Origin: a virus
Virus record (IMG/VR): IMGVR_UViG_3300046791_000499
Location: 64,001-128,000 of that record
Length of the DNA stretch: 64,000 bases
Direction: 5' to 3' (one strand)
Position numbers and translations under genes: made by a program
The notes under the pieces: generated by a model
Told to the model about the DNA's origin: nothing
Seen by the model: the letters and a program-made list of their open reading frames with translations, nothing else
Database searches by the model: none
Shown here: positions 1-64,000 of the stretch, in pieces
Numbering within the stretch: the first letter of the stretch is position 1
Layout: every line of letters begins with the position of its first letter

Positions 1-72
1 GCCAACCGTGCCACTAGAGCGTATTTCGGCGGCTCCCGCGACAACCGTTCCGGGAACTGTTAGGCTGGCCGT

Positions 73-510
73 GTGACCCGCGAAGATCTGGTTCTAGCCG
101 CACTGGCACCCGCGCGAGGGCACCAGTTCACGCCCGTGCAGGTGCAGAAGTTGTTTTTCCTCATCGACAAACGCGCGGCGGCGGATGTTGGGGGGCCGCA
201 CTTCGAGTTCAGGCCGTACGACTACGGGCCGTTCGACTCGAATGTCTACGTGGCCATCGAAGCCTTGGCAGCCCGAGGGCTCGCTGCCGTTCACCGTCCC
301 CCAGAATTTCGGATGAAAAAGTTCCGTCTCACGCAGGATGGTCAAGCACGCGGCGACGAGGTGTTCCAGAGTCTGCCACCGGGCGTGCAGGACTTCATGA
401 CGCGAGCCTGCGACTTCGTTCGGAACACGCCTTTCGCCGAACTCGTATCTGCTATCTACAAAGCATATCCTGAAATGCGCGAGCGGAGCGTGTTCCGCGA
501 AATCGGATGA
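73..510 (+). CDS. Panacea/SocA/YwgA-like wHTH protein (putative antitoxin)
   Basis: Motifs 'VQVQKLFFL', 'FEFRPYDYGPFD' and 'LVSAIYKAYPE'. Confidence 0.7.
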   Translation: MTREDLVLAALAPARGHQFTPVQVQKLFFLIDKRAAADVGGPHFEFRPYDYGPFDSNVYVAIEALAARGLAAVHRPPEFRMKKFRLTQDGQARGDEVFQSLPPGVQDFMTRACDFVRNTPFAELVSAIYKAYPEMRERSVFREIG

Positions 511-1174
511 CCCTTCTCGTAGGCATTCGATGCCACGACGGCAGGTTGACGTCATCGGCGGTGCAATCATCATTGCCGGGACGGGTACAGTTGGACTCGG
601 GCAGCGGTTCACCGCTGCCGCTCAGGATCTCTACGAGAGCAACGGATTCAAGGGCAAAAATCATCTTGAATGGGCAAAGACACTTTGCAGCGCAGGGATC
701 AAGGACTTCGCAGAGACCCAGGCGCCGAAGGGGAGTTACGGAGCACTTGTCGCCTTTCGAACGAAGAAAGGCGAGCATCTTTGCGAATTCCCCGCGGAGG
801 ATTTCCAGCCAGAACTCAAGGAAGACAAGTGCTGGTACGTGTCGATGGGGTCCGGTCAGTCGCTCGCCGACCCTTACCTTGCTTTGATGCGGCTCACGTT
901 TTGGAAGAATGGGGCGCCGTCCCTCGTTGACGGCGTCTTCGCGGCGGCATGGGTCATGAAGCATGCCATCGAAGTCGCGCATGGGCTGATCGGGCCTCCA
1001 ATTCGCATAGCCACACTTACGAAAGACAGCGCTCGGTTGCTGTCTGATGACGAGTTGGAAGAGCATCTAAATCTCGTGGACGAGTCTCTGCGTCACTTCG
1101 CCAGCTTCGCAGAACGGCTGACTAAGTCAGCCGGGACACCTGAGCTTCCTGCGGGCCCACGATCCGGTACGTGA
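507..1174 (+). pseudogene. Proteasome-beta/Ntn-hydrolase-like protease, frameshifted or internally deleted near the 5' end
   Basis: 'MTLLVGIRCHDG' (Thr N-terminus) lies in the 507 frame; the body ('IIIAGTG..GLGQRF', 'YVSMGSGQSLADP', 'IGPPIRIATL') lies in the 530 frame; the usual 'VVxAAD...K' segment is missing. Confidence 0.65.
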
Positions 1175-1175
1175 C

Positions 1176-1554
1176 CAACTCACGCCGGCCACGTGCCGCG
1201 TTCCCTGTGCATGCGGACCCACGCCTTGCTGGTCTGCTTGGCAACATTACGCCGGCTAGTCGGTCAGCTTGCGTCGCTTCTCGACCTCGTTCGGGCCGGT
1301 CACTCGAAATAACCACGCTCCGCGGGAGCAGGTCGCCTTCAAGAACCGCGCGCCTTCGTGGCGTCGCCCGGCGTCGCCCGGAGCCCCCTCGGTCACGGTC
1401 AGTCCTACGTCGTATCCCTCGATCGTCCAGGTCACGCCGTCGTACGGAAACGTGCTGCCCACGGGGTGGGCGGCCATGAATTTCTTTTCGTCTGACATCC
1501 GCCGAAGCATAGCCACGCGTCAGGACACGGCTCAAGTCACGCCGGCCACGTGCC
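1176..1554. repeat. 22-bp direct repeat CAA(C/G)TCACGCCGGCCACGTGCC at 1176-1197 and 1533-1554
   Basis: Read directly; on the minus strand it encodes 'GTWPA*', matching the end of the HTH gene at 1833. Confidence 0.9.
1256..1498 (-). CDS. Small hypothetical protein (leaderless)
   Basis: 80-aa ORF MSDEKKF..., with TATGCT 7 nt upstream of the ATG. Confidence 0.6.
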   Translation of the reverse strand: MSDEKKFMAAHPVGSTFPYDGVTWTIEGYDVGLTVTEGAPGDAGRRHEGARFLKATCSRGAWLFRVTGPNEVEKRRKLTD

Positions 1555-1832
1555 CCGCTGCCGATGGTTGAGCGCCCAAGCACCGAGCGGGGAGCGGGGA
1601 ACGTCGAGCAGATCGGGCCCGCCTGCATCGCTCGCATGTGCCCGTGGGCCAGTACGGCGCGAGCTGAACCGCTGTTTCTATGCCCTTGGTGGCGTCGAGC
1701 CGCGCCAGCTAGGCGCTCCCAATGAGCCGGTCGATTCCAATTCCAGCCTCTGGCAAGAGTACGCGACCGCAGCGGATGCGCACTTTGCCGCCAACGAGCA
1801 GTGGCGAAACTGGTGGTCGCGCGCCTGAGCGA

Positions 1833-2306
1833 TCAGACCGGCCATGTTCCGCGCTCGCGGTGCTCGACCACCCACCGACCGAGCGTGCTGCGAGGGATCT
1901 CCAGGAGCCGAGCGGCCCTGCGGATCGAGCCGGCCGCACGGACGATCTGCGCGAGCAGGTCAGCCTCCATGTGGGCCCAGTCGCCGATCGCGATCACGAA
2001 CTCGTCCGGGATGCCGGGCGGATCGACACCCATCGCTCGCATGCCCGCGCCATAGGGCCCGTGAGCAAGCACGGCGCACGCCCCATCGAAGGCCATCCAC
2101 GCGGCTCGGCATGCGTCCTCGTGAGTTTTGAACCCCGCGCGAATGCACGAGCGCCGACCGACGCGGCCGATGTACAGCCAGTGATCCGGGCGCCCGTGCT
2201 CATCATCGAGATCGGCGCCCGTCATGACCTCGAATCCGTGCGGCGGTTCGATGCCGCGGCGATCCGGGAACGGCTTGGTCGCGGGCTTGGGCTTGGGCTT
2301 AGCCAC
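1833..2306 (-). CDS. Protein with C-terminal Fis-type HTH
   Basis: 'GSIRRAARLLEIPRSTLGRWV'. Confidence 0.75.
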   Translation of the reverse strand: MAKPKPKPATKPFPDRRGIEPPHGFEVMTGADLDDEHGRPDHWLYIGRVGRRSCIRAGFKTHEDACRAAWMAFDGACAVLAHGPYGAGMRAMGVDPPGIPDEFVIAIGDWAHMEADLLAQIVRAAGSIRRAARLLEIPRSTLGRWVVEHRERGTWPV

Positions 2307-2646
2307 GGCCAGACTCCACGGCCAGCTGCACGCGCAGGACCCCGACCACCGCGATGAGGATCAACTGCTCGCGCTCGGGCAGACCTCGCACGACCGTGGC
2401 CAGATCATCGGCGACACCATAGTCGTCGCAGAACAGCGCGGGCACAGGCACACCCAAGCCGCACGCGACCTTGACCATCGTGTCGAAGGACGGCGAGAAG
2501 GCCCCCTTCTCCAGCCTGCGCACCGTGTCGTGTGCCACACCGGCGAGGTCGGCTAGGGCTTCCTGCGTCAGCTTCCGATGCTTGCGCATCATGAGCAGGC
2601 GCGCGCCGAGTTGTTCATCTGTGAGGATCCGTTGGCGGTCGATCAT
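2299..2646 (-). CDS. XRE/Cro-CI HTH transcriptional regulator
   Basis: 'LGARLLMMRKHRKLTQEALADLAGVAHDTVRRLEKG..SPSFDT'. Confidence 0.9.
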   Translation of the reverse strand: MIDRQRILTDEQLGARLLMMRKHRKLTQEALADLAGVAHDTVRRLEKGAFSPSFDTMVKVACGLGVPVPALFCDDYGVADDLATVVRGLPEREQLILIAVVGVLRVQLAVESGRG

Positions 2647-2829
2647 GCCGACGTCTTGGGCGGCACATCTGCGGTTGGCCACGTCGGATCGGTGTCGTTG
2701 TCTGCCACAGACCATCTAGCCAAAAGTCCAAGCGCCGCGCCAATAGTCGCGCGAATTCATGACTTCTGTCCCAAAGCCACCTGGCATCGCCGAACTCATC
2801 GAGATCGATTCAGGCAAAGCGGCCGAGGC

Positions 2830-3231
2830 TCACTCGTAGCAGGTGATCGAGCCGTCGGTGTTGCTCTGGCCGTAGTTACAGATGACCACGTAATCGTCGG
2901 GGTCGCAGTCGCCAGCGAGGCCCACGTGCACGCAGATGCCGTCGCTGTTGCAACAATGGATGATCGACGATGCCTGGCTCGGAGGGCACGGCCCGGGAGG
3001 ACAAACCACGCAGCCCTGCGCCGTTCCTCGGAACACGTCGCACCAGTTGTATGGCTCGCGGCCGAGCTTCGCCAACTTCTTCTCGAAGTCGGTAAGCGGG
3101 GGGGCGGGCGCGACTGCTGGCACAGCCTCGACCGGCGGAGCCTCGACGGACTTGACCGCGACCTTCCGGGAGTCACACGCGGTAAAGGTGGCCAGGATCA
3201 GAAGCGCGGCGGTGATGATGCGGGTGTGCAT
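2830..3231 (-). CDS. Cys-rich lipoprotein
   Basis: Signal peptide with lipobox FTAC, Pro-rich linker, Cys-rich C-terminal domain. Confidence 0.75.
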   Translation of the reverse strand: MHTRIITAALLILATFTACDSRKVAVKSVEAPPVEAVPAVAPAPPLTDFEKKLAKLGREPYNWCDVFRGTAQGCVVCPPGPCPPSQASSIIHCCNSDGICVHVGLAGDCDPDDYVVICNYGQSNTDGSITCYE

Positions 3232-3267
3232 GGTGGGGCGCATCATCGCCCCACCTGGGCCCGCGGG

Positions 3268-3993
3268 CTACTGCTGATCGTACCGAGCTTCGGCGCGGAG
3301 ACCGTCTAGCTCTGGCGGGATCAGCACGGATGCGTCGCAGTTGATCTTGATCGGCTCGATCTCACCATCGCCAACCCGCTTGTCCCGGGAAAGCTCACGC
3401 TTGACCAGCCAGTTGAGTCCTTCCGCGATCGCTTCATTGTTCTTGCAGTGCCTGGTCTGCTCGTCGCCGAGCCACCGGATCGTCAGCCCGAGGTTGCGGC
3501 GCATCGCTCGCTCCTTGTCGGCCTCGGCCTTCTCGAGTTTCGCCTGTCGTTCCTCGAGTTCGCTAACGTCGACAGCGGTCTGGGCTGCCATGATCTTGGC
3601 CTCGGCGATGTCGTCCGCGGACGTCAGGCTGGGTCCACCGATCGTGATCCCCAGCGACGCAAGGACTGCAGCAACGACCGGGAGCCAACCATTGCGAGGT
3701 CCGCCACCTCCGCCACCGGAGGCTGCATCTAGAAGACGATCCCTGAGAACTCGGAAGACCAGGGCTCCATCGTTCATCCGTTTGAGCTGCTCCGATGTTG
3801 GGGTCTCGCCTCGATCAACGGCGCGCCCAATCTCGGCACTGGCCTTGAAGGCGTCCTCGATCAGCGCGGATGGCGATCGGATGGACTCGCCGGGATGCGG
3901 CGCATCTTCTTCGGGTGTGGTTACTGCGCGCTTGAACGAACGACGCCGGCCACTCGATAGATCGATTGGTGCGGTGTCGTCGTCACGTGGCAC
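3268..3993 (-). CDS. Single-pass membrane protein with coiled coil (possibly lysis-related)
   Basis: Central TM segment 'WLPVVAAVLASLGITIGG' followed by a heptad-rich region. Confidence 0.6.
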   Translation of the reverse strand: MPRDDDTAPIDLSSGRRRSFKRAVTTPEEDAPHPGESIRSPSALIEDAFKASAEIGRAVDRGETPTSEQLKRMNDGALVFRVLRDRLLDAASGGGGGGPRNGWLPVVAAVLASLGITIGGPSLTSADDIAEAKIMAAQTAVDVSELEERQAKLEKAEADKERAMRRNLGLTIRWLGDEQTRHCKNNEAIAEGLNWLVKRELSRDKRVGDGEIEPIKINCDASVLIPPELDGLRAEARYDQQ

Positions 3994-4102
3994 GCGGCCA
4001 GGGTAGCCCACAGGTGGGGTCGCCGTCACGTGTGAGTCTCCCACTGCCTGTCAAGCGATGATTATCCCGGCGAACGCGAAGGGCCACGCAAGGGGAGCCG
4101 GC

Positions 4103-4435
4103 TCACGGAGGAGGCACCCACGGCTTGGCGCTGCCGTCGTTGAACGTCTCGGGAGGCACGCGACGCGGAAGCACTGACCGCTCGGCTCCGCACTTGTGGC
4201 AGTCGGGTGTCGGCGCGGCTTCGGCCCAGTCTGGGATTGCGGCAACGTGCATGGCTTGGTACCCGCACGCCGTGCATTGCCCCGGGTAGGATAGCCATTC
4301 GGTCCCCGGCCACGGTCGGCGCTCCGCCATGTTGATGATGTCGGCGCCGCCGTGCCGGTTGGGATCGGTCCATTCGACCAGCACCGCAACACACTCGGCC
4401 AGCGCCTCGGCGTCTTCGTCGTCTTCGTCGATCAC
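4103..4435 (-). CDS. Zn-ribbon protein
   Basis: CTAC and CHKC pairs. Confidence 0.6.
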   Translation of the reverse strand: MIDEDDEDAEALAECVAVLVEWTDPNRHGGADIINMAERRPWPGTEWLSYPGQCTACGYQAMHVAAIPDWAEAAPTPDCHKCGAERSVLPRRVPPETFNDGSAKPWVPPP

Positions 4436-4447
4436 GGATCCCCAAGA

Positions 4448-4642
4448 CTAGTCGCCGGTGGAAGCATCGACGGCAGCAACCCCGAGTTCGACGTCACCAA
4501 CCGCGCCGCTCGCCGCCTCGGCCGTGAAGTCGCCTTTGCGAGCCCGCTTGCGTGTCTTGGCCACGCTACGCTCACAGAACTGTTCCCAGTGGGCACAATT
4601 CTCACCCTCACACCACAAAGTAATCTCGCGCGTATAGCTCAC
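4448..4642 (-). CDS. Small Cys protein whose C-terminus is a copy of baseplate wedge residues
   Basis: 'LWCEGENC...ARKG' followed by 'DFTAEAASGAVGDVELGVAAVDASTGD', identical to part of 13173-14216. Confidence 0.6.
   Translation of the reverse strand: MSYTREITLWCEGENCAHWEQFCERSVAKTRKRARKGDFTAEAASGAVGDVELGVAAVDASTGD
4449..4532. repeat. 84-bp dispersed repeat, copy 1 (copy 2 at 14056-14139); 2 mismatches
   Basis: Direct base-by-base comparison. Confidence 0.95.
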
Positions 4643-4715
4643 AGGTTCGTGTCCTTCAACATGAGTAGTTCGTGGGCTTGGACGCCGAGCACCGATCCAC
4701 GCATACATCGCGGGT

Positions 4716-5492
4716 TCATCGTCGGTTCCACGTACAGCCAGCCAGCGGGACCGGGAGCACAAGATCGGTGCGGAGGGTGGCGAGCTGAAAGCACGTGCGT
4801 GCTGTGTCCTCATAGGCGCGCAGCAAGTTCATGACCTTCGTCGAGGTCACCAGATTTTTCCGCTCGAGCAGGTACTCGAGCGTGCCGTACTCGGCGAGCA
4901 GCTTGGCCGCGGTCTTGGATCCGACCCCCGGGATCCCCGTGTAGTTGTCGGACGTGTCTCCGATCAGGGCGAGCAGGTCCGGGATCCGCTCAGGCGGCAC
5001 GCCGAACTTCTCGACCGATTCATCCGGTCCCCATGTGCGCTTGCGGATCTCGTCGATCATCCGAACCTGGACCGGCTCGTCTCGCACGAGCTGCACCAGA
5101 TCCTTGTCGCCGGAGACGATCGTGACGCGCATGCCCTCGGCTACGGCTGCCGCAACGTAGGTAGCGATCATGTCGTCGGCCTCGTGGTCAGAGGCCGGGA
5201 TGCTGAGCGCCATTTTCCAAAAGCTGCACTGCCTCCGGCAGCCGAGCAGGACTTCGTTGAGACCCTCGGGTCGCGGAGGTCGGTTGGCCTTGTACGTCGG
5301 CCAGATCGAGCGGCGCCAGTTCGAGGAGTTGTCGAAGGGGTCGAACACGGCGACCGCATGTGTGGGCTCGTACCGGATCCGGTAGCGCCCGAGCGCGGAG
5401 CTGAATGCCTCCTCTGGCGGACGGTCAGTCGCGACGTGGAAGTAGCGGCGAGCCGCGTTGTCGCCGTCGACGACGAGCAGGTGTCCGGTCAT
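4716..5492 (-). CDS. 5'-3' exonuclease / flap endonuclease (Pol I N-terminal-like)
   Basis: 'LLVVDGDN', 'YKANRP', 'HEADDMIA', 'SGDKDLVQL', 'GDTSDNYTGIPGVGSKTA'. Confidence 0.95.
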   Translation of the reverse strand: MTGHLLVVDGDNAARRYFHVATDRPPEEAFSSALGRYRIRYEPTHAVAVFDPFDNSSNWRRSIWPTYKANRPPRPEGLNEVLLGCRRQCSFWKMALSIPASDHEADDMIATYVAAAVAEGMRVTIVSGDKDLVQLVRDEPVQVRMIDEIRKRTWGPDESVEKFGVPPERIPDLLALIGDTSDNYTGIPGVGSKTAAKLLAEYGTLEYLLERKNLVTSTKVMNLLRAYEDTARTCFQLATLRTDLVLPVPLAGCTWNRR

Positions 5493-5824
5493 GGCAGATC
5501 CTTGGCTTCGCGGATCTGCGTGGGTGAAACGATACCGGCCGTGATCATCGCGGCGTAGAAGTCGAACCCCTGGCTCACGAGCCCAACCGTGAACGCAACG
5601 TCGGCCGGCGCGACGACCCATTCGCCGAGCGACTCGGTCTCGAACCGGAGCAGCGTCCACAGGTTGCCCTTGACCACCTTGACCTCGTGCACCTTGAACA
5701 ACCCGGTGAAGTGCCGGATCCGCTGGACCGCGCACGGGCCCGTATCGTGGATCGCCCACGTCCAGCACGCGGGCAGCGGCACGCGTTCGAGTTCGTCGAG
5801 GGTCCATTGTCTGGTGCTGGTCAC
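5489..5824 (-). CDS. Hypothetical protein
   Basis: ORF coupled by ATGA overlap to the exonuclease; the upstream extension in the ORF track is tRNA antisense. Confidence 0.6.
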   Translation of the reverse strand: MTSTRQWTLDELERVPLPACWTWAIHDTGPCAVQRIRHFTGLFKVHEVKVVKGNLWTLLRFETESLGEWVVAPADVAFTVGLVSQGFDFYAAMITAGIVSPTQIREAKDLP

Positions 5825-5901
5825 GGGCGTGCTGACCGGACCCAAGCCAGCGGCATTCCCCGACGGCTTGCCCGATGTCCTGGTGCGTGATACGACTTGC
5901 C

Positions 5902-5976
5902 CGTGGGGTAGAGCAGCTAGGTAGCTCGCTGGGCTCATAATCCAGAGGTCGCTCGGTTCAAATCCGGTCCCCGCAA
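5902..5976 (+). tRNA. tRNA-Met(CAT), initiator type
   Basis: Cloverleaf with D arm GAGC..GCTC, anticodon loop CTCATAA, GGTTCAAATCC T loop, C1:A72 mismatch; no encoded CCA. Confidence 0.88.
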
Positions 5977-5992
5977 TCACCCAAAAATGAAA

Positions 5993-6036
5993 GACCCCGG
6001 TAGGCCCGCGAACGTGGCGGACAACCTACCGGGGTC
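5993..6036 (-). terminator. Intrinsic terminator hairpin between the tRNA and a convergent gene
   Basis: 12-bp inverted repeat GACCCCGGTAGG/CCTACCGGGGTC with a T-rich tract following on the minus strand. Confidence 0.7.
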
Positions 6037-6059
6037 GATGTTTGTGGACGGTGTGGCGA

Positions 6060-6782
6060 TCACTTCGGCGGCTGGCAGAACGCCATCTCGGGCTTCGCCG
6101 GGAACGGGTTCGGCCCGCCATCGGCCGGGAGGATGCCGCGGGTGATCAGGTTCGCCACGGTGTCATAGTAGAGCACGTGGACCTCGGCGGGCGTCTCGGT
6201 GGCGCGGTCGAAATTGGTCGTGGTGACCTTGCTCTCGACCGTCTCGCCGAAGCCTGTCCCAGTCGAGCGGGTTGGGCTCGCGTCGAGGCTGGCGTGATCG
6301 ATGCCGCCTCCGCCAAAACTCTGGCCACGCACTCCACTGCCGCGAGGCATGCTTGCGCCCATTGGAAACGCCGCTGGAGTCGGGGTTGCCATCATCCTCA
6401 TGACGGGCTGCTTCTCCTCGAACACGGCGCATCCGACCACGCCGACGTTCGAGCCGTCGCCGGTCTTGGCCGCGTAGCTCTCGCCAACGTCGACAAGCCG
6501 AAAGGCCGCGACCTCGGACATGCTCGTGCGCCAGCCCTTGAAGGCGTAGTAGGAGTTGCCCTGGATGACCATCGCCTCGCCGTCGGGATCCCCAGGCTTC
6601 CCGTCGAGCACGTTCTTGCCGTCGATGGTCACCACGACCGCGATGCGCCGCCAACCGTTGTTGGTGACCACGAGGTTGTAGCGCTGGTCGAGTTTGCCAC
6701 CGAGGTAGGTTCGGCCGTGTTGGGTTCCGATACGAAGGGGCTCACCCTCCGCGGCTTCGAGTTTGATGCTGACGAGTGACAT
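6060..6782 (-). CDS. Conserved beta-sandwich hypothetical protein
   Basis: 'VVTIDGKNVLDGKPG', 'GWRTSMSEVAAFR', 'NVGVVGCAVFEEK', 'GTGFGE' match a family I recognise, function unknown. Confidence 0.75.
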   Translation of the reverse strand: MSLVSIKLEAAEGEPLRIGTQHGRTYLGGKLDQRYNLVVTNNGWRRIAVVVTIDGKNVLDGKPGDPDGEAMVIQGNSYYAFKGWRTSMSEVAAFRLVDVGESYAAKTGDGSNVGVVGCAVFEEKQPVMRMMATPTPAAFPMGASMPRGSGVRGQSFGGGGIDHASLDASPTRSTGTGFGETVESKVTTTNFDRATETPAEVHVLYYDTVANLITRGILPADGGPNPFPAKPEMAFCQPPK

Positions 6783-7035
6783 GGTGCCGGCGTGACCAGC
6801 GTGCGGGCTCGGACATTCCCACCGGAATACGGATCCGCGCGGGCCGGTCGGGCAGGTATGAGCACCCAAGACACAACCTGACGGGAATGCGCGGCGGCGC
6901 TGGCGGTTGACCGGTCTCCATCCCGGAGCACCAGCCCAAGGAGTCCGTCATGCGCAGCTAGTCACCAGCGGAGGTTCAACCCCAAAGCTCAGTACGCACC
7001 GACGGGCATGGTCGGCGAGCGCCTGAGCTTCGGGC

Positions 7036-7287
7036 GTGATGCGGATCCTCTACGAGCGACACCAGGACATCGGCCCCAACGAGGTGCGCGAATACAGCGT
7101 CGAGGAGATCGTGAACCTTGGCTGCAAGGACGGCCGCGACGTGGTGGCGACCGCCGAGATCCTCGCTCGCCTCGTCGACACGCTCACATCCCGCGGGCTG
7201 CTCACGGCTGACGACATCGACACCATCGCGTTCGGGTATTCGGGCTCGCCGGGGCGCGTCATCGGATTCGTGCCCGAGGATCGGTGA
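7036..7287 (+). CDS. Hypothetical protein
   Basis: 83-aa ORF with GC3-biased codons. Confidence 0.6.
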   Translation: MMRILYERHQDIGPNEVREYSVEEIVNLGCKDGRDVVATAEILARLVDTLTSRGLLTADDIDTIAFGYSGSPGRVIGFVPEDR

Positions 7288-7291
7288 CCGC

Positions 7292-8392
7292 ATGGCCGAG
7301 CCTCCGAGCAGCGTGTGGCGTTTTTCCGGCGGCTGGCTGCTGTGGCGCGTCGCCGACGAGATCGACAGACGACAAGCGACTATCGTCCCGGGCTCGCGGC
7401 CCTGCCGTGCGTGCGGAGGCCGTGGGACATTTGCGGAGTGGGGGCAACAGGAGGTTGGGTTCCTGTTGCCCGATGCCACGGGATTGCCCAGGAGCCTCGC
7501 CGACCGCGAGACGATCATCGGCCGAGAGATCCGGTGGGACCGGGTACTCGTGTGTGATTGCGTGTTTCCGTTTTCGTCGCCAGACATCCGCCCGGAATGC
7601 CCGACGCGTCCAGACACGGTCTCGCTCGCGTGGCTCGTGGGGTTCCTCGCCGAGCTGCCCAAGCCAGCATTCGATTGGCCGGCTCAGTGGCTCGTCGATC
7701 TCGACTGGCGCGAAGCCCAAGGCGATGACTCATGGCAGGCTGTTTGGTGGGCGGAGTTCATGGCCTGGACGCGCGGTGCGGCGATCGACGTCGACCGTCT
7801 CCAGCGTGCGCTCGATGATGCTTACCTCGCGGAGCGTTTGAAACTCGCTCACGCGAACCGGCAGCCGTCGATCGCCGCAGCCGTTCGAGCGGTCGTGGGC
7901 GTGACGAGTGTCTGCGTGCTCGAGAACCGGGTCAGCGGGGACCCGGCCGAACGCTCACTCGAAGTACTCGTTGAAGGCGGCGAGGACGAAGCCGTTGCCG
8001 CGGCGATCTACTCGTCGATGCATCGGGGCATTCCGCTCATCGGCACGGTCTCGGTGATCCTCGAAGGTTCCCCAGCGCTCGGGCTCTGGGATGACTCATG
8101 GGCGGAGGTCAGGTTTTCGCGGCCGTCGTTCTCGGTCGTGTCGCATGGTGGCCTGGACGTCACGTGGACCGCTCACAACGTGGCCGTGATCAAACCGATC
8201 GCGGCCCAGGGCTGGAACTACTGGGGCTACTCGCTGGCGATCGATGAAGAGGTTGTCACCGTCATGTCCACGCCTGGCATGGATGTGTGCGCGCTGCTGC
8301 GCGATGGCATCTACCAGAACCCGGTGCTGGCCAACCGGGTGACCGCGGTCGCGGACAGCAGGACCCTCACCCTGACCAGGGTCGACGGCTAG
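7292..8392 (+). CDS. Chimeric protein: Zn finger + TIGR02996-like motif + baseplate-J fragment + sheath-like domain
   Basis: CRACGGRG; 'DLDWREAQGD'; 'IAAAVRAVVGVTSVCVLEN...LEVLVEGGEDEAVAAAIY...VRFSRP' aligns with 14219-15427. Confidence 0.8.
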   Translation: MAEPPSSVWRFSGGWLLWRVADEIDRRQATIVPGSRPCRACGGRGTFAEWGQQEVGFLLPDATGLPRSLADRETIIGREIRWDRVLVCDCVFPFSSPDIRPECPTRPDTVSLAWLVGFLAELPKPAFDWPAQWLVDLDWREAQGDDSWQAVWWAEFMAWTRGAAIDVDRLQRALDDAYLAERLKLAHANRQPSIAAAVRAVVGVTSVCVLENRVSGDPAERSLEVLVEGGEDEAVAAAIYSSMHRGIPLIGTVSVILEGSPALGLWDDSWAEVRFSRPSFSVVSHGGLDVTWTAHNVAVIKPIAAQGWNYWGYSLAIDEEVVTVMSTPGMDVCALLRDGIYQNPVLANRVTAVADSRTLTLTRVDG

Positions 8393-8656
8393 TCCCGGAG
8401 CAGGTCGAGCAACCCGTTGAGCACCGCGCTCGCGATGTAGCTCAGCACCACCGCGATCGCACAGCAGGCCGCAGCGTCTCGCACCCGGTGACGGATGACC
8501 ATCTGCGGGGACATGCGCTCGGCCGGCATCGATCGAGCATGGGCCAGCCGTACTGCTGAGTCCGACGAAAAGATGTCGGCACTCCAGATAGGTGACCCGG
8601 GGCGGACGAATCCACCCCGGGTCTTCGGGTCGATCGGACGGTCACCCGCCCGCACC

Positions 8657-9160
8657 TTAGAACGGGAGCCGATTGCTCGGCTGCTCCAATGTCGCAGGGA
8701 CACTGCCCGGATCAAGCGTAGCTTGATCCCCGGCGAAGCCGGCCTTGTCTGTGTTTGGTGGTTTCCGCTCGCGACGCAACGTCGCAAGCTGCTCGGTGAA
8801 GATCGAAAGGGCAGGCCCGAGCGCGTCGCCGCGGTTCTCGAGCCAGTCGCAAAACACGGGGAACTCATCGGTCCGCAAGCGTCGCTGCAGCTCGTCGAGC
8901 AGGTCGACCACGTGCACTCGCGCCAGGACCTCGCCGATTGGGAGCCGGCACATGGAGATGGTCTCGGCGCTGGAGATGGTGACCTTCAAGGTGGGCGAGC
9001 CCTCGTGATCGACACGGGCCTTGGCGCTCGCGCGGCGGTTGGGCTTACGGCCGCTGGGTCCCGTCAGGCCGGGCACGGTCATGCAGGCGTCCGCTCGCGG
9101 CCGGCCGAAGCCTTGTTGCCGCTGAGTTGCCAGCCGAGCGCGCTTGGCTTTCCGGGTCAT
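8657..9160 (-). CDS. Protein with TIGR02996-like motif
   Basis: 'FPVFCDWLENRGDALG'. Confidence 0.6.
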   Translation of the reverse strand: MTRKAKRARLATQRQQGFGRPRADACMTVPGLTGPSGRKPNRRASAKARVDHEGSPTLKVTISSAETISMCRLPIGEVLARVHVVDLLDELQRRLRTDEFPVFCDWLENRGDALGPALSIFTEQLATLRRERKPPNTDKAGFAGDQATLDPGSVPATLEQPSNRLPF

Positions 9161-9435
9161 CGTGGTGTCGACCGCGGGAGAGCGGCGGCTATTCCGGCCA
9201 ACTGGAGATGAGAGAAAGCTCGCACGCTGATCGGCTACGAAAAGTGAACCGTCCAGCCCCTGCCGTCACTGGTGCTGCATGGACCCCGTCGACCTCGCCC
9301 ATGACCATTGCTTTCAATCTATCCGATGCGCACTCGGCTTCGCATCATGGCACGAGCGGCTTGGCCTGTGGCTGGACGGCACGCTGACGCTGGCGGATCT
9401 GCGCAAGGCCCGGAGGTCTCGGCGCCAAACAGTGG

Positions 9436-9780
9436 TCAGGGGCGCCCGTTGACCTTCTCGCCACCGTGGGGGAGCCCCCTCTCAACCGTAGGGTGGAGGC
9501 TCGCTAGCAGGGCCTCGGTCTTCGCGTCGGCTTTCGCCCTGCGCGCTCGAGCCTTGACGATCGCGGCATCGTGCCGGGCTTTCAGTTCGACGCCCAGTGC
9601 TTCCATGGCCACGCGCCGATCCTCGAACGCCTTGCGCTTGGCCGCGCGTGCCTCCTCTTTCTCCGGGGAGTTTCGCTCCGCGCGAAGTCGCTCTCGGGCC
9701 GCGCGCTGTTCGTCCTTGCGCTTGGCGATGGTGGCGGCCTGCTGGACTTCGACGGGGGAGGACTCTTGGCTCTGTGGCAC
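9436..9780 (-). CDS. Charged helical hypothetical protein
   Basis: A/R/E/K-rich ORF; extended -10 (TGGTACTGT) 6 nt upstream of GTG. Confidence 0.55.
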   Translation of the reverse strand: MPQSQESSPVEVQQAATIAKRKDEQRAARERLRAERNSPEKEEARAAKRKAFEDRRVAMEALGVELKARHDAAIVKARARRAKADAKTEALLASLHPTVERGLPHGGEKVNGRP

Positions 9781-10108
9781 GAGCGCACAGTACCACGGCC
9801 GCAACACCATTGCGCCAAACGGGACGCAGCGCCACTGCGGTAGTACTGAATCGAACCTTGAACCCCTAACATGTGAGTTGTTAGGTGAACTATGCATATC
9901 ACCAACGCGGTGTCCGCAGTCACTTTCCGCGCACCGCGATTCGCACGGATTGCGCTCGGCGGTGATATGGGGCGATAGTCGCACGGCGAAACCGCTACCC
10001 GGTGCCTCCGCCGTGGCGATCCAGGTTGGGAGATGGCCAGGCCGCGAGGTTGGAATCGAACATCCTGCGATCCGGTAGCGAGCGCGAACCCCAAGAACGA
10101 ACCACACC

Positions 10109-11065
10109 ATGAACATTCATACCATTGCAACTATCGTCACCCTGCTCACGACCTTGGCCTGCGTGCCACCGGCATCCGAGTGCATGGGTGAGTGTGCTGA
10201 ATCGATCGACACCGAGGGCACCGAGTCTTCCGGCGATGGAGATGGCGACCAAACCGGGCCAGGCGATGGCGACGGCGAGCCGACCACCGATACCACCGGC
10301 GATGGAGATGACACCGGCGACGGAGATGGGGACGGCGATGGCGAGCCCGAGTGCGGCAACGCGGTGCTCGAGCCGGGCGAGCAGTGCGACGACGGCAACC
10401 TGCTCACCGGCGATGGATGCTCACCCGTGTGTGTGCTCGAGCCGGATGCGATCCCATGCGGCGACTCCATCTACGAGTGCGGCGACGGAGTCGACAACGA
10501 CAACGACGGCAAGACCGACATGGCCGACTCGAACTGCACGAGCCCATGCGACGACGACGAGAACTCACTGCTGACCTTGCCCGGCCAGGATGGCGACTGC
10601 GAGAAGGACTGCTTTTGGAACAATGGAGCCGACGCTTGCAGTTGGAACCTGACATGCGATCCCGACAGTCCAGGTGCCGACATCGGGTGCGAGTACGATC
10701 CAGCCGGCGGCCAATGCAATTTCGAGCAGACCCAGGAGTGCGTCGACTCCTGCTTGCCGCTGGTGCCCAACGCCTGCGACTGCTTCGGGTGTTGCCAGGT
10801 CGACGGGCTGTTCATCTACCTCGACTCGAACCCCGAGTGCTCGATGGACAACCTCGGCGCGTGCAACACGTGCACGTACTTCTACGGGTGCACCAACGAC
10901 TGCATCAAGGACGACTGCGAGTTGTGCTTCGGCGAGACGATCGATGAACTGCCGATGGGCTGTGCCGAGCCGAGCTGCGATGTCGGCACGCCGTGCGGAG
11001 AGCAGAGCGACTGCAACGATGGCGACTTCTGCCAGACCGGGTGCTGCGTTCCGATCCAGGGCTGA
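10109..11065 (+). CDS. Myxococcal Cys-rich repeat lipoprotein (moron)
   Basis: Lipobox TLAC, GDGDGD linker, 'CGNAVLEPGEQCDDGN..GDGCS', 'CGDGVDNDNDGKTD..DSNC'. Confidence 0.9.
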   Translation: MNIHTIATIVTLLTTLACVPPASECMGECAESIDTEGTESSGDGDGDQTGPGDGDGEPTTDTTGDGDDTGDGDGDGDGEPECGNAVLEPGEQCDDGNLLTGDGCSPVCVLEPDAIPCGDSIYECGDGVDNDNDGKTDMADSNCTSPCDDDENSLLTLPGQDGDCEKDCFWNNGADACSWNLTCDPDSPGADIGCEYDPAGGQCNFEQTQECVDSCLPLVPNACDCFGCCQVDGLFIYLDSNPECSMDNLGACNTCTYFYGCTNDCIKDDCELCFGETIDELPMGCAEPSCDVGTPCGEQSDCNDGDFCQTGCCVPIQG

Positions 11066-11072
11066 ATCAAGC

Positions 11073-11108
11073 GAACGAGCCGGCCCATTGCAGCGGGCCG
11101 GCTCGTTC
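11073..11108. terminator. Hairpin between convergent lipoprotein and tail fibre genes
   Basis: 14-bp perfect inverted repeat GAACGAGCCGGCCC/GGGCCGGCTCGTTC. Confidence 0.75.
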
Positions 11109-11138
11109 AAGGAGGTTGGCGGTCGGGCTCTACCCGGC

Positions 11139-13163
11139 TTAGTAGACACCTTTGACGGTCAGAACGATGTCGTACCAATCGACGGTTGCCGAGAAGTCGA
11201 GCCGCACTCGGAACGTGCGCTGGGCTGCGGTCGGCAACGTGTACTTCTTCCGAAACGTGAACGGCATCATTCGGCCCGTCGTCCCAGCGCCGTCAATGTC
11301 CAGCGAGTTGAGCGGCTGAGAAGTAGCCACGGTGACCGACCCCGTGACGTCCTTGAGCAGAATGGTCATCGTCGTGGTGTCGGTTCGTCCGTTCCACATT
11401 CCGGTGACCTCGACAAGCACAACGCCGGTTACCTCCGGTGTGATCACGGCGTCCGCGACATCGCCAGTTGTGCCGACGTTGGAGCCGTCGGTTGTGGTGC
11501 CGTCGCCGTGCACCCAGCCCTTCGTAGAGCTGTGGATGCTCTCGTACGCTGCGCCGTTGTGCGTCCGCCACTTCACGCGGCTCGAGTTCAAGAACAGCGA
11601 GCCGGCCTGCGTCGTCGTTGGATCCGAATCCACAGGCACAACGACAAGCGGGGAACGCTTTGGTGCCGTTGCGTCCGTCTCTAGCTTCGCCGCATTGCCG
11701 TCCACGCTCAAGGCGTAGAGTGCGTTTGCATCTCCGAGTCCCAACGCGGCAATCCCAACGCCGCTCGAGGTAGCAGCAGCGGATGAAGTGCCCACGACAC
11801 CCACTGCACCAGTATTGACCGCGACGCCCTTGACTCCGTAGCTGGTCGCGTTGTTGAAGCCCGTCCCGAGAACGCCGTTGACGCCGGCGCCGGTGCCTAC
11901 ACCCACGAGACCGCCATTGCCTGTGAACGGCTCGCTGCAGGACATCGTGCCGATTACCGCGATGATGTCGCCAGCCGCGTTGCCGAGCGTCGACGATCCA
12001 TTCAGCGCCGTTGCCCCGGTGACGGTGAGGGCGGCAATCGTTGCCGCAGCCAAGCAGTCGAAAGTATCAGCCGTGCTCGTCCCGATCGTGCACGTGAAAG
12101 CGCCAGACCCAATGCAGAGCGAGACATCGTGGCCGGCAGTCAAATATCCATCGGTGGAAATGCCGACGGTGGAAATGACGTTGCCTCCGACGATGACGTT
12201 GTATCCGAATGATCCGCTGTATGTGACGTTGAGATAGGCGTCCGTGGAGATGTTCCCGGCCGCATGCACCACGGTGCTCGAGTAGACACCGTTGTAGCCA
12301 AGCACGCTGTTGGCGACCATCGCCTGATCGATGTTGACGTTCTCACCGAAGTGGACGTCGCCTCCGATGGTCTCGAGCACGATCCCGGGTCCACCGAAAT
12401 CGTTGTGGAAGGTGGCCGTGGTGTCGGTCGCCGAGTTGTTGGCCACGGACAACGCCGGCCCGCCGTTGGCCCCGATGAGAACCGAGGCAAGTTCCCCCAC
12501 GAGCGGAGCACCCGTGACGATGAGTGCAGCATCGGCCGGCACCGTGATGGTCACCAAGTCGGTGAAATTCGTTTGGCCTGAGACCGTCAGTTCCTCGGCG
12601 CCGATCGACTTGTGCGTTGGGATCTCGGGCACGAGCACCGTCGCAGCGGTGACGTTCGCGCCGTCGGTCTCGATTTTCCAGATGGCCACATAGCCCGCGG
12701 CAGGGACCGGCGCACCCGCTCCGTTGTTGACTTCCTGGTACGCGACCAGCCCCGCCTCGTTGAGATTGACGTAGGTGTCCTTGCTCGCCGTGAAGGCGTG
12801 CGGGCTGCCAATCGCGACCGTGAACTGCACGACCACGCCGCCGTCATCGTTGGCGTCGACCATCACCCACGACGCGGTGATCGAACTGCTCAATCCCGCG
12901 CCGGTGGTCCACGCGCCCGAGGTCGGGAAGACGAACGTACCGAACAGGCCAGCCGACGACGGGACCATCCGCGAGATGCCCATCGCCCGGATCCACCGCG
13001 CGAGATGCTGCCACTCGTAGTTGACCGTGCCCGACGGCAGAATCACGGAGCCGAGACCGGCAGCCTCCTCGGCAGGCACGGCGAAGGGTCCGCCAGATTC
13101 TCCCCACGTGGGCTCGTCGTAGGTGTCGTCCGGGTTGACTGGGATATCGGTGACGGCGGTCAT
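11139..13163 (-). CDS. Tail fibre / receptor-binding protein
   Basis: Last gene of the tail operon; G/A/T/V-rich beta repeats; C-terminal beta-sandwich. Confidence 0.8.
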   Translation of the reverse strand: MTAVTDIPVNPDDTYDEPTWGESGGPFAVPAEEAAGLGSVILPSGTVNYEWQHLARWIRAMGISRMVPSSAGLFGTFVFPTSGAWTTGAGLSSSITASWVMVDANDDGGVVVQFTVAIGSPHAFTASKDTYVNLNEAGLVAYQEVNNGAGAPVPAAGYVAIWKIETDGANVTAATVLVPEIPTHKSIGAEELTVSGQTNFTDLVTITVPADAALIVTGAPLVGELASVLIGANGGPALSVANNSATDTTATFHNDFGGPGIVLETIGGDVHFGENVNIDQAMVANSVLGYNGVYSSTVVHAAGNISTDAYLNVTYSGSFGYNVIVGGNVISTVGISTDGYLTAGHDVSLCIGSGAFTCTIGTSTADTFDCLAAATIAALTVTGATALNGSSTLGNAAGDIIAVIGTMSCSEPFTGNGGLVGVGTGAGVNGVLGTGFNNATSYGVKGVAVNTGAVGVVGTSSAAATSSGVGIAALGLGDANALYALSVDGNAAKLETDATAPKRSPLVVVPVDSDPTTTQAGSLFLNSSRVKWRTHNGAAYESIHSSTKGWVHGDGTTTDGSNVGTTGDVADAVITPEVTGVVLVEVTGMWNGRTDTTTMTILLKDVTGSVTVATSQPLNSLDIDGAGTTGRMMPFTFRKKYTLPTAAQRTFRVRLDFSATVDWYDIVLTVKGVY

Positions 13164-13172
13164 GGTGATCGG

Positions 13173-14216
13173 CTATGGGTCGGTGGCGAGCGTGAACGCG
13201 AGGACATCGGGTCCGTCGAGTGCGCTTTCGTCGAGGGTGAAAACATCGGGTGCAGCTTCGGGCGAGAACACCAGCACCATGCGAACGCCGTGCGGGCGCC
13301 CGCGGTAGAGCACGTCGAAGTAGGTTAGCGCCTCGTTCTCGGTCAGCTCGAAGAAGTAGACGACGTAGGTCAGCGGGTCGGGGCGCTCGAGCAACCACGT
13401 CTGCGCTCCGTTCACCAACCCAGCGGCCAAGGCTTTGGTGACCGATGGCTGGCGGTTCGTGCCCACAGCCCCGTCGATCGGAACGAGCACGTTCTGATAC
13501 CTCTCGTCGCTCCAACCGTCCGGGCGGAGGAAACCGAGGTCGCGCCCGAGAGCGTCGAGATGCACTCCGATCGCAGTCAGGACCGAGCCCACCCGCCAGC
13601 GAACCTCCCACGATGATGCGAGCAGCTCGCCCACCGCTGCCGTGAGCACGGCCTGCCACACCTGGATCTCTGGGTCCTTGACCAGCGGCGGGCGCATGGT
13701 CTGGAACCACCGCGTATTCGGATCCACGGGGTTCTGTGCGTAGATCGGATCGCCGATGATCTCGATCGTCGTGGCCAGCGGAACGGTCGTAGTCGACCCC
13801 CACGGCGACCACAGGATCCGCATGTGGTACGCGGTGATGCCATCCTGTTCGTTCGTTTCCCAGTCCGTGGGCATCGACCAGCGGATCGAAACCACGCCCG
13901 TCTCGGTCAGCGCTGCGGTCGCGTCGACCAGGTTGGGCAGCTTCACCCATGCGCTGCCGTTCCAATACTGGTACGCCAACCCGCTGGTCCCGAGGAACGC
14001 GGTCGAGATGTCGATCTCGATCTCGACGAAGGGGTAGGTCCAGCCGACCACGAAATAGTCGCCGGTGGAAGCATCGACGGCAGCAACCCCGAGTTCGACG
14101 TCACCCACCGCACCGCTCGCCGCCTCGGCCGTGAAGTCGGTCCAGATGTCGCCGTCCTCCTGGAACAGCCGAGCGCTCACTGGGTAGTTGGTGAAGTTGT
14201 CGTAGGCGTCTGTCAT
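13173..14216 (-). CDS. Baseplate wedge protein (DUF2612/gpI-like) with N-terminal extension
   Basis: 'TAIGVHLDALGRDLGFLRPDGWSDERY', 'RPHGVR'; follows the J gene. Confidence 0.75.
   Translation of the reverse strand: MTDAYDNFTNYPVSARLFQEDGDIWTDFTAEAASGAVGDVELGVAAVDASTGDYFVVGWTYPFVEIEIDISTAFLGTSGLAYQYWNGSAWVKLPNLVDATAALTETGVVSIRWSMPTDWETNEQDGITAYHMRILWSPWGSTTTVPLATTIEIIGDPIYAQNPVDPNTRWFQTMRPPLVKDPEIQVWQAVLTAAVGELLASSWEVRWRVGSVLTAIGVHLDALGRDLGFLRPDGWSDERYQNVLVPIDGAVGTNRQPSVTKALAAGLVNGAQTWLLERPDPLTYVVYFFELTENEALTYFDVLYRGRPHGVRMVLVFSPEAAPDVFTLDESALDGPDVLAFTLATDP
14056..14139. repeat. 84-bp dispersed repeat, copy 2 (donor, inside wedge gene)
   Basis: Matches 4449-4532. Confidence 0.95.
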
Positions 14217-14218
14217 TC

Positions 14219-15427
14219 CTACGCTCCGGTCACGGTGATATCGGTGAGTTCGTTGTCGATGGCGAACTGCTCACGAACCGCGGCCTCGAGTGTGCCCGTG
14301 TTCACCGGCGGGTCAACGATGTCGACCTCGACCACGATGTTGTCGATGCCGGGGATCCCCGCGTTGTTGTTCACGTAGGCGGCGATCTTGAAGCCGCTGG
14401 TGTTCTCGCCGGGAACGAGCGCCTCAACGTAGGTCACGACGGCTGCCCGGATCGCTGTCTCCCGAGCCGCAATGGCCTCGACGCTCATGTCGCCCGGATA
14501 GCCCTCGCCCTTGGTGATCGTGACCTCGATGTAGATCGCCACGAGTTCGGGGCGCGAGAACTTGATCGTGACCTGGCCGCCGACGTAGTCCGCGTCGATG
14601 ATCCCCACAATCGTGTTGCCGACCGTGTTGACGCCCTTCGCACGCGAGGCTTGGATCGCGGCGGCGACCGCATCGTCGTCGCCACCCACGACCAGGACTT
14701 CGACCCAATGCGTGAGGCCCCAGTAGGCGTCAGGGGTGTTGGTCGGGTTCTCGAGCAGCGAAGCCGAGGTCACCCCCGCGACCGCGCGCACGGCCGCGAT
14801 CATGTTGCTGAGCAGCGCGTCTCGCCACCGCTGCCGATACTCGGCGTCGGTCTCGTCGCTGCGGCCTGGGATCGCATCGGCGACGTTGGGCCCGACTGAA
14901 AGCCAGCCCGTGACCGGCGTCAGGATCGTCCAGTCGGACGCCGCGATCGCTGTCTTCGGTCCGGTCTCGAAGTACTCCCATGTCCCGTCGATCGTACCAC
15001 CGCCAGGGATCGTCACCGCGCCGACCAGCGCCCACGCGCCGGTCTCGTCAGCGAGCGCCACGGTCTGGCCAGCCGGCACGTTGACGTTGGGCCCCACCGC
15101 GGCGAACAGCGGCAGCACGACGGTGCTCCCCACGGCTGCCAGCTTCGGACCGATCCTCGGGGTCAGCAGCAGTTCGAGGCTTGAGCCCTCGGCGACGCCG
15201 TTGGTGCCGGGAGCCGCCGAAATGAACTTCGAGTTGTAGTTGCCCGCGCCATCATCCCACGCGTCCTTCATGACGTTAGCGAAGGTGCGCAGGAGGTCCG
15301 CTGCAGGGCCGTTCTCGACGTCGATGTTGGCGCTGGTCTCGGCCTTGTACTTGTTCTGCAGGTCGAGCAGGACCATGTCGTAGGTAGCCGGCAGCCAGCC
15401 GGTTGTCGTGTCATAGCCGAAGGACAT
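14219..15427 (-). CDS. Baseplate J/gp47-like protein
   Basis: 'AEGSSLE', 'GRSDETDAEYRQR', 'VEVLVVGGDDDAVAAAI', 'KFSRP'. Confidence 0.9.
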   Translation of the reverse strand: MSFGYDTTTGWLPATYDMVLLDLQNKYKAETSANIDVENGPAADLLRTFANVMKDAWDDGAGNYNSKFISAAPGTNGVAEGSSLELLLTPRIGPKLAAVGSTVVLPLFAAVGPNVNVPAGQTVALADETGAWALVGAVTIPGGGTIDGTWEYFETGPKTAIAASDWTILTPVTGWLSVGPNVADAIPGRSDETDAEYRQRWRDALLSNMIAAVRAVAGVTSASLLENPTNTPDAYWGLTHWVEVLVVGGDDDAVAAAIQASRAKGVNTVGNTIVGIIDADYVGGQVTIKFSRPELVAIYIEVTITKGEGYPGDMSVEAIAARETAIRAAVVTYVEALVPGENTSGFKIAAYVNNNAGIPGIDNIVVEVDIVDPPVNTGTLEAAVREQFAIDNELTDITVTGA

Positions 15428-15430
15428 GAT

Positions 15431-15802
15431 CTACGTTCCGATCTCGATTGATGTACCAGTGATCGTCCGAAAGGTCACTTTGATCGTGACCCTTGGACCG
15501 TTCGCCGCTTCGTTGTCCACCGTCACGATGGGCCCCGCAACGACCGACTCGACTCGCGGATGAGCCAGTACGACGTCACGCACGAGCGCACCGCGTTCCT
15601 CATCGCTCGTGTTGGGATCCAGGATCCGGTCGTAGTCCAAGCCCTCATCGGTGTTGAACACGTACTTGCCGAACGGCGTGGCCAGTTGCAGGTAGACCTC
15701 GACCCGCGTGGCGTTGTCGTCGTCCGTCGTGTAGGCCAGCGGGCGGACGAGTTCACCAGCGTTGGCGCCGGTCGTGTACATGTCGAGCGTCATGCCGGCC
15801 AT
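15431..15802 (-). CDS. Baseplate wedge / sheath initiator (gp25-like)
   Basis: 'LQLATPFGKYVFNTDEGLDY', 'HPRVESV'; position before J. Confidence 0.75.
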   Translation of the reverse strand: MAGMTLDMYTTGANAGELVRPLAYTTDDDNATRVEVYLQLATPFGKYVFNTDEGLDYDRILDPNTSDEERGALVRDVVLAHPRVESVVAGPIVTVDNEAANGPRVTIKVTFRTITGTSIEIGT

Positions 15803-16038
15803 GGGTCATCTCCGATATCGGCCAAACACTGTGGTCGGCGATGGTGCGGGTGGCTGAAATACCGGTCCAACGCTGGCTTCGTGAGCGCAACAGGCGGGCC
15901 AAGATTTGGAAGCACCTCGCCGTCGATGCCCATCAAGAGTTCATGTGCGTGCCCCTCGTGCGTGACCCAAGCACACGAAAACCGGCCGGTGGTTCCGCGG
16001 CCAGCCAAATAGGCCATGAGTTGCGCTTCGTCCATCAA
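15790..16038 (-). CDS. Small hypothetical protein within the baseplate operon
   Basis: 82-aa ORF overlapping both neighbours. Confidence 0.5.
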   Translation of the reverse strand: MMDEAQLMAYLAGRGTTGRFSCAWVTHEGHAHELLMGIDGEVLPNLGPPVALTKPALDRYFSHPHHRRPQCLADIGDDPWPA

Positions 16039-17078
16039 AACACTCCCGGAATCGTCTGTAGTTCGTCGAGTTCGAGACGAGTCTCGCCGCCGCTATTCGT
16101 GTCCACCGTGGTCGTAGCGACCTCGATCCGGTAGTTCGCCGTGCGGGTGGGCGTGATCATCGTGACTGCTCGACCGGGCGCGGCGCCGGGCTGAGCCCAT
16201 GTACGGACCGCCATCTTGAACGCATCGACGGCCTCGGGCTCGCCGAAGATGTTGCCCGCTGCTGACGAGAGTTCGATCGGCGGGAAGCCGGTGAGCACGC
16301 TCGTCGAGTCGAGGAACAGCAACTCGCCGTTCTGCACCGACCATCGAAGCTGCAGCGCGTCCATGATCTGCTGGACCTGTGGCCGCGCCGGACCCGAGGC
16401 GTTGTAGCCACCGAGCAGTTTGAGATCGGCGGGCGGCAGGTTCTTGGCGATCATCGCAGCTTGAAGCTGTTGGAGAAGCCGAGCCCGATCCGCGGTCAGC
16501 CCACACGCGGCGATCAGATCCATGATGACGTCGACGACGTTGGTGCCGGGCTTGTAGCTCTTGCCCACGAAGGGCACGACGCCCGCGCCGGCAGATTGGA
16601 TCGCCTCGCCGGCTCCGAGCAGGTGAGCCCCATCCTGTACCTCGATCGTCAGGACTTGGTCCCGGCCATCGGGGGCGTAGCGCATCTTGCTCGACTGCCC
16701 GATGAACCCCACCGACAAGGCCGCGAGCATGTTGGGCGCTTCGCTGTCCGTGAATCCCCACGACAGTTCGACCGAGCCGAGTCCGTAGATCTCGCTGATC
16801 ATTTCGATCGTCGCCCCCGACTTCCCAAGCTCGAACAGTTGCGCTCGCTCGGTCGCAGTCCAGTCGGTTCGCGAGCGCACCACCCCGATGATCAAAGCCG
16901 CGGTGAGAGGCGCGGGGTTGTAGAACTGGATCTGCGCGGTGTTGGGCTCAGATCGCAGCGACCTCGTGACGGTGAAGCGGATGCGCGGCTGGACGCCAAG
17001 CGGGTCGGGGTTCAACGAATCGAAGTACCCCGCGGCGTTCGTGATCCGCAACCGTGCAACGCAGATCGGCGAGCCCAT
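16035..17078 (-). CDS. Baseplate hub protein
   Basis: 'IRFTVTRSLRSEPNTAQIQFYN', 'WSVQNGEL'. Confidence 0.8.
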   Translation of the reverse strand: MGSPICVARLRITNAAGYFDSLNPDPLGVQPRIRFTVTRSLRSEPNTAQIQFYNPAPLTAALIIGVVRSRTDWTATERAQLFELGKSGATIEMISEIYGLGSVELSWGFTDSEAPNMLAALSVGFIGQSSKMRYAPDGRDQVLTIEVQDGAHLLGAGEAIQSAGAGVVPFVGKSYKPGTNVVDVIMDLIAACGLTADRARLLQQLQAAMIAKNLPPADLKLLGGYNASGPARPQVQQIMDALQLRWSVQNGELLFLDSTSVLTGFPPIELSSAAGNIFGEPEAVDAFKMAVRTWAQPGAAPGRAVTMITPTRTANYRIEVATTTVDTNSGGETRLELDELQTIPGVF

Positions 17079-17081
17079 GGG

Positions 17082-17432
17082 TCAAGTCCCCACGTCCGCT
17101 GCGGGGATGTAGACGAGCCGCACGCCAGATTCGCGCTTCAAGTCGTCGCGCCCGGGGTCAAGCTGGTTGCGGGTCGTGTCCCACACGCGGAGCTTTCCCG
17201 CGCCGTTGCCTGGGTACGCGCTGGTGTTGAGCGACTCCAGAACGTCCTCGCCGTGCCGAAGCACGAGACCAGCTCGGAGCAGGACCCGGTCGGCGTCGTA
17301 GATCGAGAGCGTCCAGAACTGCTCACCCTCGACCCAGAAAACCTCGAGCACGTAGAAGCGCCCGTCGAGTCGGGTCCGAACACGCGAACCGCCGCGGTCT
17401 CCGATGGCAAGATTGACGAACTGCTTGGCCAT
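17082..17432 (-). CDS. Baseplate plug-like protein
   Basis: 'RLDGRFYVLEVFW..EQFWTLSIYD...G..L..G.D.L'; position. Confidence 0.75.
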   Translation of the reverse strand: MAKQFVNLAIGDRGGSRVRTRLDGRFYVLEVFWVEGEQFWTLSIYDADRVLLRAGLVLRHGEDVLESLNTSAYPGNGAGKLRVWDTTRNQLDPGRDDLKRESGVRLVYIPAADVGT

Positions 17433-17435
17433 GGG

Positions 17436-18023
17436 TCACCCGGGGATCGTCGCGGCGAGGTCGGCGGGTACGGTTTCGGTGCTCTGCTGTCCGGCGTCAA
17501 CGATGCCATCAACGCTGTCCGTGATACCTGGGTCCGTTGCCGAGGGCACGGTCGTGAACGAGGTAGAGAAGCGCGAGACCTCCTTGAGCGTGATCACGCC
17601 GCGCCACGCCTGGACCGTGAAGCCGCCGTTCAATTCGACGGTCTTGCCATCTTCAATGTTGGAGATGACCCACACGCGAGCCCCCGTGGGTGCACGCCAG
17701 AGCTTCTTGCCGTCAAAGAAGGTGACCTCGGTGCCGAGTTCTTGCAGTAGATACAGTTGCTTGAGGATGACGTCGACGTGGCCTGGCGCGGGCTCCCACA
17801 GCCCGACGATCCCCGAGCCCGCGATCGGCTCCGCGTCGCTCAGCACGACCGTGACCTGGATCTGATACGGCACGCGCTGCCGATGGTTGGCGATCGGGGC
17901 TCCGCGCTCGAGCGCCGTGTTCGTCATGTCGAAGTCGCGAGGCGCTCGAATGTCCTCGATCACGTCGATGTGAACGACACCAATGCGTCCAGGGAGCCCG
18001 GTGCTGGCGTAAGCAAACGGCAT
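17436..18023 (-). CDS. Dit-like tube initiator
   Basis: 'TNTALERGAPIANH...P..I.V.V.LSD', 'ITLKEV'. Confidence 0.75.
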   Translation of the reverse strand: MPFAYASTGLPGRIGVVHIDVIEDIRAPRDFDMTNTALERGAPIANHRQRVPYQIQVTVVLSDAEPIAGSGIVGLWEPAPGHVDVILKQLYLLQELGTEVTFFDGKKLWRAPTGARVWVISNIEDGKTVELNGGFTVQAWRGVITLKEVSRFSTSFTTVPSATDPGITDSVDGIVDAGQQSTETVPADLAATIPG

Positions 18024-18026
18024 GGC

Positions 18027-18815
18027 CTACTCGCCCTTCGCTTTCAGAGTCTCAGGCGAATTCAGACCGATCGCGGTGTTCCATGCGGTCTGCGCTGTGG
18101 TGGCGCCCGTAAAGGCTGGTCCGGCGCCAGCGGCCACGAGAGCGTTGAGCATCGATGTCATCGCCGAACTCAACGCAGCCCAGTTGGTGAGCGACAGCGC
18201 AGCCGGACCGCCTATGGTCACCGATTGCCCCGTGGGAACATCGATCGCAACCGAGCCCGAGGCGCTCAGCGTTATGGTGGCCGAGACCACCCCAGCCTTG
18301 GTGAGCGTCAGGACCCCGTCCGGTCCCACTCGAAGCGCATCCCCGACCGGGCCTTGGAGCACCCAGTCTTCGTCTTCGTCGGTGACCGAGGCCGGTGGTT
18401 GCGGCGTCGGCGGGGTAATTCGGAAGGGCAGCACCACCGCGTCGGAGAGATCATGGTGCCGCTGGTCGAGCGAGTGCGCCTGGCCGACGAGTTTGGTCTG
18501 CCTCCATCGCTCGGAGTTGCGATCCGAGCAGACGGCGAGGCACTCGTCGCCGGCCGTCATCGGCCAACGCATGGAGAATCCTCCACCGCCTGGGAAGGCG
18601 ACTGGGGCGCTCGGAGCCTGTCCATCGCCTTTCTCTTCGCCGCCGCGCCGCGAGCCGATGCCAGCATCAAAGTCGACGTCCATCTCGCCGAGGGCCTGTC
18701 GCGCGATCGCTGCGATCTTGCCGAGCACGACGGTCCGCGCGTTGCGGATCTTCTCGTCGATGACGACGGCGATCGCCTCGATCAGCACGCCCGCGTCACC
18801 AGTCTTGGCCGTCAT
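18027..18815 (-). CDS. Baseplate spike (Gp138-like)
   Basis: 'PVAFPGGGGFSMRWPMTAGDECLAVCSDRN', 'RHHDLSDAVVLP'. Confidence 0.85.
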   Translation of the reverse strand: MTAKTGDAGVLIEAIAVVIDEKIRNARTVVLGKIAAIARQALGEMDVDFDAGIGSRRGGEEKGDGQAPSAPVAFPGGGGFSMRWPMTAGDECLAVCSDRNSERWRQTKLVGQAHSLDQRHHDLSDAVVLPFRITPPTPQPPASVTDEDEDWVLQGPVGDALRVGPDGVLTLTKAGVVSATITLSASGSVAIDVPTGQSVTIGGPAALSLTNWAALSSAMTSMLNALVAAGAGPAFTGATTAQTAWNTAIGLNSPETLKAKGE

Positions 18816-21616
18816 TGGACCCCCGGGATCGTCCGCCCACCGCCGTGCGCAGCGAGCAGCCTCTTGCCCTGCAGCTCGAACATCGCAGCCACGAGCGCGG
18901 GCAAGTCTTCCAACTTGGCGAGCATCGCGTCCCGAGCCTGATTCGCGGCATCCTGCATCGCATCGTTCTCCTCGACCGAACCCGCACCGTGGATGGTGAT
19001 CGTGAGGTTCTCGATCAGTTTGATGATCGGGGCGATTGTGATCAAGAGCGTTTGCGGTGGCGGCCTGCCTTCGAGCACCGAGCCTGGACCGCGAAGCCCG
19101 AGCATGTCGAGGATGTTCTTGGACGCCCCGTCGAAGATCCGGCCGGCCTGGCGAAAGCGCTCCTCGAGTTCCTTGGCCCGCGTGCGACCGGCCTCGCGTG
19201 CGAGCGCGACGGCTTGATCTGGATCGGTGCCGCCAGCGATCAGGCGTTCGAGTTCACGCTGAGCGAACTCCTCGGCCTGTTTCTCGGCCGCCTTTTTCAC
19301 GTCCTCCTCGAATTGGAAGAACGTGTCGCCCTTCCCCTTCTTTCCCTTCTTCCCCTTGGCTGCGCCCTTGACCTTGCCGATCTGGCCAACGGCTGCCTCG
19401 GCCGCGGCGTCGGCTGAACCAGTCGAGGCAAAGGTGGCGGTCGCGGTCTCGAACGCTTTCTGGCGCGTCGCTCGATTGCCCTCCAACACGGCCGCTCGCG
19501 CAGCTCGGCCAGCAGCGTCAGCATCCCCGCCGCGCTTTTTGGCCTCGGCTCGGGCTGTCTTCTCAGCTGAGTCCGCTCGGACCCGCTCCGCCTTCGCCAC
19601 AGCGTCGTATACCTGGCGGCCCTCGGCGGTGAACAACTTGGAGGCTCCCTGCTCGGCCTGCTCGGCTGTGCCCTTCGAGAGCTGATTGAGCCGGAAATTG
19701 GCCTCATTCACGTCAGTCTCGGCGAGAAGACCCGCGCCCAGCCCTCCAACCGCACCCTGCACACGAGCCTTTGTCGCCTTCTCGCGTTCCTGTTTCTGCT
19801 TGTCGTACGCCTGGTTGCGCTCAAACCTCGCTCGCTCCATCGCGTCGATGTTGGCGTTGGTCTGCCGGATCGATGCTTCGAGCGCCTTGATCTCCCGCTC
19901 GCTCTCCGAGATCGAATCGTTCAAACCCGTGATGTCGGCTACGGCACTTGCGGCCATGTTGCCGAGCGCGAGACCAACAGCACCAGCCGCCACGACCAGG
20001 CCAGCCGGCCCCATCATCGCCGTGGACATGCCGACGATCAGGAGCGTGGCGTTGATGAGAGCGTTCTCCATCCCGCCCGAGATCTCGATGAAGCTCTGGA
20101 TCGCATCGATGATCATGCCGACCGCCTCGGCCCCACCAACCACCGCATCGTAGAAGGCGTCTAGCGCCCCGCCGACATCCTCTGGCGAGACCGATCCGAT
20201 GAACTCGCGGACCGCTTCGATGGCCGTGACGAGTGCATCCGACAGCACTTGCGCAAAGCCGCCGCTCTCGGAGAACCGGCCATTCAGATCTGTGATCAGG
20301 CCCTTGAAGGCATCGAGCGCGCCGGCCTGTGAGACCTGGTCGAAGAACTGCGCGATGCCGTCCTTCAAGTTCGAGATCATGCCGGCAGCGGTCTCGGTTT
20401 GGTTCGCCATCGAGCCGGCGAACTCGGTCTCGCCAAGGCCCTTCAAATAGGCGCTGATCTCGTCAGAGCTTTTGCCGACCGTGGTGGTCAGGCCCTTGAA
20501 CGTGAAGGCGACCTTGTCTCCTTGGGTCGACGCCTTGATCCCGAATTCTTTGAGCCGCTCGAACTCGCCGGTACTGGCGTCGGCGACAGCCTCGACGAAC
20601 TCGATGATCGGCTTGCCCTGCGCCGCGGCGATGTTACCGAACGCGGTGAGCGATTCGGTCGACGCATCCAGGCCGATGTTTTTGAGCCGGATATAGGCGG
20701 TGGTGACCTCCTCAAGCTCGAATGGTGTGGTCTTGGCGAACTGCTGGATCAGACCGAACGCCGCGCTCGCACCCTCGGCCGAGCCCTCGACGGTCTTGAG
20801 TCGCGACCGGAGCGACTCGAAGTTGACTCCGGTCGAGAGCACGGCGGTGCCCAGGGCCGCGACCCCGATCGCACCAATGGAGGCGACGCGACCAACCGTT
20901 GCCGCGATCCCGCCGATGTCGCTCGCGGTGCTGCGCAGGATCTCTCGGCGACGATCCCGAGTCGATGCCTCATCGTTCAGATCGTCGAGCCGACGACGCT
21001 TGCGGTCCAGGAACAGCCGCGCGTCATCGTCGATCATCTTGTGATGCGACCGCTGACGATCCGAGGCGACCTGTTCGGAGTGCTTCCGGTTGTCCTCCGT
21101 TGCCCGCTCTCGGCTGACCCGTAGCTTGTCGAGCGCTCGCCCTTCCGAGGCCGCGATCCTCTGCGACGCTTTCTCCTCTGCCGCCGCCGCTCGCTCGGAT
21201 GCTCGGATGCGTGCGGCGATCTGCTTGTCCGACGCTGCGATAATCCGCTCGGACGCGCGCTCGTGGGCGGCGGCCTGCTTCGCGGCGAGAGAGTCCTCCT
21301 TGTCGGCGGCCTTCTCAGCGCTCGAGACCGCTTTCAAGAAGTCGGTCTCAGCCCGAACCGCAGCCTTCGCCCGGGTCGCCGCGGCTTTCTCGGCTGCCTT
21401 CGCAGCGCGCTCGGTCTCCTTGGCGAGCTGCCGTTCGGCGACCGCAGCCTTGGCCGCCGTGCGCTCTGACTCACCGAGTGAGCGGTCGAGATCGTCGGTT
21501 GCTCCGGCCGCTCGCTTCGATGTCCTGCTGAGCTTCTCCGCGTCGGCGTCGGCCTCCTTGAAGCCCTCGCCGTTGTACTTGGTGACGATGGAGATGATGA
21601 AGCGGCGCAGTTCCAT
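18812..21616 (-). CDS. Tape measure protein
   Basis: 934 aa, Ala-rich helical; 'FAKTTPFELEEV', 'GEFERLKEFGI'. Confidence 0.93.
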   Translation of the reverse strand: MELRRFIISIVTKYNGEGFKEADADAEKLSRTSKRAAGATDDLDRSLGESERTAAKAAVAERQLAKETERAAKAAEKAAATRAKAAVRAETDFLKAVSSAEKAADKEDSLAAKQAAAHERASERIIAASDKQIAARIRASERAAAAEEKASQRIAASEGRALDKLRVSRERATEDNRKHSEQVASDRQRSHHKMIDDDARLFLDRKRRRLDDLNDEASTRDRRREILRSTASDIGGIAATVGRVASIGAIGVAALGTAVLSTGVNFESLRSRLKTVEGSAEGASAAFGLIQQFAKTTPFELEEVTTAYIRLKNIGLDASTESLTAFGNIAAAQGKPIIEFVEAVADASTGEFERLKEFGIKASTQGDKVAFTFKGLTTTVGKSSDEISAYLKGLGETEFAGSMANQTETAAGMISNLKDGIAQFFDQVSQAGALDAFKGLITDLNGRFSESGGFAQVLSDALVTAIEAVREFIGSVSPEDVGGALDAFYDAVVGGAEAVGMIIDAIQSFIEISGGMENALINATLLIVGMSTAMMGPAGLVVAAGAVGLALGNMAASAVADITGLNDSISESEREIKALEASIRQTNANIDAMERARFERNQAYDKQKQEREKATKARVQGAVGGLGAGLLAETDVNEANFRLNQLSKGTAEQAEQGASKLFTAEGRQVYDAVAKAERVRADSAEKTARAEAKKRGGDADAAGRAARAAVLEGNRATRQKAFETATATFASTGSADAAAEAAVGQIGKVKGAAKGKKGKKGKGDTFFQFEEDVKKAAEKQAEEFAQRELERLIAGGTDPDQAVALAREAGRTRAKELEERFRQAGRIFDGASKNILDMLGLRGPGSVLEGRPPPQTLLITIAPIIKLIENLTITIHGAGSVEENDAMQDAANQARDAMLAKLEDLPALVAAMFELQGKRLLAAHGGGRTIPGVQ

Positions 21617-21628
21617 GGCTCGTCTCCA

Positions 21629-22351
21629 TCACTTCTTCGCCGTCGACGTTGCATCCATCGCCCGGCGCTCGACCTCGGCAGCGTGAGCCGCGATATCGAC
21701 CTGGTCCATGAGCGCGACCGGGGTCCAGTCGGTGAGCACTTCATGGCTGCTGGCGACGTAGCCCATCTTGGCGAGGTTGGCCGCCCACTGCACCGCGGTC
21801 GCTACCCCGGGAACCGGCACGCCGTAGTCTTTGGACTTGGGGCTGCGCAGCGAGTACGGCTTGCGGATCCACAGCGGTTGGAAGGTCTGCTCGATCTGAA
21901 ACGCCAAGACCTGCCAGCGGCCGAACGGGCCAAGCCCTGCCTGCGCCCACGTCGTCCAATCCTCGACCAGCACGTCGTCGACCTTGAGCCGGTCAAACAC
22001 CATGCGCTCGAACACCTGCGCAAGCCAACGGCCTTCCAGGTTCGCACTCACGGCGCAGGCGGTCAGCATTTCGACCGTGCGGCGGACACCATCGGCTGCG
22101 ATGTCGAGCCCTTGCTCGCGGTCGCGAACGGCGTCACCGATCGTGCCCGTGAACCCGTGGTCGGCCAGCACACCGCTCCACAGCGAGCCGACGACGTTGC
22201 CTCGGGCAGCGAGCAGCATGACGAGCGGCTCACCGAACCGATCGATCAACTCGGGCTCGAGTTCAAACGCGGTGATCGGGTCGAGAACCTGTAGCCGGCA
22301 GCGTCGGCCGGTCACAGTGAGACGGCCCCACGGCTGCCGGTAGTAGGTCAC
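21629..22351 (-). CDS. Tail assembly chaperone-like protein 2
   Basis: Lies between chaperone 1 and the tape measure gene; GTGA overlap. Confidence 0.6.
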   Translation of the reverse strand: MTYYRQPWGRLTVTGRRCRLQVLDPITAFELEPELIDRFGEPLVMLLAARGNVVGSLWSGVLADHGFTGTIGDAVRDREQGLDIAADGVRRTVEMLTACAVSANLEGRWLAQVFERMVFDRLKVDDVLVEDWTTWAQAGLGPFGRWQVLAFQIEQTFQPLWIRKPYSLRSPKSKDYGVPVPGVATAVQWAANLAKMGYVASSHEVLTDWTPVALMDQVDIAAHAAEVERRAMDATSTAKK

Positions 22352-22965
22352 CCGGATGCAGCCTCGCTTGGGGGCACGGCAGTCGGGGGATCGACAGGCT
22401 TGGAGGTCGCGGCGACTGGGCGCGCGAAGCTGATCTCGTCGGCGTAGTTGAACCGCAACGACTCCGCGAGCAGGCGCCACTTGGTGGCCGGCGACGAGCC
22501 CACGAGCACCGCGCCGAGCACCTTGTAGTCGGTGATCCTGATCTCGCCCCTACCGGTCTGGACCAGGGTCTTGTTGAACACGGCCAACTGCATGAGGCGA
22601 TGCAGGTCCTTGGGCTCGAGCCGGGCGAGCAGGACCGGGAACGCCTCGCCGAGAAGGCTGCCGGCCACGTCGGGGAGAACCTCGAGCAGCCGAGCCCACG
22701 CCCTGGCGATGCGACCGTCGGACGTGTCGAGGTCCCCGAGGTTGGCCAGGTCGAAGTCAGCCCCGGAGCCCGTGGTCTCGGCCAGGAACAGCGCGACCTC
22801 TTTGGCGAGCGCGTCGACGACGATGCCGACGCCTACGGCTGCCGCGGGACCGAGCACCCGAAGCAAGATGCACTCGATCTCGAACTGCTCTTCGGGACCC
22901 GTACGCGTGATGATCCACGTACGGTCGTCGAAGCTGAGCGTCTTCTTGGGGTCGATGCGATCCAT
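22348..22965 (-). CDS. Tail assembly chaperone
   Basis: Position after the tube gene; 'LLAESLRFNYAD' end motif. Confidence 0.65.
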   Translation of the reverse strand: MDRIDPKKTLSFDDRTWIITRTGPEEQFEIECILLRVLGPAAAVGVGIVVDALAKEVALFLAETTGSGADFDLANLGDLDTSDGRIARAWARLLEVLPDVAGSLLGEAFPVLLARLEPKDLHRLMQLAVFNKTLVQTGRGEIRITDYKVLGAVLVGSSPATKWRLLAESLRFNYADEISFARPVAATSKPVDPPTAVPPSEAASG

Positions 22966-22977
22966 GGATTACCTCGA

Positions 22978-23451
22978 TCACGGCATCAACGAGATGATCT
23001 CTTCTTGGGTCAACTGCGGCGGGTTCACCCACTTGCCGACCTGAGCGATCTGGAACACCCCGATCAGCGGCCAACTGACGACCTCGACGGTATCGGCGTT
23101 GAAGTTTCGCGTCGGCTGGGCCTCGATCGAGACCGAGCCGGAGACGAACTTCGTGGTCTCGTAGGTCAGCGAGACCCCGAGGATCTTTCCGAACTGCCGG
23201 ATCGCCTTGACCGCCGCGAAGATGAACGAGTCGTCCTCGCTCATCGGCATGACGTTGACCGTGAACCGATAGGCGTTGGACCCGTTGATGATGTGCGCCG
23301 CCGTATTGTGAAGGCCGCCAATGAGCGCCGACTCTGGAGACATCTTCTCCAGGATGGCGATCGTCCCGACATCGGGCAGCGCCGTGATGCGCTTGCCGCT
23401 GATGTTCAGGAACAGATTCGATTGTTGGATGATGACGGTCTCGTTGGACAT
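22978..23451 (-). CDS. Tail tube protein
   Basis: 157 aa, beta-rich, directly after the sheath gene. Confidence 0.75.
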   Translation of the reverse strand: MSNETVIIQQSNLFLNISGKRITALPDVGTIAILEKMSPESALIGGLHNTAAHIINGSNAYRFTVNVMPMSEDDSFIFAAVKAIRQFGKILGVSLTYETTKFVSGSVSIEAQPTRNFNADTVEVVSWPLIGVFQIAQVGKWVNPPQLTQEEIISLMP

Positions 23452-23463
23452 GGCTCAGACCTC

Positions 23464-24840
23464 TCAGACGAGCGCGAACTCGGCTTCCACTCGCAGCGCC
23501 GCGAGCTTCGGGGTGATGGTGGCGGAGGCGAGGATGCGCCCGGTCGTCTTGAAGTCGCCGATCGAAAGTTCGGACGGCGGAAGCGTGGACAGATCGAGCG
23601 GCTCGTAGGTCACGGTGAAGTCGTCGCGGATGACACCAGCGGTGACCAGCGGGATCATGTCCTGGCTGATCTTGTCGCAGACGCTCTGCAGCCCGGCCTT
23701 GTCGAGATTGACGCCAGCGTTCGACTGCAAGATCAAGTCGACGGTCTGGCGGATCGTGTACCACCACCAATCCTCGGCGTGGACTTGGTAAATGAAATTG
23801 CCGCTGGAGACGTAGCCGCCGAGCGTGCGCAGGTCATCGGCCGGGCTGTAGAACCGCTCGGTGTATGACGTGAAGCGCTGGCGCATCGTCTGCGTCTGGC
23901 TGAGCGACCGAGCAGCGGTGATCGTCGTTTCGTCGCTGCCCTCCGTGACCAGGAAGTGCCAGGTCCGCGAGCCCGGGAACGCCCCGCCGACACGGCCAAC
24001 CCACGCGGCCGCCATGTAGTCGGTCGCCGTCGGGTGGCTCAGCAGGGCGGCACGCTTGTACTCGCCGTTGAACCAGTCCACCGCGATGTTGGTGGTGTCG
24101 CTGCCGTCGTAGACCCCGACGGTCGCGGTCTCGCCGATCATGACGTTGCGGCGGTTCACGACGTCGGCTCCCGCCCATCGGCGGCCTTCGTCGAGTTCGA
24201 CGTCGAGCGCACCTGGCATGAGAACGCCCCAGAAATTCGAGAGCGGGTAGGCGGCGTCGAGATCCTCGAACGCCCCGACGTTGGCCACCGTCTCCGTCAC
24301 GGTCGGAGCCGTACCGCCTGGTGCTGCCGACGTCGGCGTGAAGCCAACCCCTGGCACGTCGGCCGTGAGACTCAGCGTGTCGGTGTCTACGGAAGCAGCG
24401 GTGATCAGCGCGCCGTAGATGCCACCGTTGAAGGCGGCGACCAACCCGTCCTTGATCTGCGTCGTGGTCGAGCCGCTTGCGGCGAACGTCGCGGCGAGCG
24501 TCCCGTTGATGCTGACGGTGTGGTTGCCGTCGGTCGTGGAGATGATGTCCACGGTCCAGACGTTGGCGACCGGGTTCTCGCGCTTGATCAGGACGATCCG
24601 AGAAACGGCGGTGGCGGTCGGCTCCTGGCTGAATAGTTGGACCGCAGCGTTGAAGGCCGCGTCACCGGTGTCCCAGCCATCCTCCTCCATGAGCGCGGTC
24701 GACGAGTAGTCCGTCGTCTTCGCGGTGATGCCGGCAGGAACGGCGGGTGCCACAATCGCGAAGATCCGTGGGGTGTCCGGCGGTTCGGGTGGAACCTGAT
24801 TGAGCTGCGAATTGATTGCGATCCAGTCGATTGCGGGCAT
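23464..24840 (-). CDS. Tail sheath protein (DUF3383-like)
   Basis: 'AAVQLFSQEPT', 'PGSRTWHF', 'SGNFIYQVHAEDW'. Confidence 0.88.
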   Translation of the reverse strand: MPAIDWIAINSQLNQVPPEPPDTPRIFAIVAPAVPAGITAKTTDYSSTALMEEDGWDTGDAAFNAAVQLFSQEPTATAVSRIVLIKRENPVANVWTVDIISTTDGNHTVSINGTLAATFAASGSTTTQIKDGLVAAFNGGIYGALITAASVDTDTLSLTADVPGVGFTPTSAAPGGTAPTVTETVANVGAFEDLDAAYPLSNFWGVLMPGALDVELDEGRRWAGADVVNRRNVMIGETATVGVYDGSDTTNIAVDWFNGEYKRAALLSHPTATDYMAAAWVGRVGGAFPGSRTWHFLVTEGSDETTITAARSLSQTQTMRQRFTSYTERFYSPADDLRTLGGYVSSGNFIYQVHAEDWWWYTIRQTVDLILQSNAGVNLDKAGLQSVCDKISQDMIPLVTAGVIRDDFTVTYEPLDLSTLPPSELSIGDFKTTGRILASATITPKLAALRVEAEFALV

Positions 24841-24852
24841 GTCGGTCTCCTA

Positions 24853-25692
24853 CTAGGCGACGTTGAGGGCGTGCCCGATCCGGCGGGCGGCGGGGACTTG
24901 GTATGCAGCGGTGGCGTAGCCCAAGAGCGCGAAGTCGAGGGTGCCTTGCGTCTCGCTGCGATCGGCGAGTGTGGTGTTCTGAGCGAGAAGAATTCCGGCC
25001 AGGTTCCAACCGGCGGCCTGCAGCTTCGGCTTGAGCACGCGGTGCATGGCTTTGCGGGCGCGGGTCATGAGGTCGAACCCGGTGGCGAAACCTCGGACCT
25101 CGACGCCTCGGAAGGTCACTCGGCAGACCATGCGCGACCACTCGACCTCGAGTTCGGGGAAGCGCTCGACCAGCGGCGTGATCTCGACGAGATCGGCGTC
25201 GCTCGGAGCGAGAGCGAACAGGGGTTCGTCGGTCGAGCCGGTGACGATGATGCTGGTCGGATCATCGCCATCGATCGCGGCTGTGATCCCAGCGGGCAAC
25301 CCGGCGTCGATGATGGCGAACAGGGCAGCCGCGCTGATGTCGGGTGTCTCCTGTGGGTCCAGGCCCTGGTCGGGCGAGTCGTACGAGAACGTGAGCGGGG
25401 AATCGAAGTCGAACCCGACGTACAAGAGCACGGCGAAGGTCCCGGGCCCGTCCACGAGGATCGTGATCTGCTGCTTCACGATCGATGGGATCGTGCGGAC
25501 CTCTGGCTGACTCAGCGGCACGAGCGAGGTTGCGACCTGGATCAGCGCGGCCGGGAGCGCCACGTCGGGGGCTCCGTCGTCGCGCTTCTCGGGGAAGCAC
25601 ACGCGCTCACCGGGGATGCCGGTAGCCGCAACGACCCAGTCATGGATCGCGTTCTCGACCAGCTCGATGGCGATCGGGGCAGTCGCGGTCAT
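24853..25692 (-). CDS. Neck / tail terminator protein
   Basis: 'ENAIHDWVVAATG'; position before the sheath. Confidence 0.7.
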   Translation of the reverse strand: MTATAPIAIELVENAIHDWVVAATGIPGERVCFPEKRDDGAPDVALPAALIQVATSLVPLSQPEVRTIPSIVKQQITILVDGPGTFAVLLYVGFDFDSPLTFSYDSPDQGLDPQETPDISAAALFAIIDAGLPAGITAAIDGDDPTSIIVTGSTDEPLFALAPSDADLVEITPLVERFPELEVEWSRMVCRVTFRGVEVRGFATGFDLMTRARKAMHRVLKPKLQAAGWNLAGILLAQNTTLADRSETQGTLDFALLGYATAAYQVPAARRIGHALNVA

Positions 25693-26129
25693 GCCGGCCC
25701 CCGTTCCGCCGCGCTGTAGAAGCGGTAGCGTGAATCAGCCACGAGCCCGGCATCGTCCCAAATCTCTTCGCCGGTGATCTCGTAGAGCCGGCCCTGCCAT
25801 TCGACCTGATCCCCCGGAGGACCGTCGGTGTTCTGCGTCGGCGCGATCTGGAGTCCGGTCCAGTTGAGCGCAATCTGGTCGATGTCGTCTTCCACGTAGG
25901 CTGCGGAGAGGAACGTCTTGGATGCCCAGATCTGCGTGCCGCCCGTGGTCGAATCGCCGGGAAGTTGGCGGTTCAATTGGGTGCTCGTCGGCTGGACGTA
26001 CAGCTTCACGAGCGCAACGACGTCATCGGCAGGCGTGAGGCGACCATCGGCCCCACGCGTGCCTGCTACTCGACGACGCACGCGCGTCAGCCGAGAGCCT
26101 TTTTTGACGGCGTTCTCGATCCCACCCAC
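25689..26129 (-). CDS. Head closure protein
   Basis: 'YVQP...L..LP', 'GDQVEWQGRLYEI...W'. Confidence 0.7.
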   Translation of the reverse strand: MGGIENAVKKGSRLTRVRRRVAGTRGADGRLTPADDVVALVKLYVQPTSTQLNRQLPGDSTTGGTQIWASKTFLSAAYVEDDIDQIALNWTGLQIAPTQNTDGPPGDQVEWQGRLYEITGEEIWDDAGLVADSRYRFYSAAERGPA

Positions 26130-26132
26130 GGC

Positions 26133-26681
26133 TCAGCCTGCTTTCTTGACGTCCTTGATCCGCGGGACCTTGGCGATCTTGCGGCTCAGCGCCTCGACCA
26201 GTTCCGGGTTGCGACGGTTCTTCGGGCCTGCGATGACCGGCTTCTTGTGCTCGATCTCCATCAACTGCTCGAGTGCGGCACGTCCAGAAGTCCGAGAGAT
26301 CAGCGCGGTGAATTCGTCCGGGGTGAGCCCGGCGAGGTTGACCTCGACCACCTGCTTGGCCTCGATCAGCTTGGCGATCTCTTTGTGAGCCGAAGCCGCG
26401 GACCACGTCTTGGCGTCCACGAGATTCAGACCAGGCGTGAACATGCCGATGCTGCCATCGGGAAGGCCGAACGCGACCGGGCTGGGCTCGGCGTAGCGAG
26501 TCGGCGCGGGCGGACGCTTCGGTGCGTTCTTCGGTCGCACAGCGGCCGGGAGTTTCACGAGTTCTGGCTTGTAGTCCACGGCGACCAGCCCGGGGCTTGT
26601 CGGTTGTGGTGCACTCGGCACGGGGCCAGACGCACTGCGGCCGCGGGGGCTTGGCTTCTCGGTCTTGTCTTCTTCGCTCAT
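26133..26681 (-). CDS. Hypothetical virion-module protein (paralog of 27629-28249)
   Basis: 'PGLNLVD..W' and 'R.PELVEAL' shared with the paralog. Confidence 0.65.
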   Translation of the reverse strand: MSEEDKTEKPSPRGRSASGPVPSAPQPTSPGLVAVDYKPELVKLPAAVRPKNAPKRPPAPTRYAEPSPVAFGLPDGSIGMFTPGLNLVDAKTWSAASAHKEIAKLIEAKQVVEVNLAGLTPDEFTALISRTSGRAALEQLMEIEHKKPVIAGPKNRRNPELVEALSRKIAKVPRIKDVKKAG

Positions 26682-27157
26682 ACGTCGTCTCCGTCTGTTC
26701 CGATCTCGAAATCGATGGCCTTGAGCATGTCGCCGCTGTCGACCAGCTTTTGATCGTGGCCCTTGCGATCGATGGTGCTCTGCGCGAGCGGGTCTCCGCC
26801 CACCTGTCGGGTCTCAATCACCGCCTTGGCCGACTTTTTCATGAGCCGGCCGAGCATGGTGAGAGCCTGGATGGGGGTGGCAACGCAGTCAGCGACCGCA
26901 CCGACATCGTCCTTGGCCTCCTCACCGAGTAGCGGTGCACTCTGGTCGGCCGCGATCGAGAGCCAGGGACGTGGCTTGACGTACGGCTCCCCGTTGTCTC
27001 GCTGGGCCTTGGAGCCTAGTTCGTTGATCGCACCCTTGAATGCTTGCTCAGGCTCGAGCAAGCCGGCCGACACGCGCATGCGATCCAGCCCAGCGAGGTT
27101 TCGCTGAGTCTTCCGCCAACCGAGGTCGACGTCTTGGATCTTGATCGTGGTGCCCAT
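26678..27157 (-). CDS. Neck / tail completion protein
   Basis: 'KPRPWL', 'PLAQSTIDRKGHDQKLVDSGDM'. Confidence 0.8.
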   Translation of the reverse strand: MGTTIKIQDVDLGWRKTQRNLAGLDRMRVSAGLLEPEQAFKGAINELGSKAQRDNGEPYVKPRPWLSIAADQSAPLLGEEAKDDVGAVADCVATPIQALTMLGRLMKKSAKAVIETRQVGGDPLAQSTIDRKGHDQKLVDSGDMLKAIDFEIGTDGDDV

Positions 27158-27186
27158 CGGTCAGCCGTAGAGAATGGTTCTAGGAG

Positions 27187-27609
27187 TCATGAGTTTGTCG
27201 CTCGCGTGGACCCGATCGAACGGGGGAGAGTTCTGCGACGGGCTTGGCACTTCTCGAACTTGGCCAGCTCGAACGCGAAGAGAGTCCCGAAGGGCGAGCC
27301 AGCGAACAGGCCCGACGCCGAGGTCGCGGTCCCGTAGGTCACCGACACGCGCCCGACCGTCTCGCTCTCGACGGTCGAACCTGACTCAGCACCGGCACCC
27401 GGGGTCACCGTGAGTAGGTGCTGAGCCAGCAAAGTGATCATGTTGCAGGGGTCGACCCCGCAACCGATGTAGGCGAGTTCCTTGGTGGCCTGTCCGGCTG
27501 CGGGCCCGAGCACAATCAAGACCGCCTGTGCGATGAACAGCTCCGCCAGATCGGCGTCGACGTCAGCGAACAGGGGGCCAAGACTGTCCTGGGTGATCGT
27601 GCAGGTCAT
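27187..27609 (-). CDS. Head-tail adaptor (DUF4054-like)
   Basis: 'LLAQHLL', 'SETVGRVSVTYG', 'SPFG..F'. Confidence 0.8.
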   Translation of the reverse strand: MTCTITQDSLGPLFADVDADLAELFIAQAVLIVLGPAAGQATKELAYIGCGVDPCNMITLLAQHLLTVTPGAGAESGSTVESETVGRVSVTYGTATSASGLFAGSPFGTLFAFELAKFEKCQARRRTLPRSIGSTRATNS

Positions 27610-27628
27610 GAAGGAATCCGCCTCGAGA

Positions 27629-28249
27629 TCAGCCCATCGCCAACGACGGCTGCGGTGCGTTGGTATCCTTGACCAAGGGCACCGCGCGCTGGAACGCGAT
27701 CGTCTTGAGCTTGACCGGCCGCGCCTTCGCCTGCCGGTCGGCAACCGCGTCGAGGATCTCGGGGCGGCCATCGCCGTGCCGCTCCTGATCCGCGATCCAC
27801 TGCAGGCCGGTTGGGTCGATCGACCGAGCGATCAGATCGAGTACGGCGCCGCTGTCATCGGGCAGAGCCGTCAACTCGCGGATCTGCTTGGCCTTGACCA
27901 ACTCCATCACCTGGGGATGACCTGGCTCGCCGGCCGCCGACTTGGCGGTCCTCGTGTAGAAGCGCCAGAGGTCGGCTGAGATGACGTTGACCCCGGGTTG
28001 CAGTTGCAGATCCGCCTGCCCGTTCTCCGGCCAGAAAGCCATCAACGGGGAGAGCCGGTGTGCAACTGCTCGGTCGTTCCGAACAGCGCCCTTGTCTACG
28101 GTGCCTCGGCCCACCATGCCGCGGTAGTCGAGGATGACGTGGGTCTTCTTGGGCGGCTTGGCGGCCGCCTCGTTGGGAACGGTAGTGGTTTCGCTGGACA
28201 TTGGGGTCTCGCTCTCGGGGTTCACGTCGTCTGCTTTGCGTCGGGCCAT
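27629..28249 (-). CDS. Hypothetical protein downstream of the capsid gene
   Basis: 'LQPGVNVISADLW', 'RPEILDAV'. Confidence 0.65.
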   Translation of the reverse strand: MARRKADDVNPESETPMSSETTTVPNEAAAKPPKKTHVILDYRGMVGRGTVDKGAVRNDRAVAHRLSPLMAFWPENGQADLQLQPGVNVISADLWRFYTRTAKSAAGEPGHPQVMELVKAKQIRELTALPDDSGAVLDLIARSIDPTGLQWIADQERHGDGRPEILDAVADRQAKARPVKLKTIAFQRAVPLVKDTNAPQPSLAMG

Positions 28250-28254
28250 GACGA

Positions 28255-29457
28255 TCACGCGGTGAAGTCGGCGTACAGGACTTGCTCGGGCAGCTTGGCG
28301 ATGACGCCACCGTGGCGCCGGAGCAGCACGTACGTCTGGTTGAGGTAGTCCTCGAAGGGTCCGAAGACCATGGACTCCATGTGCTCCACGTACAGGTTCT
28401 TGCGATCGTCGGTGTAGACGATCCAGCGCGTGGCGGTGCCGGCTTGGTTGCCGAGCATGAGGTTGTCGGAGAACATCGCCGCGGCGATCCACGGGTACTG
28501 CTCGACCGCGCGCTTCCACACGGAGTCGCCTTCGCCGTTGGCACCGAAGTAGGTGTTCTGCATCGCCAGCCGGTCGGCGTGCGGAATCACCGAGTGGGTC
28601 GGACGTCGGCCCTGGTTGCCCAACATGTAGCGGGCTTCGATGGCCGCGAGACGCTGCATCATCTGCACCGCGGTCGGGACCATCGACGAGAACTGCTGAC
28701 CGACCAGGAGCACCATGGCGCCGCTGATCGTGGCGAAGCCTTCGATGTTCTTGTCGGTCGAGCCCCACCAAGAGACGCGCTCGCGGAAGTCGTCGGCAGC
28801 CTCGACCGCCGCGTACTGTCGCTCGCCCTGGAGATCATCGCCGACGATCGCTGCTTCCCAGTCGTCGGGGAGACCCCAGGTGTACTTGCTGGCGTAGTAG
28901 GCCGCGCCGCGGATCTCCTTCTCGTCGGAGTAGTCCGAGTTCGGGACCTCGCGCAGCGCGTTGGGGTCGGCCCAAACGGCCTGCCCGGTGTGCTCGCGGA
29001 TCTTGAACGAGTTCGTCCGGTAGCCGGGCTTGAGCACGTTGCGGGACTGCAACGCCATGACCCGACCAGGACCCGGAACGAACAGCGTCGGCGCTTGCGG
29101 GCGCGTGATGTTCTCGCCGGGGCCACCGACCAACTCGAGCGAACTCGAGGTGAAGTCGGTCACGCCGTCGAACCGAGGATCGATCAACGGCGCAATGTGG
29201 CGCTTGATGATCGCCTTGGCCGCGTCCTGGACCTTCTCCAGCGGGGCGTCCGGCCATTTGCGTCGGAGTGCGGGGACGATCCGCTTCAAGGCCGCATCGC
29301 TGCTGTGCCCGATCTCGAGCCCGAAGCCCGAGTTTGAGAACCCTTGGAACTTGCCCGCCGAGTCGAGTCGGACGTCGTCGAACATGGAATCGTCGAAGAC
29401 GACCGCACGTCCGCCTGCCGCATCGAGCCGAGTGATGAATGGTAGATTGGCGCTCAT
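28255..29457 (-). CDS. Major capsid protein (HK97 fold, DUF2184-like)
   Basis: 400 aa; 'SWWGSTDKNIEGF', 'RRHGGVIAKLPEQVLYAD'; position. Confidence 0.8.
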   Translation of the reverse strand: MSANLPFITRLDAAGGRAVVFDDSMFDDVRLDSAGKFQGFSNSGFGLEIGHSSDAALKRIVPALRRKWPDAPLEKVQDAAKAIIKRHIAPLIDPRFDGVTDFTSSSLELVGGPGENITRPQAPTLFVPGPGRVMALQSRNVLKPGYRTNSFKIREHTGQAVWADPNALREVPNSDYSDEKEIRGAAYYASKYTWGLPDDWEAAIVGDDLQGERQYAAVEAADDFRERVSWWGSTDKNIEGFATISGAMVLLVGQQFSSMVPTAVQMMQRLAAIEARYMLGNQGRRPTHSVIPHADRLAMQNTYFGANGEGDSVWKRAVEQYPWIAAAMFSDNLMLGNQAGTATRWIVYTDDRKNLYVEHMESMVFGPFEDYLNQTYVLLRRHGGVIAKLPEQVLYADFTA

Positions 29458-29474
29458 GAGGTGCTCCTGTGGGA

Positions 29475-30779
29475 TCAGACGTTGGGCGTGACCGGGACCG
29501 CGATACGAGCGCGACCGATGTGGGTGGAGGGGGCGATGAACATTTCACCGCGGGTGGTTCGGGTGTGGGTGCTGACCTCGGGGTTCGTCTCGACGAACGC
29601 GATGGTGCCGGGGCCCAGGTTGGTCACGGTCACGGCGCGGCCATCGGCGGGGCCGGTGAGCGTGATGGTCGAGGTGCCACCACCAGCAACGAGCCCCGTG
29701 AGCGTGGGCTTGAGTGCGAGGGCAGCTTTCAGGCCCGTGACGATCAGCGTGGCGGTCGTGCCGGCGCCGCTGGTGAAGCCAACGTGCTCGGTGACGGTGA
29801 CCCCCAGGTTGTTCACGACCGAGACCTGGAAGGCGTAGTCGGTTGCGTCGACCGCCGTTGGCGTTCCCGTCCACAGGTTCGCCGTGGCACCGACGGCGGC
29901 ACCAGCCGCATCCGTCACCATGCCGGCGAGGTAATCGCCCGCGTCGGTGTGTCGGACGTAGACGGCCTCGGGCCCGTTGCTCAGCGTGATCGCCTTCTCG
30001 CCGTAGGCCGAGATGTGCCCGTACTTGGCGTAGGGGATGTTCTGGCCGGACTTGTACTCGCGGTAGGCGAAGCCGGGCTCGACGGGCTGCGTGTCGGAGC
30101 CCCGGAAGATCGGACCGCGGAAGGTCGCGGCCGACATCGAAGACGTGATCTTGGTGAAGTAGGGGCGGCCCTCCTTGTCGTAGCCGGCGGTCCCCTTGCT
30201 CGTGTCGATCCCGTAGAAGAGACCAACCTTGATCGTGTCGGTGACCGGCGACGCGATGGAGGTCGCCGTGTAGCCATCGCCACCGACGGTGCTGGTGATC
30301 ACGGCCGAGAACGTCGCGCCTGGGACCCGAGCGGTGAGCCGCAACTTGGCCGCGCTCGCGCCGACCGAGGCGACCACGTAGGAGGCGATGTTGCCACCCG
30401 TGTAGGCCCCCGCGATGGTCGTGATCGCAGCGTTGATCGCCTCGATCAATCCGAGCACGGTGTCCGCGGCGGTGTCCGCCGTCGCTACGAACGAGGTGCT
30501 CGCGGGCGCCATCGCATGCGCCGCGGCCGAGGTCCCCGATTGAGTCGTCAGCATCGTGACCGTGACGGTCCACGTTGCCGAAGACGCGAAGGTCCCCGTC
30601 AGTTCGTAGTCGGTGACCTGAACGACCTGTGGGTAGTGGGCAGTCCCGACATCGTTGATCGAGGTGTCGAAGAAACACCCCGGCTCGATGATGGTCTCAT
30701 CCGGGTTGGTGACGCCGTCCGTCTTGAGGAACGGGATGTCGAGATTGTTGGTGAACGGGAACAGGGGTGGAAGTGACAT
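29475..30779 (-). CDS. Capsid decoration/cement protein with inserted beta domains
   Basis: Lies between the protease and capsid genes; 'KYGHISAY', 'AVYVRHT'. Confidence 0.7.
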   Translation of the reverse strand: MSLPPLFPFTNNLDIPFLKTDGVTNPDETIIEPGCFFDTSINDVGTAHYPQVVQVTDYELTGTFASSATWTVTVTMLTTQSGTSAAAHAMAPASTSFVATADTAADTVLGLIEAINAAITTIAGAYTGGNIASYVVASVGASAAKLRLTARVPGATFSAVITSTVGGDGYTATSIASPVTDTIKVGLFYGIDTSKGTAGYDKEGRPYFTKITSSMSAATFRGPIFRGSDTQPVEPGFAYREYKSGQNIPYAKYGHISAYGEKAITLSNGPEAVYVRHTDAGDYLAGMVTDAAGAAVGATANLWTGTPTAVDATDYAFQVSVVNNLGVTVTEHVGFTSGAGTTATLIVTGLKAALALKPTLTGLVAGGGTSTITLTGPADGRAVTVTNLGPGTIAFVETNPEVSTHTRTTRGEMFIAPSTHIGRARIAVPVTPNV

Positions 30780-30782
30780 GGA

Positions 30783-33700
30783 TCAGGCCGCTCCGTGGGG
30801 CTGGGTTGGGGGCGCGCCGACGGGCAACGCCGTGTACTGGTTGCGAACTTGCTGGGCCTTGGCCAGCGGGTCGTCGTCCTGCCGGGTGGCATCGGTCACG
30901 GCATTCGCGGCGCGCAGGCGCTCGACGGATGCAAGGGCTTCGGTGCCCTTGTGGTCACGCCGGTCGAGCATCTCGCGTGCATCGGCCAGTCGCTCTCGCA
31001 CGGCGTAGGAACGGGCCTCGGGGGTCGGAGCCGCATCGATCCGCTTGATGATCGCCTCGGCCTTGTCGCCGTAGGCTTCTCGGATCGCCGCCATCTCCCA
31101 ATCCACGATCGAGAGCGGGAGAGGTTCGCCGGAGGCTGCATCCTTGCGGGGCTCGGGCGTGTACTCGTTGCCTCGGCAGCGAGCCACGAGAGCCATCGAC
31201 TCGGCGATGTGGAGAGCTTGGGCGTTGACCATCCCGAGCGCGTCGGCATGCGAGACCATCTTGGACATCGCGTCGGAGCGCTCGGTCAGCGTGGTCTTGG
31301 CGGCGGCCAATGCCTGCTCGGTCTTGGCGAGGTCGTGCTCGGCCTTATCGGCGCGCTTGCCTGCGCGGTCGGTCCGACCCTCGAGCATGGCTACGTACTC
31401 GGCGACGGCGAGCGGGACCTGGTACTCGGCCTCGCCGACCACCAACGTGGCGAGGTCGCCAGCAACAACGGGGACCTGGACCTCCTCGTTCGCAGCGACA
31501 ACGGCTGGTGCGCCTGCATCCGTCGTCGGCATTGCCGGAGGCACAGGGGGAGCAGCCGCGGCCGGAGCCTTGGGCGCGTCGGGGAACGCCATGCCGAGCG
31601 CGTTGATCTGGTCGGGCGTGAGATCCTCCTCCGACTCCATGAACTTCGCCATGTCTTCGGGCTTGATGCCGATCGCGGTGGCGATGACGTCTTCGGTCAG
31701 GCCGAGCGCCATCGCGGCGGGGATGAGTTTCTTCTTGAGCATGACGACAGAGTCCTGTTGTTGGGTGGGAGGGGCAGGCCGCTTGGCGCTGGCAGAGTCG
31801 AACCGGGTCCAAGAAGGAGGGTCGAAGAACACCGGTTGCACTGGCGGTCTCGCCGAGAGCGCGAGAGCAATGAGTTCGTCGGCGCTGTGCACCCGGATGC
31901 CGGCCGCGTCGGCGCGACCGGTCAGCACCTTGGCCGTGATGGCTGCGCCGTGCGGTTCGCTGGCGAGGCTGTTCCAGGTGATGTTGTCGATCCATTGATC
32001 GAAGGGCCGACCGTAGTCGTCGGTGCCTGGTCCGCGATGGACGCGGCAGCCGTAGGCGACGGAGACCTCGGGCGCCATCGGCTTCTGACCGTTGACCCCT
32101 TCGATCGCGTAACGCAGGGCGGCGTCCCATGCCTTGGCCCACCCGAAGGTGTGAAGTCCATCGTGGTACTCGTCGACCGTGAGCACGACCCCGCGCGCAG
32201 CTCCGAGAACCGTCGACGGGGTGAGCAGGTCGGAACTGTGCCGCAGTTCCCACGGCGAGCCGATGCCCGAGTCCATGGAGGCCCGGTCGAACACGGACTT
32301 GCGCGGCCGGAACTCGCGAATGCCGTTGTAGACCTGGATGTTGTCGGCACGCGAGTACAGCACCGGGTAGGTGACCCAGCCGTAGGGATGGATGATCGGC
32401 GTGCAGTCGGCCGCCATCTCGACGCGGTCGGCTCGGACGATGTCGAAGCTGTTGGTGCGGCTCTCGACGTGGATGGCCGGCGCGTTGCCGGTGGCCAGGA
32501 TCCCCGCGAGAGCACCAGCCATCCCGAGCGCCGAAGCACCGGCAGCGGTTCCGCCGAACTTGATCGCAGCACCGGGGCGCACGTCGATGGTGATGGCGCC
32601 CGCTGCATCCATGGAGATGCGGGTCTCAGCGCCGGGCTTGCCGATCAGCACGCTGCCGTCAGCGCCCACACCGAACAACGCCTGCTGCCCTGGCGCGGCA
32701 TCCTTCGCTGCCTTGGCAGCTTCGATCTGGCGGAGTCGCTCTCGAGCCTCGGCCTCGGTGTCGTAGGGGCCGAGTTCTTTGTACCCGTCCGCTGAGAGCA
32801 CGACCCACTTGCCGTTCCGTTCCTCGATCCGGTCGTAGTGCTCAGCACCGTCGAAGACGTACCGCTCGCCTGCGCGCCAGATCTCGATGGAATCGACCGG
32901 CCAGGATCCAGTCGGGACGGTGCCGGTCCAGTCGGTTCCGGGCTCGATGTAGCCGAGGGTGGCGTGGGGCTTCCATGACTCGCCGAGTCGAGAGACGTCG
33001 AGGCCAGCGGAGGCGAGCGCTTGGGCGAGCGCGCCTTGGGCAGCCACGCAGACGGGGGCAACGTCGACAGCGCAGTGAGCCACGCGCATGTCGTTGTCGA
33101 AGTAGGAGAGCGGTCCGAGGTTGACCTGCGAGCCCAGCATGGTCGGTGCCACAGCCCGGACGGCCTCCATGGCTGCGGCCAGTTGTTCCTCGCTGGTGTG
33201 CTTGACGTAGACGCAGGTGACGTGGGGAGCACCGACCTCGGCGTCCTCGGGGAATTGCGCAGCGATGGCGGCTGGGATCGGCAGAACGACGCAGAGCGAG
33301 TCGGCCGCGAAGTCTTGGCGTGCCATCGGCAGCACTTCGACCCGCATGACATCGACGGGGCCGAATACTACGACCTCGCGCTCGGTGGCGATCGCATTGC
33401 GCAGCGGCTCGTTCCAGATCGGGTGGACCTGGTCAGCGATGGCCGAGATCTTGGCGATGGCGTCAGCATCGAGCAGGAGCGCGTCCGGGGACACGCTGCC
33501 GTGCATGATTGCACCGACCTTGGCGTTGTTGATGTCGCCGGTCGGGATGTAGTCCCCGCTCGAGAACTTGGTCGCCTGCTCGAGCGACGTGGTCCAGGAC
33601 TTGTCGCGAGTCGCGTCTGACTCGCCAACGAGCTTCCCGGCGATGCTCGGCGAGATGTTCGACAGGCCGCGGTAGATGCGGTCGGTCTCGGGCGCGCGCA

Positions 33701-34175
33701 GGTATGGGTACTTATCGCGCAGCCCGAGCAGCACTTGGATGCGCGGCTGCGAGAGCTTTTGCCCGTGCGAGTAGTGCTCGACCAGCCACCCGTGGATCGT
33801 CGCTTCATCTGGCTCGCCGTCCTGCCGAGCGTTGAAGTCGTCGAGCAGCCCCTTGGCTGCCTTGGTCGCTCGCTCGCGAACATCGGCCGGCACGTCGAGC
33901 GGGGTGCCCTGACCAAGCCGGCTCAGCGCTGCACGCAGGGCAGCCGCGTTGATGACCATCTCGCCGTCGACGATGTCGCCAACCGGCATGTGGAGATCGC
34001 CCTTGAGCTTGGTCGACGGGTCCGCGATCAGGTAGGCGGCGGAGACCTTGTCGAAGTCGAGTTCGCCTGCAGCGTTGGATGCCCACGCGAACAGGCGCTT
34101 TTCGGCCGCGCCGCTGTCCCAAGGCTGGTCGATGATCTGGGCCTTGGTGTTGAGCGTGATGCGGAAGTCAGCCAC
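30783..34175 (-). CDS. Multidomain head protease/scaffold (DUF2213-like) fused to ADP-ribosyltransferase and 2H phosphoesterase domains
   Basis: GGAGG RBS before GTG; ART R-S-E motifs (IYRG, KSWTTS, EREVV); HVT and HAT 2H motifs; DUF2213-like 'REFRP..VFD..S', 'EVSVAY'; C-terminal coiled coil. Confidence 0.85.
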   Translation of the reverse strand: MADFRITLNTKAQIIDQPWDSGAAEKRLFAWASNAAGELDFDKVSAAYLIADPSTKLKGDLHMPVGDIVDGEMVINAAALRAALSRLGQGTPLDVPADVRERATKAAKGLLDDFNARQDGEPDEATIHGWLVEHYSHGQKLSQPRIQVLLGLRDKYPYLRAPETDRIYRGLSNISPSIAGKLVGESDATRDKSWTTSLEQATKFSSGDYIPTGDINNAKVGAIMHGSVSPDALLLDADAIAKISAIADQVHPIWNEPLRNAIATEREVVVFGPVDVMRVEVLPMARQDFAADSLCVVLPIPAAIAAQFPEDAEVGAPHVTCVYVKHTSEEQLAAAMEAVRAVAPTMLGSQVNLGPLSYFDNDMRVAHCAVDVAPVCVAAQGALAQALASAGLDVSRLGESWKPHATLGYIEPGTDWTGTVPTGSWPVDSIEIWRAGERYVFDGAEHYDRIEERNGKWVVLSADGYKELGPYDTEAEARERLRQIEAAKAAKDAAPGQQALFGVGADGSVLIGKPGAETRISMDAAGAITIDVRPGAAIKFGGTAAGASALGMAGALAGILATGNAPAIHVESRTNSFDIVRADRVEMAADCTPIIHPYGWVTYPVLYSRADNIQVYNGIREFRPRKSVFDRASMDSGIGSPWELRHSSDLLTPSTVLGAARGVVLTVDEYHDGLHTFGWAKAWDAALRYAIEGVNGQKPMAPEVSVAYGCRVHRGPGTDDYGRPFDQWIDNITWNSLASEPHGAAITAKVLTGRADAAGIRVHSADELIALALSARPPVQPVFFDPPSWTRFDSASAKRPAPPTQQQDSVVMLKKKLIPAAMALGLTEDVIATAIGIKPEDMAKFMESEEDLTPDQINALGMAFPDAPKAPAAAAPPVPPAMPTTDAGAPAVVAANEEVQVPVVAGDLATLVVGEAEYQVPLAVAEYVAMLEGRTDRAGKRADKAEHDLAKTEQALAAAKTTLTERSDAMSKMVSHADALGMVNAQALHIAESMALVARCRGNEYTPEPRKDAASGEPLPLSIVDWEMAAIREAYGDKAEAIIKRIDAAPTPEARSYAVRERLADAREMLDRRDHKGTEALASVERLRAANAVTDATRQDDDPLAKAQQVRNQYTALPVGAPPTQPHGAA

Positions 34176-34385
34176 GGCGGACCTCCGTCGCGGTGTTGCA
34201 CTTCGGGCATGCGTCGGCAGGGAAGTCGGGGTGCAGTTCGCAGCGGAGTGCGGGCGCAACAACACCGACGCGACCGCCACTATCTCGGCGCGTCTGCCAT
34301 TCGCCTGCGTTTTGCTGGGGACCCGAATCGACCACTTAGGCAGGCAGCCTAGGGGCTACATTTACAGGACGGCAAACATGGCCCG

Positions 34386-34415
34386 TTGCGCGCCGCGGTA
34401 CGGCCGAGATAGAAT
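34386..34415 (+). promoter_or_regulatory. Sigma70-like promoter for a leaderless gene
   Basis: TTGCGC-18 nt-TAGAAT, 6 nt before GTG at 34422. Confidence 0.6.
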
Positions 34416-34421
34416 CCGCGA

Positions 34422-34757
34422 GTGACGGCCGGGACTCGACGGATGCTCGCAAACATCGTGGCCGACGATGACCTGCGAGGCAGTTCGAGCGGACGCCCGA
34501 TTCTCTACGGTTTCGGATACCGGTATCTGCTCCGAATTGGTCGGGTTGCCGGGCGGAAGACGTTGAGGCGGACCATCCTCCGCGGAGTGCCACTTCACGA
34601 CCCGATCATCGCGATCGCATGGGGGCTGGCCCGTCGAGGCAAGCGGGATCTCGCTGCTGCTGTGCTTCGGGAATTCGGCTACTCGAGCGAGTACCGGGTC
34701 TGCCGTCGGTCGATCTTCCAGGTCGCAATCGCTCGGGCGAAGCCGGTCACGCCCTGA
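34422..34757 (+). CDS. Basic hypothetical protein
   Basis: ORF directly after the promoter. Confidence 0.55.
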   Translation: MTAGTRRMLANIVADDDLRGSSSGRPILYGFGYRYLLRIGRVAGRKTLRRTILRGVPLHDPIIAIAWGLARRGKRDLAAAVLREFGYSSEYRVCRRSIFQVAIARAKPVTP

Positions 34758-34778
34758 CCGGCGGGGCGGCCTACCTGG

Positions 34779-36173
34779 TCATGGGTTCCGGCTCCGGGTG
34801 TGTTCGAGCGCAAACGCCTGGATGTTGGCCACGATGCGCTGGCGAAAGTCGCCGTCGCGCTCGTCTGGGTTTCGCGTCAGCCCGCGAACCTGCCCGATGC
34901 CGTCGAGCGCCTGGCCCGTGGCGCGAGGCACCACGATCACCTGGGTTCGACGTGTTCGGAATAGCCGAGCCTCGGCATGCTCGATCTCGCCGCGACGCCA
35001 GCGTGGAAGTTGCAGCCATTCGCGCCTCTCGTGCTCGCGATGAGGCCGTGCCGAGATGCGCTCATCCAGGCTCGGGCGGTCGGCCGCTGGCATCGTGACC
35101 AGGAACTCGGGTCCGCAGTACAGGCTATCGGCGTACTCGCGGTGCTTGCCTCGGTCGACCACCCGGGTCGCAGGGCCTCCGAAGCGGGCATGCTCGCCGG
35201 GGATTGGGATCGTGTCGACCAGGTCGGAGAGATCCCGATCTTCGTCGTACAGCCTCCGGGTCCACTCGCTGCGGCTGCGATCGTCTCGGGCACTCGGCGT
35301 TCGTTGCGAGTCGGCCACAACAACCGCCACGGCCGTCGACCATGTGATCTTCGGCAGCACTCCGGTGAGATTGTGCCCCGTACCTCGGCACGTCGGGCAC
35401 CGACCGCGGATCGATTCACCCACGGCAGCCTCGCGCGGCTGGCCGTCCTCACCGATGATCGTCAGCCCAGGAACCGCAACCACCGAGATGCGGGTGTGCG
35501 GTGTGATCGCCAGGCCCGGTCCCGTCTCGCCGATCCCATCGCATCCGAGGCAGTCGCTGGGCTGGCCCTCGAGCGCCTCGAGCAGCAGTCGGCCGAGATG
35601 GGCGATGGCCTTGCCATTGGCGACGCCGGGCGGGATGCCGTGCTTGCGGGTGAATCCGCGACCCTTGCAGGCGGTGCAACGCCGACTCCAGACCTCGGTC
35701 GGCTCCTCACCATCATCCGTCGGAAAAGTGCCGCCGGTTTGCTCCCAGCCTTCGAGGGCGAACGTAGCGTGGGCAATGGCACGAGTGACCCCGTGCTGCT
35801 TCTCTTCGTACCCATTCCCCTTGCACTCCTTGCATCGCTCCCACCCGTACTCGCTAGCGAGCGGACCTGGCCAACCACCTGCCTGTGGGAAGCGAAGGGG
35901 ATGCGGAGTCTCGAACGCGGCCCCGTCTTCGATGTACGACTGCGCCGCATCGAGGCATCCGCTCCGAGTCAGGTGCACCGTCGTGGCGACCACGGATCCG
36001 TACGTCGCGCCGATCTTCCACTTGGTCTGCCATCGCCTGCCAGCATCTCCGATCGTGACGTGCTCGAGCGTGATCGTAGCGCATGCCTCCGCGATCAGCC
36101 GAGCGACCTGCATCCGGTTGCGGCGCAGCCTCATGGTCTTGGATTGCTTCGCCTGTCCCACTACAACCAGCAC
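34779..36173 (-). CDS. Multi Zn-finger (4x CxxCxGxG) protein with C-terminal baseplate wedge-like segment
   Basis: CKECKGNG, CTACKGRG, CLGCDGIG, CPTCRGTG; 'ATGQALDGIGQVRGLTRNPDERDGDFRQRI'; start uncertain. Confidence 0.75.
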   Translation of the reverse strand: MLVVVGQAKQSKTMRLRRNRMQVARLIAEACATITLEHVTIGDAGRRWQTKWKIGATYGSVVATTVHLTRSGCLDAAQSYIEDGAAFETPHPLRFPQAGGWPGPLASEYGWERCKECKGNGYEEKQHGVTRAIAHATFALEGWEQTGGTFPTDDGEEPTEVWSRRCTACKGRGFTRKHGIPPGVANGKAIAHLGRLLLEALEGQPSDCLGCDGIGETGPGLAITPHTRISVVAVPGLTIIGEDGQPREAAVGESIRGRCPTCRGTGHNLTGVLPKITWSTAVAVVVADSQRTPSARDDRSRSEWTRRLYDEDRDLSDLVDTIPIPGEHARFGGPATRVVDRGKHREYADSLYCGPEFLVTMPAADRPSLDERISARPHREHERREWLQLPRWRRGEIEHAEARLFRTRRTQVIVVPRATGQALDGIGQVRGLTRNPDERDGDFRQRIVANIQAFALEHTRSRNP

Positions 36174-36379
36174 TCCACGATCACGGGATCGTCAGTGGTG
36201 GAACGCGAAACACAGATGTGGCCGCTCGGGACTGCCAGTCGGGCCGCCTGGAGATCATCGACCACGGCGAGCGGTACTTGGTCGGGCTTCTCGCCAACCC
36301 AGCGCCTCACCACGAACTTGTCGGGGTAGTCCTTGGGGTTGTCGTAGATCGCGTAGAATTCACCAACCGTCACCGTCAT
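36161..36379 (-). CDS. Conserved small phage protein
   Basis: 'IYDNPKDYPDKFVVRRW...DDPVIVECWL'. Confidence 0.75.
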   Translation of the reverse strand: MTVTVGEFYAIYDNPKDYPDKFVVRRWVGEKPDQVPLAVVDDLQAARLAVPSGHICVSRSTTDDPVIVECWL

Positions 36380-37137
36380 GGGCTTGTGCTCTCCTCGGCC
36401 TTGGCCGGCGTAATCATGTCGAGCGTCGGGCTGACCTCGTGGAAGCCGTGGAACGAGACGATGTCGAGCACCACGTACTCGGACGACCGCTCGCCCAAGC
36501 GGTTCCACGTCGCACACCGCTCATCCCATTCGAGATCGCTGATCTGGTCGGGTTTGTCCGTATTGTTCCAATAGCCGTACTCCTCGAGCCCGGTGTACTC
36601 ACGGAGGAAGTCGAGCACGCCGCCCATGAGGCTGGCGCCGTCGCAGTAGGGGATCAGGTAGTACCGGCCACCGAGTTCGCGGATGGCGACCGAGACGCCG
36701 AGGTTCCACTTGCTGCGCTGGAAACTGCTCAACTGCGCGCCGTACTTCTGCGTGACCCAGGGGTCGACATCGAGCACGTCCAGCGGGCGAGCATCGTAGC
36801 CATCGCCGTGGAGGTCAGCGAGGATCTGCGCGTTGACGACCGACACCCGCGAGACCGGCTTGACCCCGATGCGCTTCTCAGCGGACCGCATGTACATGCT
36901 CACCGATACGACCCGATCGCTCGTGTCCTTGGTCTCCTCACGCCAGACCTCGAAGTCAGCATTTGCTCGCATGAACCATGTGGACAGCGCCTCTGCTCGC
37001 CCTTCGATGATGTCGCGGTAGACCTCGGCTAGCCGAGCACGAGCAGCGGTTTGGCCCTCGCGCTTGATCGTGAACAGGATCGGCCAGAGCGGGAAGCCCT
37101 CGCGGACGCGGTACGCCTCGTAGATTTTGGTGCTCAT
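36376..37137 (-). CDS. Conserved phage hypothetical protein
   Basis: 'MSTKIYEAY', 'YGYWNNTDKPD..S..EW.ER...W'. Confidence 0.75.
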   Translation of the reverse strand: MSTKIYEAYRVREGFPLWPILFTIKREGQTAARARLAEVYRDIIEGRAEALSTWFMRANADFEVWREETKDTSDRVVSVSMYMRSAEKRIGVKPVSRVSVVNAQILADLHGDGYDARPLDVLDVDPWVTQKYGAQLSSFQRSKWNLGVSVAIRELGGRYYLIPYCDGASLMGGVLDFLREYTGLEEYGYWNNTDKPDQISDLEWDERCATWNRLGERSSEYVVLDIVSFHGFHEVSPTLDMITPAKAEESTSP

Positions 37138-37409
37138 CGTGTCTTTCGTTTCTTGCGAACGCTGCCGTAGGTCATGCGGAACCCATCGTCGGTCAGGTTG
37201 AAGGCCCGCGGATTTCCGGGCTCGACCACGGCCAACCCCATGCCGACCAGTTCGGTCCACTCGGTGAAGTCGTCCGAGTCCGTCTCTGCGCAGTAGTAGT
37301 TGCGGTGGCCTCGGAGCATGCCGCCGGTGGCGTAGCGCATCATGTCGAGATGTCGTTGCGTGACCTTCGGCGTGTACCGGATCGGATCAGGTGGGGCGTG
37401 GTTGGTCAC
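37134..37409 (-). CDS. Small wHTH-like hypothetical protein
   Basis: 'HRNYYCA...W..LV..GLA...F.LTD.G'. Confidence 0.65.
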   Translation of the reverse strand: MTNHAPPDPIRYTPKVTQRHLDMMRYATGGMLRGHRNYYCAETDSDDFTEWTELVGMGLAVVEPGNPRAFNLTDDGFRMTYGSVRKKRKTR

Positions 37410-37424
37410 GATGCATCCGACCGC

Positions 37425-37748
37425 TCAGGAAGTTGGCGGATTCCTGGCGGCCACATGAGCATCCAGGTCACGAATGCGGCGTCGGATCTCGTCGCGCCCA
37501 TCGTATGCGTGGACCGTCTCCCGCCCATTGGCGATGGACCACGAGATGTTGTCAGTGGCTTGCTGCTCGAGCGCGACAAGCCGCTCGCGCTCGCGGATCT
37601 CGACCGGTACAACCACCGCCAGCCGAGTTGCTCGGCGCTCGGCGATCCTCCGCGCACGCTGCCGAGCCCGACGCCACCGGCGAAGGTCTGGGTCGACGAG
37701 CAGCCAGACGAGTAGGCCCGCGGCGAGGATGACCAACTGCTCGAGCAT
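37425..37748 (-). CDS. Membrane-anchored hypothetical protein
   Basis: N-terminal TM segment. Confidence 0.5.
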   Translation of the reverse strand: MLEQLVILAAGLLVWLLVDPDLRRWRRARQRARRIAERRATRLAVVVPVEIRERERLVALEQQATDNISWSIANGRETVHAYDGRDEIRRRIRDLDAHVAARNPPTS

Positions 37749-37836
37749 CAATACGGCTCCCACCAGAGATGGCCCCACAGCCACGCGATGTCACTGCTGA
37801 CGTGCACGGGCTCTCGCTGGAGTAGCTGGTACGGCG

Positions 37837-38085
37837 TCATGCTCGTGCTCGTCGGCTCGCGTGCGCGATGATCCCATCGTAGGTCTCGCGCATCTCGTCT
37901 TCGGTGTAGTTGCGAGAGTCCCACTCGTTGGTGCCACCCTCGCGGGCGTACCTCTCGTGTGAAGCCCGGAACATGTCGCGCCACTTCTCGAACCCGAGCC
38001 CGCGCAATTCCTTCACACAGTCTGGTCCGTCGTCGATCTCGCGCAGGTACCTGGCGATGGCCTCGTGAACGGTCAGCCTGCTCAT
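37837..38085 (-). CDS. Hypothetical protein
   Basis: ATGA-coupled ORF. Confidence 0.6.
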   Translation of the reverse strand: MSRLTVHEAIARYLREIDDGPDCVKELRGLGFEKWRDMFRASHERYAREGGTNEWDSRNYTEDEMRETYDGIIAHASRRARA

Positions 38086-38348
38086 GGTTCGATCTCCCGT
38101 GCTCGGCAGCCATGCCACTTCCCACCCGGCTGCTCCAAGAACAGGCTCTCGCCCGACTTGGCTGCGACGGTCCACTCCTCGCCCTTGCATCGCACGACCT
38201 CACCGACCTCATAGGTCCGAGCAGCGCGGTTGTCGATCCACTGCTGGACCTTCCGGGCTTGCGGTGGGATCCGCCAGAGGCACAGCATCCAGCCGAGTGC
38301 GTAGTCGGTAACCTTCGCCGCGGTGGTGAGCACACGCCTGCCGATCAT
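38082..38348 (-). CDS. Hypothetical protein
   Basis: ATGA-coupled ORF. Confidence 0.55.
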   Translation of the reverse strand: MIGRRVLTTAAKVTDYALGWMLCLWRIPPQARKVQQWIDNRAARTYEVGEVVRCKGEEWTVAAKSGESLFLEQPGGKWHGCRAREIEP

Positions 38349-38746
38349 GACCCGACCTCCATTGCCGCCATGGCCTCGAGCACGTCGAGTTCGCTGGGTG
38401 CGTAGCCTCGGACATGTGCGACGCGGATCATAGCGATGATCACCCGCATCATTCCGCGGCCGTTGTCGTCTTGGGCGTCTTGCTCGGCCCACTCCGGGGT
38501 CTCGGTCTCGTGGCTGGGGACCCCGCCGACGGACCTTGCCCACGCTTGCACGTGCGCCCACGTCACGCCGGCCTGGCTTACGTCTGCAGGTTCGACCTTG
38601 ACGCGACGACGGTGCCACTCGCGATCGGCGAGCAGGGCTGCGATGGCGTCAGCGGCAAGGCTTCCCCACGGTGGAGGCAGGTCGCCGCGCACGTAGATGC
38701 GCAATTGATCCACGTCGTGAAGCGTCATCTTCTCGGGCTCGATCAT
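38345..38746 (-). CDS. Hypothetical protein (paralog of 38743-39195)
   Basis: 'RVKVEP.D' and 'LDVLEAMA' shared with the paralog. Confidence 0.65.
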   Translation of the reverse strand: MIEPEKMTLHDVDQLRIYVRGDLPPPWGSLAADAIAALLADREWHRRRVKVEPADVSQAGVTWAHVQAWARSVGGVPSHETETPEWAEQDAQDDNGRGMMRVIIAMIRVAHVRGYAPSELDVLEAMAAMEVGS

Positions 38747-39195
38747 GGCTGGATCTCCGCTCCGGCCATGGCATCGAGTACGTCGAGCGGCGGCTGGCCT
38801 TCCACCTTGGCGACTGCATTCACGAGCGTGGCCATGATGCCGGCGAAGTCAGGCGCATCGGTGAGCTGCGGGATCCGAACATCTCGGCCGCGCTTCTCCA
38901 AGAGCACCATGGTGGTCAGGTCACCGCGACGGGCTTCGATTCGGTTTCCCCAACCAATTTCAAGTAGGTGCGCTTCGACGCGGTGAGGGTCCAGCCATGC
39001 GGCATCGTCTGGCTCCACCTTGACACGAGCGCGGAGCCGCGTGATCAAGGCCGCCTGAGCGTCGACGAGCGAGAGCAGTTCGCGGGTCTCGACGTCAGCG
39101 AAACATCCTGGAACGGCTATCTCGCACAACCGTCGGATGACATCGAGCCGCTCGGCGTTCGGGACGGGCAGCGGAACCTTGGGCTTGCGCGTCAT
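38743..39195 (-). CDS. Hypothetical protein (paralog of 38345-38746)
   Basis: 'RVKVEPDD', 'LDVLDAMA'. Confidence 0.65.
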   Translation of the reverse strand: MTRKPKVPLPVPNAERLDVIRRLCEIAVPGCFADVETRELLSLVDAQAALITRLRARVKVEPDDAAWLDPHRVEAHLLEIGWGNRIEARRGDLTTMVLLEKRGRDVRIPQLTDAPDFAGIMATLVNAVAKVEGQPPLDVLDAMAGAEIQP

Positions 39196-39440
39196 GGATA
39201 CGCCGCCTGGTCGATCTCGACGTGGCCAAGGTAGCGCGCCTGGTACTCCTGGCTGACCATGAGCGTATCCGGCCTTCCGGTCCAAGTAGCGACGACCTTG
39301 GGGTAGATGCCCTGCTCTCCGATCGGGTGCGTCACGAGCAACACAGCGCCAGCGAACTCGATGAGATCACCACGGGTCAGCCACGATGCGGCGCGTGCGT
39401 GACTGGTTTCGATCTTCGCGGTTGGCATTGGTTCGGCCAT
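39192..39440 (-). CDS. Hypothetical protein
   Basis: ATGA-coupled ORF. Confidence 0.55.
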   Translation of the reverse strand: MAEPMPTAKIETSHARAASWLTRGDLIEFAGAVLLVTHPIGEQGIYPKVVATWTGRPDTLMVSQEYQARYLGHVEIDQAAYP

Positions 39441-39480
39441 GTTGGGCCAACCGCTTCGAGCGCGGCTTATTCCTGGCCGC

Positions 39481-39948
39481 TCAGTCGAAGCGCTTCCCGA
39501 TCTTCATGCCGGTTCGCGTGCGGTCGATCGACGTCACAGCCGCAGCCAACGCGCGGACATCGGACCGACGCTTCACCCGGCCGCCGCGGGGCTGATGGTG
39601 CGTGACGATTGCTGCTTCGATGACCTCATCGTCCGAGCAGCCGAGGCCGCGCATCTTGGCGATGACCTCCCCGAACGTGTCCGCCTCGAGCGAGTCGTCG
39701 CCAACGAGGATCTGAAATCGCGGCTCGGGTCCAAGGCTGCGGTAGGGATCAGTCTGCGCCTTGCGGATCCGCGCTCGGGCTCGCCTGCGAGACCACGCCA
39801 GCCACAGCCGTTGACGCAGCACTTGGATCGCCAGCCATGCCGCGCCGAACAACTCGGCCAGATCAGCGCCATCGCTTGTGCACCGGCACCGGCCGGTCGG
39901 CTCACCCGTCTTCCACCCCTGGCCGCAGCCCTCGCAGCGGACGCTCAT
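39481..39948 (-). CDS. Hypothetical protein with CxxC
   Basis: ORF coupled to its upstream neighbour. Confidence 0.55.
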   Translation of the reverse strand: MSVRCEGCGQGWKTGEPTGRCRCTSDGADLAELFGAAWLAIQVLRQRLWLAWSRRRARARIRKAQTDPYRSLGPEPRFQILVGDDSLEADTFGEVIAKMRGLGCSDDEVIEAAIVTHHQPRGGRVKRRSDVRALAAAVTSIDRTRTGMKIGKRFD

Positions 39949-40295
39949 TTCGGTGGCAGCCCCTGCGCCGCACGCTTCGCGGGGTTCGGCGAGACCGGGC
40001 TGATGGTCCCGTTGCGCAGTCCGGCGCCGAGCGCATCGATCACCACGGACAGGCAGAAACTACCGTCGATACGGAAGGCGCGTTCGTCCGCACCCCACGT
40101 TCGGTCCGAGTCGCCGCTCGCCGTGGTCCAGTCTGCGAAGGTGTAGGGCCCCGCGCCGAGATGCGCTTTCATCCCGATCACGAGGAACGTCACCACCTGG
40201 TTCCCACATACAAATACCGCATGCTGGGAGAAGCCTTGCGCATCCTCTTTGCGGGCCGTCTCGACCCTGGCGAGCGTCCAACTTGGCGTGGTCAT
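39945..40295 (-). CDS. Hypothetical protein
   Basis: Beta-rich 116-aa ORF. Confidence 0.55.
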   Translation of the reverse strand: MTTPSWTLARVETARKEDAQGFSQHAVFVCGNQVVTFLVIGMKAHLGAGPYTFADWTTASGDSDRTWGADERAFRIDGSFCLSVVIDALGAGLRNGTISPVSPNPAKRAAQGLPPK

Positions 40296-40322
40296 GCGGT
40301 CACGACCGGCCAGGCCAGCCGC

Positions 40323-40583
40323 TCATTCCCGGAACCGAGGCCGACCCAGGCCACCGCTCTCGAGCACCACGTGGGAGTGCGGACGGCCATGCTCGTGGGC
40401 GATGACGTTGGGCGGTAGCACGAACGGGATCGGCCCAGCGAGTTCGATGGTGAACGAGTACGTCTTCCCGTAGTGCACGTCGGGCTTGGGCGACGAGCCG
40501 AGCCAGGGGCTCGAGGTCACGGGAGCGCCGTCGATGAAGATCTCCACGCGTGCCGGGTCGACGGCGATCACCTGGGTCCCCAT
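40323..40583 (-). CDS. Small protein with a tail-tube-like N-terminus
   Basis: 'VIAVDPARVEIFIDGAPVT', 'YSFTIEL'. Confidence 0.45.
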   Translation of the reverse strand: MGTQVIAVDPARVEIFIDGAPVTSSPWLGSSPKPDVHYGKTYSFTIELAGPIPFVLPPNVIAHEHGRPHSHVVLESGGLGRPRFRE

Positions 40584-40585
40584 GG

Positions 40586-41101
40586 CTACGGCGTCAGCTT
40601 CGTCAGGTCGCGAGCCCGAGACTTGGTCAGCGACGCGATGACCGGCGTCACACCTATGTTGAGCGCGGCGGCCATCTGCTCCGGGGTCTTGGCCTCGCGG
40701 ATCAACGGGATACACCGGGCGAGGGTCAGGCACAGGATGATCCCCTCGGGGGTGCCGAGCGCCAGTTTGGACGTGGCCTTCGTTTTCATCTCAGGGTCCA
40801 ACGTGATCGTGGTCTCGATCATGTTGGAGATGAACGAGGCGAGCGCGACCTCCTCTGGTTCGCACTCGACCCCGCGTTTGCGCAACTCCTCGGCCATGCG
40901 CTCGGCGACATCGAGCATGTCGCCCGTGATCTCGAACGGGGGCACGCGGGACTCGGCCCAGTGCTTGGCCTCTGCTTCCATCGCCGCGAGCAGGTCCCAT
41001 TGCGTGACGACCTCCTGGTAGGTGGGTTCGCCTTCACCCTCGCAGCCGAGGTATCCGCGAGCCCACGCGAGGCGGCGGTCCTTTTCGATGTCCATGGTCA
41101 T
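40586..41101 (-). CDS. Helical hypothetical protein
   Basis: ORF with phage-like codon usage. Confidence 0.6.
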   Translation of the reverse strand: MTMDIEKDRRLAWARGYLGCEGEGEPTYQEVVTQWDLLAAMEAEAKHWAESRVPPFEITGDMLDVAERMAEELRKRGVECEPEEVALASFISNMIETTITLDPEMKTKATSKLALGTPEGIILCLTLARCIPLIREAKTPEQMAAALNIGVTPVIASLTKSRARDLTKLTP

Positions 41102-41114
41102 GTCGGAGACCATG

Positions 41115-41621
41115 CTATTCGACCGGCGTGAGCTTGTCGCGGCCGATGAACTGCGAGCGTTTCCCGTCGATGCCGATGTAGTCACCTTGCAGCTTTCCAC
41201 CGCCGCCGATCCGCGTTGAACCGAGGGGAACCAGGACGATCTCGCCGAGCAAGTGTTCGTACACGAGATCGTAGCGACACTCGAATTCGTAGTGGCCGAA
41301 GTGACCCTCGTGCATCGACATCTGCAGACGCGGCACGGGCAGGCCGTGTGGGTCCACGTCCAGGCTCGTGTGCCCGGTCCAATGCCTGGCGTTTTCGAGT
41401 TCGTCGATCCGGTCGCGCGCCTCCGCCAGCCGTTCCTCGGCTTCTCCGAGCTGGTCGTTCAGACGCTCGTATAGCTTGACCCGATCCCCGCCAGCCCGAT
41501 CGAATTGAATGCCGATCTGGGCCAGTACACAGATATCGTCGTCGTCCACACCCAGGCTGGTGAAAATGGTGGCGTCGGCGGTCAGGGCCCGCATGATGGC
41601 GTCGAGGCGCTCGGTGTCCAT
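41115..41621 (-). CDS. Hypothetical protein with coiled coil
   Basis: 'LPVPRLQM...CRYDLVYEH...VPLG.T'. Confidence 0.6.
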   Translation of the reverse strand: MDTERLDAIMRALTADATIFTSLGVDDDDICVLAQIGIQFDRAGGDRVKLYERLNDQLGEAEERLAEARDRIDELENARHWTGHTSLDVDPHGLPVPRLQMSMHEGHFGHYEFECRYDLVYEHLLGEIVLVPLGSTRIGGGGKLQGDYIGIDGKRSQFIGRDKLTPVE

Positions 41622-41858
41622 GTGTCGGCCAACCGCGAAGCTACTTGCCAGATTCCCTCGCCAGGCTATCCCAGTAGTCGACTTGGCCGTCAACGATGGC
41701 CGGCTCGCACCTTGCCCACTCCCCTGGTCGCGGAGGTCGTGGCCCGCCCGGGAGCGCGGTGCGAGCCAGGTTGCTGAGGTCGGTGAAGTCGATCCCGCCA
41801 CGGCGCAGACGCAGCGCGGGATACGGGTGAGCGTCCATGCAGGTTTGTTCAGAAACAC

Positions 41859-42074
41859 TCATGATCGTCCACCCCTCTTCGGCTGTGCGCGGTTCTGGTC
41901 ACGGAGCGCCAGCATGCCGAGCAGCACCCACGTCGCCGCGCCGATCCCCTCGAGCAGCGAGTATGTGTAGCCGTCTTGCACGAGCGGTCCAAAGAGGTAG
42001 CCGAGCCCCATCTGGTGCCCGAGGATCGTGATCCACGGGACGCCGCGAAAGCCCTTGGATCGGGGTTCGGTCAT
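41859..42074 (-). CDS. Small two-TM membrane protein
   Basis: Two hydrophobic stretches and a basic C-terminus. Confidence 0.45.
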   Translation of the reverse strand: MTEPRSKGFRGVPWITILGHQMGLGYLFGPLVQDGYTYSLLEGIGAATWVLLGMLALRDQNRAQPKRGGRS

Positions 42075-42578
42075 CGGTGCCGTCCTCCGCCCATGCCGAG
42101 AGCGAGCGGCAGCAAGTAGAGCAGAGGGCTCATCCGAAGCTTGGTTCGCCGTGGCCGCCGAGCGCGAACCGGTGCCGGTGTCTGCCGCACGTCGGCGAGG
42201 ATCTTCCGCTCGAGCGCGACGATCTCGATGCACTGCGGGCAGCACCACGACGGCGCCACGCCACGCTTGACCGAGCGCGTCTTCCACCCGGCGACGACGG
42301 CAGCGGGACCGCGCCGGGGTCCGACGCGCCCACACGTGCACACGGCCGATCGGTTCGACTGTCCCATTACCGCCCGGCACCCGCAGCCATGGGCACCATG
42401 CGAGGCTCGGGCTTGACGCTCGCGGGCCGCGGCTTGCCGGCCTGCGCGATCCAGTAGGACCTCGGCGCGGGCGAAAGCGCGCTCGCGAGCAGGCGGTGGA
42501 CGAAGACTTCGTTGGTGAGGGTGATCGGTTGGAGTGCCATGTCGCGCCCTACCCAAGAGCCCCGCGGGTTCTTCCCGG

Positions 42579-43598
42579 TCATTCGCCCAACATGGCGACC
42601 CAGGTGTTCCCGTCGACCACACCGGTCTCGGGCAGCGCCATCTCGCGCTGGAACGCCTTCACCGCGTCGAGCGTCTTGGGGCCCGGGAGCCCATCCGGGA
42701 AGCCTTCGTCGTCCACGAGCCCATCGGGACCGAAGCCCCAGGCGAGCAGCAAACCTTGGATCTCTTTGAGATGCTGGTCGACGGTGCCCTTGGTCAAGGT
42801 CGCGACCGACACGACGTGGAAGATCCCGCCGGTCCGTCGGGGCACGGGCGGCAGGACCGGGTGAGACGTGGCCAGGCAGGCGAGGAACTCGATCACGTCA
42901 TCATCCTCCATGACCGAATTGATGGTCCAGTAGCAGACGCGCTTGATGCCGGCTGCGACCACGTCATCGATGCATGGCTGCATCGTGGAGACCGCGTCGT
43001 CGGCCTGCTTGTACCCGGCCAAGCCCATGATCCACCCCTCGACCGGCTCGCCGTACCGTTCCCGCCATTCACCGAGGCTGTAGGTGACGACCTTGTCGGG
43101 GCTCGACTGGCTCTCCTCGGTTGCGTAGGACTGGGGCGACCAGACGACGCAGACCTTGGCGAGTTCGACCAGCTCGGTGAGCGCGGCCCCGATGCCCGAC
43201 AGCCCCAGCCGCGGGAACACGCGCTCGGCCTTCGCTGCCGCCGCCGCGTAATCGAAGCACCCGGTGGCGTCGCACCACGGCCCCTCGGCGTCCCACATGA
43301 GCAGGGTGGCGCCCGTGCTGGCGATCAAGCCGGGCAGCACGGCGAGGGCCCCGTCCATGAACAAGTCGTGGGGCATGATCCACGACGTCAGGTGGACCTC
43401 GATACCGGCGTCGCGGCACGCCTTGGCCATCGCGTTGATCTTGTCAACCGGAAACGTCGAAAACGCCGTAGGCCCACGAGCTTTCAAGAAGTCGTTGAGC
43501 ATCAAGTTGGCCACCTTTACCTTGGCGGCCTGCAGATTTCGGATCGTCTCCGCTGGGTCAGAGAAGCAGGATGATGGTAGCCAGGCGTGTACTCGCAC
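42579..43598 (-). CDS. Putative endolysin: TIM-barrel-like domain + C-terminal peptidoglycan-binding domain
   Basis: 'IQGLLLAWGF...DGLPGPKTLDAVKAFQREMALPETGVVDGNTW'; N-terminal 'MWDAE', 'SPQSY'. Confidence 0.8.
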   Translation of the reverse strand: MRVHAWLPSSCFSDPAETIRNLQAAKVKVANLMLNDFLKARGPTAFSTFPVDKINAMAKACRDAGIEVHLTSWIMPHDLFMDGALAVLPGLIASTGATLLMWDAEGPWCDATGCFDYAAAAAKAERVFPRLGLSGIGAALTELVELAKVCVVWSPQSYATEESQSSPDKVVTYSLGEWRERYGEPVEGWIMGLAGYKQADDAVSTMQPCIDDVVAAGIKRVCYWTINSVMEDDDVIEFLACLATSHPVLPPVPRRTGGIFHVVSVATLTKGTVDQHLKEIQGLLLAWGFGPDGLVDDEGFPDGLPGPKTLDAVKAFQREMALPETGVVDGNTWVAMLGE

Positions 43599-43887
43599 GC
43601 GCGGAAGGTATCACCGCTCACTCGCCGTGCGGAGGTCTATCTCGCAGGGCCTCGCACCGATCGCCGTCACCGAGCCTCGCGTGGACGAACCTGAACCCCG
43701 TCCACGCGAGAGGCTGACCGCATCGTGGGCATGTACGCATCAATCTGCCGTCTTCGGATCCGCTGGTCACCGCGCTACCACGGTTCCTCATGGGGCTTGC
43801 GCATGATCTTGTGCATGACCGAGCCTCCGACCACGGCGGCCTCGAAATCGCTGACGCCGTGATCGCACCAACTGCACTTTGCCCTGT

Positions 43888-45423
43888 TCATGGCTGGTCC
43901 TCTCCATCGTCCGCTGGCGACGCGAGCCCACACCCGAGCGCGAGCACGCGGACACACGCACGCTGCTTGGCTACCTTCGCCGAAGAGGCGACGACCCATT
44001 TGGTGGCGAACGTCTCCCCGTTGGCTCGGACCGCGGCCTTGACCGCATGGACCAGCGCATGCTCGGGCCCGCGGCGGTCGGTCTCGTAGTCGATGCCGCT
44101 CCATCCCGCCATCTGCCGACAGAGCATCGCCACCGACACAGCCAGGTGCGGGTTCTCGGCAAGGTAGCTGACGACGGCCTGGCGAAGTCCGGCCCAGGCC
44201 GCGACCTCGGGCGTTTGCATCGGCTCGATCAAGACCGTGAACAGGTCGAGGATCGGCGCGGAGCCGGTCCCCATGCGGCGCTTGAACTCGCGGGCGAACG
44301 CGTCGTTGTAGGAGCCAGACCGCGCGAGCACCTTGGCCACGCGCTCGAACGCCTTCACCGGCAGCGCTGCATAGTCCTCCGTCCGAATGTTCTCCTCCGC
44401 GCGCGCCGTCGCCTGCGTTCGGCCGACATGACTGGCGCGCTCTCGAAGGGCCTCCGTCCGCGCGTTGATGTGGTCGCAGATCCGCGCGATATCCTCGTGG
44501 CTGTAGGGGAGCGCATCGCCTCGGATCCACGCGGTCAACTGCCGCTGGGTCACGAGGTCCGCGAGGCGTCGGATCGGTGACGTGCAATGTAGGTACCCCG
44601 GCAGGTTCAGGCCGAAGTGTCCACGCAGCCGCGACCCGTACTCGGCGCGGTTCATGGACATGTGGGCGTGCAGCCGTAGCAATTCCACGCCCGCGAGCGG
44701 CGTGGCGAGAGCAGCGTTGATCTGGCTCATGAGATCGGCGCGGTCGGGCGCGTGGATCTTGGCCGTGTGGTTGCGCCACGGCACCGGGATCTCGTGCTCG
44801 GCGCACAGCCTGGCGACCTCGGCGTTGGCCAGGATCATCATCTCCTGCACGATGATGTGGCCGATCGTCTCGCGGGTGTCTTTGAGGCGATGCAGCGCGC
44901 CGTCCTCGGTCGTGACCCAGCCAGTGTTCAAGTCGTAGAACACGAGCGCTCCCCGAGCCCGCCGCTTGTCCATGAGCGCGGAGGCCAAGACGGACATCGT
45001 CTCCATCGGCTGGTGAAACTCATGCGCCATGTCGGCGAGCACGGCGGGGATCTCCGTGTAGGCGAAGCGCTTGCGGCTGGTGAACACCACGCGCTTGACC
45101 TCGGGCAACGCCAGCGGCTCGAGCCCATGATCGAGCAGCATGACGATCCGCATGCCCTGCCGGCGCTCGCCCTCGAGCAGCGACGCCTTGGCCTCGACCT
45201 CCCGGCTGAGCATGGGATGGGTCATGCCATTGGGGAGGTAGCGCGTCTCGACTCGCTCGACCGCGGCGTCGTCCATGCGTGTGCCGATGCCGACGCGGTA
45301 CGCGACGTCGGCGATCGTGACCGTGATCTTCCAGCGTCCGTCCGCGTGCTCGGCCCACACAGCGTCGTCGAGATCCTGCGAATGGCTTGCGTCGATCGTA
45401 ACGCCTTTGTCCGTCTTCGTCAT
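43888..45423 (-). CDS. RNase II/R (RNB) domain exoribonuclease with C-terminal dsRBD-like domain
   Basis: 'TIDASHSQDLDDA', 'IADV', 'EMMILAN', 'HFGL', 'HCTSPIRRLADL'; 'GPEHAL', 'SAKVAKQRAC'. Confidence 0.9.
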   Translation of the reverse strand: MTKTDKGVTIDASHSQDLDDAVWAEHADGRWKITVTIADVAYRVGIGTRMDDAAVERVETRYLPNGMTHPMLSREVEAKASLLEGERRQGMRIVMLLDHGLEPLALPEVKRVVFTSRKRFAYTEIPAVLADMAHEFHQPMETMSVLASALMDKRRARGALVFYDLNTGWVTTEDGALHRLKDTRETIGHIIVQEMMILANAEVARLCAEHEIPVPWRNHTAKIHAPDRADLMSQINAALATPLAGVELLRLHAHMSMNRAEYGSRLRGHFGLNLPGYLHCTSPIRRLADLVTQRQLTAWIRGDALPYSHEDIARICDHINARTEALRERASHVGRTQATARAEENIRTEDYAALPVKAFERVAKVLARSGSYNDAFAREFKRRMGTGSAPILDLFTVLIEPMQTPEVAAWAGLRQAVVSYLAENPHLAVSVAMLCRQMAGWSGIDYETDRRGPEHALVHAVKAAVRANGETFATKWVVASSAKVAKQRACVRVLALGCGLASPADDGEDQP

Positions 45424-45435
45424 GGCTGGTCCTCT
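43888..45435. repeat. 16-bp direct repeat TCATGGCTGGTCCTCT at 43888-43903 and 45420-45435
   Basis: Read directly; flanks the RNase gene exactly. Confidence 0.9.
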
Positions 45436-45716
45436 TTGATCCTCGGGGAAGGTCATCGCGCACGGGCTCGAGCACGCGGGGCACATGTCTCCATCGACCT
45501 CGCTCTTGATCACGTGCCGAGAGACGTGGCCTTGCGTGCACCGAACCGTGAACTGGTCGTACCAACGGTCGGGCATCCCCATGAACATGCGGCCCCCTGC
45601 CTCGCGCTCGCGAGCGGCAGCGGCATCCCGGCGAGCCACGAGGGCGGCGATCTCCGCGTCGATCGATGAAGCCGCCGGAGGCTCGAACGCCTTGGGGTCG
45701 ATCGGATCGAAGGTGA

Positions 45717-46091
45717 TCACAGGGTCAACTCCATGTGCTCGACTGCGCGCTTGGTGATCTGGACGCCGAGCTGCCCGTCGATGTCGACCCACTCGAGCCA
45801 GTTGCTGCGGATCGTCTCGAGCAGCCGACTGCCCCGGGAGGTCTCCTTGAACACGACCATGCGGGTGCTGTGCGGCGCGCTCGCGGAGACGTCGTCGAGG
45901 TTCCACCCGTCCATGACGATCTCGCCAGTACGGACAGGACGCCAGGTCTCGCCGCATGCCTTGGCCACGGCGAGTAGGACCATCTCGGTGTCGCGGTGGC
46001 CGGTGAGGCTGTGGGCTCCCGAGCGGATGAGCCGGGCTGGGGTGATGGTGCAGGTGTTCGTATCCATGGGGTTTAGTTGTTGCTCGCTCAT
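45717..46091 (-). CDS. Hypothetical protein
   Basis: ORF, GTGA-coupled downstream. Confidence 0.55.
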   Translation of the reverse strand: MSEQQLNPMDTNTCTITPARLIRSGAHSLTGHRDTEMVLLAVAKACGETWRPVRTGEIVMDGWNLDDVSASAPHSTRMVVFKETSRGSRLLETIRSNWLEWVDIDGQLGVQITKRAVEHMELTL

Positions 46092-46093
46092 GG

Positions 46094-46525
46094 TCACCCA
46101 AACAGCCAATCCGAGATCACGGCGGTCGCTACGAGAGCGAAGATGAGCGTCCCGAACGGACCCCAACCCCACACGCCAGCGCCGAGCACCCCGAAGGTCA
46201 TGAACGTGACGAGACGGAGACCGCTGCGAGCGGGGCTGGACCTCTTGGCGACGGCCGTGGTCGCGGTGGCACGCATTTCGGTACGCTGCCCGTTGGAGAC
46301 CGAGACGACCTCGGCCTCGATCGTGCCCGGCGGTTCGGGCTCGCGGGTGTTGGTCGGCACGTACGGCGAGCGCGGATCTGGTCGGAACACTGGGACCTGC
46401 GTGATCGTGTAGCCATCGTTCGGAGCGCGACCGCGCTGCAGGCGTTCTTTGAGTTCGGTCAGATCCGGGGGCGCGGGCCGACGCGGATCTCGTGGGGTTC
46501 GTGGCGGACGGTCAGACCTGGCCAT
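46094..46525 (-). CDS. Pro-rich protein with two C-terminal TM helices
   Basis: Hydrophobic C-terminus. Confidence 0.55.
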   Translation of the reverse strand: MARSDRPPRTPRDPRRPAPPDLTELKERLQRGRAPNDGYTITQVPVFRPDPRSPYVPTNTREPEPPGTIEAEVVSVSNGQRTEMRATATTAVAKRSSPARSGLRLVTFMTFGVLGAGVWGWGPFGTLIFALVATAVISDWLFG

Positions 46526-47009
46526 GCTCGCCTCCGGTCTCGGGCTGGGGCCGCGTGTGGATGACGACCGGGGTCTCGTGGAACAGGTCCATCGTGTGCC
46601 GGCCGTAGGATTTGGGCGCGAAGATACTCGCTTGCACCAATCCGACCTTGCCCTTGGCTGTGTCGTAGACCCTGACCTCATCGATGATCCAGATGGGCAC
46701 CGGTGGCTGGCGGACGGAGCCGAGGCTTGATGCTGTCCCCTCGCCGGATGCACCCTTCACGAGCACGTCGCCAGGTCGAAGCTCATCGGCACGAACGACC
46801 ACGATGTCCGGCTTGGGCGGCGGCCTCTCGGGCTCGGGGTCCAGCCGCTTCGGGCTCGTCTCGTACCAGATCAGGAACGGAGCGAGGAAGGCCATCGCCA
46901 GCGCGATGAACGGGCTGACCAACGCGAGCCCCAGCCGCGCGATCGTCCGCCCAACCGGGCTTTCGATCTGCTGGATCCGTTCGATGGTGATGGGACGTCG
47001 CTTGCTCAT
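46512..47009 (-). CDS. Membrane protein
   Basis: TM segment 'LGLALVSPFIALAMAFLAPFLIW'. Confidence 0.55.
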   Translation of the reverse strand: MSKRRPITIERIQQIESPVGRTIARLGLALVSPFIALAMAFLAPFLIWYETSPKRLDPEPERPPPKPDIVVVRADELRPGDVLVKGASGEGTASSLGSVRQPPVPIWIIDEVRVYDTAKGKVGLVQASIFAPKSYGRHTMDLFHETPVVIHTRPQPETGGEHGQV

Positions 47010-47235
47010 GCCGGCCTCGACCGCGCTCGCGCCCCGCTCATTCCCGCCGCGCCCTTGCGGGAATGCCAGCGATGCTGGATGGTTGAACCTTCGCACCGCA
47101 GCCGGCGGCATGCTGCTCAGGGAGAGCCTGAGAGGACTTCTCGGTTGGTTCATCTGGTTCATGAAACACCGTCGGCTGCGGTAGCCTTGCGTGCTCAGCT
47201 TTCAGAGCAGACGCCAATGCGGTAGGCTATCCCGC

Positions 47236-49494
47236 GTGCGCGACGCTCGGCAGGATGGACTCGTCAATGCGGTCACCGGTCTCGGGGACGACGAGATCGA
47301 CCTCCGGCTGCACACCCACCGGATCCCGTCGTATCAGCGATCGGTCTACGAGTACGAGTCGGAGTGGCGCGACAACGCCTACGCCCAACGCGAGGTCAGC
47401 CAGGTTTCTGGCGACATCTTCCGCGAGGGGCTCGACCTCATCAACGTCAAACCCGAAGCGATCGACATCGGCGCTCTCAAGAGCTGGCTCGAGGGGGACA
47501 CTACTCCCAACCCCGACGGATCGATCAACCGCACGGAGGGCCTGCTCAATTACGCAGAAAAGCTCATCGAGCAGGGTGACAAGGTCGGCGGGGCTGCCCT
47601 CTACGTGATCGTCGACGACGGCTTGGATCCCGTCCACCCGCTCGACTGGCGCCGGATCCAGCGGGTCGTCGCCTGGGTCGTCCTCGATCGGTCCGAGATC
47701 GTGCCCTACATCTCCGAGGGCATGGGCATGGAGCCCGAGTATTGGATGCTTTCCGACGTGCTCTCGACCGCGAAGGTCCAGGGCGGCAAACGGCAAGCGC
47801 TGCGGCCCGGTCAGGTCATCCATCACACCCGGCTTTGGCGACACAAGGGGATCCCGCTGAGCGCCCGCGAGGAACGACTCCGGCAGTTCTGGGGCGGGTC
47901 CGTGCTCGAGGTCAACTGGGATGCCCGCCGCGCGATCGAGGAGGGGACCACCTACGCGAACACCTACCTCCATCGCGCCAGCATGATCCACGTGTCGCTC
48001 GCCGAACTGAACGAGATCTACGGGGCCAAGGATCCAGAGACTGGACAGGAGATCGGGACCGAAGTCATCGACCGGCGCATGCGGCAGTTCCGGCGCATTG
48101 CCTCGACCTTGGACATCATGCTGACCGATGGCGGCCGGCAGGGGTCGAAGTCGTCTGACGGGCTCACGGAAATCCAAGGCCGCAACCCGGACAAGGTCGA
48201 GAGCGTCGTCGAACGCACCGGTGATCTGATCCCGATCGTCGAGTTGAACCGGACCCAATGGCAGAGCGGCTGGGGGGCCCCGCGCGAGATCGCATTCGGC
48301 GAGCAAACGAGCGCCCTGCGTGGTGGCGACAGCAAAGGGGCTTGGCAGTCCTGGCAAGGTACGATCGATCTCAAGCGCAAGAAGAAGCGCGTCATCGGCT
48401 TGGTCAACTGGATGCTGACGATCACGTTCGCCTCCCGCGAGGGCCCGACGCACGGCTTGATTCCCACGCAATGGGAGCAGCAATGGCGCCCGCTTCATGT
48501 CCCGTCGGCGATGGAGAAGGCCACGATCGACAAGGCCCGTGCCGACGCCGACAACGCCAGGATCGGGACGCAGGTGGTCACGGCCGAAGAGGTCCGGCAG
48601 CAGCGGATCGTCAACGGCGACGTCGAAGGTCAGCTCACCGTCACCGAAGTGCCGAACTCCGAGAAGGTCACGATCGTCCCGCCAGCTCATGTCGGTATCG
48701 CCAAGGCGATGCTCGACGGTGCGATGGCCGTTGCGACTGGCCAGATCACCAAGGAGTTCTACGCCCGGTACCTGCTGGCGATCGACGGCGCGCGGTTCAC
48801 CGAAGAGGAGGCCAATCGCATCGCCGATCAGGCGGCGGCTGGGATCGTTCCGGGAGCGGCGGCGGCCGAGGTCACCACCGACTCGGCGTCTCCCGTTACC
48901 GCGGCCACCGTCATGGCTTCGGGGGGCCAGGTTGCGCAGGGCAAGATGGCCCCGGAGTTCTTCGAAGAGGCGCTGCAGACCCTCGACCCCGAGCAGTTCG
49001 ATCCCGAGACGGCAGCTCGGCTGCGCGCGGCAGCGGAAGGGAACGATCCTGACGCGCCCGCGCTCCCGCCCGACGCCCCGCTGGTCGCCCCAGTTGGAGC
49101 AGCCACGGCAGTCGCACCAGCCCTGCCGACGACCGACGCCGCGACGCCCGAGGGTCAGCCATCGCCCGCCCCAGCCGCGCCCATCGAGCCCAAGGCCAAC
49201 CCCTTCGCCGTACTCGCCGAGATCCCCGACGATCTCATGACACCCGAGCAGATCGTGGCGGAGATCAAGCTACGCACGCCGCTCCCGATCACCACTCGCC
49301 ACGTCCATGCGATCGCCAAGAAGCACGCGGTCAGGCGCGGGAAGATCAGCGGGGTCACGGGGTACTCGGCCGGCGACGTCGCCACCGCGCTCGCTCGCGA
49401 CAACGGGCTACTCCCGCCGGCTGCCGAAGTCGACGAACCCGTGGTCGATGAGTCGCTGGTCGATGGTGGCGAGCCAGAGCCCCTGGTCGAGTAG
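47236..49494 (+). CDS. Portal protein (DUF1073-like) with long C-terminal extension
   Basis: 'DGLVNAVTGLG', 'GGAAL', 'IHHTRL', 'FWGGSVLE', 'P..IAFGEQ', 'WRPLHVPSAMEKA'. Confidence 0.88.
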   Translation: MRDARQDGLVNAVTGLGDDEIDLRLHTHRIPSYQRSVYEYESEWRDNAYAQREVSQVSGDIFREGLDLINVKPEAIDIGALKSWLEGDTTPNPDGSINRTEGLLNYAEKLIEQGDKVGGAALYVIVDDGLDPVHPLDWRRIQRVVAWVVLDRSEIVPYISEGMGMEPEYWMLSDVLSTAKVQGGKRQALRPGQVIHHTRLWRHKGIPLSAREERLRQFWGGSVLEVNWDARRAIEEGTTYANTYLHRASMIHVSLAELNEIYGAKDPETGQEIGTEVIDRRMRQFRRIASTLDIMLTDGGRQGSKSSDGLTEIQGRNPDKVESVVERTGDLIPIVELNRTQWQSGWGAPREIAFGEQTSALRGGDSKGAWQSWQGTIDLKRKKKRVIGLVNWMLTITFASREGPTHGLIPTQWEQQWRPLHVPSAMEKATIDKARADADNARIGTQVVTAEEVRQQRIVNGDVEGQLTVTEVPNSEKVTIVPPAHVGIAKAMLDGAMAVATGQITKEFYARYLLAIDGARFTEEEANRIADQAAAGIVPGAAAAEVTTDSASPVTAATVMASGGQVAQGKMAPEFFEEALQTLDPEQFDPETAARLRAAAEGNDPDAPALPPDAPLVAPVGAATAVAPALPTTDAATPEGQPSPAPAAPIEPKANPFAVLAEIPDDLMTPEQIVAEIKLRTPLPITTRHVHAIAKKHAVRRGKISGVTGYSAGDVATALARDNGLLPPAAEVDEPVVDESLVDGGEPEPLVE

Positions 49495-49529
49495 GGGAAT
49501 CCGCCCGCGCATCGGACGGTCACCGCCGC

Positions 49530-49823
49530 GTGCGTCAGATGAAGGCCCACCGGTGCTCCGAGTGCAACGCCGTCTCCTACACGGGGCGCCCCGGCCTGTA
49601 CCCGGATCAGTGCATTCCCCACAAGGAGACCTGCTCGGTCTATCCGAGCGCCGGCCAGCGCCAAGTTCTGGCCGAGGCCGACCGGCAGCGACGGGTCGAT
49701 TTGGCGCGCACGACCACCGCTCGCCTGATCGAGCGTGGGTTCCTCTCGGCCGAGGTCCAGTTCGACGCGGTGAAGCTGAGCGCCAGCGATGCCGCGCGGC
49801 TGCTCGTCGACATCGGCGGCTGA
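49530..49823 (+). CDS. Small Cys protein
   Basis: CSEC..C.PH..C. Confidence 0.55.
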   Translation: MRQMKAHRCSECNAVSYTGRPGLYPDQCIPHKETCSVYPSAGQRQVLAEADRQRRVDLARTTTARLIERGFLSAEVQFDAVKLSASDAARLLVDIGG

Positions 49824-49824
49824 C

Positions 49825-50898
49825 CTACCTCGCGCCCTGCCGGATGCCCAAGCGCCGGCCAAGCTGCTGGCCCACATGTCGAGCGTGCTGGCGCCGTCGT
49901 GGGTCCCGGGCTCGCTCGGCTTCGGCCATGGCTTCGAGAGCCTCGCCAACGATCTCGGCCGTTGGGCGGTGGCCGATCTCGAACGTGACGGGTTCGGCCC
50001 CGCCAAACGCGACGGTGTAGGTTCCGGCGGTTGCAGCACTGGCCACGACGGTCGTCACGGGACCGCGCGGCTCGTTGAACATGCGCTCGAGTTCGTCGCG
50101 TATCTGCGTGGTCGTCCGGCCCTCGCCGGCCTCGGGGACCGAGTACTCGTGCTCGCGCCCGTTGATCGAGATCGTGTAGATGCCGGGCTCGAGGTAGGCC
50201 GCCTTCGCTCGAGCAGCCTCCAACCAGTGCAAGAGCAAGACGACCTCGCCGGTGCCGTCTTGGATCTCATCGTCCTCGGACCAGCGGATGCCCCACGCGA
50301 GCGCGAGCCCGGCCGGGCAGCCGCTCGCGAGCCGACGATCAGCCTCGACCTGCAGGTTGGCCATCGCGGCGCCGAAGTCGACGGCCGTCAGGAACGCTTG
50401 CGCGAGCGTCACGTGCTCGCGGCCGGTGCCGTCACACGCCTGGCATGGCCGCGATGCTCGGACCACGACGTGTGCTTGCCGTCGTGGTTGGCGCGTGCGT
50501 GGGCGCTTCTCCAGTACGGTGGTCCACCCGCGGCGCCCGTAGGACTGAACGCTCCCACGCGCACGGATCAAGCAGCCCTGGCCCTCCCATTCATCCTGCG
50601 CCCACTCGATCGCTACCAGCTTCCTGGAGCCGCTCCGAGCGAGGCAAGCCGGGCACGGTCCGACGTCGAGCGTCCCGACGTCGAGTTCGACGAGCAGCGC
50701 CCACGCGAGCGCGATCGGTGGCGGCATCGTCCACGTGGCTGGCCCTGCTCCGAGCAGCATGACGCGGATCCCCTCGCGCACCGAGAAGACCTGCCAGCGG
50801 CTCTTGGTCTCCCTCACGTCGAGCGCGAGCCAGCACCCGCGACCACGAGCCCATCGCTCGAGCACGTCCTGCTGCGCCTCGTGTGTGGCGATCGTCAC
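49825..50898 (-). CDS. Zn finger + TIGR02996-like + sheath/decoration-like domains
   Basis: CPAC, CQACDGTG; 'LQVEADRRLASGCPAG'; 'GIYTISING...TTTQIRDEL..FN'. Confidence 0.75.
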   Translation of the reverse strand: MTIATHEAQQDVLERWARGRGCWLALDVRETKSRWQVFSVREGIRVMLLGAGPATWTMPPPIALAWALLVELDVGTLDVGPCPACLARSGSRKLVAIEWAQDEWEGQGCLIRARGSVQSYGRRGWTTVLEKRPRTRQPRRQAHVVVRASRPCQACDGTGREHVTLAQAFLTAVDFGAAMANLQVEADRRLASGCPAGLALAWGIRWSEDDEIQDGTGEVVLLLHWLEAARAKAAYLEPGIYTISINGREHEYSVPEAGEGRTTTQIRDELERMFNEPRGPVTTVVASAATAGTYTVAFGGAEPVTFEIGHRPTAEIVGEALEAMAEAERARDPRRRQHARHVGQQLGRRLGIRQGAR

Positions 50899-51587
50899 TC
50901 GGTCTGCTCCTGCGCCGCTTTGGCTGCTCGCAGCAGCGCAATCACGGCCACCTTTCGCCATTCCGTGATCGGTGGAAGCCCTGCGATCTCGAGGCGTGGC
51001 GTCGCCAGCCAACACGCGAGACCGTCACCGAGCGGATCGCCGAGCCAGAGCCGTGCGTCTGCGAAGACGGAGAGCGCTTCCCTGGCCACGCTCATGTTCT
51101 GCCAGGTCTCCAGCACGAGCCGCGCGACCTCGCTGGTGATCCCGCCCTCGCCGTCGCACTGCGGACACGGCCTCCTTCGCTTCGCAGGATCGTCAGGGTC
51201 TCGCTCCCACCCGAGCCCCGCTGCCTCGCCGAGCAGCGGCACGTCGGCCGGCATTCGCTTCCACTTCGAGCCCGCGCATGTGCGGCACCCCATGGTGACC
51301 TTCGCGTTCGTCTCCAGCGCCCAGGCCCACAGGAGCAGAACGTCAGCGTCGCCGCATGGCCAGCACTTGCCGAGCCCGAAGATGATCAGGGGTGGCGGGG
51401 CTGAGCTTGGTCCTGGATCTTGGACGTGCCAGCCTCGTGGGCGCGAGCGTTCATGGGCTCCGACGGCGAAGCGACGGCCTGACGTTGCTGCCCACGAGAC
51501 CACCGCAAGGGCGGCCATCTCGTCGTCGGGCTCGCGCTCGCCAGCGCCCAGGCTCTCGATCAGCTCGTCGATGGTGAGGCTAGTCAT
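50895..51587 (-). CDS. Zn finger + TIGR02996-like protein
   Basis: CRTC, CPQCDGEG; 'LSVFADARLWLGDPLG'. Confidence 0.75.
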   Translation of the reverse strand: MTSLTIDELIESLGAGEREPDDEMAALAVVSWAATSGRRFAVGAHERSRPRGWHVQDPGPSSAPPPLIIFGLGKCWPCGDADVLLLWAWALETNAKVTMGCRTCAGSKWKRMPADVPLLGEAAGLGWERDPDDPAKRRRPCPQCDGEGGITSEVARLVLETWQNMSVAREALSVFADARLWLGDPLGDGLACWLATPRLEIAGLPPITEWRKVAVIALLRAAKAAQEQTE

Positions 51588-52440
51588 CGGTGCCCGGGTA
51601 GAGCGGCTCGCCGCGCGCTCGTGCCGAAGCCTGTCGGGCCGCGAGCTGATCGCCCTGGTAGCCGGCGCCGCTGTAGGGGCTCAGGCCGGCTCGGTCTTGC
51701 GGCGTCTGGTCCTTCGTGCGCTCGCCTTTCGGCAGACCCGCGGCCGACTTTCGAAGTTTGGCCTTGCCCGATGGACGCACGCGGACCTGCTTGCGCTTGT
51801 TCTCCCTGTCCACCCAGTGGCTCCCCTCGACCACGTACGCGCGGCCGTCGACGTCGAGCCAGTCGCCGTCCTTGGTCTTGCGTGGCGCCCACACGATCCC
51901 TCCACGCTTCTCGAACACGAGCCGATCGGTCAGCGCTTCCAAGGCAGCCGCGGCCGCTGGGGCTTCGAGCCCTTCGCCCATGAGCCAATCCACGATGTAG
52001 ATTCCGAGCGGGTCGCCATTGAACTGGAGAGCATCCGCGCGAACGAGCAAGGAGGCGCGCTCGCGGCTGTAGTCACGCGAGTAGTCGCCGGCTCGGAGCA
52101 TGGCGAGGTTGATGTCGATGACCTCGCGCCCGGATGCGACCTGTGAGATCTGCGGCGTGTCCCGGGTGTAGCAGGCCGCGCAGCCACCGAGCAGCACGCG
52201 GACGTTGCTGCGGTTCGCCCACACGTCGACGTAGCGTAGGTTGCGTTGTCGAGCACGAGCGATGAACACGGGATCGATGAACGTGCCTTCGTCGAGAGCA
52301 TGCGTCGAGCCATTGCAGAACGTGCACTTGCCGACATCGATCATCCCGAGCTGCGCGCCATTGACCAGCGCCCACAGGACCCGAGCGTGTGGATCCGGCT
52401 CTCGCCAGATCGCGGTCCCCTCGGAGGAGACGAACTCAGC
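51580..52440 (-). CDS. Zn finger + TIGR02996-like + head-closure-like segment (5' end unresolved)
   Basis: CTFCNG, CAAC; 'LLVRADALQFNGDPLG'; 'DGDWLDVDGRAYVVEG..W'. Confidence 0.65.
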   Translation of the reverse strand, partial: AEFVSSEGTAIWREPDPHARVLWALVNGAQLGMIDVGKCTFCNGSTHALDEGTFIDPVFIARARQRNLRYVDVWANRSNVRVLLGGCAACYTRDTPQISQVASGREVIDINLAMLRAGDYSRDYSRERASLLVRADALQFNGDPLGIYIVDWLMGEGLEAPAAAAALEALTDRLVFEKRGGIVWAPRKTKDGDWLDVDGRAYVVEGSHWVDRENKRKQVRVRPSGKAKLRKSAAGLPKGERTKDQTPQDRAGLSPYSGAGYQGDQLAARQASARARGEPLYPGTDD

Positions 52441-52904
52441 GGGTGAAGGCGTTGCGCAAGGCGAGTTCGGTGGCGTCGTGGCCAGGCAGGTTGGAGCGCC
52501 ATCCGATCCTCCTTGCGGCGGTGCGCGATCACTTCGTCCATAACCTCGCCAAGAACCCGCGCACCCTCGGCGATGAAGGCCGCGTCGAACGATGCCGGGA
52601 GCATGGCTGCGAGCCTCTCGTCGAGCAGCCGGCGGACCTCGTCGGCGTCTGCCTCGGTGGCGGCGAGACCCTCGGCCGAGAACCGCTTCTCGAGCGGCGA
52701 CATGAAGGGGTCCGGCAGCACCGCCCAAGCCACGAACAGCCCACCGGTGGTCAGGATCTCGAGCAAGCAGCCTCGCGCCTCCGGGCTGTCGACCCCGTGT
52801 GCACGCTCGGCAACCCGCCACCGTCGCTCCATCCCGACGCGAGCGCCGTGCCGGGCGAGCCACGTCAGGATGCGGGCACGTAGTTCGTCGGCGCTGGCCG
52901 CCAT
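52341..52904 (-). CDS. Hypothetical protein, 3' end possibly frameshifted
   Basis: Good coding signal up to 'HRRKED', then low-complexity overlap with the next ORF. Confidence 0.5.
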   Translation of the reverse strand: MAASADELRARILTWLARHGARVGMERRWRVAERAHGVDSPEARGCLLEILTTGGLFVAWAVLPDPFMSPLEKRFSAEGLAATEADADEVRRLLDERLAAMLPASFDAAFIAEGARVLGEVMDEVIAHRRKEDRMALQPAWPRRHRTRLAQRLHPLSSSPPRGPRSGESRIHTLGSCGRWSMARSSG

Positions 52905-54577
52905 CAATCCCACCGATCCAGGTTGTAGGCCGCGACCATCCCCGTGGTCGTGGTCACGCGAAAGGACGCGGCCGACCAGGACGATGCGCTACCAGAGAGG
53001 CTCAGCCCGCACGCGGTGGACTCGCTCTTGCCGGTGATCTCCGACCGCTGCATGTACTCCTCCAACGTGCTGCGGATCGAGTGGTACTCCGAGCGCAGGA
53101 TCTCGACAAAGAAACCGCCGCCCGCGAGGTGGCCGACGTCGCGAGCCCCGTCGAGGATGGCGATCACGCCGTTGCCGTCCTGGGTCCGACTGTTCCCGTA
53201 CCACTGAGCAGGCTGCAGCGTGAACGCATTGACCTTCACCCAGCCGGGCTTGAGGTTCCACTTCGCCGGCATCGAGCCGTCCCTGTAGACGTACGCCGAC
53301 GCCGGGTTGCGCTTGTCCTCGCGGTCCCACTGGATGATCGGTGGGGCCTCTGGATTGGTCGCCGTCACGATCGCGCAGTAGCTGTTGGCCATCGTGGTGA
53401 CCTGGTACTCGACGTGCGCAGCTTCGGGCAGCACGGTGGCCGCGAACTTCGTCCACGTCATCCTGACGGCGGGCAGCGTCATGGCTCGGGCGACCCGGCC
53501 TTCGTGCTGCTGAGCCGCTTCGAGCAGATGCCCGAACACCGGCGCGTGCGGGTTCGGCTTGGGCTCTCGCGTCGGTGGAAGCTGCGGGCGCCACAGCGCG
53601 TCGACCTCCTCGAGTTTGGCGAAGCGGCGCTCGAGCGAGCCGGCCGTGCGCAGAACCTCGATGATCTTCTCGGCCTGCTTGATGTTGCCGACGCTCGGCG
53701 GTGCTTGGGGGCGCAGATACAGCGACGGATCCATCTTCGCGTCGAACCGCTTCTTGATCGCGTCGAAGCCCAGGCCGGTCTCGATGTCTTCGAGCAGCGT
53801 CCCGATCATGCCCGAGCGCACGTGGCAGAACCCAGCCGGTGCATCAGCGACGGCGAGCCAGGTCACGGTGTTGGACGCGGGAGTGACCCACTGCGGTTTG
53901 CCAACCTCAACCCGTTCGGTAGCCCGCGCCTCGTACAGATCGAGCAGCCACTTGGCCACGCCGACGCACTTCTCCGCGCGGTAGAGCCGGCCCGATGCGA
54001 GCAGTTCGTTCGCCGTGCGGACGGTCGAGAGCGAGAAGTCTCCGAACGATCGACTGAGCATCTCGTAGTCCTTGCGCTTTTCGGCCATGACCTGGTCGGC
54101 GTTCTTGGTCTCCGAGCGGTTGGCGTGCCTCGACGCTGCCTGCACGGAGAAGTGCGACCAGTTGCCCGTGACCGCGGTGCCGAGGTTCAACTGCTTGGTC
54201 AGGAACACGCCGGTGATCTTGGAGCGTGCAACCGCGCGGGTGAGCTGCGCGAAGGCTTCTCCGAGGCCATCGACGTAGAGGCCAGGCACCGACCACAGCG
54301 CGGAGCGAACCCGTCCGTCCACGATCACGGCGAGCCCGCCGAAACGCTCGACGAATTGCTGGCAGGCGCGGCATTTGTAGTGCTGGCGCCGGTCGGGCTC
54401 GAGGCTCGCGAGGAACAGGTTCCACAGGCTTGGGCCGGACGCGTCCGTGGTGAACAGCGGCACGTCCTGGGTGAGCACGGCGAAGTGCTCTTGCACCCGA
54501 ACGAGCGCGTGGTCGTAGTCTTGAAGGTGGTCGCCAGGAGCGGTTGGAGTGACAGGTTGGCCAGATAGATGGGTCAT
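52904..54577 (-). CDS. Large conserved phage protein with HxxCxxC motif
   Basis: 'RQHYKCRACQQFVERFGGL', 'GFCHVRSGMIGTLLED', 'Y.RPQAPP', 'IRSTLE.Y'. Confidence 0.85.
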   Translation of the reverse strand: MTHLSGQPVTPTAPGDHLQDYDHALVRVQEHFAVLTQDVPLFTTDASGPSLWNLFLASLEPDRRQHYKCRACQQFVERFGGLAVIVDGRVRSALWSVPGLYVDGLGEAFAQLTRAVARSKITGVFLTKQLNLGTAVTGNWSHFSVQAASRHANRSETKNADQVMAEKRKDYEMLSRSFGDFSLSTVRTANELLASGRLYRAEKCVGVAKWLLDLYEARATERVEVGKPQWVTPASNTVTWLAVADAPAGFCHVRSGMIGTLLEDIETGLGFDAIKKRFDAKMDPSLYLRPQAPPSVGNIKQAEKIIEVLRTAGSLERRFAKLEEVDALWRPQLPPTREPKPNPHAPVFGHLLEAAQQHEGRVARAMTLPAVRMTWTKFAATVLPEAAHVEYQVTTMANSYCAIVTATNPEAPPIIQWDREDKRNPASAYVYRDGSMPAKWNLKPGWVKVNAFTLQPAQWYGNSRTQDGNGVIAILDGARDVGHLAGGGFFVEILRSEYHSIRSTLEEYMQRSEITGKSESTACGLSLSGSASSWSAASFRVTTTTGMVAAYNLDRWD

Positions 54578-55065
54578 CGTTCGTTCTCTCGATTGGTTTG
54601 ATTCTCGGGCTTGGGCACGACGCCGGACCGTGCGTCACGAAGGCGCTGCGCCATCTCGTGCCGGCCCTCGACAACGAGGCCACCGAACAGTCCAGCTCGA
54701 ACGACCTTCGCCGCGTCTCGCTGCTCATACTCGGGGCCCGAGTACGGGCGTGGCTCGATCATGCTCGGCAGCACCGCGAGCACGACGCGCTCCCACAGGC
54801 GAAGATCGTCGAGGTCCGTCAGCAGGTCGCGCGTGCTCGGCTCGTGAGCGCTGCGATCCTGGACCTTGGCGGCCACGCTGGCAGCGACGCTCGGGTCCAG
54901 GCCGTAGATGAACTCGCACCACGTCGCGTACGTGAAGCGCGTTTCGTCCTTGCTATAGAGCGAATGCCACACATTCCACGCGGGCTTGTTGTAGCCCGGT
55001 TGCTCCTTGGCGCGGTCCCACGCTGACAGGAATGTGAGCAGCTCGGGATCTGCTTTGGCGGTCAT
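54574..55065 (-). CDS. Hypothetical protein
   Basis: ATGA-coupled ORF. Confidence 0.55.
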   Translation of the reverse strand: MTAKADPELLTFLSAWDRAKEQPGYNKPAWNVWHSLYSKDETRFTYATWCEFIYGLDPSVAASVAAKVQDRSAHEPSTRDLLTDLDDLRLWERVVLAVLPSMIEPRPYSGPEYEQRDAAKVVRAGLFGGLVVEGRHEMAQRLRDARSGVVPKPENQTNRENER

Positions 55066-55277
55066 AACCACCCCTGCTTGGTTGCGCACCAGTACGCGAC
55101 CACCAAGGCGGCGCAGACGAACGCAAACCGAGCGACGGCGCTGGGGAAAGGCTGCGAGAGCCGTACCGTTCGACCGGCGAACAGCTCCGGCTTGCCGAAG
55201 ATGCGAAAGTTCCACGCCTGCCACAGCGCGAGGCAGATGACGAAGAACGAGGCGAGAGCGATCCATGGGTGGGTCAT
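55062..55277 (-). CDS. Small two-TM membrane protein
   Basis: Two hydrophobic helices. Confidence 0.5.
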   Translation of the reverse strand: MTHPWIALASFFVICLALWQAWNFRIFGKPELFAGRTVRLSQPFPSAVARFAFVCAALVVAYWCATKQGWL

Positions 55278-55305
55278 TAGGTTTGGTCCTTTCGTGGCCA
55301 GGTGT

Positions 55306-56103
55306 TCATCGATCCGGCCAGTAGGCTGCCGGGCTCTCGTGGTCGGGGCGGTTCGCGGCAAGCCACGCCTTGCACTCGGCGACCGCTTGATCTTTCAGCT
55401 CGTCGTGGCGGTCCCACCATGCACGATGGGCCTTCGTCTGCTCGGGATCCGAAGGCCGCTCGCTCGGGATGGGCAGGTCGACACGGTGCTCGGCCGTGAA
55501 CAGGACCGCGTCGAGCATCCGGGCTTGGATGGCCGCCACCGCGTCCTTGCACTGGTCCTCCTTCCACTGACCGCGGGCTCGGCCTTGGGCTTCGAGCGCC
55601 TCGTTCAAGTCATCTTCGAGCCGTACCGCCCGCACCCGATCGACCACGCAAAAGCGCACGACCGTGTTGCGCTCGTACACGTCGCGAGAGTCGATGCTGT
55701 ACTCCTCGATCCGATACCGGCGCACCGCGTTGTATAAGATGGCGTCCCGATCCCAAAAGCCGGACTTGTAGAAGAACGACCCGCGCCGGTTCCCCAAGGC
55801 GTCGAGGATGTTGCTGTGCATGCCGTGGCTCGTGCGCTGTTTGGTCCAGCCGGCCGGCATCGTCACGGGGCAGAACAGCTTGTCGTCGGCGAACTGCTCG
55901 CCGAACACGAAGCCCAGCGCCTCGTAGTCCGCTCGGACCTTGGAGTCACGCGGGTACGGCAGCGTCTCGCTCGCGACGGCTTCGCTCTGGCCTTGGGCGA
56001 TCTGGACGTCGAAGGCGTCGGGGCCGATGGCCATCGCCATCATGGTGAAGGTCCCGATCGCGCCCGGGGTTTGAGTGTTGGTTGGTCGACTGGTCTCGGT
56101 CAT
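55306..56103 (-). CDS. Conserved phage protein (may extend in frame to 56298)
   Basis: 'LGFVFGE..DDKLF..V.MPAGW...TSH.MHS.I.D..G.RR...FYK..F.DRDA'. Confidence 0.75.
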   Translation of the reverse strand: MTETSRPTNTQTPGAIGTFTMMAMAIGPDAFDVQIAQGQSEAVASETLPYPRDSKVRADYEALGFVFGEQFADDKLFCPVTMPAGWTKQRTSHGMHSNILDALGNRRGSFFYKSGFWDRDAILYNAVRRYRIEEYSIDSRDVYERNTVVRFCVVDRVRAVRLEDDLNEALEAQGRARGQWKEDQCKDAVAAIQARMLDAVLFTAEHRVDLPIPSERPSDPEQTKAHRAWWDRHDELKDQAVAECKAWLAANRPDHESPAAYWPDR

Positions 56104-56294
56104 GCCGGTCCCAACAGCCGAGCCGTCGTCGCATTCCCCGAAGCGCTTGAACGCGCGGTGCTCGAGCGCGCAGGCGAGGCATTGCCCAACGTGAGCGGCG
56201 ATCGGCGATGTGAGCGGGCGCCCGAGCAGCCGGCTGGCCTCGCCACCCAGCGCAGGATCCGTGCACCCGATCGGTGCGTCGGCGGAGCCCACGG

Positions 56295-56549
56295 TCATGG
56301 CGTCTCGACCTCCCGGAACAACTCGCTCCGAGGCACACCGAGCGCTTTCGCCATGGCGTCGAGCCGCTCGGGCTTCGGCCACCTTGGGTGTTCGCCGAGG
56401 TACTCGAACCGCAGCTTGGTCGCCGCCTTGTAGGACGCCCCGCCCAAGCCGATCGCCTTGGCGAAGGCGGCCTCGGTCATCTCGCTTTTGGCGAGCAGCC
56501 GGCGGACGTTGTAGGAGAGCAGGCCCGCGGCGGAGAGCGTCGCGGTCAT
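56295..56549 (-). CDS. XRE-type HTH protein
   Basis: 'NVRRLLAK..MTEAAFAKAIG...P.PERLDAMAKALGV..SELF'. Confidence 0.8.
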   Translation of the reverse strand: MTATLSAAGLLSYNVRRLLAKSEMTEAAFAKAIGLGGASYKAATKLRFEYLGEHPRWPKPERLDAMAKALGVPRSELFREVETP

Positions 56550-56836
56550 GGCTCACCCGCCTTCGCCCGCAGTTCGGCGAGGTCCTGTTCTGCCTGCTCG
56601 AGCCGGAGTTTGAGCATGTGGTCGGCCGAAGCCTGCGCCAGTTTGGCGATGTCGGTCGCGAGCACGCGGCCAGACGGGCCGTTGTACCTGCCGTGCTGGT
56701 CGATCCACGCGACCTCGTAGCCGCTGCGATCGGTGTCCACCCACAGGCAAGGCCGGCCGTCATCGTCCACATGCCAGGTGCACGAGAACATGCTGCCCTC
56801 GAGCGGGTACTTGGCGTTCAGTTCGGCGACGGTCAT
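56546..56836 (-). CDS. Hypothetical protein
   Basis: ATGA-coupled ORF. Confidence 0.6.
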   Translation of the reverse strand: MTVAELNAKYPLEGSMFSCTWHVDDDGRPCLWVDTDRSGYEVAWIDQHGRYNGPSGRVLATDIAKLAQASADHMLKLRLEQAEQDLAELRAKAGEP

Positions 56837-57315
56837 CGTGCTGCCTCGATTCCAGCCAACAGCATGCTGAGTGCGCGCTCCGGGCCTGGCCCCTCGCCCG
56901 CCGCCGCGAACCTGTCTGCGGCTTCGCGGGCCGACTCGTCGGGCAACATCTTCAACTCGAGCAAGGTCTCGCCGCTGCTCGCCAGCACCAGCCACCCTGC
57001 CCCGTCGGCATCCAGGTCGTTGATGAGGCCGCCCATCCGGCGCTTGGGGTTCGGCTCCCGACGCAGACGCACGTCCACCATCGCAGCCTTGGCCTTCACC
57101 AACTCGTCGCGCTTGCGGGATCGCTCGTATACGGCGTCGGTCACTGCCCGGGGAACCAGAGCGGTGGCGGAGCCATTGCACGCCAGACCGCAACTGTCGG
57201 CACAGATGTCGAACGCGTCGGCGGCTGCGTCGAACGTCACCTCCACGCCGCGCATCACGGCGGTGTCGGGGCTGTTCGGATCCCAGGTCCAAGGCTCGGG
57301 GAGTTCGGCGCTCAT
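56833..57315 (-). CDS. Hypothetical protein sharing a C-terminal domain with 57312-58133
   Basis: 'WLVLASSG..LLELKMLPDESA..A..RF.AA...PGPERA'. Confidence 0.7.
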   Translation of the reverse strand: MSAELPEPWTWDPNSPDTAVMRGVEVTFDAAADAFDICADSCGLACNGSATALVPRAVTDAVYERSRKRDELVKAKAAMVDVRLRREPNPKRRMGGLINDLDADGAGWLVLASSGETLLELKMLPDESAREAADRFAAAGEGPGPERALSMLLAGIEAAR

Positions 57316-58133
57316 GACCGCATCTCCGCTACGTACTGGCGGAGGATCTCAGCGGCGCGCTCGGGCCCTGGCGTGTCTTCGGCTGCATCGAAGCGTGCCT
57401 CGGCCACGGCCGCCGACTCGCCGGGCAGCATCTCCAGTTCGAGCACGTACTTGCCATCGGCCGCGATCACCAGCCAGTCGGTCGAGTTGATCTCGTTGAT
57501 CGAACCGAGCGCCGCAGCCTCGTGGCTGTACTCGCTACGTGCGTGGGTGCGTGGCAGCTTTTGGATCCCATACAGGGTCTCGAACGCGTACTTGCCCTCG
57601 TACCGAAGTTCGACCCCGGTGATCCGCTCGCCGACGGTGCCGAAGTGACGCGACGCATCGCGACGTGCTTGCTGCGCGGCCTCGCGGTCGGCGACGATCT
57701 TCTCGGCCAGTTCGTTGTCGGTCAGAGATCCGTGCCCGAGCAGGAAGTTGGCGGCACGCTCGCCGTCCTCCCGTTCCTCGCGGGTGCGTCGCTCGGCGGC
57801 CATCCGCTCGCGGCGCTCGCCATCGCGCAGGTTCGCGATGCGCTCGCGCTTGCCGTCGCGCACGGCCTGACCCTCGCCGGCTTTCTCGGCGCAGTCGCAG
57901 CCGACCTTGAACTTTCGGTCGTCTGCCGTGGCGAAGGTGAACACGTTCCAGATCGCCTGACCGCACAGGTCACATGAGCCCCCGCACATGTTGGTCGTGT
58001 ACGGGAGGCCAGCAGCCGAAGCCGCGGCGTTCGTGGCTTGGCGATCCTCGGTGGTCTCGAGCCCGACGAACCGATAGGGGCCCGCGCCGAAGATGGCGAA
58101 GGGATGTTCGGGGAGTTTGGCGGCGGCGCTCAT
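57312..58133 (-). CDS. Zn-binding protein, probably chimeric
   Basis: 'GSCDLCGQAI...KVGCDC', 'SRHFGTVGER'; duplicated C-terminal domain. Confidence 0.7.
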   Translation of the reverse strand: MSAAAKLPEHPFAIFGAGPYRFVGLETTEDRQATNAAASAAGLPYTTNMCGGSCDLCGQAIWNVFTFATADDRKFKVGCDCAEKAGEGQAVRDGKRERIANLRDGERRERMAAERRTREEREDGERAANFLLGHGSLTDNELAEKIVADREAAQQARRDASRHFGTVGERITGVELRYEGKYAFETLYGIQKLPRTHARSEYSHEAAALGSINEINSTDWLVIAADGKYVLELEMLPGESAAVAEARFDAAEDTPGPERAAEILRQYVAEMRS

Positions 58134-58135
58134 GG

Positions 58136-58417
58136 TCAGATGACCTCCGCTGCCATGACGGCGAAAGTTGTCCCGCGGTGGCCGCTCATCTGGATGAAGA
58201 AGCCGACCCCCGTGTTGATGTTGCGCATGATCGTACGGTTCGCCTTGCGCTTGCCGACGAGGTCGGCGCCCATCTCGCTCATCTTGGTGATCTCGCCTTC
58301 CCACGCGTGCTCGTTCGAGCCGGTGGAGCGCAGGGTCAGCCTGACGCGGGTGCCCACGGGCATGGCGAACAGTTGCGCGGCGGCGGCTTGGGCGATCTCG
58401 GTGGCGTCGATCATCAT
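58136..58417 (-). CDS. Hypothetical protein, first gene after a putative promoter
   Basis: ORF start 9 nt from CATAAT. Confidence 0.6.
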   Translation of the reverse strand: MMIDATEIAQAAAAQLFAMPVGTRVRLTLRSTGSNEHAWEGEITKMSEMGADLVGKRKANRTIMRNINTGVGFFIQMSGHRGTTFAVMAAEVI

Positions 58418-58426
58418 TGCCCGGCT

Positions 58427-58454
58427 ATTATGTACCGCCGCGCAGGATATACAA
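58427..58454 (-). promoter_or_regulatory. Sigma70-like (early?) promoter
   Basis: TTGTAT-16 nt-CATAAT in an AT-rich gap. Confidence 0.55.
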
Positions 58455-58501
58455 TAGTCCGACGCTGATTTATTTGCGCGCGAATACGCCCGGCTGGCGC
58501 G

Positions 58502-60244
58502 TCACTTCCGCAGCTCTCGCCCGAGCACGACCTGCTTGTCGGCCACGTCGTCCATGAGCCCGAGCCCGCGTAGCTTGGTCATGGCGTTCCTGAACGTGCC
58601 CGAAGTCGCACTCAGGCCGGCGCGGAATGCTGCCGTCTCCCGGGTGACCGGTTCGCTCGTGGCAGCCAGGACCTCGAACAGCCGGCGGTGCGCGCCTCCG
58701 AGCTTGCCTGCCCAGAACTCGAGCAGTTTCGCGCCGGTGGGCAGGGGCGTGAAGGTGCCCGCGTACTTGCGCTTGGCCTCCGCGCTGGCCTCGAGCATGC
58801 CGGTCGAGACGTCCACGAGCAGGGGCGGTGTGGCACCACGCAGCGTGGTCATCGCATTGCGGAAGGTGCCCGACTTTGGGGAGAGGCCGGCGAGCAGAGC
58901 GGCTCGGGTCCTGGTGACGGGCTTGCCGACTTGGAGCAGTACGGTCAGCACACGGCTTGGAGCGCCGCCAAGATCGCCGGGCGTGGTCTTGACCGGCTTC
59001 TCGTCGGGCGCGGCGTTGCGTGCCCGCGACGCGCCGACGCTCACCTGCACGATCGGAGTCACCGTCGGCGGAGGCGCGATGATGCGTGGCCTCGTCGTGG
59101 CCTCGGCCATCCAGTCCGGGATCCAAGGATCCGCGATCGCTGGGCTCACATGGCGAGGCTCCGCTGGGGTGACGGCCACGGCCTGACCACCGTTGGCTCG
59201 AGTCCAGCCCTGCGCACGCTGCAGTCCGTCGACTGCCTTGGAGATGGCCTCGCTCAGCCGGGCGTTCTCCCCTCGGACCGCAAGCAGTTCGGCCTCGAGT
59301 TCGGCGACGCGCTCTTGGGCTGCGGTGTCGACCACGATGCGCACCGCTGCTGCTTCCGACTCTGGCTCTGGCACGCCGAGGTCGCCGAGCTGCGCGACAA
59401 GTTCGGCCACTCGCTTGTTCGACGCTGGGACCTGCACGAGATGCCGCGCTCCCGGTCGCACGTGCTGCGTGAGCGTCGTGTGGTTCGTCCTGAACCTGGC
59501 CACGCCATCGAAATTGAAGGCCGAGCCGCTCGCCATGAACTCGCCGGGCAGCAGCCCTTGGAGCGTCGACCACTTGCTCTTGCCCTCGAACCCGAGGATC
59601 GCCGACGCGCGGGTGAGGTCGAGGTCCTGCGCGAACCTGCCGACCATGAGGTTGTTGGCCTCGGCGGCGGCGTCCTTCGCCAGCTTGGAGAACCGCTGGG
59701 TCGCGAGGATGCCTCCGAACCCGCGCTTGCGCCCCGAGTCCATGAGGTCGATGACGGCCTGCCTGCTCTCCGCCTTGCCCGACTCTGGCGCGAACCGGTG
59801 GGCTTCGTCGATCACGATCAGCCGAGGTCGCCACAGAGCACGCGGTGCGGCGAGCAGCCCTTCGATGAACAGCCGCAAGTAGAGCCGCTTGGCGTCCAGG
59901 GTGAGGTCGCTCAGATCCAAGATGGCCGAGCAGTTGAGTTCGAGCAGGCGCAGGGCGAGCCGCATGGCCGTGCTCGGGTCCGCGACGATGTCACCCTCGC
60001 GCTTGCCTCCGACGAGCACCGCGTTGACGTGCGTGCGCAGGCTGGCGTACTCGCCCTCGGGGTCGACGATGGCGACGGGGATCCGGTTGGCCAGGCCCTC
60101 GATCAGCAGGCGCAACGCTTGGCTCTTGCCGCCGCCCGAGTTCGCGCACAGCAGCAAGCGGGAGACGGTCAGCTCCAAGGGGTCGACGGTGACGATCGTC
60201 TCGGCGCCGGGCGGGGTCAGGACGATGGGCTCGCGGGTGATCAT
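58502..60244 (-). CDS. HerA/FtsK-family (DUF87-like) ATPase with C-terminal tandem wHTH
   Basis: Walker A 'ANSGGGKS', 'VDPEGEY', Walker B 'IVIDEAH', 'GRKRG', 'ATQR'; repeated 'SGTFRNAMT.LRG'. Confidence 0.9.
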   Translation of the reverse strand: MITREPIVLTPPGAETIVTVDPLELTVSRLLLCANSGGGKSQALRLLIEGLANRIPVAIVDPEGEYASLRTHVNAVLVGGKREGDIVADPSTAMRLALRLLELNCSAILDLSDLTLDAKRLYLRLFIEGLLAAPRALWRPRLIVIDEAHRFAPESGKAESRQAVIDLMDSGRKRGFGGILATQRFSKLAKDAAAEANNLMVGRFAQDLDLTRASAILGFEGKSKWSTLQGLLPGEFMASGSAFNFDGVARFRTNHTTLTQHVRPGARHLVQVPASNKRVAELVAQLGDLGVPEPESEAAAVRIVVDTAAQERVAELEAELLAVRGENARLSEAISKAVDGLQRAQGWTRANGGQAVAVTPAEPRHVSPAIADPWIPDWMAEATTRPRIIAPPPTVTPIVQVSVGASRARNAAPDEKPVKTTPGDLGGAPSRVLTVLLQVGKPVTRTRAALLAGLSPKSGTFRNAMTTLRGATPPLLVDVSTGMLEASAEAKRKYAGTFTPLPTGAKLLEFWAGKLGGAHRRLFEVLAATSEPVTRETAAFRAGLSATSGTFRNAMTKLRGLGLMDDVADKQVVLGRELRK

Positions 60245-60666
60245 GTTGTGGGATCCTTCACAGGCCCAAGCTTCTTGGATGCCACGCACTGGGAGCAGAT
60301 CGGTTCATACGACTGGCCTTCATCGATCGCAGCGGCGCCGGCTGGGATGTCGCCGATCCTCACCACCTGCTCGCGTTCGATCCAGCGCGAGCTCACATCT
60401 GGCGTCTCGCGCAGACGATAGAGTCCGGGAAGATCATCATCGAACTCGCCGAGCCCGACTGCCAGCCACGCCGTGCCCTCGTTGACCGACCACCGTTTGA
60501 CCACGATGACCCCGGGTACGAACACCATAGCAAGCGCGACCGGCTCTCCAAGGCGCGACGTCCTCGAGCGCACGAGTGCTCCACTGGGGACTTGCATGGC
60601 CTCGTCCTCGTGACTCGCGGTGATGCGATGCCAGGCATGCAGCCCTTTGGGGTTCTCGATCCTCAT
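60241..60666 (-). CDS. Hypothetical protein
   Basis: 'AMQVPSGALVR...AMVFVPGV'. Confidence 0.6.
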   Translation of the reverse strand: MRIENPKGLHAWHRITASHEDEAMQVPSGALVRSRTSRLGEPVALAMVFVPGVIVVKRWSVNEGTAWLAVGLGEFDDDLPGLYRLRETPDVSSRWIEREQVVRIGDIPAGAAAIDEGQSYEPICSQCVASKKLGPVKDPTT

Positions 60667-61169
60667 GACGCCACCTGCCCAGACAGCCACTTGCGGACAT
60701 GCGCGAGAGCAGCGGTCCGGGCTTCATCCTCGGTGTCCATGGGGCCCTTGTCCAAGCTGTTGTACTCGCAGCCGTAGAAGTACCAGCCGGCCATGCTGGG
60801 CACCGTCGTCTGGCTGTAGCGGACACTGGCGAGAACCTTGCCGCCTTTGACCAGGTCGGCTCCGCGAGCTCGCGGTTCCCGAAGGCTGGTCTCGGTCGAC
60901 ACGCGCCACCGGAGCGGGGACTTGCGGCCGTCGACCTTGACCGCGGCCAGCGCGAGCTCGACGTGCGTGAGAGCAACAAACCCTGCGCCCTCGATGTAGA
61001 CCCCGGCCGTGTGGCCTCCGAGGATGCAGGCTTGGGTCGATGTCACGCCCGTCCTGCCCTCGCCGTCGCGGGTGCCCGTCCAATAGCGGACCGCGGTCTC
61101 GGCCGGATGCTGCCATGCGTCGACCTGCTGTTGGAGTTGCTTCGGGGTGGGCGGCTTGCGGGTGGCCAT
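60663..61169 (-). CDS. Conserved phage hypothetical protein
   Basis: 'T.TQA.ILGGHTAGVYIEG.GFVALTHV'. Confidence 0.65.
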   Translation of the reverse strand: MATRKPPTPKQLQQQVDAWQHPAETAVRYWTGTRDGEGRTGVTSTQACILGGHTAGVYIEGAGFVALTHVELALAAVKVDGRKSPLRWRVSTETSLREPRARGADLVKGGKVLASVRYSQTTVPSMAGWYFYGCEYNSLDKGPMDTEDEARTAALAHVRKWLSGQVAS

Positions 61170-61269
61170 GCGAGCCCGTACCGCGACCGAGCGTGCCGTC
61201 TTCCCGCTGGCCACGCGAAGTTTGCCGGGGTATCGTTACACTGATAACGAAACCCATAACGAAACGTAC

Positions 61270-61938
61270 ATGCCACGCCACTCCATATTGGACAGCCGTA
61301 CAAAGCGTAATCGTGTAATCCGCGCCGTCGCCGATGGGATGACTTTGAAGGCGGCAGCGGAAGAAGTTGGGATGACGACCATGTCGCTCAGTCGGTATTG
61401 CCGCGCGCATCCCGAGTTCGCAGAGTCGCTGGCTCGAACCCGGGCGGCTGCGGCTGCCGGCCACAATGCCCCCGAACTCGAGCCGCCCGAGCCCATTGTC
61501 GACGAGCCCGATCCCACGCGCGACGCCAAACTGGTCGCCGAGGTTCTCGGGGTTCCGGCGGAGATCGCCATGGACGTCGACCGGCTGGTGCAGTCCGAGA
61601 CCGAACTGGCGGTGGGCGAGGCTGTCCCTCGACTCACCCTGCGCTCGTACACGGACCTGTGTTGGAAGCGAGCGAGCGACGGGAAGCGGAAGGACGCGTC
61701 GGCTTGGGCGAGGCTCCTGGCGCCTGTCATGTTCGGGCCGGTGCTCGATGCCCAAGGCCGGCGAGCCGCAGCGCTTGGCGTGCTCGAGTCTGCGTCCACG
61801 GCTGGCGAGCCCAGCGACACCGACGAAGACGAGAAGCCCTCGCGCGCTGGAATGACCGTGCTCGAAGTCCCAAGGAACGCAGCTCGGCCGCACCTGCATC
61901 GCGACCGGGAGATCCTGGACGCCGAGGTCGTAGACTGA
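61270..61938 (+). CDS. Putative terminase small subunit (N-terminal HTH)
   Basis: 'VIRAVADGMTLKAAAEEVGM...LSRY...HPEFAE.L..R'; C-terminal 'VLEVPRN'. Confidence 0.6.
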   Translation: MPRHSILDSRTKRNRVIRAVADGMTLKAAAEEVGMTTMSLSRYCRAHPEFAESLARTRAAAAAGHNAPELEPPEPIVDEPDPTRDAKLVAEVLGVPAEIAMDVDRLVQSETELAVGEAVPRLTLRSYTDLCWKRASDGKRKDASAWARLLAPVMFGPVLDAQGRRAAALGVLESASTAGEPSDTDEDEKPSRAGMTVLEVPRNAARPHLHRDREILDAEVVD

Positions 61939-61980
61939 GCCGGCTGGAATCGGGCCCGCGGCACGGCGGTCTTGGTCAGC

Positions 61981-62499
61981 ATGAGCAGCGTCGACGCCAT
62001 CTTGTTCTACGGCTACCTGTGGTCTGACGAGGAGGATGACGGCGAGATCGCCTGTGCGATCCATTCTGAGACCGACCCGAGCAAATGCTCCTCCAACGAT
62101 TGGGACTCCGTCGTTTACGCGAGGCGCGGCCATCTGAACCCATGGTCCAACTTCACCGAGGATGAGCGGCTCCCCTACGCCGAGCGACAAGCGGCAACCG
62201 CCCGATGGGTTGAGGAGAACCGCGAGGCCATCGACCGATTGCACAAGGAGCAGGCCGAGATCCGCGCGGAGTTCGGCGTCTCGCTCTCCTCTCACGGCCA
62301 TTACGACTGCTCGGTCCCTCATCTCCTGGTCGTCGGCACCAAGCAGACCGTCAGCTTCACCGAAGGGCTCGCGCTTGCGCCGAGCATGCTTGCCGTCGAC
62401 CCCGACTGGCGCGACCGGCTCGACAAATGGCTGGCCGAGTTCGGCATCGCGGCGCCCCAGCCCGAGCCGAAATGGTGGATGGTCGCGCACTACGGCTAG
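61981..62499 (+). CDS. Hypothetical protein
   Basis: 'DAILFYGY ... PKWWMVAHYG'. Confidence 0.7.
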   Translation: MSSVDAILFYGYLWSDEEDDGEIACAIHSETDPSKCSSNDWDSVVYARRGHLNPWSNFTEDERLPYAERQAATARWVEENREAIDRLHKEQAEIRAEFGVSLSSHGHYDCSVPHLLVVGTKQTVSFTEGLALAPSMLAVDPDWRDRLDKWLAEFGIAAPQPEPKWWMVAHYG

Positions 62500-62824
62500 A
62501 AGGCCGAGTGGCCACCAGTTCGCCTGGCGTGAAGCGACGCTGGTTGCCCATCGGCGTCTTCCCGAGCCGACCCCATTCGGCCAGTTCCGCCCACAGCCGT
62601 GCGAAGCGTGGATCCGTCAGCGCCGCGAACCCGTCGTCATGCAGATGCAGTGTGGCAAAGCTCAGCCGATCGTGTCCCCAATCGAACGAGAACTCGTACT
62701 TGCAGGAGCCGTCGCTATGGGACAGGCCAACGGTGATGGATGCGCTCTCGTCGACGAGCCTCGCCGCTTCCCAATGCCAGGCTTCATGGTTGACGTGATA
62801 CCCGGCGATGATGTCCTCGGTCAT
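62357..62824 (-). CDS. Hypothetical protein, 3' end probably truncated or running into the convergent gene
   Basis: Coding-like up to 'FTPGELVA', then overlaps the + gene by about 140 nt. Confidence 0.5.
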   Translation of the reverse strand: MTEDIIAGYHVNHEAWHWEAARLVDESASITVGLSHSDGSCKYEFSFDWGHDRLSFATLHLHDDGFAALTDPRFARLWAELAEWGRLGKTPMGNQRRFTPGELVATRPSSRSARPSTISARAGAPRCRTRPAICRAGRASRGRRQACSAQARALR

Positions 62825-62883
62825 GTCCCGTCAACCTCGGGTCCCGCGTCCGATTCCCTGGACCTCGTACCTGCCTCGGAGCA

Positions 62884-63651
62884 TCATGGCCCGACCCAAT
62901 CCAGCCCGTACGTTATGGCGCGCTCGAGGTCTTTCCCCGTGAACATGGCGGCGATGGCATCCGCGTCTTCTTTGACCAAGCACATGGCCTTGGGCAACCG
63001 ACCTGGTGAAAGGCGAACCGCCCACTCGGACCCGCTCGCCAATGCTCGCCACGGCCGAGGTCGTAGCCGCGCGGCTACGTCGTGGCCAAGTTGTGTCAGC
63101 CCGAATGGACCACTCGTGGTCGGAGCCCACAGGCCGAATCGGACGGCCGTGTCGTAGGCCAAGCACTGCTCCTTGCTCGTCAGATCGATCGGCGTACTGC
63201 AGTCAGCCGCACAACGAAGGAGGAACGCTCGCAGGTTCCAGTTCTCCGCCGAATCATCAGCGCGGATTCGGGCGACGATGAGCCCCGCGTCACTGGGCGC
63301 CGCGCCTCGTTCTCGTGGTGGCGCCTCCGGCTCACCGCGGCGGGCTTCCGCGTAATCGCGCTGCAGCTTCTCTGCTGCGTCGGTCCACGGCTCGAGCATG
63401 AGTTCGGCTGCGTCGATCAAGCACCGGTGCAGTTCGGCGCCGACGCGCTCGCCATCGACGGCCCACACGATGATCGAGTTCGCGTCGTGGCCATCCAGCG
63501 GGATGCTCGTCTCCGATGCCTCGACCCACACGCGGCTGGTGAGTTGGCCGGGAGCCGGCTTGAAGTACCGGACCACCAATGTGATCGTGGCGATCTCGTC
63601 TTCGGCTGCTGCGACCAACAGGCCGCGCTCGGGTGGGTCCTGCTCAGGCAT
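62884..63651 (-). CDS. Hypothetical protein
   Basis: ORF from MPEQDP. Confidence 0.55.
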   Translation of the reverse strand: MPEQDPPERGLLVAAAEDEIATITLVVRYFKPAPGQLTSRVWVEASETSIPLDGHDANSIIVWAVDGERVGAELHRCLIDAAELMLEPWTDAAEKLQRDYAEARRGEPEAPPRERGAAPSDAGLIVARIRADDSAENWNLRAFLLRCAADCSTPIDLTSKEQCLAYDTAVRFGLWAPTTSGPFGLTQLGHDVAARLRPRPWRALASGSEWAVRLSPGRLPKAMCLVKEDADAIAAMFTGKDLERAITYGLDWVGP

Positions 63652-63982
63652 GACCGCGCTCGACCGAGTAGGTGTAGCTGGCAAGGTTGCCGCGCGAGAG
63701 CGGGCAGTTCTGGTCGTGCGTCTCGCCATCGTCTTCGTCGCACTCACACACGAGCCGGCCGTTGGCGTCCATCGTGACGACGGGGCATTCGGCCGTGCAC
63801 ATGAGCGCCGCCTCGACGACATGCTGGCGGGTCGACGCGATCGCCTGCATGTCTCCGTTGGTCGCAACCCAGCGCCCGACGAACGGGACATCGACGAGCC
63901 AGCCGGGCAACGCTTCGAGCGCGAACGCACCCAGGGGCGTTCCATCACCGTGCTCACCGACATCGCTACCGAGCCGGTCCAT
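63644..63982 (-). CDS. Hypothetical protein with Cys/His C-terminus
   Basis: 'CECD...H..NCP'. Confidence 0.5.
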   Translation of the reverse strand: MDRLGSDVGEHGDGTPLGAFALEALPGWLVDVPFVGRWVATNGDMQAIASTRQHVVEAALMCTAECPVVTMDANGRLVCECDEDDGETHDQNCPLSRGNLASYTYSVERGHA

Positions 63983-64000
63983 CGGTCCAACCTCGTGGTC

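Follow-up and report, generated by a model that had tools for sequence, protein, structure and literature searches.

Zinc-knuckle accessory protein families of an uncultivated phage and their occasional fusion to a J-type baseplate wedge domain

Introduction

Polyvalent or mosaic accessory proteins of phages combine a constant N-terminus with shuffled C-terminal modules. Defences which block virion assembly are also known, among them the prophage and satellite tail-assembly blockers Tab, which targets the tape measure (PMC10884400), and Tai (PMC11364771), both of them phage-encoded accessory proteins that interfere with the assembly of tails. In a text search of the Tai paper, mimicry of a virion protein by Tai was not mentioned. 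The baseplate protein J consists of small 'beads-on-a-string' domains with handshake and pin contacts (PMC10329688).

The window analysed here is a stretch of 64,000 nucleotides, bases 64001–128000 of a 143-kb phage genome that is complete and has terminal repeats. In an initial annotation several of its ORFs were proposed to encode one constant carrier that shows pieces of virion proteins from the phage itself (J, sheath, wedge and head closure), as decoys for host sensors, as dominant-negative poisons of rival phages or as baits. Our comparisons indicate that the pattern is real but narrower than this proposal. The proteins, so far uncharacterised, fall into three families of zinc-knuckle accessory proteins, two of which have members fused to a small J-type wedge domain, and we regard them as an interesting lead and not as an established system.

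Three families of zinc-knuckle proteins

Five of the seven ORFs named at the outset (7292, 34779, 49825, 50895 and 51580) are real genes, with a coding signature and metagenomic homologues. Judging from profile comparisons, ORF 7292 represents family A, the tandem genes 49825, 50895 and 51580 family B, and ORF 34779 together with a paralogue family C. The corresponding features are as follows.

7292..8392, + strand: ORF 7292, family A zinc-knuckle accessory protein, 366 aa (coding signal, homologues, family HMM)
7403..7426, + strand: CRACGGRG knuckle of ORF 7292, read from the sequence, residues invariant in the family A alignment
49825..50898, − strand: ORF 49825, family B, 357 aa (60 cluster representatives found by phmmer, AlphaFold2, alignment A4)
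49957..50184, − strand: insert of ORF 49825 (alignment A4)
about 49828..49908, − strand: basic tail of ORF 49825 (alignment A4)
50895..51587, − strand: ORF 50895, family B paralogue without the insert, 230 aa (family HMM E 3e-19)
51580..52500, − strand: ORF 51580, family B paralogue, 5′ end provisional (family HMM E 1e-14)
34779..36134, − strand: ORF 34779, family C, 451 aa (homologues, family C HMM)
35376..35834, − strand: four CxxCxGxG knuckles of ORF 34779, read from the sequence
34821..34931, − strand: C-terminal 'ExDxxFRxRI' motif of ORF 34779, conserved in relatives
genome positions 60856–62019, outside the window: family C paralogue of ORF 34779

Within each family the homologues share a conserved N-terminal zinc-knuckle part and have mosaic C-termini that arose by domain shuffling. 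ORF 7292 has a GC content by codon position of 0.67/0.51/0.79 and matches the family A HMM at E 8e-78. Its four metagenomic homologues have aa 6–200 in common at 35–47% identity and differ in their C-termini; the relatives P0002–P0005 combine at least four different C-terminal modules. Family C has at least 31 homologues and is matched by ORF 34779 at E 4e-82.

Family B has at least 60 clusters, whose representatives were found by phmmer, and its HMM recognises the tandem paralogues 49825, 50895 and 51580 at E 5e-68, 3e-19 and 1e-14, respectively. The tandem, in the order 51580 > 50895 > 49825, is translationally coupled; the stop of 50895 overlaps the GTG start of 49825 (GTGA). In alignment A4, 49825 consists of an N-terminal domain, a split zinc ribbon, an 'ADxxLAxGxPxG' helix, the insert and a basic tail, which is conserved in the family as 'HARHIGxQLGRRLGVRR'. 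The AlphaFold2 model of 49825 has a pLDDT of 82, and above 90 for aa 1–230, and this confident model gave no significant PDB or BFVD match; the predicted fold looks novel. ORF 50895 had no close homologue in a word-indexed search. For ORF 51580 the HMM match covers model positions 72–241 only, the coding signal switches frame near 52,480–52,520, and no in-frame start is present between 52728 and 52344.

The sole link among the three families is the DnaJ-type CxxCxGxG knuckle, of which 7292, 49825 and 51580 each have one, 50895 has two and 34779 has four. In hhalign comparisons, families B and C were matched with 87% probability over 28 columns, A and B with 28% and A and C with 4%; all these alignments span 14–28 columns, which is the knuckle only. 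Cross-family HMM matches were likewise either absent or restricted to the knuckle region: the family B HMM matched 34779 at E 1e-5 in that region alone and recognised neither 7292 (E 1) nor 8657 (E 4). A single constant carrier is thus contradicted, as no one profile recognises 7292, 8657, 34779, 49825, 50895 and 51580 beyond the knuckle. The TIGR02996-like motif that had been taken as a second common element does not hold either: the TIGR02996 model matched none of the seven ORFs at E<0.1 and none of 59 family B members at E<0.01, and the likeness is limited to a short 'ADxLxxxGDPxG' or 'VFxDWxxxRG' resemblance. The DnaJ cysteine-rich model PF00684 scored four repeats in ORF 34779 at 25.8 bits, compared with a Pfam gathering threshold of 32.7, and ORF 50895 at 15.7 bits, and matched 17 of the 59 family B members with a best E of 7e-7. 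No N-terminal J domain of the kind that bears the HPD motif in DnaJ/Hsp40 co-chaperones was matched by Pfam in any ORF or family member.

The shared CxxCxG element stands for five of the ORFs but not for the sixth, 8657, which has no such knuckle and, at E 4 and 0.3 against the family HMMs, is no demonstrable member of A, B or C. A promoter-like GGAAT-N17-GGTC site lies at 9170–9195, 9 nt before its ATG at 9160.

8657..9160, − strand: ORF 8657, 167-aa basic protein with a 'VFCDWLENRGD' motif (promoter-like site)

A J-type wedge module on two families

The clearest virion-like segment is found at the C-terminal side of ORF 7292, and its counterpart lies in the baseplate wedge protein of the same phage.

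14219..15427, − strand: J-type baseplate wedge (triplex) protein, 402 aa (phrog_6, solved wedge proteins)
14534..14806, − strand: homologous module of J, aa 208–298 (BLASTP with ORF 7292)
7838..8146, + strand: J-type wedge 'bead' module in ORF 7292, aa 183–285 (BLASTP, jackhmmer, PDB profile matches)

The J protein matches phrog_6 'baseplate wedge subunit' at E 6e-24 across aa 7–384, and its profile matches solved wedge proteins including E217 gp44 and Pam3 gp22. Residues 251–341 of ORF 7292 (in a 424-aa numbering) align with J aa 208–298 at 39% identity over 95 aa (BLASTP E 5e-10, window database), and an iterated local search with jackhmmer gave E 2e-37. The two best PDB matches of the module's profile are both baseplate wedge proteins, 9ndy_H (E 6e-5) and Phi92 gp145 (E 5e-4). 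The module recurs in relatives: P0002 of family A matches phrog_6 with aa 375–444 at E 2e-6, and in P0069 of family C the C-terminus runs on into a full J module. It is thus seen on family A in two phages and on family C in at least one other, and the helix motif 'ExDxxyRxR' precedes it in the accessory proteins as it does in J. The modules are in frame and have kept 31–40% identity, so that the loss of homology or of reading frame which would have counted against the initial proposal is not seen for this module. From these alignments we conclude that the roughly 100-aa module of 7292, P0002 and P0069 is homologous to the J-type middle domain and truly virion-derived. The AlphaFold2 model of ORF 7292, with a pLDDT of 35, gives no structural support for the fold of the module. 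As a full J-type wedge subunit neither protein qualifies, since there is no full-length match: ORF 7292 has no PHROG match and P0002 covers only profile positions 252–298.

The initial annotation had also supposed a recent capture from the phage's own genes, which the J module speaks against. The P0002 module matches the J of the present phage at E 4e-11 and the J of its own phage at only E 4e-4. Because the P0002 copy is closer to the J studied here than to that of its own phage, the module is old and inherited with the accessory gene, and does not stem from new copying of the resident J in every phage.

The location of the genes bears on whether the proteins might be ordinary minor virion (baseplate or decoration) proteins, their shared domains reflecting paralogy among structural proteins. 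In the relatives L003–L008 the family A gene is co-oriented within the tail module, where Dit-like and Pam3_gp18-like baseplate genes flank it, and J-type proteins are themselves made of repeated small domains (PMC10329688), as this explanation would predict. In the present phage, however, ORF 7292 is encoded apart from the tail operon and on the other strand from the tail genes, family B and C relatives sit in early regions of other phages, and the carriers match no PHROG or Pfam structural family. DNA methylase genes, which are non-structural, are also inserted in the L003–L008 tail modules, so position is weak evidence, and we consider a minor virion role very improbable. The proposal that these are accessory and not core structural proteins is borne out by the relatives in early or replication regions.

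A generic re-use of domains deserves more weight, though we still hold it to be unlikely. In such a case the proteins would be early regulators or host-takeover factors binding nucleic acids or host proteins, and the J-like and other C-terminal modules would be convenient small folds unconnected with virion assembly. Families B and C indeed occur among early, replication and methylase genes, there are weak matches to the zinc-finger regulators anti-TRAP and Q-like antiterminator, family B has its basic tail, and most family members have no virion-like module. Less readily explained are the presence of the same J subtype module with its preceding helix on two families and the position of the family A gene, which in three phages, this one included, is within or next to a tail module.

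Other candidate virion-derived segments

The remaining comparisons involve the tail sheath and the protein adjoining J.

23464..24840, − strand: tail sheath (phrog_205 E 3e-25; tblastn matches annotated sheaths)
24328..24528, − strand: sheath aa 105–171, weakly similar to the 49825 insert (BLASTP E 1e-3)
13173..14216, − strand: 347-aa protein adjoining J, presumed second wedge subunit from its position in the baseplate module; no Pfam or PHROG match
14056..14139, − strand: 84-nt source segment in the 13173 gene, aa 27–53 (direct repeat)
4449..4532, − strand: 84-nt in-frame copy, the last 27 codons of ORF 4448–4813 (direct repeat to 14056–14139)

The sheath segment ascribed to 49825 stays borderline. 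In the pairwise comparison aa 278–353 align with sheath aa 105–171 at 34% over 76 aa (E 1e-3 in the window-ORF database, shuffle z 10.5), but phmmer gave only E 0.008 in a set of 3,500 sequences and the insert profile built from nine relatives did not match the sheath; the insert occurs as a domain throughout the family. A further weak similarity, with a shuffle z of only 5.2, links the C-terminal 83 aa of ORF 7292 to 24853–25692. A wedge segment in 34779 was not confirmed: against the 13173 protein z was 1.3–1.7, a value equalled by 8% of shuffles. The C-terminus of 34779 is conserved in P0068, P0087 and P0090, its aa 402–438 have weak PHROG baseplate matches (E 2–3e-3), and it retains only the helix motif of the J module. 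The head-closure segment of 51580 fared no better (z 2.4 against head closure 25689, shuffle test).

The copy in ORF 4448, located downstream of a flap-endonuclease gene, is 98% identical to its source, with both mismatches synonymous and a new TAG created at the junction, and it encodes an identical 27-aa segment. Near identity and frame thus agree with the initial description, but the surrounding ORF has low GC and no codon-position GC signal (0.57/0.57/0.52), and the copy is probably a recent duplication or recombination scar in DNA that looks non-coding.

Outside the window, an FHA-domain protein without any zinc knuckle contains a 28-aa copy of the tape-measure tip with sharp boundaries, 71% identical as protein and only 69% as DNA.

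Taken as originally formulated, the display of the phage's own virion fragments as decoys, poisons or baits is quite unlikely. It can draw on the J module on two zinc-knuckle families, the tape-measure-tip copy, the 27-aa wedge-neighbour copy, the borderline sheath-like insert and the existence of assembly-blocking defences such as Tab and Tai. Yet the carriers are three families, with the tape-measure-tip carrier lacking a knuckle altogether; of the four payloads claimed, two lack significance; the sheath-like insert is family-wide and its profile misses the sheath; the payloads are ancient and do not correspond to the protein of the resident phage; and ORF 4448 is probably non-coding. We also know of no defence sensor of J-type wedge proteins. 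What remains is the J wedge domain on two zinc-knuckle families in three phages, the other payloads not being robust: one payload type instead of four, and no common carrier.

Possible role of the J-module fusions

We give a probability of roughly 0.5 to the reading that there are three separate zinc-knuckle families and that a J wedge module was shuffled onto A and C, where it would make a baseplate contact. Since J-type domains contact neighbouring wedges and the tail tip in solved baseplates, the most plausible partners of a free J domain carried by a zinc-knuckle scaffold would be assembly intermediates of the wedge or baseplate. Such a domain could hold the zinc-knuckle part there or compete with J. 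Interference with a co-infecting relative is slightly favoured over help to the phage's own assembly because a J module of foreign type is present in one relative. Family A in the L003–L008 tail modules would also fit a minor baseplate component; a small alpha/beta domain such as the J module may have a generic role with no bearing on the baseplate, and J-bearing accessory proteins number only three among about 100 family members.

A wider extension, to our mind a long shot, is that high-GC phages of this group have a toolkit of virion-contact mimics, in which contact elements of tail proteins are placed on non-structural scaffolds. The scaffolds would be the zinc-knuckle families A and C and the FHA protein, and the elements the J wedge bead, the tape-measure tip helix and possibly the wedge-neighbour strand. 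Such mimics would compete at specific assembly interfaces and would poison the tails of co-infecting relatives, as the relative with a foreign-type J bead suggests, or act as decoys for host tail-protein sensors.

Three sizeable, previously unannotated protein families of uncultivated phages are now defined. Should the J-bead fusions prove to bind intermediates of the baseplate, no earlier class of phage proteins recognisable from sequence would act on tail assembly by bearing part of the partner of its target. Interference between phages at the assembly stage, or dedicated chaperoning of assembly, could then be predicted from genomes; at present functions such as those of Tab and Tai come to light only by screening.

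Comparison with known systems

The accessory proteins share with the J-type wedge lineage (phrog_6; E217 gp44, Pam3 gp22, P2 gpJ, T4 gp6) the middle domain and the preceding 'ExDxxyRxR' helix. In contrast to J, they have neither its N-terminal core-bundle region nor its C-terminal domain, a zinc-knuckle N-terminal part stands in place of the bundle, and their genes are mostly outside the baseplate operon. With the DnaJ cysteine-rich domain and small DnaJ-like zinc-finger proteins (PF00684; anti-TRAP PF15777) they have the CxxCxGxG knuckles in common, family B and ORF 34779 reaching E-values down to about 1e-6 to 1e-5; unlike DnaJ-type proteins, the phage proteins have no J domain, and in family B the knuckles are only two and split by an inserted domain of about 60 aa.

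Tab and Tai offer a functional analogy to the J-module fusions if these interfere with assembly; Tab acts on the tape measure. Both are defined functionally, each stopping an invading phage from assembling its tails and having a counter-defence gene paired with it. In architecture there is a likeness to the polyvalent mosaic proteins, in which a conserved N-terminal part is retained and modules are exchanged among relatives, as in P0002–P0005; an unusual feature here is that the exchanged modules include a domain of a structural protein.

Genome and head-tail module

The virus record, of 143,093 bp and with a GC content of 0.66, has direct terminal repeats and is estimated to be complete; the window spans its bases 64001-128000. 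With genes called by third-position GC and named with profile libraries, the head-and-tail module lies on the minus strand from ~34.3 kb down to 11.1 kb of the window; its genes and the portal gene are as follows.

30783-34280 (-), head polyprotein of 1165 aa with a 2H phosphoesterase domain and DUF2213
28255-29457 (-), major capsid protein
26678-27157 (-), neck protein
23464-24840 (-), sheath
18812-21616 (-), tape measure
18815-17082 (-), PF18352 (phage N-terminal-domain Pfam family) protein, then Dit-like, then Pam3_gp18-like
16035-17078 (-), hub
15431-15802 (-), gp25-like wedge protein
14219-15427 (-), J-type wedge protein (J)
13173-14216 (-), 347-aa neighbour of J
11139-13163 (-), probable fibre of 674 aa, from position only
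47191-49494 (+), portal

The phosphoesterase domain of the head polyprotein matches 2_5_RNA_ligase2 (2H phosphoesterase) with E 2e-8 and DUF2213 scores 21.0 bits, just under the Pfam cut-off of 22; residues 538-603 of the same protein resemble residues 163-235 of 18027-18815, a baseplate protein (33% over 73 aa). The J profile hits wedge or 'triplex' proteins of known structure, including E217 gp44 and Pam3 gp22. Elsewhere, a 737-aa protein (43888-46101, -) contains an RNB exoribonuclease domain (Pfam E 5e-55), and the adjacent genes 56833-57315 and 57312-58304 (-), neither of which is matched by Pfam, have a common 57-aa segment (51% identity, E 1e-11). The whole genome contains 57 copies of a GGAAT-N16-18-G(G)T(C/T/A) motif, for example at window positions 9170-9195, 37419-37444, 40304-40329 and 49496-49521, and at many sites the start codon is located 8-10 nt downstream without space for a ribosome-binding site, which suggests that the motif is a promoter of leaderless transcripts.

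Three families of zinc-knuckle proteins

The initial annotation had proposed a constant carrier, with CxxCxG zinc fingers and/or a TIGR02996-like motif, that displays different virion-protein fragments. The sequences instead form three families, and the signal between them is confined to the zinc knuckle.

7292-8392 (+), ORF 7292, family A
34779-36134 (-), ORF 34779, family C
49825-50898 (-), ORF 49825, family B, in tandem with ORFs 50895 and 51580

On the other ORFs, the family B profile reaches E 1e-5 with ORF 34779, in the knuckle region only, and gives E=1 for ORF 7292 and E=4 for ORF 8657, while hhalign between the families yields a probability of 87% over 28 columns for B and C, 28% for A and B, and 4% for A and C. 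The TIGR02996 model, scanned over the named ORFs and family B members, gave no match, and literature searches on TIGR02996 and on a link between DnaJ-like zinc fingers and baseplates turned up nothing pertinent. The term CXXCXGXG does appear in some marine phage papers. Pfam, NCBIfam and PHROGs returned only sub-threshold zinc-finger matches for the seven named ORFs.

Six of these ORFs (7292, 8657, 34779, 49825, 50895 and 51580) display normal codon-position GC, with GC3 of 0.77-0.83, and ORF 8657 has a GGAAT-N17-GGTC site 9 nt ahead of its ATG. Metagenomic homologues exist for ORFs 7292, 34779 and 49825. At 49.8-52.1 kb the homologues match the minus strand, which settles the strand there and led to the rejection of a competing plus-strand ORF of 785 aa (49789-52146) as a true gene.

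For family B, an exhaustive phmmer search seeded with ORF 49825 recovered 60 cluster representatives, of which 27 reached E<=1e-10; a word-indexed homologue search with ORF 50895 found only itself. Within this genome the family profile recognizes ORFs 49825 (E 5e-68), 50895 (3e-19) and 51580 (1e-14), and the three genes are joined by stop-to-start overlaps. In the family alignment, an N-terminal 'WARGRG' helix, a 'VALAWALLVE' helix, a CPxC pair, an inserted domain and RPCxACxGTGRE come first, followed by a 'VHADxLLAxGDPxGxALAWGLRWS' helix, an optional insert and a conserved basic tail, 'HARHIGxQLGRRLGVRR'. The AlphaFold2 model has pLDDT >90 over residues 1-230. With this model of the whole protein, nothing significant was found by Foldseek in the PDB (best E 0.047, YbjN/AmyR), by VIA-align wide (best Z 6.5, a designed mini-protein) or in BFVD (best E 0.008).

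At the 5′ end of ORF 51580 the third-position GC signal changes frame near 52,480-52,520, between 51580-52500 and 52341-52913 (-). There is no ATG, GTG or TTG in the 51580 frame between 52728 and 52344, which leaves the conserved 'LWALV' helix without an in-frame start; possible causes are a frameshift, an error in the assembly or a start of an unusual kind. The 190-aa ORF 52341-52913 upstream, a candidate for the missing N-terminus, was not recognized by the family B N-terminal sub-profile.

ORF 34779 has at least 31 homologues and a paralogue at genome 60856-62019, and family C is characterized by four knuckles and several motifs under strong conservation, 'CxxCxGTGHNL' and 'LPRWRRGELRH' among them. 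For family A, four homologues of ORF 7292 align at 35-47% identity over residues 6-200; the AlphaFold2 model from five sequences was unusable (pLDDT 35), and an ESM Atlas search with the family A carrier gave scores all <=0.80.

In six related contigs the family A genes are co-oriented with the baseplate genes and located between the Dit-like and Pam3_gp18-like genes; N6_N4 DNA methyltransferase genes are inserted within the same baseplate clusters. Genes of families B and C have as neighbours small early-type ORFs, an integrase and an endolysin, replication genes (DnaB, primase), or RecT and methylases. A related-locus search of viral contigs found two loci with family B and none with ORF 7292. 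The family B pattern was not found in the species-representative genome set, and tblastn with ORF 34779, the family C query, had no match in 50,697 deposited phage genomes.

A J module shared with accessory proteins

The proposed J fragment in ORF 7292 is clearly borne out, as residues 183-285 are 39-40% identical to the phage's own J. The module also occurs in P0002, a family A relative (E 4e-11 to this phage's J; phrog_6 match, E 2e-6), and forms the C-terminal end of P0069, a family C relative. When a profile of these three payloads was searched against the whole PDB sequence set, the two best matches were solved wedge proteins. Chance as the source of the similarity was rejected. In two other family A relatives, P0003 and P0005, a 'GTGRTTR' P-loop-like module is found where the J module would be.

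The reading frame of the module is preserved, at 31-40% identity, in the two families and three phages that carry it. The P0002 module scores 47 bits to the J type of this phage versus 27 bits to the J of its own phage, the two J proteins being only 24% identical, and since it is nearer to the J of this phage, the module is inherited together with the accessory gene and not taken from the resident J. Taken at the level of sequence, these relationships demonstrate domain shuffling that links a structural protein to accessory zinc-knuckle proteins and that recurs in both families and all three phages.

The C-terminus of ORF 34779 had been regarded as a fragment of the 'wedge' protein 13173, with which the pairwise match is not significant. 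In the family C alignment it corresponds to a 'GLxRxxxExDxxFRxRI' helix, which precedes the module in J proteins and in P0069; in ORF 34779, weak PHROG baseplate matches fall at this position (E 2-3e-3).

Other virion-like segments

The sheath fragment suggested for ORF 49825 is borderline, with E 1e-3 by BLASTP within the genome and a shuffle z of 10.5, but only E 0.008 by phmmer. A related insert ('YTVTVxGHEY...ALNAQGGPATF') is present in nine relatives, and its profile weakly matches ORF 49825 (E 0.003) and does not match the sheath. In the family C paralogue, a 36-aa stretch is 44% identical to sheath residues 336-371 (E 0.002), in a region aligned with the family relatives. The last 83 residues of ORF 7292 give z 5.2 against 24853-25692 and by eye resemble a module of P0002 and P0004. 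The likeness of ORF 51580 to head closure is not significant (z 2.4).

A further segment was found 26.3 kb ahead of the window in an FHA-domain protein (genome 37691-38656, +; Pfam E 8e-11), where a sharply bounded stretch of 28 aa has 71% identity with the tape-measure C-terminal tip (residues 897-924 of 934). At the DNA level identity is only 69%, and the tip peptide thus appears to be conserved.

The 84-nt copy from the J neighbour 13173, reported in ORF 4448, was confirmed, but the surrounding ORF is probably not a gene.

4716-5807, flap-endonuclease gene

Outside the copy, ORF 4448-4813 has GC of ~0.56 and codon-position GC of 0.57/0.57/0.52, which carries no signal, and it is therefore read as probably non-coding, lying downstream of the flap-endonuclease gene. 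The copy encodes a glycine-rich stretch of 27 residues that belongs to the N-terminal part of protein 13173 and, judged by eye, looks unlikely to fold alone. Just downstream, a 110-aa ORF (4103-4435, -) has CxxC pairs, with weak matches to the family C knuckle region (E 0.08) and to the family B relative P0042 (E 0.007).

Possible roles of the J fusions

Overall, the initial observation is partly confirmed and its interpretation partly supported: the J module and the tape-measure tip do place virion pieces on accessory proteins, but not as a unified carrier-payload system. What emerges is three new protein families and the repeated, unusual fusion of a domain from a structural protein. The sequences are compatible with J fusions that help the phage's own assembly, inhibit rivals or make generic use of the fold. 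The E217 homologue of J has been likened to 'beads on a string', with domains that link adjacent triplexes in a handshake and also hold on to the tail tip (PMC10329688); given such contacts, a detached J bead would be a plausible binder of baseplate intermediates.

Follow-up and report, generated by a model that had tools for sequence, protein, structure and literature searches.

A short patch of a baseplate wedge-type gene at the 3′ end of a small zinc-ribbon gene in an uncultivated phage genome

In the genome of an uncultivated phage, an 84-nt tract of a baseplate wedge-type gene recurs, in frame and almost unchanged, at the 3′ terminus of a small zinc-ribbon gene that lies at a distance of 9.6 kb. 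We favour, at a probability of roughly 0.57, the reading that this is the scar of a one-step replacement, in which a wedge patch overwrote the 3′ part of the small zinc-ribbon gene. We take the product to be most likely a scar, neutral or degenerative, rather than a selected fusion, and the event looks like an ordinary trace of repair or replication rather than a new functional graft.

The genome is a 143,093-bp IMG/VR virus record with a terminal overlap, rated complete by CheckV and with a GC content of about 65%. The window, that is, the stretch of DNA analysed here, comprises 64,000 nt (bases 64001–128000 of the record), and positions below refer to it unless they are marked as genome positions. 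A major head protein, recognised through phrog_264, belongs to a recognisable contractile-tail module together with a tail sheath (23464–24840, minus strand, phrog_205), a tape measure protein (18812–21616, PF20155), a baseplate hub (phrog_196) and a baseplate J-like wedge subunit (14219–15427, minus strand; phrog_6, E 6e-24). The sheath is about 25% identical to the sheaths of Xanthomonas and Pantoea myophages, and the phage is far from all isolates.

Genes around the copied tract lie mostly on the minus strand. The J-like gene is the upstream neighbour of the wedge-type gene (13173–14216, minus strand), after which comes a 674-aa fibre-like protein (11139–13163). A convergent plus-strand block (about 7027–11065) lies between two minus-strand blocks, the second of which holds a 269-aa gene without assigned function, a 5′–3′ exonuclease (4716–5807, PF02739/PF01367), the small zinc-ribbon ORF and a 110-aa protein; a tRNA-Met (CAT) sits on the opposite strand (5902–5976, plus strand), in the gap that separates the exonuclease gene from the minus-strand gene next to it. 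The 110-aa protein (4103–4435, minus strand) carries a CxxC...CxxC pattern and has no Pfam match, and its GTG start stands 12 nt past the TAG of the small ORF, in the same frame. A 7-bp inverted repeat, CCAAGAC/GTCTTGG (4433–4450), brackets the end of the small ORF.

The duplicated tract and its source

Positions 4449–4532 and 14056–14139 are identical at 82 of 84 nt without a gap, a pair that reaches E 1e-33 in a self-BLASTN of the whole 143,093-bp record. The repeat is real, far beyond chance, and the duplication is recent. The ORFs that contain the two copies are both on the minus strand and read them in one and the same frame, giving an identical 27-aa peptide, DFTAEAASGAVGDVELGVAAVDASTGD, which makes up codons 27–53 of the 347-aa wedge-type protein and the C-terminal 27 residues of the small ORF. 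The two differences fall at third positions and are synonymous (GGT in the donor and GGC in the copy, Gly; GTG in the donor and GTT in the copy, Val), and the longest identical run between the copies is 51 nt. The initial annotation, made from the letters of the window, had described a recent in-frame duplicate at the end of a small Cys ORF, with an 82-of-84 match and two synonymous changes, and alignment and translation bear out each of these points; its count of 26 captured codons is valid solely under the clean-insertion model discussed below, the identical peptide being 27 codons long.

Two random changes in the tract would both be synonymous with a probability of 0.07. It may be a sign that the peptide is under selection in both places, although selection acting on the donor would be sufficient by itself. 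Codon preference is uninformative as to which copy changed, with one common and one rare codon in each. Predicted RNA folding of the tract is unremarkable on both strands (z +0.7 to +1.1), and no promoter- or terminator-like site was found at it.

The record is a metagenome assembly, and an exact repeat of 127 bp elsewhere in it coincides with the contig ends, which raises the question of whether the copy at 4449–4532 is an assembly or library chimera that does not exist in the real phage genome. We regard this as very unlikely: an artefact ought to match its source at every base, but here the copies differ at two positions, and both junctions have unique flanks and leave the tract in frame with a sensible stop.

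As initially proposed, and judging from homologues of both partners, the baseplate wedge-type gene is the donor, because a full-length homologue keeps the segment and the relatives of the small ORF are without it. The homologue (P0003; 346 aa, 67% identity) has DYTAAAESAGVGDVSLGVAAANASTGDYF at the same position, and the alignment with more distant versions of the N-terminal module, from IMG/VR tail proteins, runs across the tract region; because both cover this region, the segment is native to the wedge-type gene. By contrast, it is absent from all of the roughly 109 relatives of the small ORF.

The donor protein consists of an N-terminal CBM32-like β-sandwich (residues 1–155) and a C-terminal domain that stands alone in relatives (~195 aa; P0004–P0012 cover just residues ~155–347), and it looks like a fusion. 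The N-terminal module recurs in one to four tandem copies within far bigger tail proteins encoded by other uncultivated phages, such as L004. An AlphaFold (AF2) model of this domain, made from the module alignment, is a β-sandwich with a pLDDT of 85 and a pTM of 0.81; Foldseek places it nearest to the LME-1 phage tail chain 9efk_M (TM 0.75), and also finds the CIS baseplate chains 9gtp_1G, 6j0n_J and 7b5h_AH, followed by many CBM32/discoidin-type modules. The donor protein has no sequence match in Pfam, PHROG or the PDB. Its gene stands directly downstream of a J/gp6-type gene in the contractile-tail module, the position of P2 gpI, T4 gp7 and Cis12-type proteins. The label of baseplate wedge gene, used in the initial annotation, fits this position and the fold matches, although no sequence family confirms it.

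Within the AF2 model, tract residues 27–53 connect strands 24–27 and 54–59 by way of a short helix and a long loop; no other stretch is modelled with less confidence, and in the domain-family alignment it is here that gaps are most frequent. As modelled, the copied piece is a helix-plus-loop excursion, a surface loop of the β-sandwich, and not a folding unit.

A tract in the loop that varies most within a carbohydrate-binding-like domain would suit a silent gene-conversion cassette or a template, like that of a diversity-generating retroelement (DGR), that varies the CBM-like surface loop of the wedge-type protein. A DGR would share with the present case two near-identical repeats of about 80 nt, one of them in a tail-associated CBM-like domain. 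However, the peptide is the same in both copies, which leaves nothing varied; there is one cassette alone; no match to the reverse transcriptase family PF00078 was found at E ≤ 1 in the 143-kb record, whereas control genomes did match; and the differences, T/C and G/T in gene sense or A/G and C/A on the other strand, put one of the two at an adenine on either choice of template and so are not adenine-specific. We rejected a DGR, as the initial annotation had done on the same grounds, and consider a silent cassette of any such kind hardly credible.

Attachment sites were likewise rejected. The 9.6-kb interval holds the rest of the wedge-type gene, the gene for the 674-aa fibre-like protein, the tRNA-Met and the 5′–3′ exonuclease, and because it carries essential tail genes, recombination between the repeats would be lethal and they are not att sites. 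Pfam and PHROGs gave no integrase among the subset of ORFs between the repeats that was scanned. No Ku was found in the genome.

The recipient gene and its family

The chimeric small ORF occupies 4448–4642 on the minus strand, with a GTG start at 4642 and a TAG stop at 4450–4448, and encodes 64 aa, of which residues 1–37 are the native zinc-ribbon N-terminal half and residues 38–64 the copy of the wedge-type gene. The start was set at this GTG because relatives begin with MSxT.EIT.WC there. A word-based search yielded a 75-aa relative (P0001) that is 78% identical over the shared part, and an exhaustive phmmer search with P0001 returned 109 cluster representatives (P0014–P0122), nearly all of 55–90 aa and aligned over query residues 1–53. 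These share the consensus MSxTxEITxWCDxxxCxxW...R..AR..GWTxRxGKDxCPxC, a four-Cys zinc ribbon of about 53 aa, in which W10, C11, C16 and W19 are invariant and conservation is 90% or more at G38, W39, D46 and C48. No Pfam model matches the family, and PHROG gives weak matches alone (phrog_17873, phrog_926, phrog_8303 and phrog_9007, all with function unassigned); among isolated phages there is a single weak match, a hypothetical gene of Microbacterium phage IndiRoo.

With a family HMM made from 29 of the 109 relatives, the match to the window ORF covers positions 1–37 (50.7 bits, E 5e-17) and nothing further. The N-terminal W-C-x4-C hairpin and the R..AR helix are present. The second knuckle, GW..G.D.CP.C (HMM positions 41–54), was found neither in the six frames of 3900–4900 nor elsewhere in the genome; at its position the window ORF reads DFTAEAAS..., no Cys follows residue 24, and two of the four conserved Cys are gone. 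Compared with the family pattern WCD..C..W...AR..GW..R.G.D.CP.C, residues 1–37 of the ORF thus agree, whereas its second knuckle is replaced by sequence of the wedge-type gene. An AF2 prediction of the chimeric ORF has a pLDDT of about 80 for residues 1–37, as the hairpin and helix, and of 43–64 for the borrowed tail.

Read in a shifted frame, the copied tract gives ERRGW*RRTRGCCRRC, which bears a faint likeness to the missing knuckle, but this reading scored 0.4 bits and was taken as GC-rich noise. Neither paralogues of the small ORF nor a displaced knuckle were found elsewhere in the genome, and the longer family members have no continuation that resembles the next gene.

Judged by this alignment, the window ORF is a truncated family member, and the copied tract starts within two or three codons of the point at which the domain is cut. 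The initial annotation had pictured a clean insertion added to a working accessory gene, and this did not hold, with the HMM match stopping at 37 and the knuckle missing in all frames. A simple insertion into an intact gene is excluded because the knuckle is lost exactly where the copy sits. Either the patch took the place of the gene’s 3′ third, or it was inserted where the gene had already been truncated.

An allele without the copy was sought among relatives, as had been suggested, in phage, IMG/VR and metagenome sets, and neither a close relative nor an empty allele was found. A megablast of 4000–16000 against 50,697 phage records and a tblastn of the wedge-type protein against phages gave no match. 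Scans of IMG/VR reached at most 35% identity with the wedge-type protein and found nothing with the next gene or with the small-ORF alignment, and a scan of genome contigs for a close relative found none. One candidate from the metagenome scan (L021) was a false positive of lower GC with unrelated ORFs.

Borders of the copy and the route of copying

Two copies of the 7-mer AGTCGCC mark the borders of the recipient tract (4450–4456 and 4528–4534, both given on the plus strand). The left-hand one is wholly within the tract, where it shares bases with the minus-strand TAG stop, and the right-hand one has five bases within the homology tract and CC outside it. The donor has AGTCGCC at 14057–14063 and AGTCGGT at 14135–14141, which agrees with the initial description of a full 7-mer at one end and five of seven bases at the other. 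Read in gene sense, the copy is entered from AAAGG into CGACTTCACG and left from GGCGACTA into GTCTTGG, and the corresponding joints of the donor run from TGGAC into CGACTTCACG and from GGCGACTA into TTTCGTG. The pentamer CGACT, which occurs about once per 750 bases per strand, stands at the start and at the end of the donor tract, and GGCGACT stands at both recipient borders. Beyond the homology tract, the 7-mer repeat gains CC alone, with a chance of about 0.1.

[quoted passage not shown] The patch would have been gained, and the knuckle lost, in a single event. Such an event is favoured because it explains both the missing knuckle at the same joint and an ORF at the usual length of the family, 64 aa being typical within the range of 55–90 aa. 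It leaves the repeated pentamer unexplained, and the same 5-mer at the donor ends and the extra GG fit a clean insertion better.

The clean insertion would have placed 78 nt of templated sequence into an ORF already truncated to ...ARKGD-TAG: a strand slipped at GGCGACT to the wedge CGACT, copied 78 nt to the next GGCGACTA and returned, leaving a 7-bp direct repeat. Its joints would share 5 bp (CGACT) and 8 bp (GGCGACTA), and the predicted empty allele would read ...AAAGGCGACTAGTCTTGG.... We consider this sequence of events possible, though rather unlikely. CGACT and GGCGACT stand where it would require them, the removal of 78 nt restores an intact ...KGD-TAG reading, and the other recent event in this genome is also a precise insert with a short repeat (AAG). 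But two independent events, a knuckle deletion and then an insertion, would be needed within about three codons, the ORF before insertion would have had 38 aa, well under the family range, and the CC outside the homology tract is all that the repeat adds to it.

We lean modestly towards a single replacement over truncation followed by clean insertion. Of the microhomology-templated insertion put forward in the initial annotation, the short border repeats stand and a microhomology mechanism is probably the best fit, but the clean 78-nt insertion does not carry over.

Other copies in the genome and comparison with known processes

Self-comparison of the whole genome by BLASTN at word sizes 11 and 7, which had been suggested as a search for more captures, gave a single further dispersed repeat of high identity besides the 84-nt pair, a recent ectopic copy of 127 bp. 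Genome positions 22862–22988 are internal and identical at 100% to genome positions 1–127, and the contig end, genome positions 142975–143093, is a 119-bp overlap (all outside the window). Internally, the copy amounts to an insert of 126 bp with AAG at its flanks, directly past the ATG of a plus-strand gene; removing the 126 bases restores ATG-AAG-TTC-TTC (MKFFLPDS), and the insert brings a stop after 26 codons. The insert breaks the start of this gene, with a clearly damaging effect. The ORFs run on across the contig ends, which points to a source copy within a long minus-strand gene. As in the 84-nt case, the patch is short and ectopic, a few bases are repeated at its flanks, and its length is a multiple of three. 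A 69-bp inverted repeat of 90% identity, also outside the window, surrounds about 2 kb (genome positions 138142–138210 and 140183–140251).

More diverged likenesses to tail proteins occur in accessory ORFs. An ORF in the same block as the small ORF (7292–8392, plus strand), with no Pfam or PHROG match, has 92 aa that are 40% identical to residues 208–295 of the baseplate J-like protein (BLASTP E 8e-12). Another accessory ORF (49825–51015, minus strand), a possible third and old case, has 76 aa that are 34% identical to sheath residues 105–171 (BLASTP E 2e-5). The last ~28 aa of the tape measure protein (18846–18924) recur at 71% amino acid and 72% nucleotide identity at genome positions 38166–38244, in an ORF (genome positions 37665–38654) on the strand opposite to the tape measure gene. 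When 14 accessory ORFs were compared with 20 structural proteins by BLASTP, three of the 14 gave significant matches.

The J-like and sheath-like stretches, the in-frame tract and its two synonymous differences speak for a selected functional graft, in which the wedge-derived tail would dock on a baseplate partner or mimic the wedge as an assembly factor or decoy. We nevertheless think such a graft improbable. The piece is, in the model, a loop and not a folding unit, the recipient is without two of its four conserved Cys, selection acting only on the donor would account for the synonymous pair, the sister event damages a gene outright, and significant matches were limited to three among the accessory ORFs compared. 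The older, domain-sized J-like and sheath-like copies may leave room for a selected role.

A wider version of this idea, in which the phage deliberately fuses pieces of its own tail proteins (wedge loop, J centre and sheath) to zinc-binding or accessory modules, strikes us as far-fetched. If it were true, the fusions would be assembly regulators or decoys for tail-sensing host defences and the 84-nt copy their youngest recruit; membership in such a set, a small chance, would be the sole route to wider significance. The initial annotation had called the copy a snapshot of how structural fragments are grafted onto accessory genes. As a general process this is plausible, and older domain-sized copies exist, but the present piece is a loop and the sister event breaks a gene.

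Returning to the one-step replacement, two described processes bear comparison with it. In phage mosaicism as described by Hendrix and Hatfull, illegitimate recombination at little or no homology makes new junctions, mostly with junk products. The present case shares the new gene junction formed with little or no homology; it differs in that both partners lie in one genome and in that the patch is far below the size of a gene module.

By analogy, SPDIR appears to be the best fit, and the closest described prokaryotic process, to the 84-nt event. In SPDIR, as outlined in its preprint description, intragenomic single strands anneal at microhomologies at the replication fork and give rise to microindels of 3 to ~100 bp (bioRxiv 10.1101/2023.11.22.568220). 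Both involve an ectopic intragenomic patch of less than about 100 bp in an unrelated locus, and joints at a few common bases and a net insertion–deletion would probably be further points of likeness; here the short patch (a tract of 78–84 nt) has an ectopic source to which it is identical at 82 of 84 nt, with the direction given by homologues. The differences are that ours is a fixed natural event in a phage genome, whereas the SPDIR account on which we draw concerns an Acinetobacter reporter, and that the 126-bp sister event is slightly over the stated size range.

The copy is a new natural example of an already known kind of mutation. It offers a clean natural case of a short intragenomic patch written into another phage gene, and together with its sister makes two in one 143-kb genome. 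Its product is most likely a disabled small gene, so that it informs on mutational processes in phage replication more than on a new system. Events of this kind are the raw material of mosaic and chimeric phage genes, and the older domain-sized copies show that some of their products persist.

Follow-up and report, generated by a model that had tools for sequence, protein, structure and literature searches.

Why does a phage that already encodes a full baseplate wedge protein J carry part of J a second time, in a gene on the other strand and outside its tail operon? The gene in question encodes P0001, a modular accessory protein, and we asked what its parts are, where they come from and what they may be for. 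The window, by which we mean the whole stretch of 64,000 nucleotides that was analyzed, corresponds to bases 64001 to 128000 of a 143,093-bp virus record with direct terminal repeats that is rated 100% complete, and its GC content is approximately 65%. The phage is a lytic-looking 143-kb myovirus; a tyrosine integrase was not detected in its whole genome. The contractile-tail operon occupies positions 11139 to 25692 of the minus strand, and its Dit-like and plug genes are directly adjacent; a further wedge protein, next to J, is encoded at 13173 to 14216. A separate accessory ORF of this phage holds a 28-aa copy of the tip of its own tape measure. The features discussed below are listed in the table.

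The ORF encoding P0001 is a real gene, with a coding-type codon-position GC along its whole length, and its ATG at position 7292 agrees with the N termini of its homologues. As stated in the preliminary description, it lies outside the tail operon and on the opposite strand. It is approximately 2.7 kb past the last gene of the operon and approximately 6 kb from the J gene, and it does not occupy the slot that follows the gp25/W-like gene in the baseplate operon. The stop codon of a small upstream ORF of 83 aa is located 4 nt before the ATG of P0001; both are therefore probably cotranscribed. Most homologues likewise have a small, nonhomologous ORF directly upstream, often with a 4-nt overlap. 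A pair of GGAAT-N16-18-GGT motifs sits 130 to 190 nt before the 83-aa ORF, and this motif was found 15 times in the window, compared with 3.7 times expected. A sigma-70-like promoter was looked for upstream of the P0001 unit and was not found. Searches of Pfam, PHROGs, and NCBIfam returned no match at E values of up to 1 for the whole of P0001 and nothing for its individual modules, and no family match was found for the 83-aa ORF.

Table. Coordinates of the features of P0001, its surroundings, its paralogues and the tail operon, numbered from the first letter of the window
Feature	Positions	Strand	Remarks
Target gene P0001, 366 aa, modular accessory protein	7292-8392	+	GC3 0.79 throughout
N-terminal domain, aa 1-180	7292-7831	+	Helix, four-Cys zinc ribbon with variable insert, Trp-rich helical bundle
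Cys pairs of putative ribbon	C38/C41 at 7403-7414; C88/C90 at 7553-7561	+	CRACGGRG motif; CxC pair
J-derived module, aa 188-295	7853-8176	+	End of long helix plus beta-beta-alpha-beta-beta domain, FSRP at end
Module X, aa 281-366	8132-8389	+	Part read earlier as sheath-like
Small upstream ORF, 83 aa	7036-7287	+	GC3 0.87
Two GGAAT-N16-18-GGT promoter-like motifs	6824-6848, 6884-6907	+	Upstream of two-gene unit
Divergent paralogue P0036	49825-51015	-	N-domain hhalign probability 94.5, E 7.7e-8
P0036 sheath-insert-like module, aa 278-353	49957-50184	-	
ORF adjacent to P0036	50895-51587	-	Weaker N-domain likeness, hhalign P 1e-4
ORF adjacent to P0036	51580-52863	-	Weaker N-domain likeness, hhalign P 2.6e-3
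Baseplate wedge protein J	14219-15427	-	phrog_6, 6e-24; matches annotated baseplate J of cultured phages
J counterpart of J-derived module, J aa 208-295	14543-14806	-	
gp25/W-like protein	15431-15805	-	Tail operon
Hub	16035-17078	-	Tail operon
Pam3-gp18-like plug	17082-17435	-	Tail operon
Dit-like tube initiator	17436-18023	-	Tail operon
Tape measure	18812-21616	-	Tail operon
Tube	22978-23451	-	Tail operon
Tail sheath	23464-24840	-	phrog_205, 2.6e-25; insertion domain at approximately aa 90-170

The relationship between P0001 and J was evident at the level of both sequence and fold. When P0001 was compared with the window by tblastn, J was the sole other match, with aa 193 to 280 of P0001 aligning to aa 208 to 295 of J at 40% identity (E = 1e-9). 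Comparison of aa 188 to 295 with a seven-sequence J profile by hhalign yielded a probability of 98.4 and an E value of 5e-15, and an HMM of the central region of J matched P0001 with an E value of 3e-20. AF2, run with a curated alignment, produced a model with a pLDDT above 90 over aa 110 to 280, in which a long helix (aa 167 to 199) is followed by a beta-beta-alpha-beta-beta arrangement. The best Foldseek matches in the PDB were wedge chains of Pam3, Bas63, Pa193, PhiTE, E217, and XM1 (E = 1.3e-4 for 7yfz_A). The same type of protein headed a VIA structural scan, with Z scores of 12.1 for Pam3 gp22 and 8.7 to 9.7 for PhiTE, Bas63, XM1, and E217, followed by diffocin, Mu, phi812, pyocin R2, and the Streptomyces (S. 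coelicolor) CIS at 5 to 6.5; the lower rows contained generic ferredoxin-like domains, such as MamM-CTD and the C-domains of adenylation enzymes. The segment from aa 188 to 295 is thereby confirmed as a true homologue of the central J domain, far above chance. The baseplate-J fragment that the preliminary description had picked out by eye is real, and the prediction that it should fold like the wedge proteins was borne out.

The invariant core positions of J (GV, EN, GG, G, and FSRP) are all kept in the P0001 module, and its reading frame is open. Among all J proteins found, the one nearest to the module is that of the same phage, with a score of 52 bits compared with 39.5 bits or less for the others. 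At the DNA level, the module and J share just 54% nucleotide identity over 84 aligned codons, and the copy must therefore be old. The DNA has diverged, as had been noted earlier; the selection that had been read from this divergence does not follow, because a distance of this size precludes any dN/dS argument.

The homology to J is confined to the middle of the protein. The hhalign match ends at aa 295, and aa 1 to 180 align solely with a zinc-ribbon family and not with the N-terminal core-bundle region of J. BLAST against P0030 and a MAFFT alignment had suggested that the whole C-terminal half of P0001 corresponds to the C-terminal half of J; this was rejected, given that hhalign stops at aa 295. 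An equation of the last part of the protein, module X, with the C-terminal domain of J was discarded as well (shuffle z of -0.15; hhalign P of 0.57 against the J C-terminal profile). In Pam3 gp22, the counterpart of the J module is formed by residues 108 to 240, in the middle of the protein, and includes Cys187 of the reported interunit disulfide. P0001 falls outside the J family, and the label baseplate J should be avoided in its annotation.

The N-terminal domain is what P0001 shares with its own family. When 1.84 billion representatives were searched exhaustively with phmmer, 35 proteins were returned. Approximately 30 of them, counted as clusters at 50% identity and with E values from 1e-40 to 1e-4, share aa 13 to 180 only, and the other five, which align with the C-terminal half of P0001, are true J proteins. 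Four cysteines (C38, C41, C88, and C90) are invariant or nearly so across 24 to 26 homologues and form a putative zinc ribbon, a zinc site being suggested by these four conserved cysteines only. The reading of P0001 as a Cys-rich, nonstructural protein is supported. Further invariant or near-invariant residues are L17, A21, E23, D25, and T30 on the N-terminal side and R106, P107, L112, V116, D138, W152, W153, W159, and G162 on the C-terminal side, and no histidine is conserved. P0001 follows the family pattern throughout: a helix is followed by CxxC and, after a variable insert, by CxC, and next come (R)PxT-hydrophobic-x-L and a helical region of the form WP..W..D...G...W..WW..F..W.

In the AF2 model, the N-terminal domain had a pLDDT above 90 at aa 1 to 35 and 110 to 185 and low values in the ribbon region. 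Folded alone, it had a pLDDT of 77, with the helical bundle modeled confidently and the ribbon poorly defined. A fold search with this domain found no convincing relative; the best PDB match had a Z score of 4.8, at the level of generic helical bundles, and the best BFVD match an E value of 1.1. There were no anti-sigma chains among the best 50 structural matches and no match to a DNA-binding fold, and P0001 has no histidine before its CxxC, unlike the HxxxCxxC of the ZAS domain. A comparison with the TIGR02996 repeat-companion domain yielded a by-eye D-W-x-E-x-x-GD resemblance only; neither P0001 and P0036 nor the neighboring ORFs had an NCBIfam match at E values of up to 1.

Relatives of the family were sought in INPHARED phages, IMG/VR, and GTDB species genomes, and none were found. 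All members derive from metagenome assemblies, where they occur on phage-like contigs only. The ESM Atlas returned rows at chance level only (a similarity of 0.75), a word-indexed search with the C-terminal half of P0001 recovered the protein itself as the sole match, and a profile search for further family members added nothing new. The zinc-ribbon/Trp-rich N-terminal domain defines a small, previously undescribed phage family with swappable C termini.

The last part of P0001, aa 281 to 366, had been described as resembling the insertion domain of the tail sheath. This was not supported by any of the methods used. The best E value of P0001 against the sheath by BLASTP was 4.5, a Smith-Waterman shuffle test of aa 281 to 366 against aa 90 to 170 of the sheath gave a z of 0.55 (P = 0.27), and P0001 was not matched by an HMM that combined the sheath insert with its one true look-alike; a second HMM lent no support either. 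The alignment made by eye could be reproduced by hhalign, at a P of 0.028 and a probability of 1.8% only. Sheath homology of this segment was therefore rejected. The same residues gave z values of 6.5 against aa 233 to 318 of P0004 and of 4.7 against aa 229 to 312 of P0002, and 0 of 2,000 shuffles reached the observed score in either comparison. Residues 281 to 366 are a family-specific module, here called module X, that P0001 shares with P0002 and P0004, in both of which it follows the N-terminal domain. Since AF2 yielded no fold for it (pLDDT of approximately 30), it may yet resemble the sheath insert at the level of the fold.

A true look-alike of the sheath insert is present elsewhere in the genome. 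P0036, a divergent paralogue of P0001, carries a module that is 34% identical to the sheath insertion domain over 76 aa (z of 11), with an E value of 2e-5 in the pairwise comparison and of 3.8e-4 against all ORFs of the genome. By the likeness of their N-terminal domains, the phage has at least one clear paralogue of P0001, namely P0036, plus two weaker candidates in the adjacent ORFs, whose C termini match no virion protein. The carrier family that had been outlined in the preliminary description is hence retained in part: P0036 belongs to it and the two ORFs next to P0036 resemble it weakly, but the ORFs at 8657 and 34779 show no N-domain likeness. Its wider idea of members that carry pieces of tail proteins holds for two proteins and two tail proteins, J in P0001 and the sheath in P0036, but not for the sheath piece ascribed to P0001.

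The C termini of the family are swappable and differ widely. The J module is also present in P0002 (E = 4e-16) and P0025 (E = 2e-7) and is marginal in P0008 (E = 0.01), and the N-terminal domains of the three carriers P0001, P0002, and P0025 are only approximately 33% identical. In P0002, the order is N-terminal domain, X, and J module, the reverse of the X/J order of P0001, and P0004 has module X without a J module. P0003 and P0005 end in a different C terminus with a GTGRTT motif and lack the J module entirely. Several family members terminate in DDEPVIP. The C termini of the other members were also compared with all loci retrieved and with the genome under study, and no further match to a virion protein was obtained. 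The J module of P0002 scored 46.6 bits against the J of the phage studied here and 26.9 bits against the J of its own phage. A tree of the J modules, comprising the carriers and true J proteins, was not resolved.

The positions of the homologues vary as much as their C termini. The genes of P0002, P0003, and P0004 lie inside the tail operons of related phages, on the same strand, in a variable island between the Dit-like and plug genes. Each of the three loci has a different small ORF upstream and a different C terminus within near-identical flanks, and these phages share accessory genes with the phage studied here at 52 to 59% identity. Because the Dit-like and plug genes are adjacent in the latter, the island of the relatives represents an insertion. 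P0008 comes after an SSB gene and adjoins a plug gene, and P0025 is found among HTH, RuvC, and methyltransferase genes. Downstream of each of P0010, P0015, and P0018 come a protein of approximately 625 aa and then a convergent ECF-type sigma factor; the sigma factor of the phage studied here is located approximately 62 kb from P0001. These contexts fit a mobile accessory gene and not a fixed structural gene.

What such a protein might do with a piece of J is suggested by the role of this region in known baseplates. In Pam3, gp22 binds the gp22 of adjacent trifurcation units via docking sites (PMC9942802). In Mu, wedges are linked by a handshake of BW2-i with BW2-o (PMC11915804), and in diffocin, the core bundle and trifurcation unit precede the dimerization domains (PMC10996793). 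Domains of J-type proteins reach from the trifurcation unit to neighboring wedges in these structures (PMC9942802, PMC11915804, PMC10996793). We tentatively propose, as a reading that is plausible and may well be wrong, that P0001 acts on baseplate assembly as an accessory factor of a conflict or regulatory type, docking via the J module. The copied region would belong to the part of J from which the trifurcation unit and the wedge-to-wedge contacts are built, and the module would therefore dock P0001 on wedge intermediates that contain J. The conserved N-terminal domain would supply the activity common to the family, the 83-aa upstream ORF could be a partner, and the outcome would be either interference with baseplate assembly, by analogy with Tab, or control of assembly. 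The J module of P0002 is closer to the J of another phage, which is easier to reconcile with a foreign target than with its own phage as the target.

Several observations limit this proposal. P0003 and P0005 occupy the same position in the tail operon without a J module, so a J-directed role cannot be the shared function of the family; the absence of the module from these same-position homologues is the strongest argument against a J-directed family function. The copied J domain could be just a stable fold and not the contact-making part. A poison subunit that is 40% identical to the phage's own J might, moreover, harm the phage itself.

Four other explanations were considered beside docking for conflict or regulation. 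It is rather unlikely, in our view, that the J and X modules are by-products of illegitimate recombination that are merely tolerated while the real job is done by the N-terminal domain, for instance in a regulation linked to the ECF sigma factor. The highly variable C termini, most of which match nothing in the available loci, would be explained in this way, and so would the occurrence of three members two genes from an ECF-type sigma factor; the compact ferredoxin-like fold, which the central J domain has in common with MamM-CTD and adenylation enzymes, could have been captured repeatedly, as the unresolved tree permits. Chance acquisition, however, does not sit well with the recurrence of the J module in P0001, P0002, and P0025 despite their distant N-terminal domains, with the retention of all invariant core residues of J in an open frame at 40% identity, or with the second paralogue, whose module comes from another tail protein of this phage, and the N-terminal domain is without a structural match to anti-sigma or DNA-binding folds. 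Alternatively, P0001 could serve its own tail as a minor virion component or baseplate assembly factor, with the J module joining or chaperoning the wedge. We regard this as unlikely, even though the homologues in loci L003, L006, and L008 lie on the same strand inside the baseplate block between the Dit-like and plug genes, the homologue in L010 adjoins the plug gene, and the J module of P0001 is closest to the J of its own phage (52 bits). The CxxCxGxG motif, for which no profile match was obtained, points the same way to the extent that it recalls the zinc finger of DnaJ. Against a role in the phage's own tail, near-identical tail operons contain P0003 and P0005 with no J module, other members reside among early, regulatory, or sigma genes, and P0001 itself is outside the operon, on the other strand, and behind a promoter motif that is common to many accessory genes. 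The adjacency of the Dit-like and plug genes in this phage, moreover, marks the gene as an insertion in the relatives.

An antidefense decoy, which would titrate a host immune sensor with exposed tail domains (J in P0001 and the sheath insert in P0036), seems improbable. It would account for two paralogues whose modules each resemble a different tail protein of the same phage, and conflict genes typically form multigene families with diversified C termini. The sheath insertion domain faces outward and is variable (PMC11915804), and it is therefore unlikely to drive coassembly, which also suits a decoy. The J module of P0002 is nevertheless unlike the J of its own phage, which argues against self-mimicry. 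The least probable reading is selfish mobility of the homing-endonuclease type, by which the gene would have inserted into tail operons together with fragments of its target genes. Presence, absence, and position do differ between related phages, and the gene separates tail genes that otherwise adjoin each other, beside other insertions such as methyltransferases and small reverse-strand ORFs. Pfam, PHROG, NCBIfam, and fold searches nevertheless revealed no nuclease family or motif, no histidine is conserved, and the J module is ancient and does not stem from the flanking genes.

In a broader form, the proposal that P0001 docks on baseplate intermediates could be extended to a multigene family of the phage. 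One zinc-ribbon effector or adaptor domain would then be combined with interchangeable copies of tail-protein domains (the central domain of J in P0001 and the sheath insertion domain in P0036). With the unrelated ORF that holds the tape-measure tip, these would make up a homotypic-mimicry system, which would target tail assembly, of the phage itself or of a competitor, or would decoy host sensors, with the upstream ORFs as partners. This extension is speculative, and we consider it doubtful.

P0001 is a new domain combination within a known kind of protein, namely, mosaic phage accessory proteins that borrow virion domains. If its J module does steer it to wedge intermediates, the aiming at a particular step of virion assembly can be read from the sequence, and the target becomes predictable from the borrowed domain. 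Phage-phage interference or the sensing of tail proteins would then be open to direct tests in a family whose targeting modules are swappable. Should the docking reading fail, a new phage-specific zinc-ribbon/Trp-rich domain family has still been defined. It should also be noted that the central J domain can occur in proteins other than J and that genes of this sort are not to be annotated as baseplate J.

Comparison with known systems helps to delimit what P0001 is. With the DnaJ-type zinc finger and Anti-TRAP, P0001 shares one exact CxxCxGxG (C38-RAC-GGRG) and a second Cys pair, and it differs in having a single motif in place of repeats, a CxC as the second knuckle, and no Pfam match. The sheath insert has only a by-eye pattern in common with P0001 (Y/H-x-hydrophobic-x-I-D/N ... 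DG-I/L ... TLTLT), and its true look-alike is P0036 (z of 11), not P0001 (z of 0.55).

The J type (PF04865, phrog_6; gp6/TssF; Pam3 gp22, Mu gp47, and diffocin CD1371) shares with P0001 the central alpha/beta domain and the preceding helix. P0001 lacks the N-terminal half of J, with its core-bundle helix and wing region, as well as the J C-terminal domain. It falls below the Pfam and PHROG profiles for J and is encoded outside the baseplate operon of a phage that already has a full J.

The nearest functional parallel may be the Tab/anti-Tab system of Pseudomonas prophages, in which a phage gene that comes with a partner gene blocks the assembly of tails (PMC10884400), which is likened here to P0001 by gene organization and target, not by sequence. 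Like the gene of P0001, Tab is a phage-encoded accessory gene that lies among structural genes and has a small gene next to it. Tab acts from a prophage, whereas the phage studied here has no detectable tyrosine integrase. The target of Tab is a tail protein, the C terminus of the tape measure (PMC10884400), and a tail target is proposed for P0001 too. Tab is not reported to resemble its own target, and the analogy between the two is accordingly one of outcome only.

The C-terminal part of P0036 (aa 278 to 353), a divergent paralogue of the zinc-ribbon/Trp-rich N-domain of the target protein P0001, resembles the insertion domain of the same phage's sheath, to which it is 34% identical at E 2e-5, with z 11 in a shuffle test. 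The two ORFs adjoining P0036 look like additional paralogues of the target, weaker than P0036. A further example of virion-type domains carried by genes outside the tail block is provided by proteins of about 625 aa, which are encoded after a family member in three phages. Their residues 259 to 405 form a domain shared with aa 19 to 167 of the protein encoded immediately after the baseplate wedge protein J in the present phage (33% identity, E 2e-20), and this common domain also resembles the sheath insertion region in L003, a related phage. An accessory ORF about 26 kb ahead of the window start, which does not belong to the zinc-ribbon family, contains a stretch of 28 residues (aa 158 to 185) sharing 71% identity with aa 897 to 924 of the tape measure protein, its C-terminal tip.

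Features and their coordinates
Feature	Coordinates	Strand
Paralogue P0036	window 49825-51015	-
ORFs adjoining P0036	50895-51587; 51580-52863	
About 625-aa proteins	L013:11335-13224; L014:9162-11036; L016:9222-11114	
Protein after J	window 13173-14216	-
ORF with tape-measure-like stretch	genome 37691-38656	+
N6/N4 DNA methyltransferase gene	L003:16785-17651; L006:8378-9304; L008:9135-10256	
Small ORF upstream of L003 homologue	L003:9717-10004	
Its counterpart	window 49530-49823	+
Small ORF upstream of L006 homologue	L006:3037-3552	
Its counterpart	window 61972-62499	+
Putative 37-aa ORF	window 8391-8504	-
GGAAT-N16-18-GGT, examples	window 6795-6819	-
	window 6824-6848; 49496-49520; 61946-61970	+
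Sigma70_r2 gene	genome 133839-134024	-

The tail operons of the related phages L003, L006, and L008 are unusually insertion-rich. Their baseplate gene blocks contain an N6/N4 DNA methyltransferase gene, accompanied by several small reverse-strand ORFs, and its insertion point differs among these closely related phages. The small ORFs located directly upstream of the homologues in L003 and L006 have counterparts in the present phage (52 to 59% identity) at other positions, one of them tail-to-tail with P0036. The target itself would be converged upon by a putative 37-aa ORF, recognised from the sequence alone, with a hydrophobic stretch (MVIRHRVRDAAACCAIAVVLSYIASAVLNGLLDLLRD), the stop codons of both overlapping.

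The motif GGAAT-N16-18-GGT was enriched in the window, with 15 sites versus 3.7 expected, a number reached by none of the shuffles. A start codon often follows a few bases downstream. This pattern would fit a regulon under a phage sigma factor; the genome carries a Sigma70_r2 gene.

Several family members (P0003, P0004, P0005, and P0029) have an acidic C-terminal tail closing with DDEPVIP, which is absent from the target. Bacterial SSB possesses a C-terminal tail for protein docking, and the acidic ends of the four proteins recall this tail.
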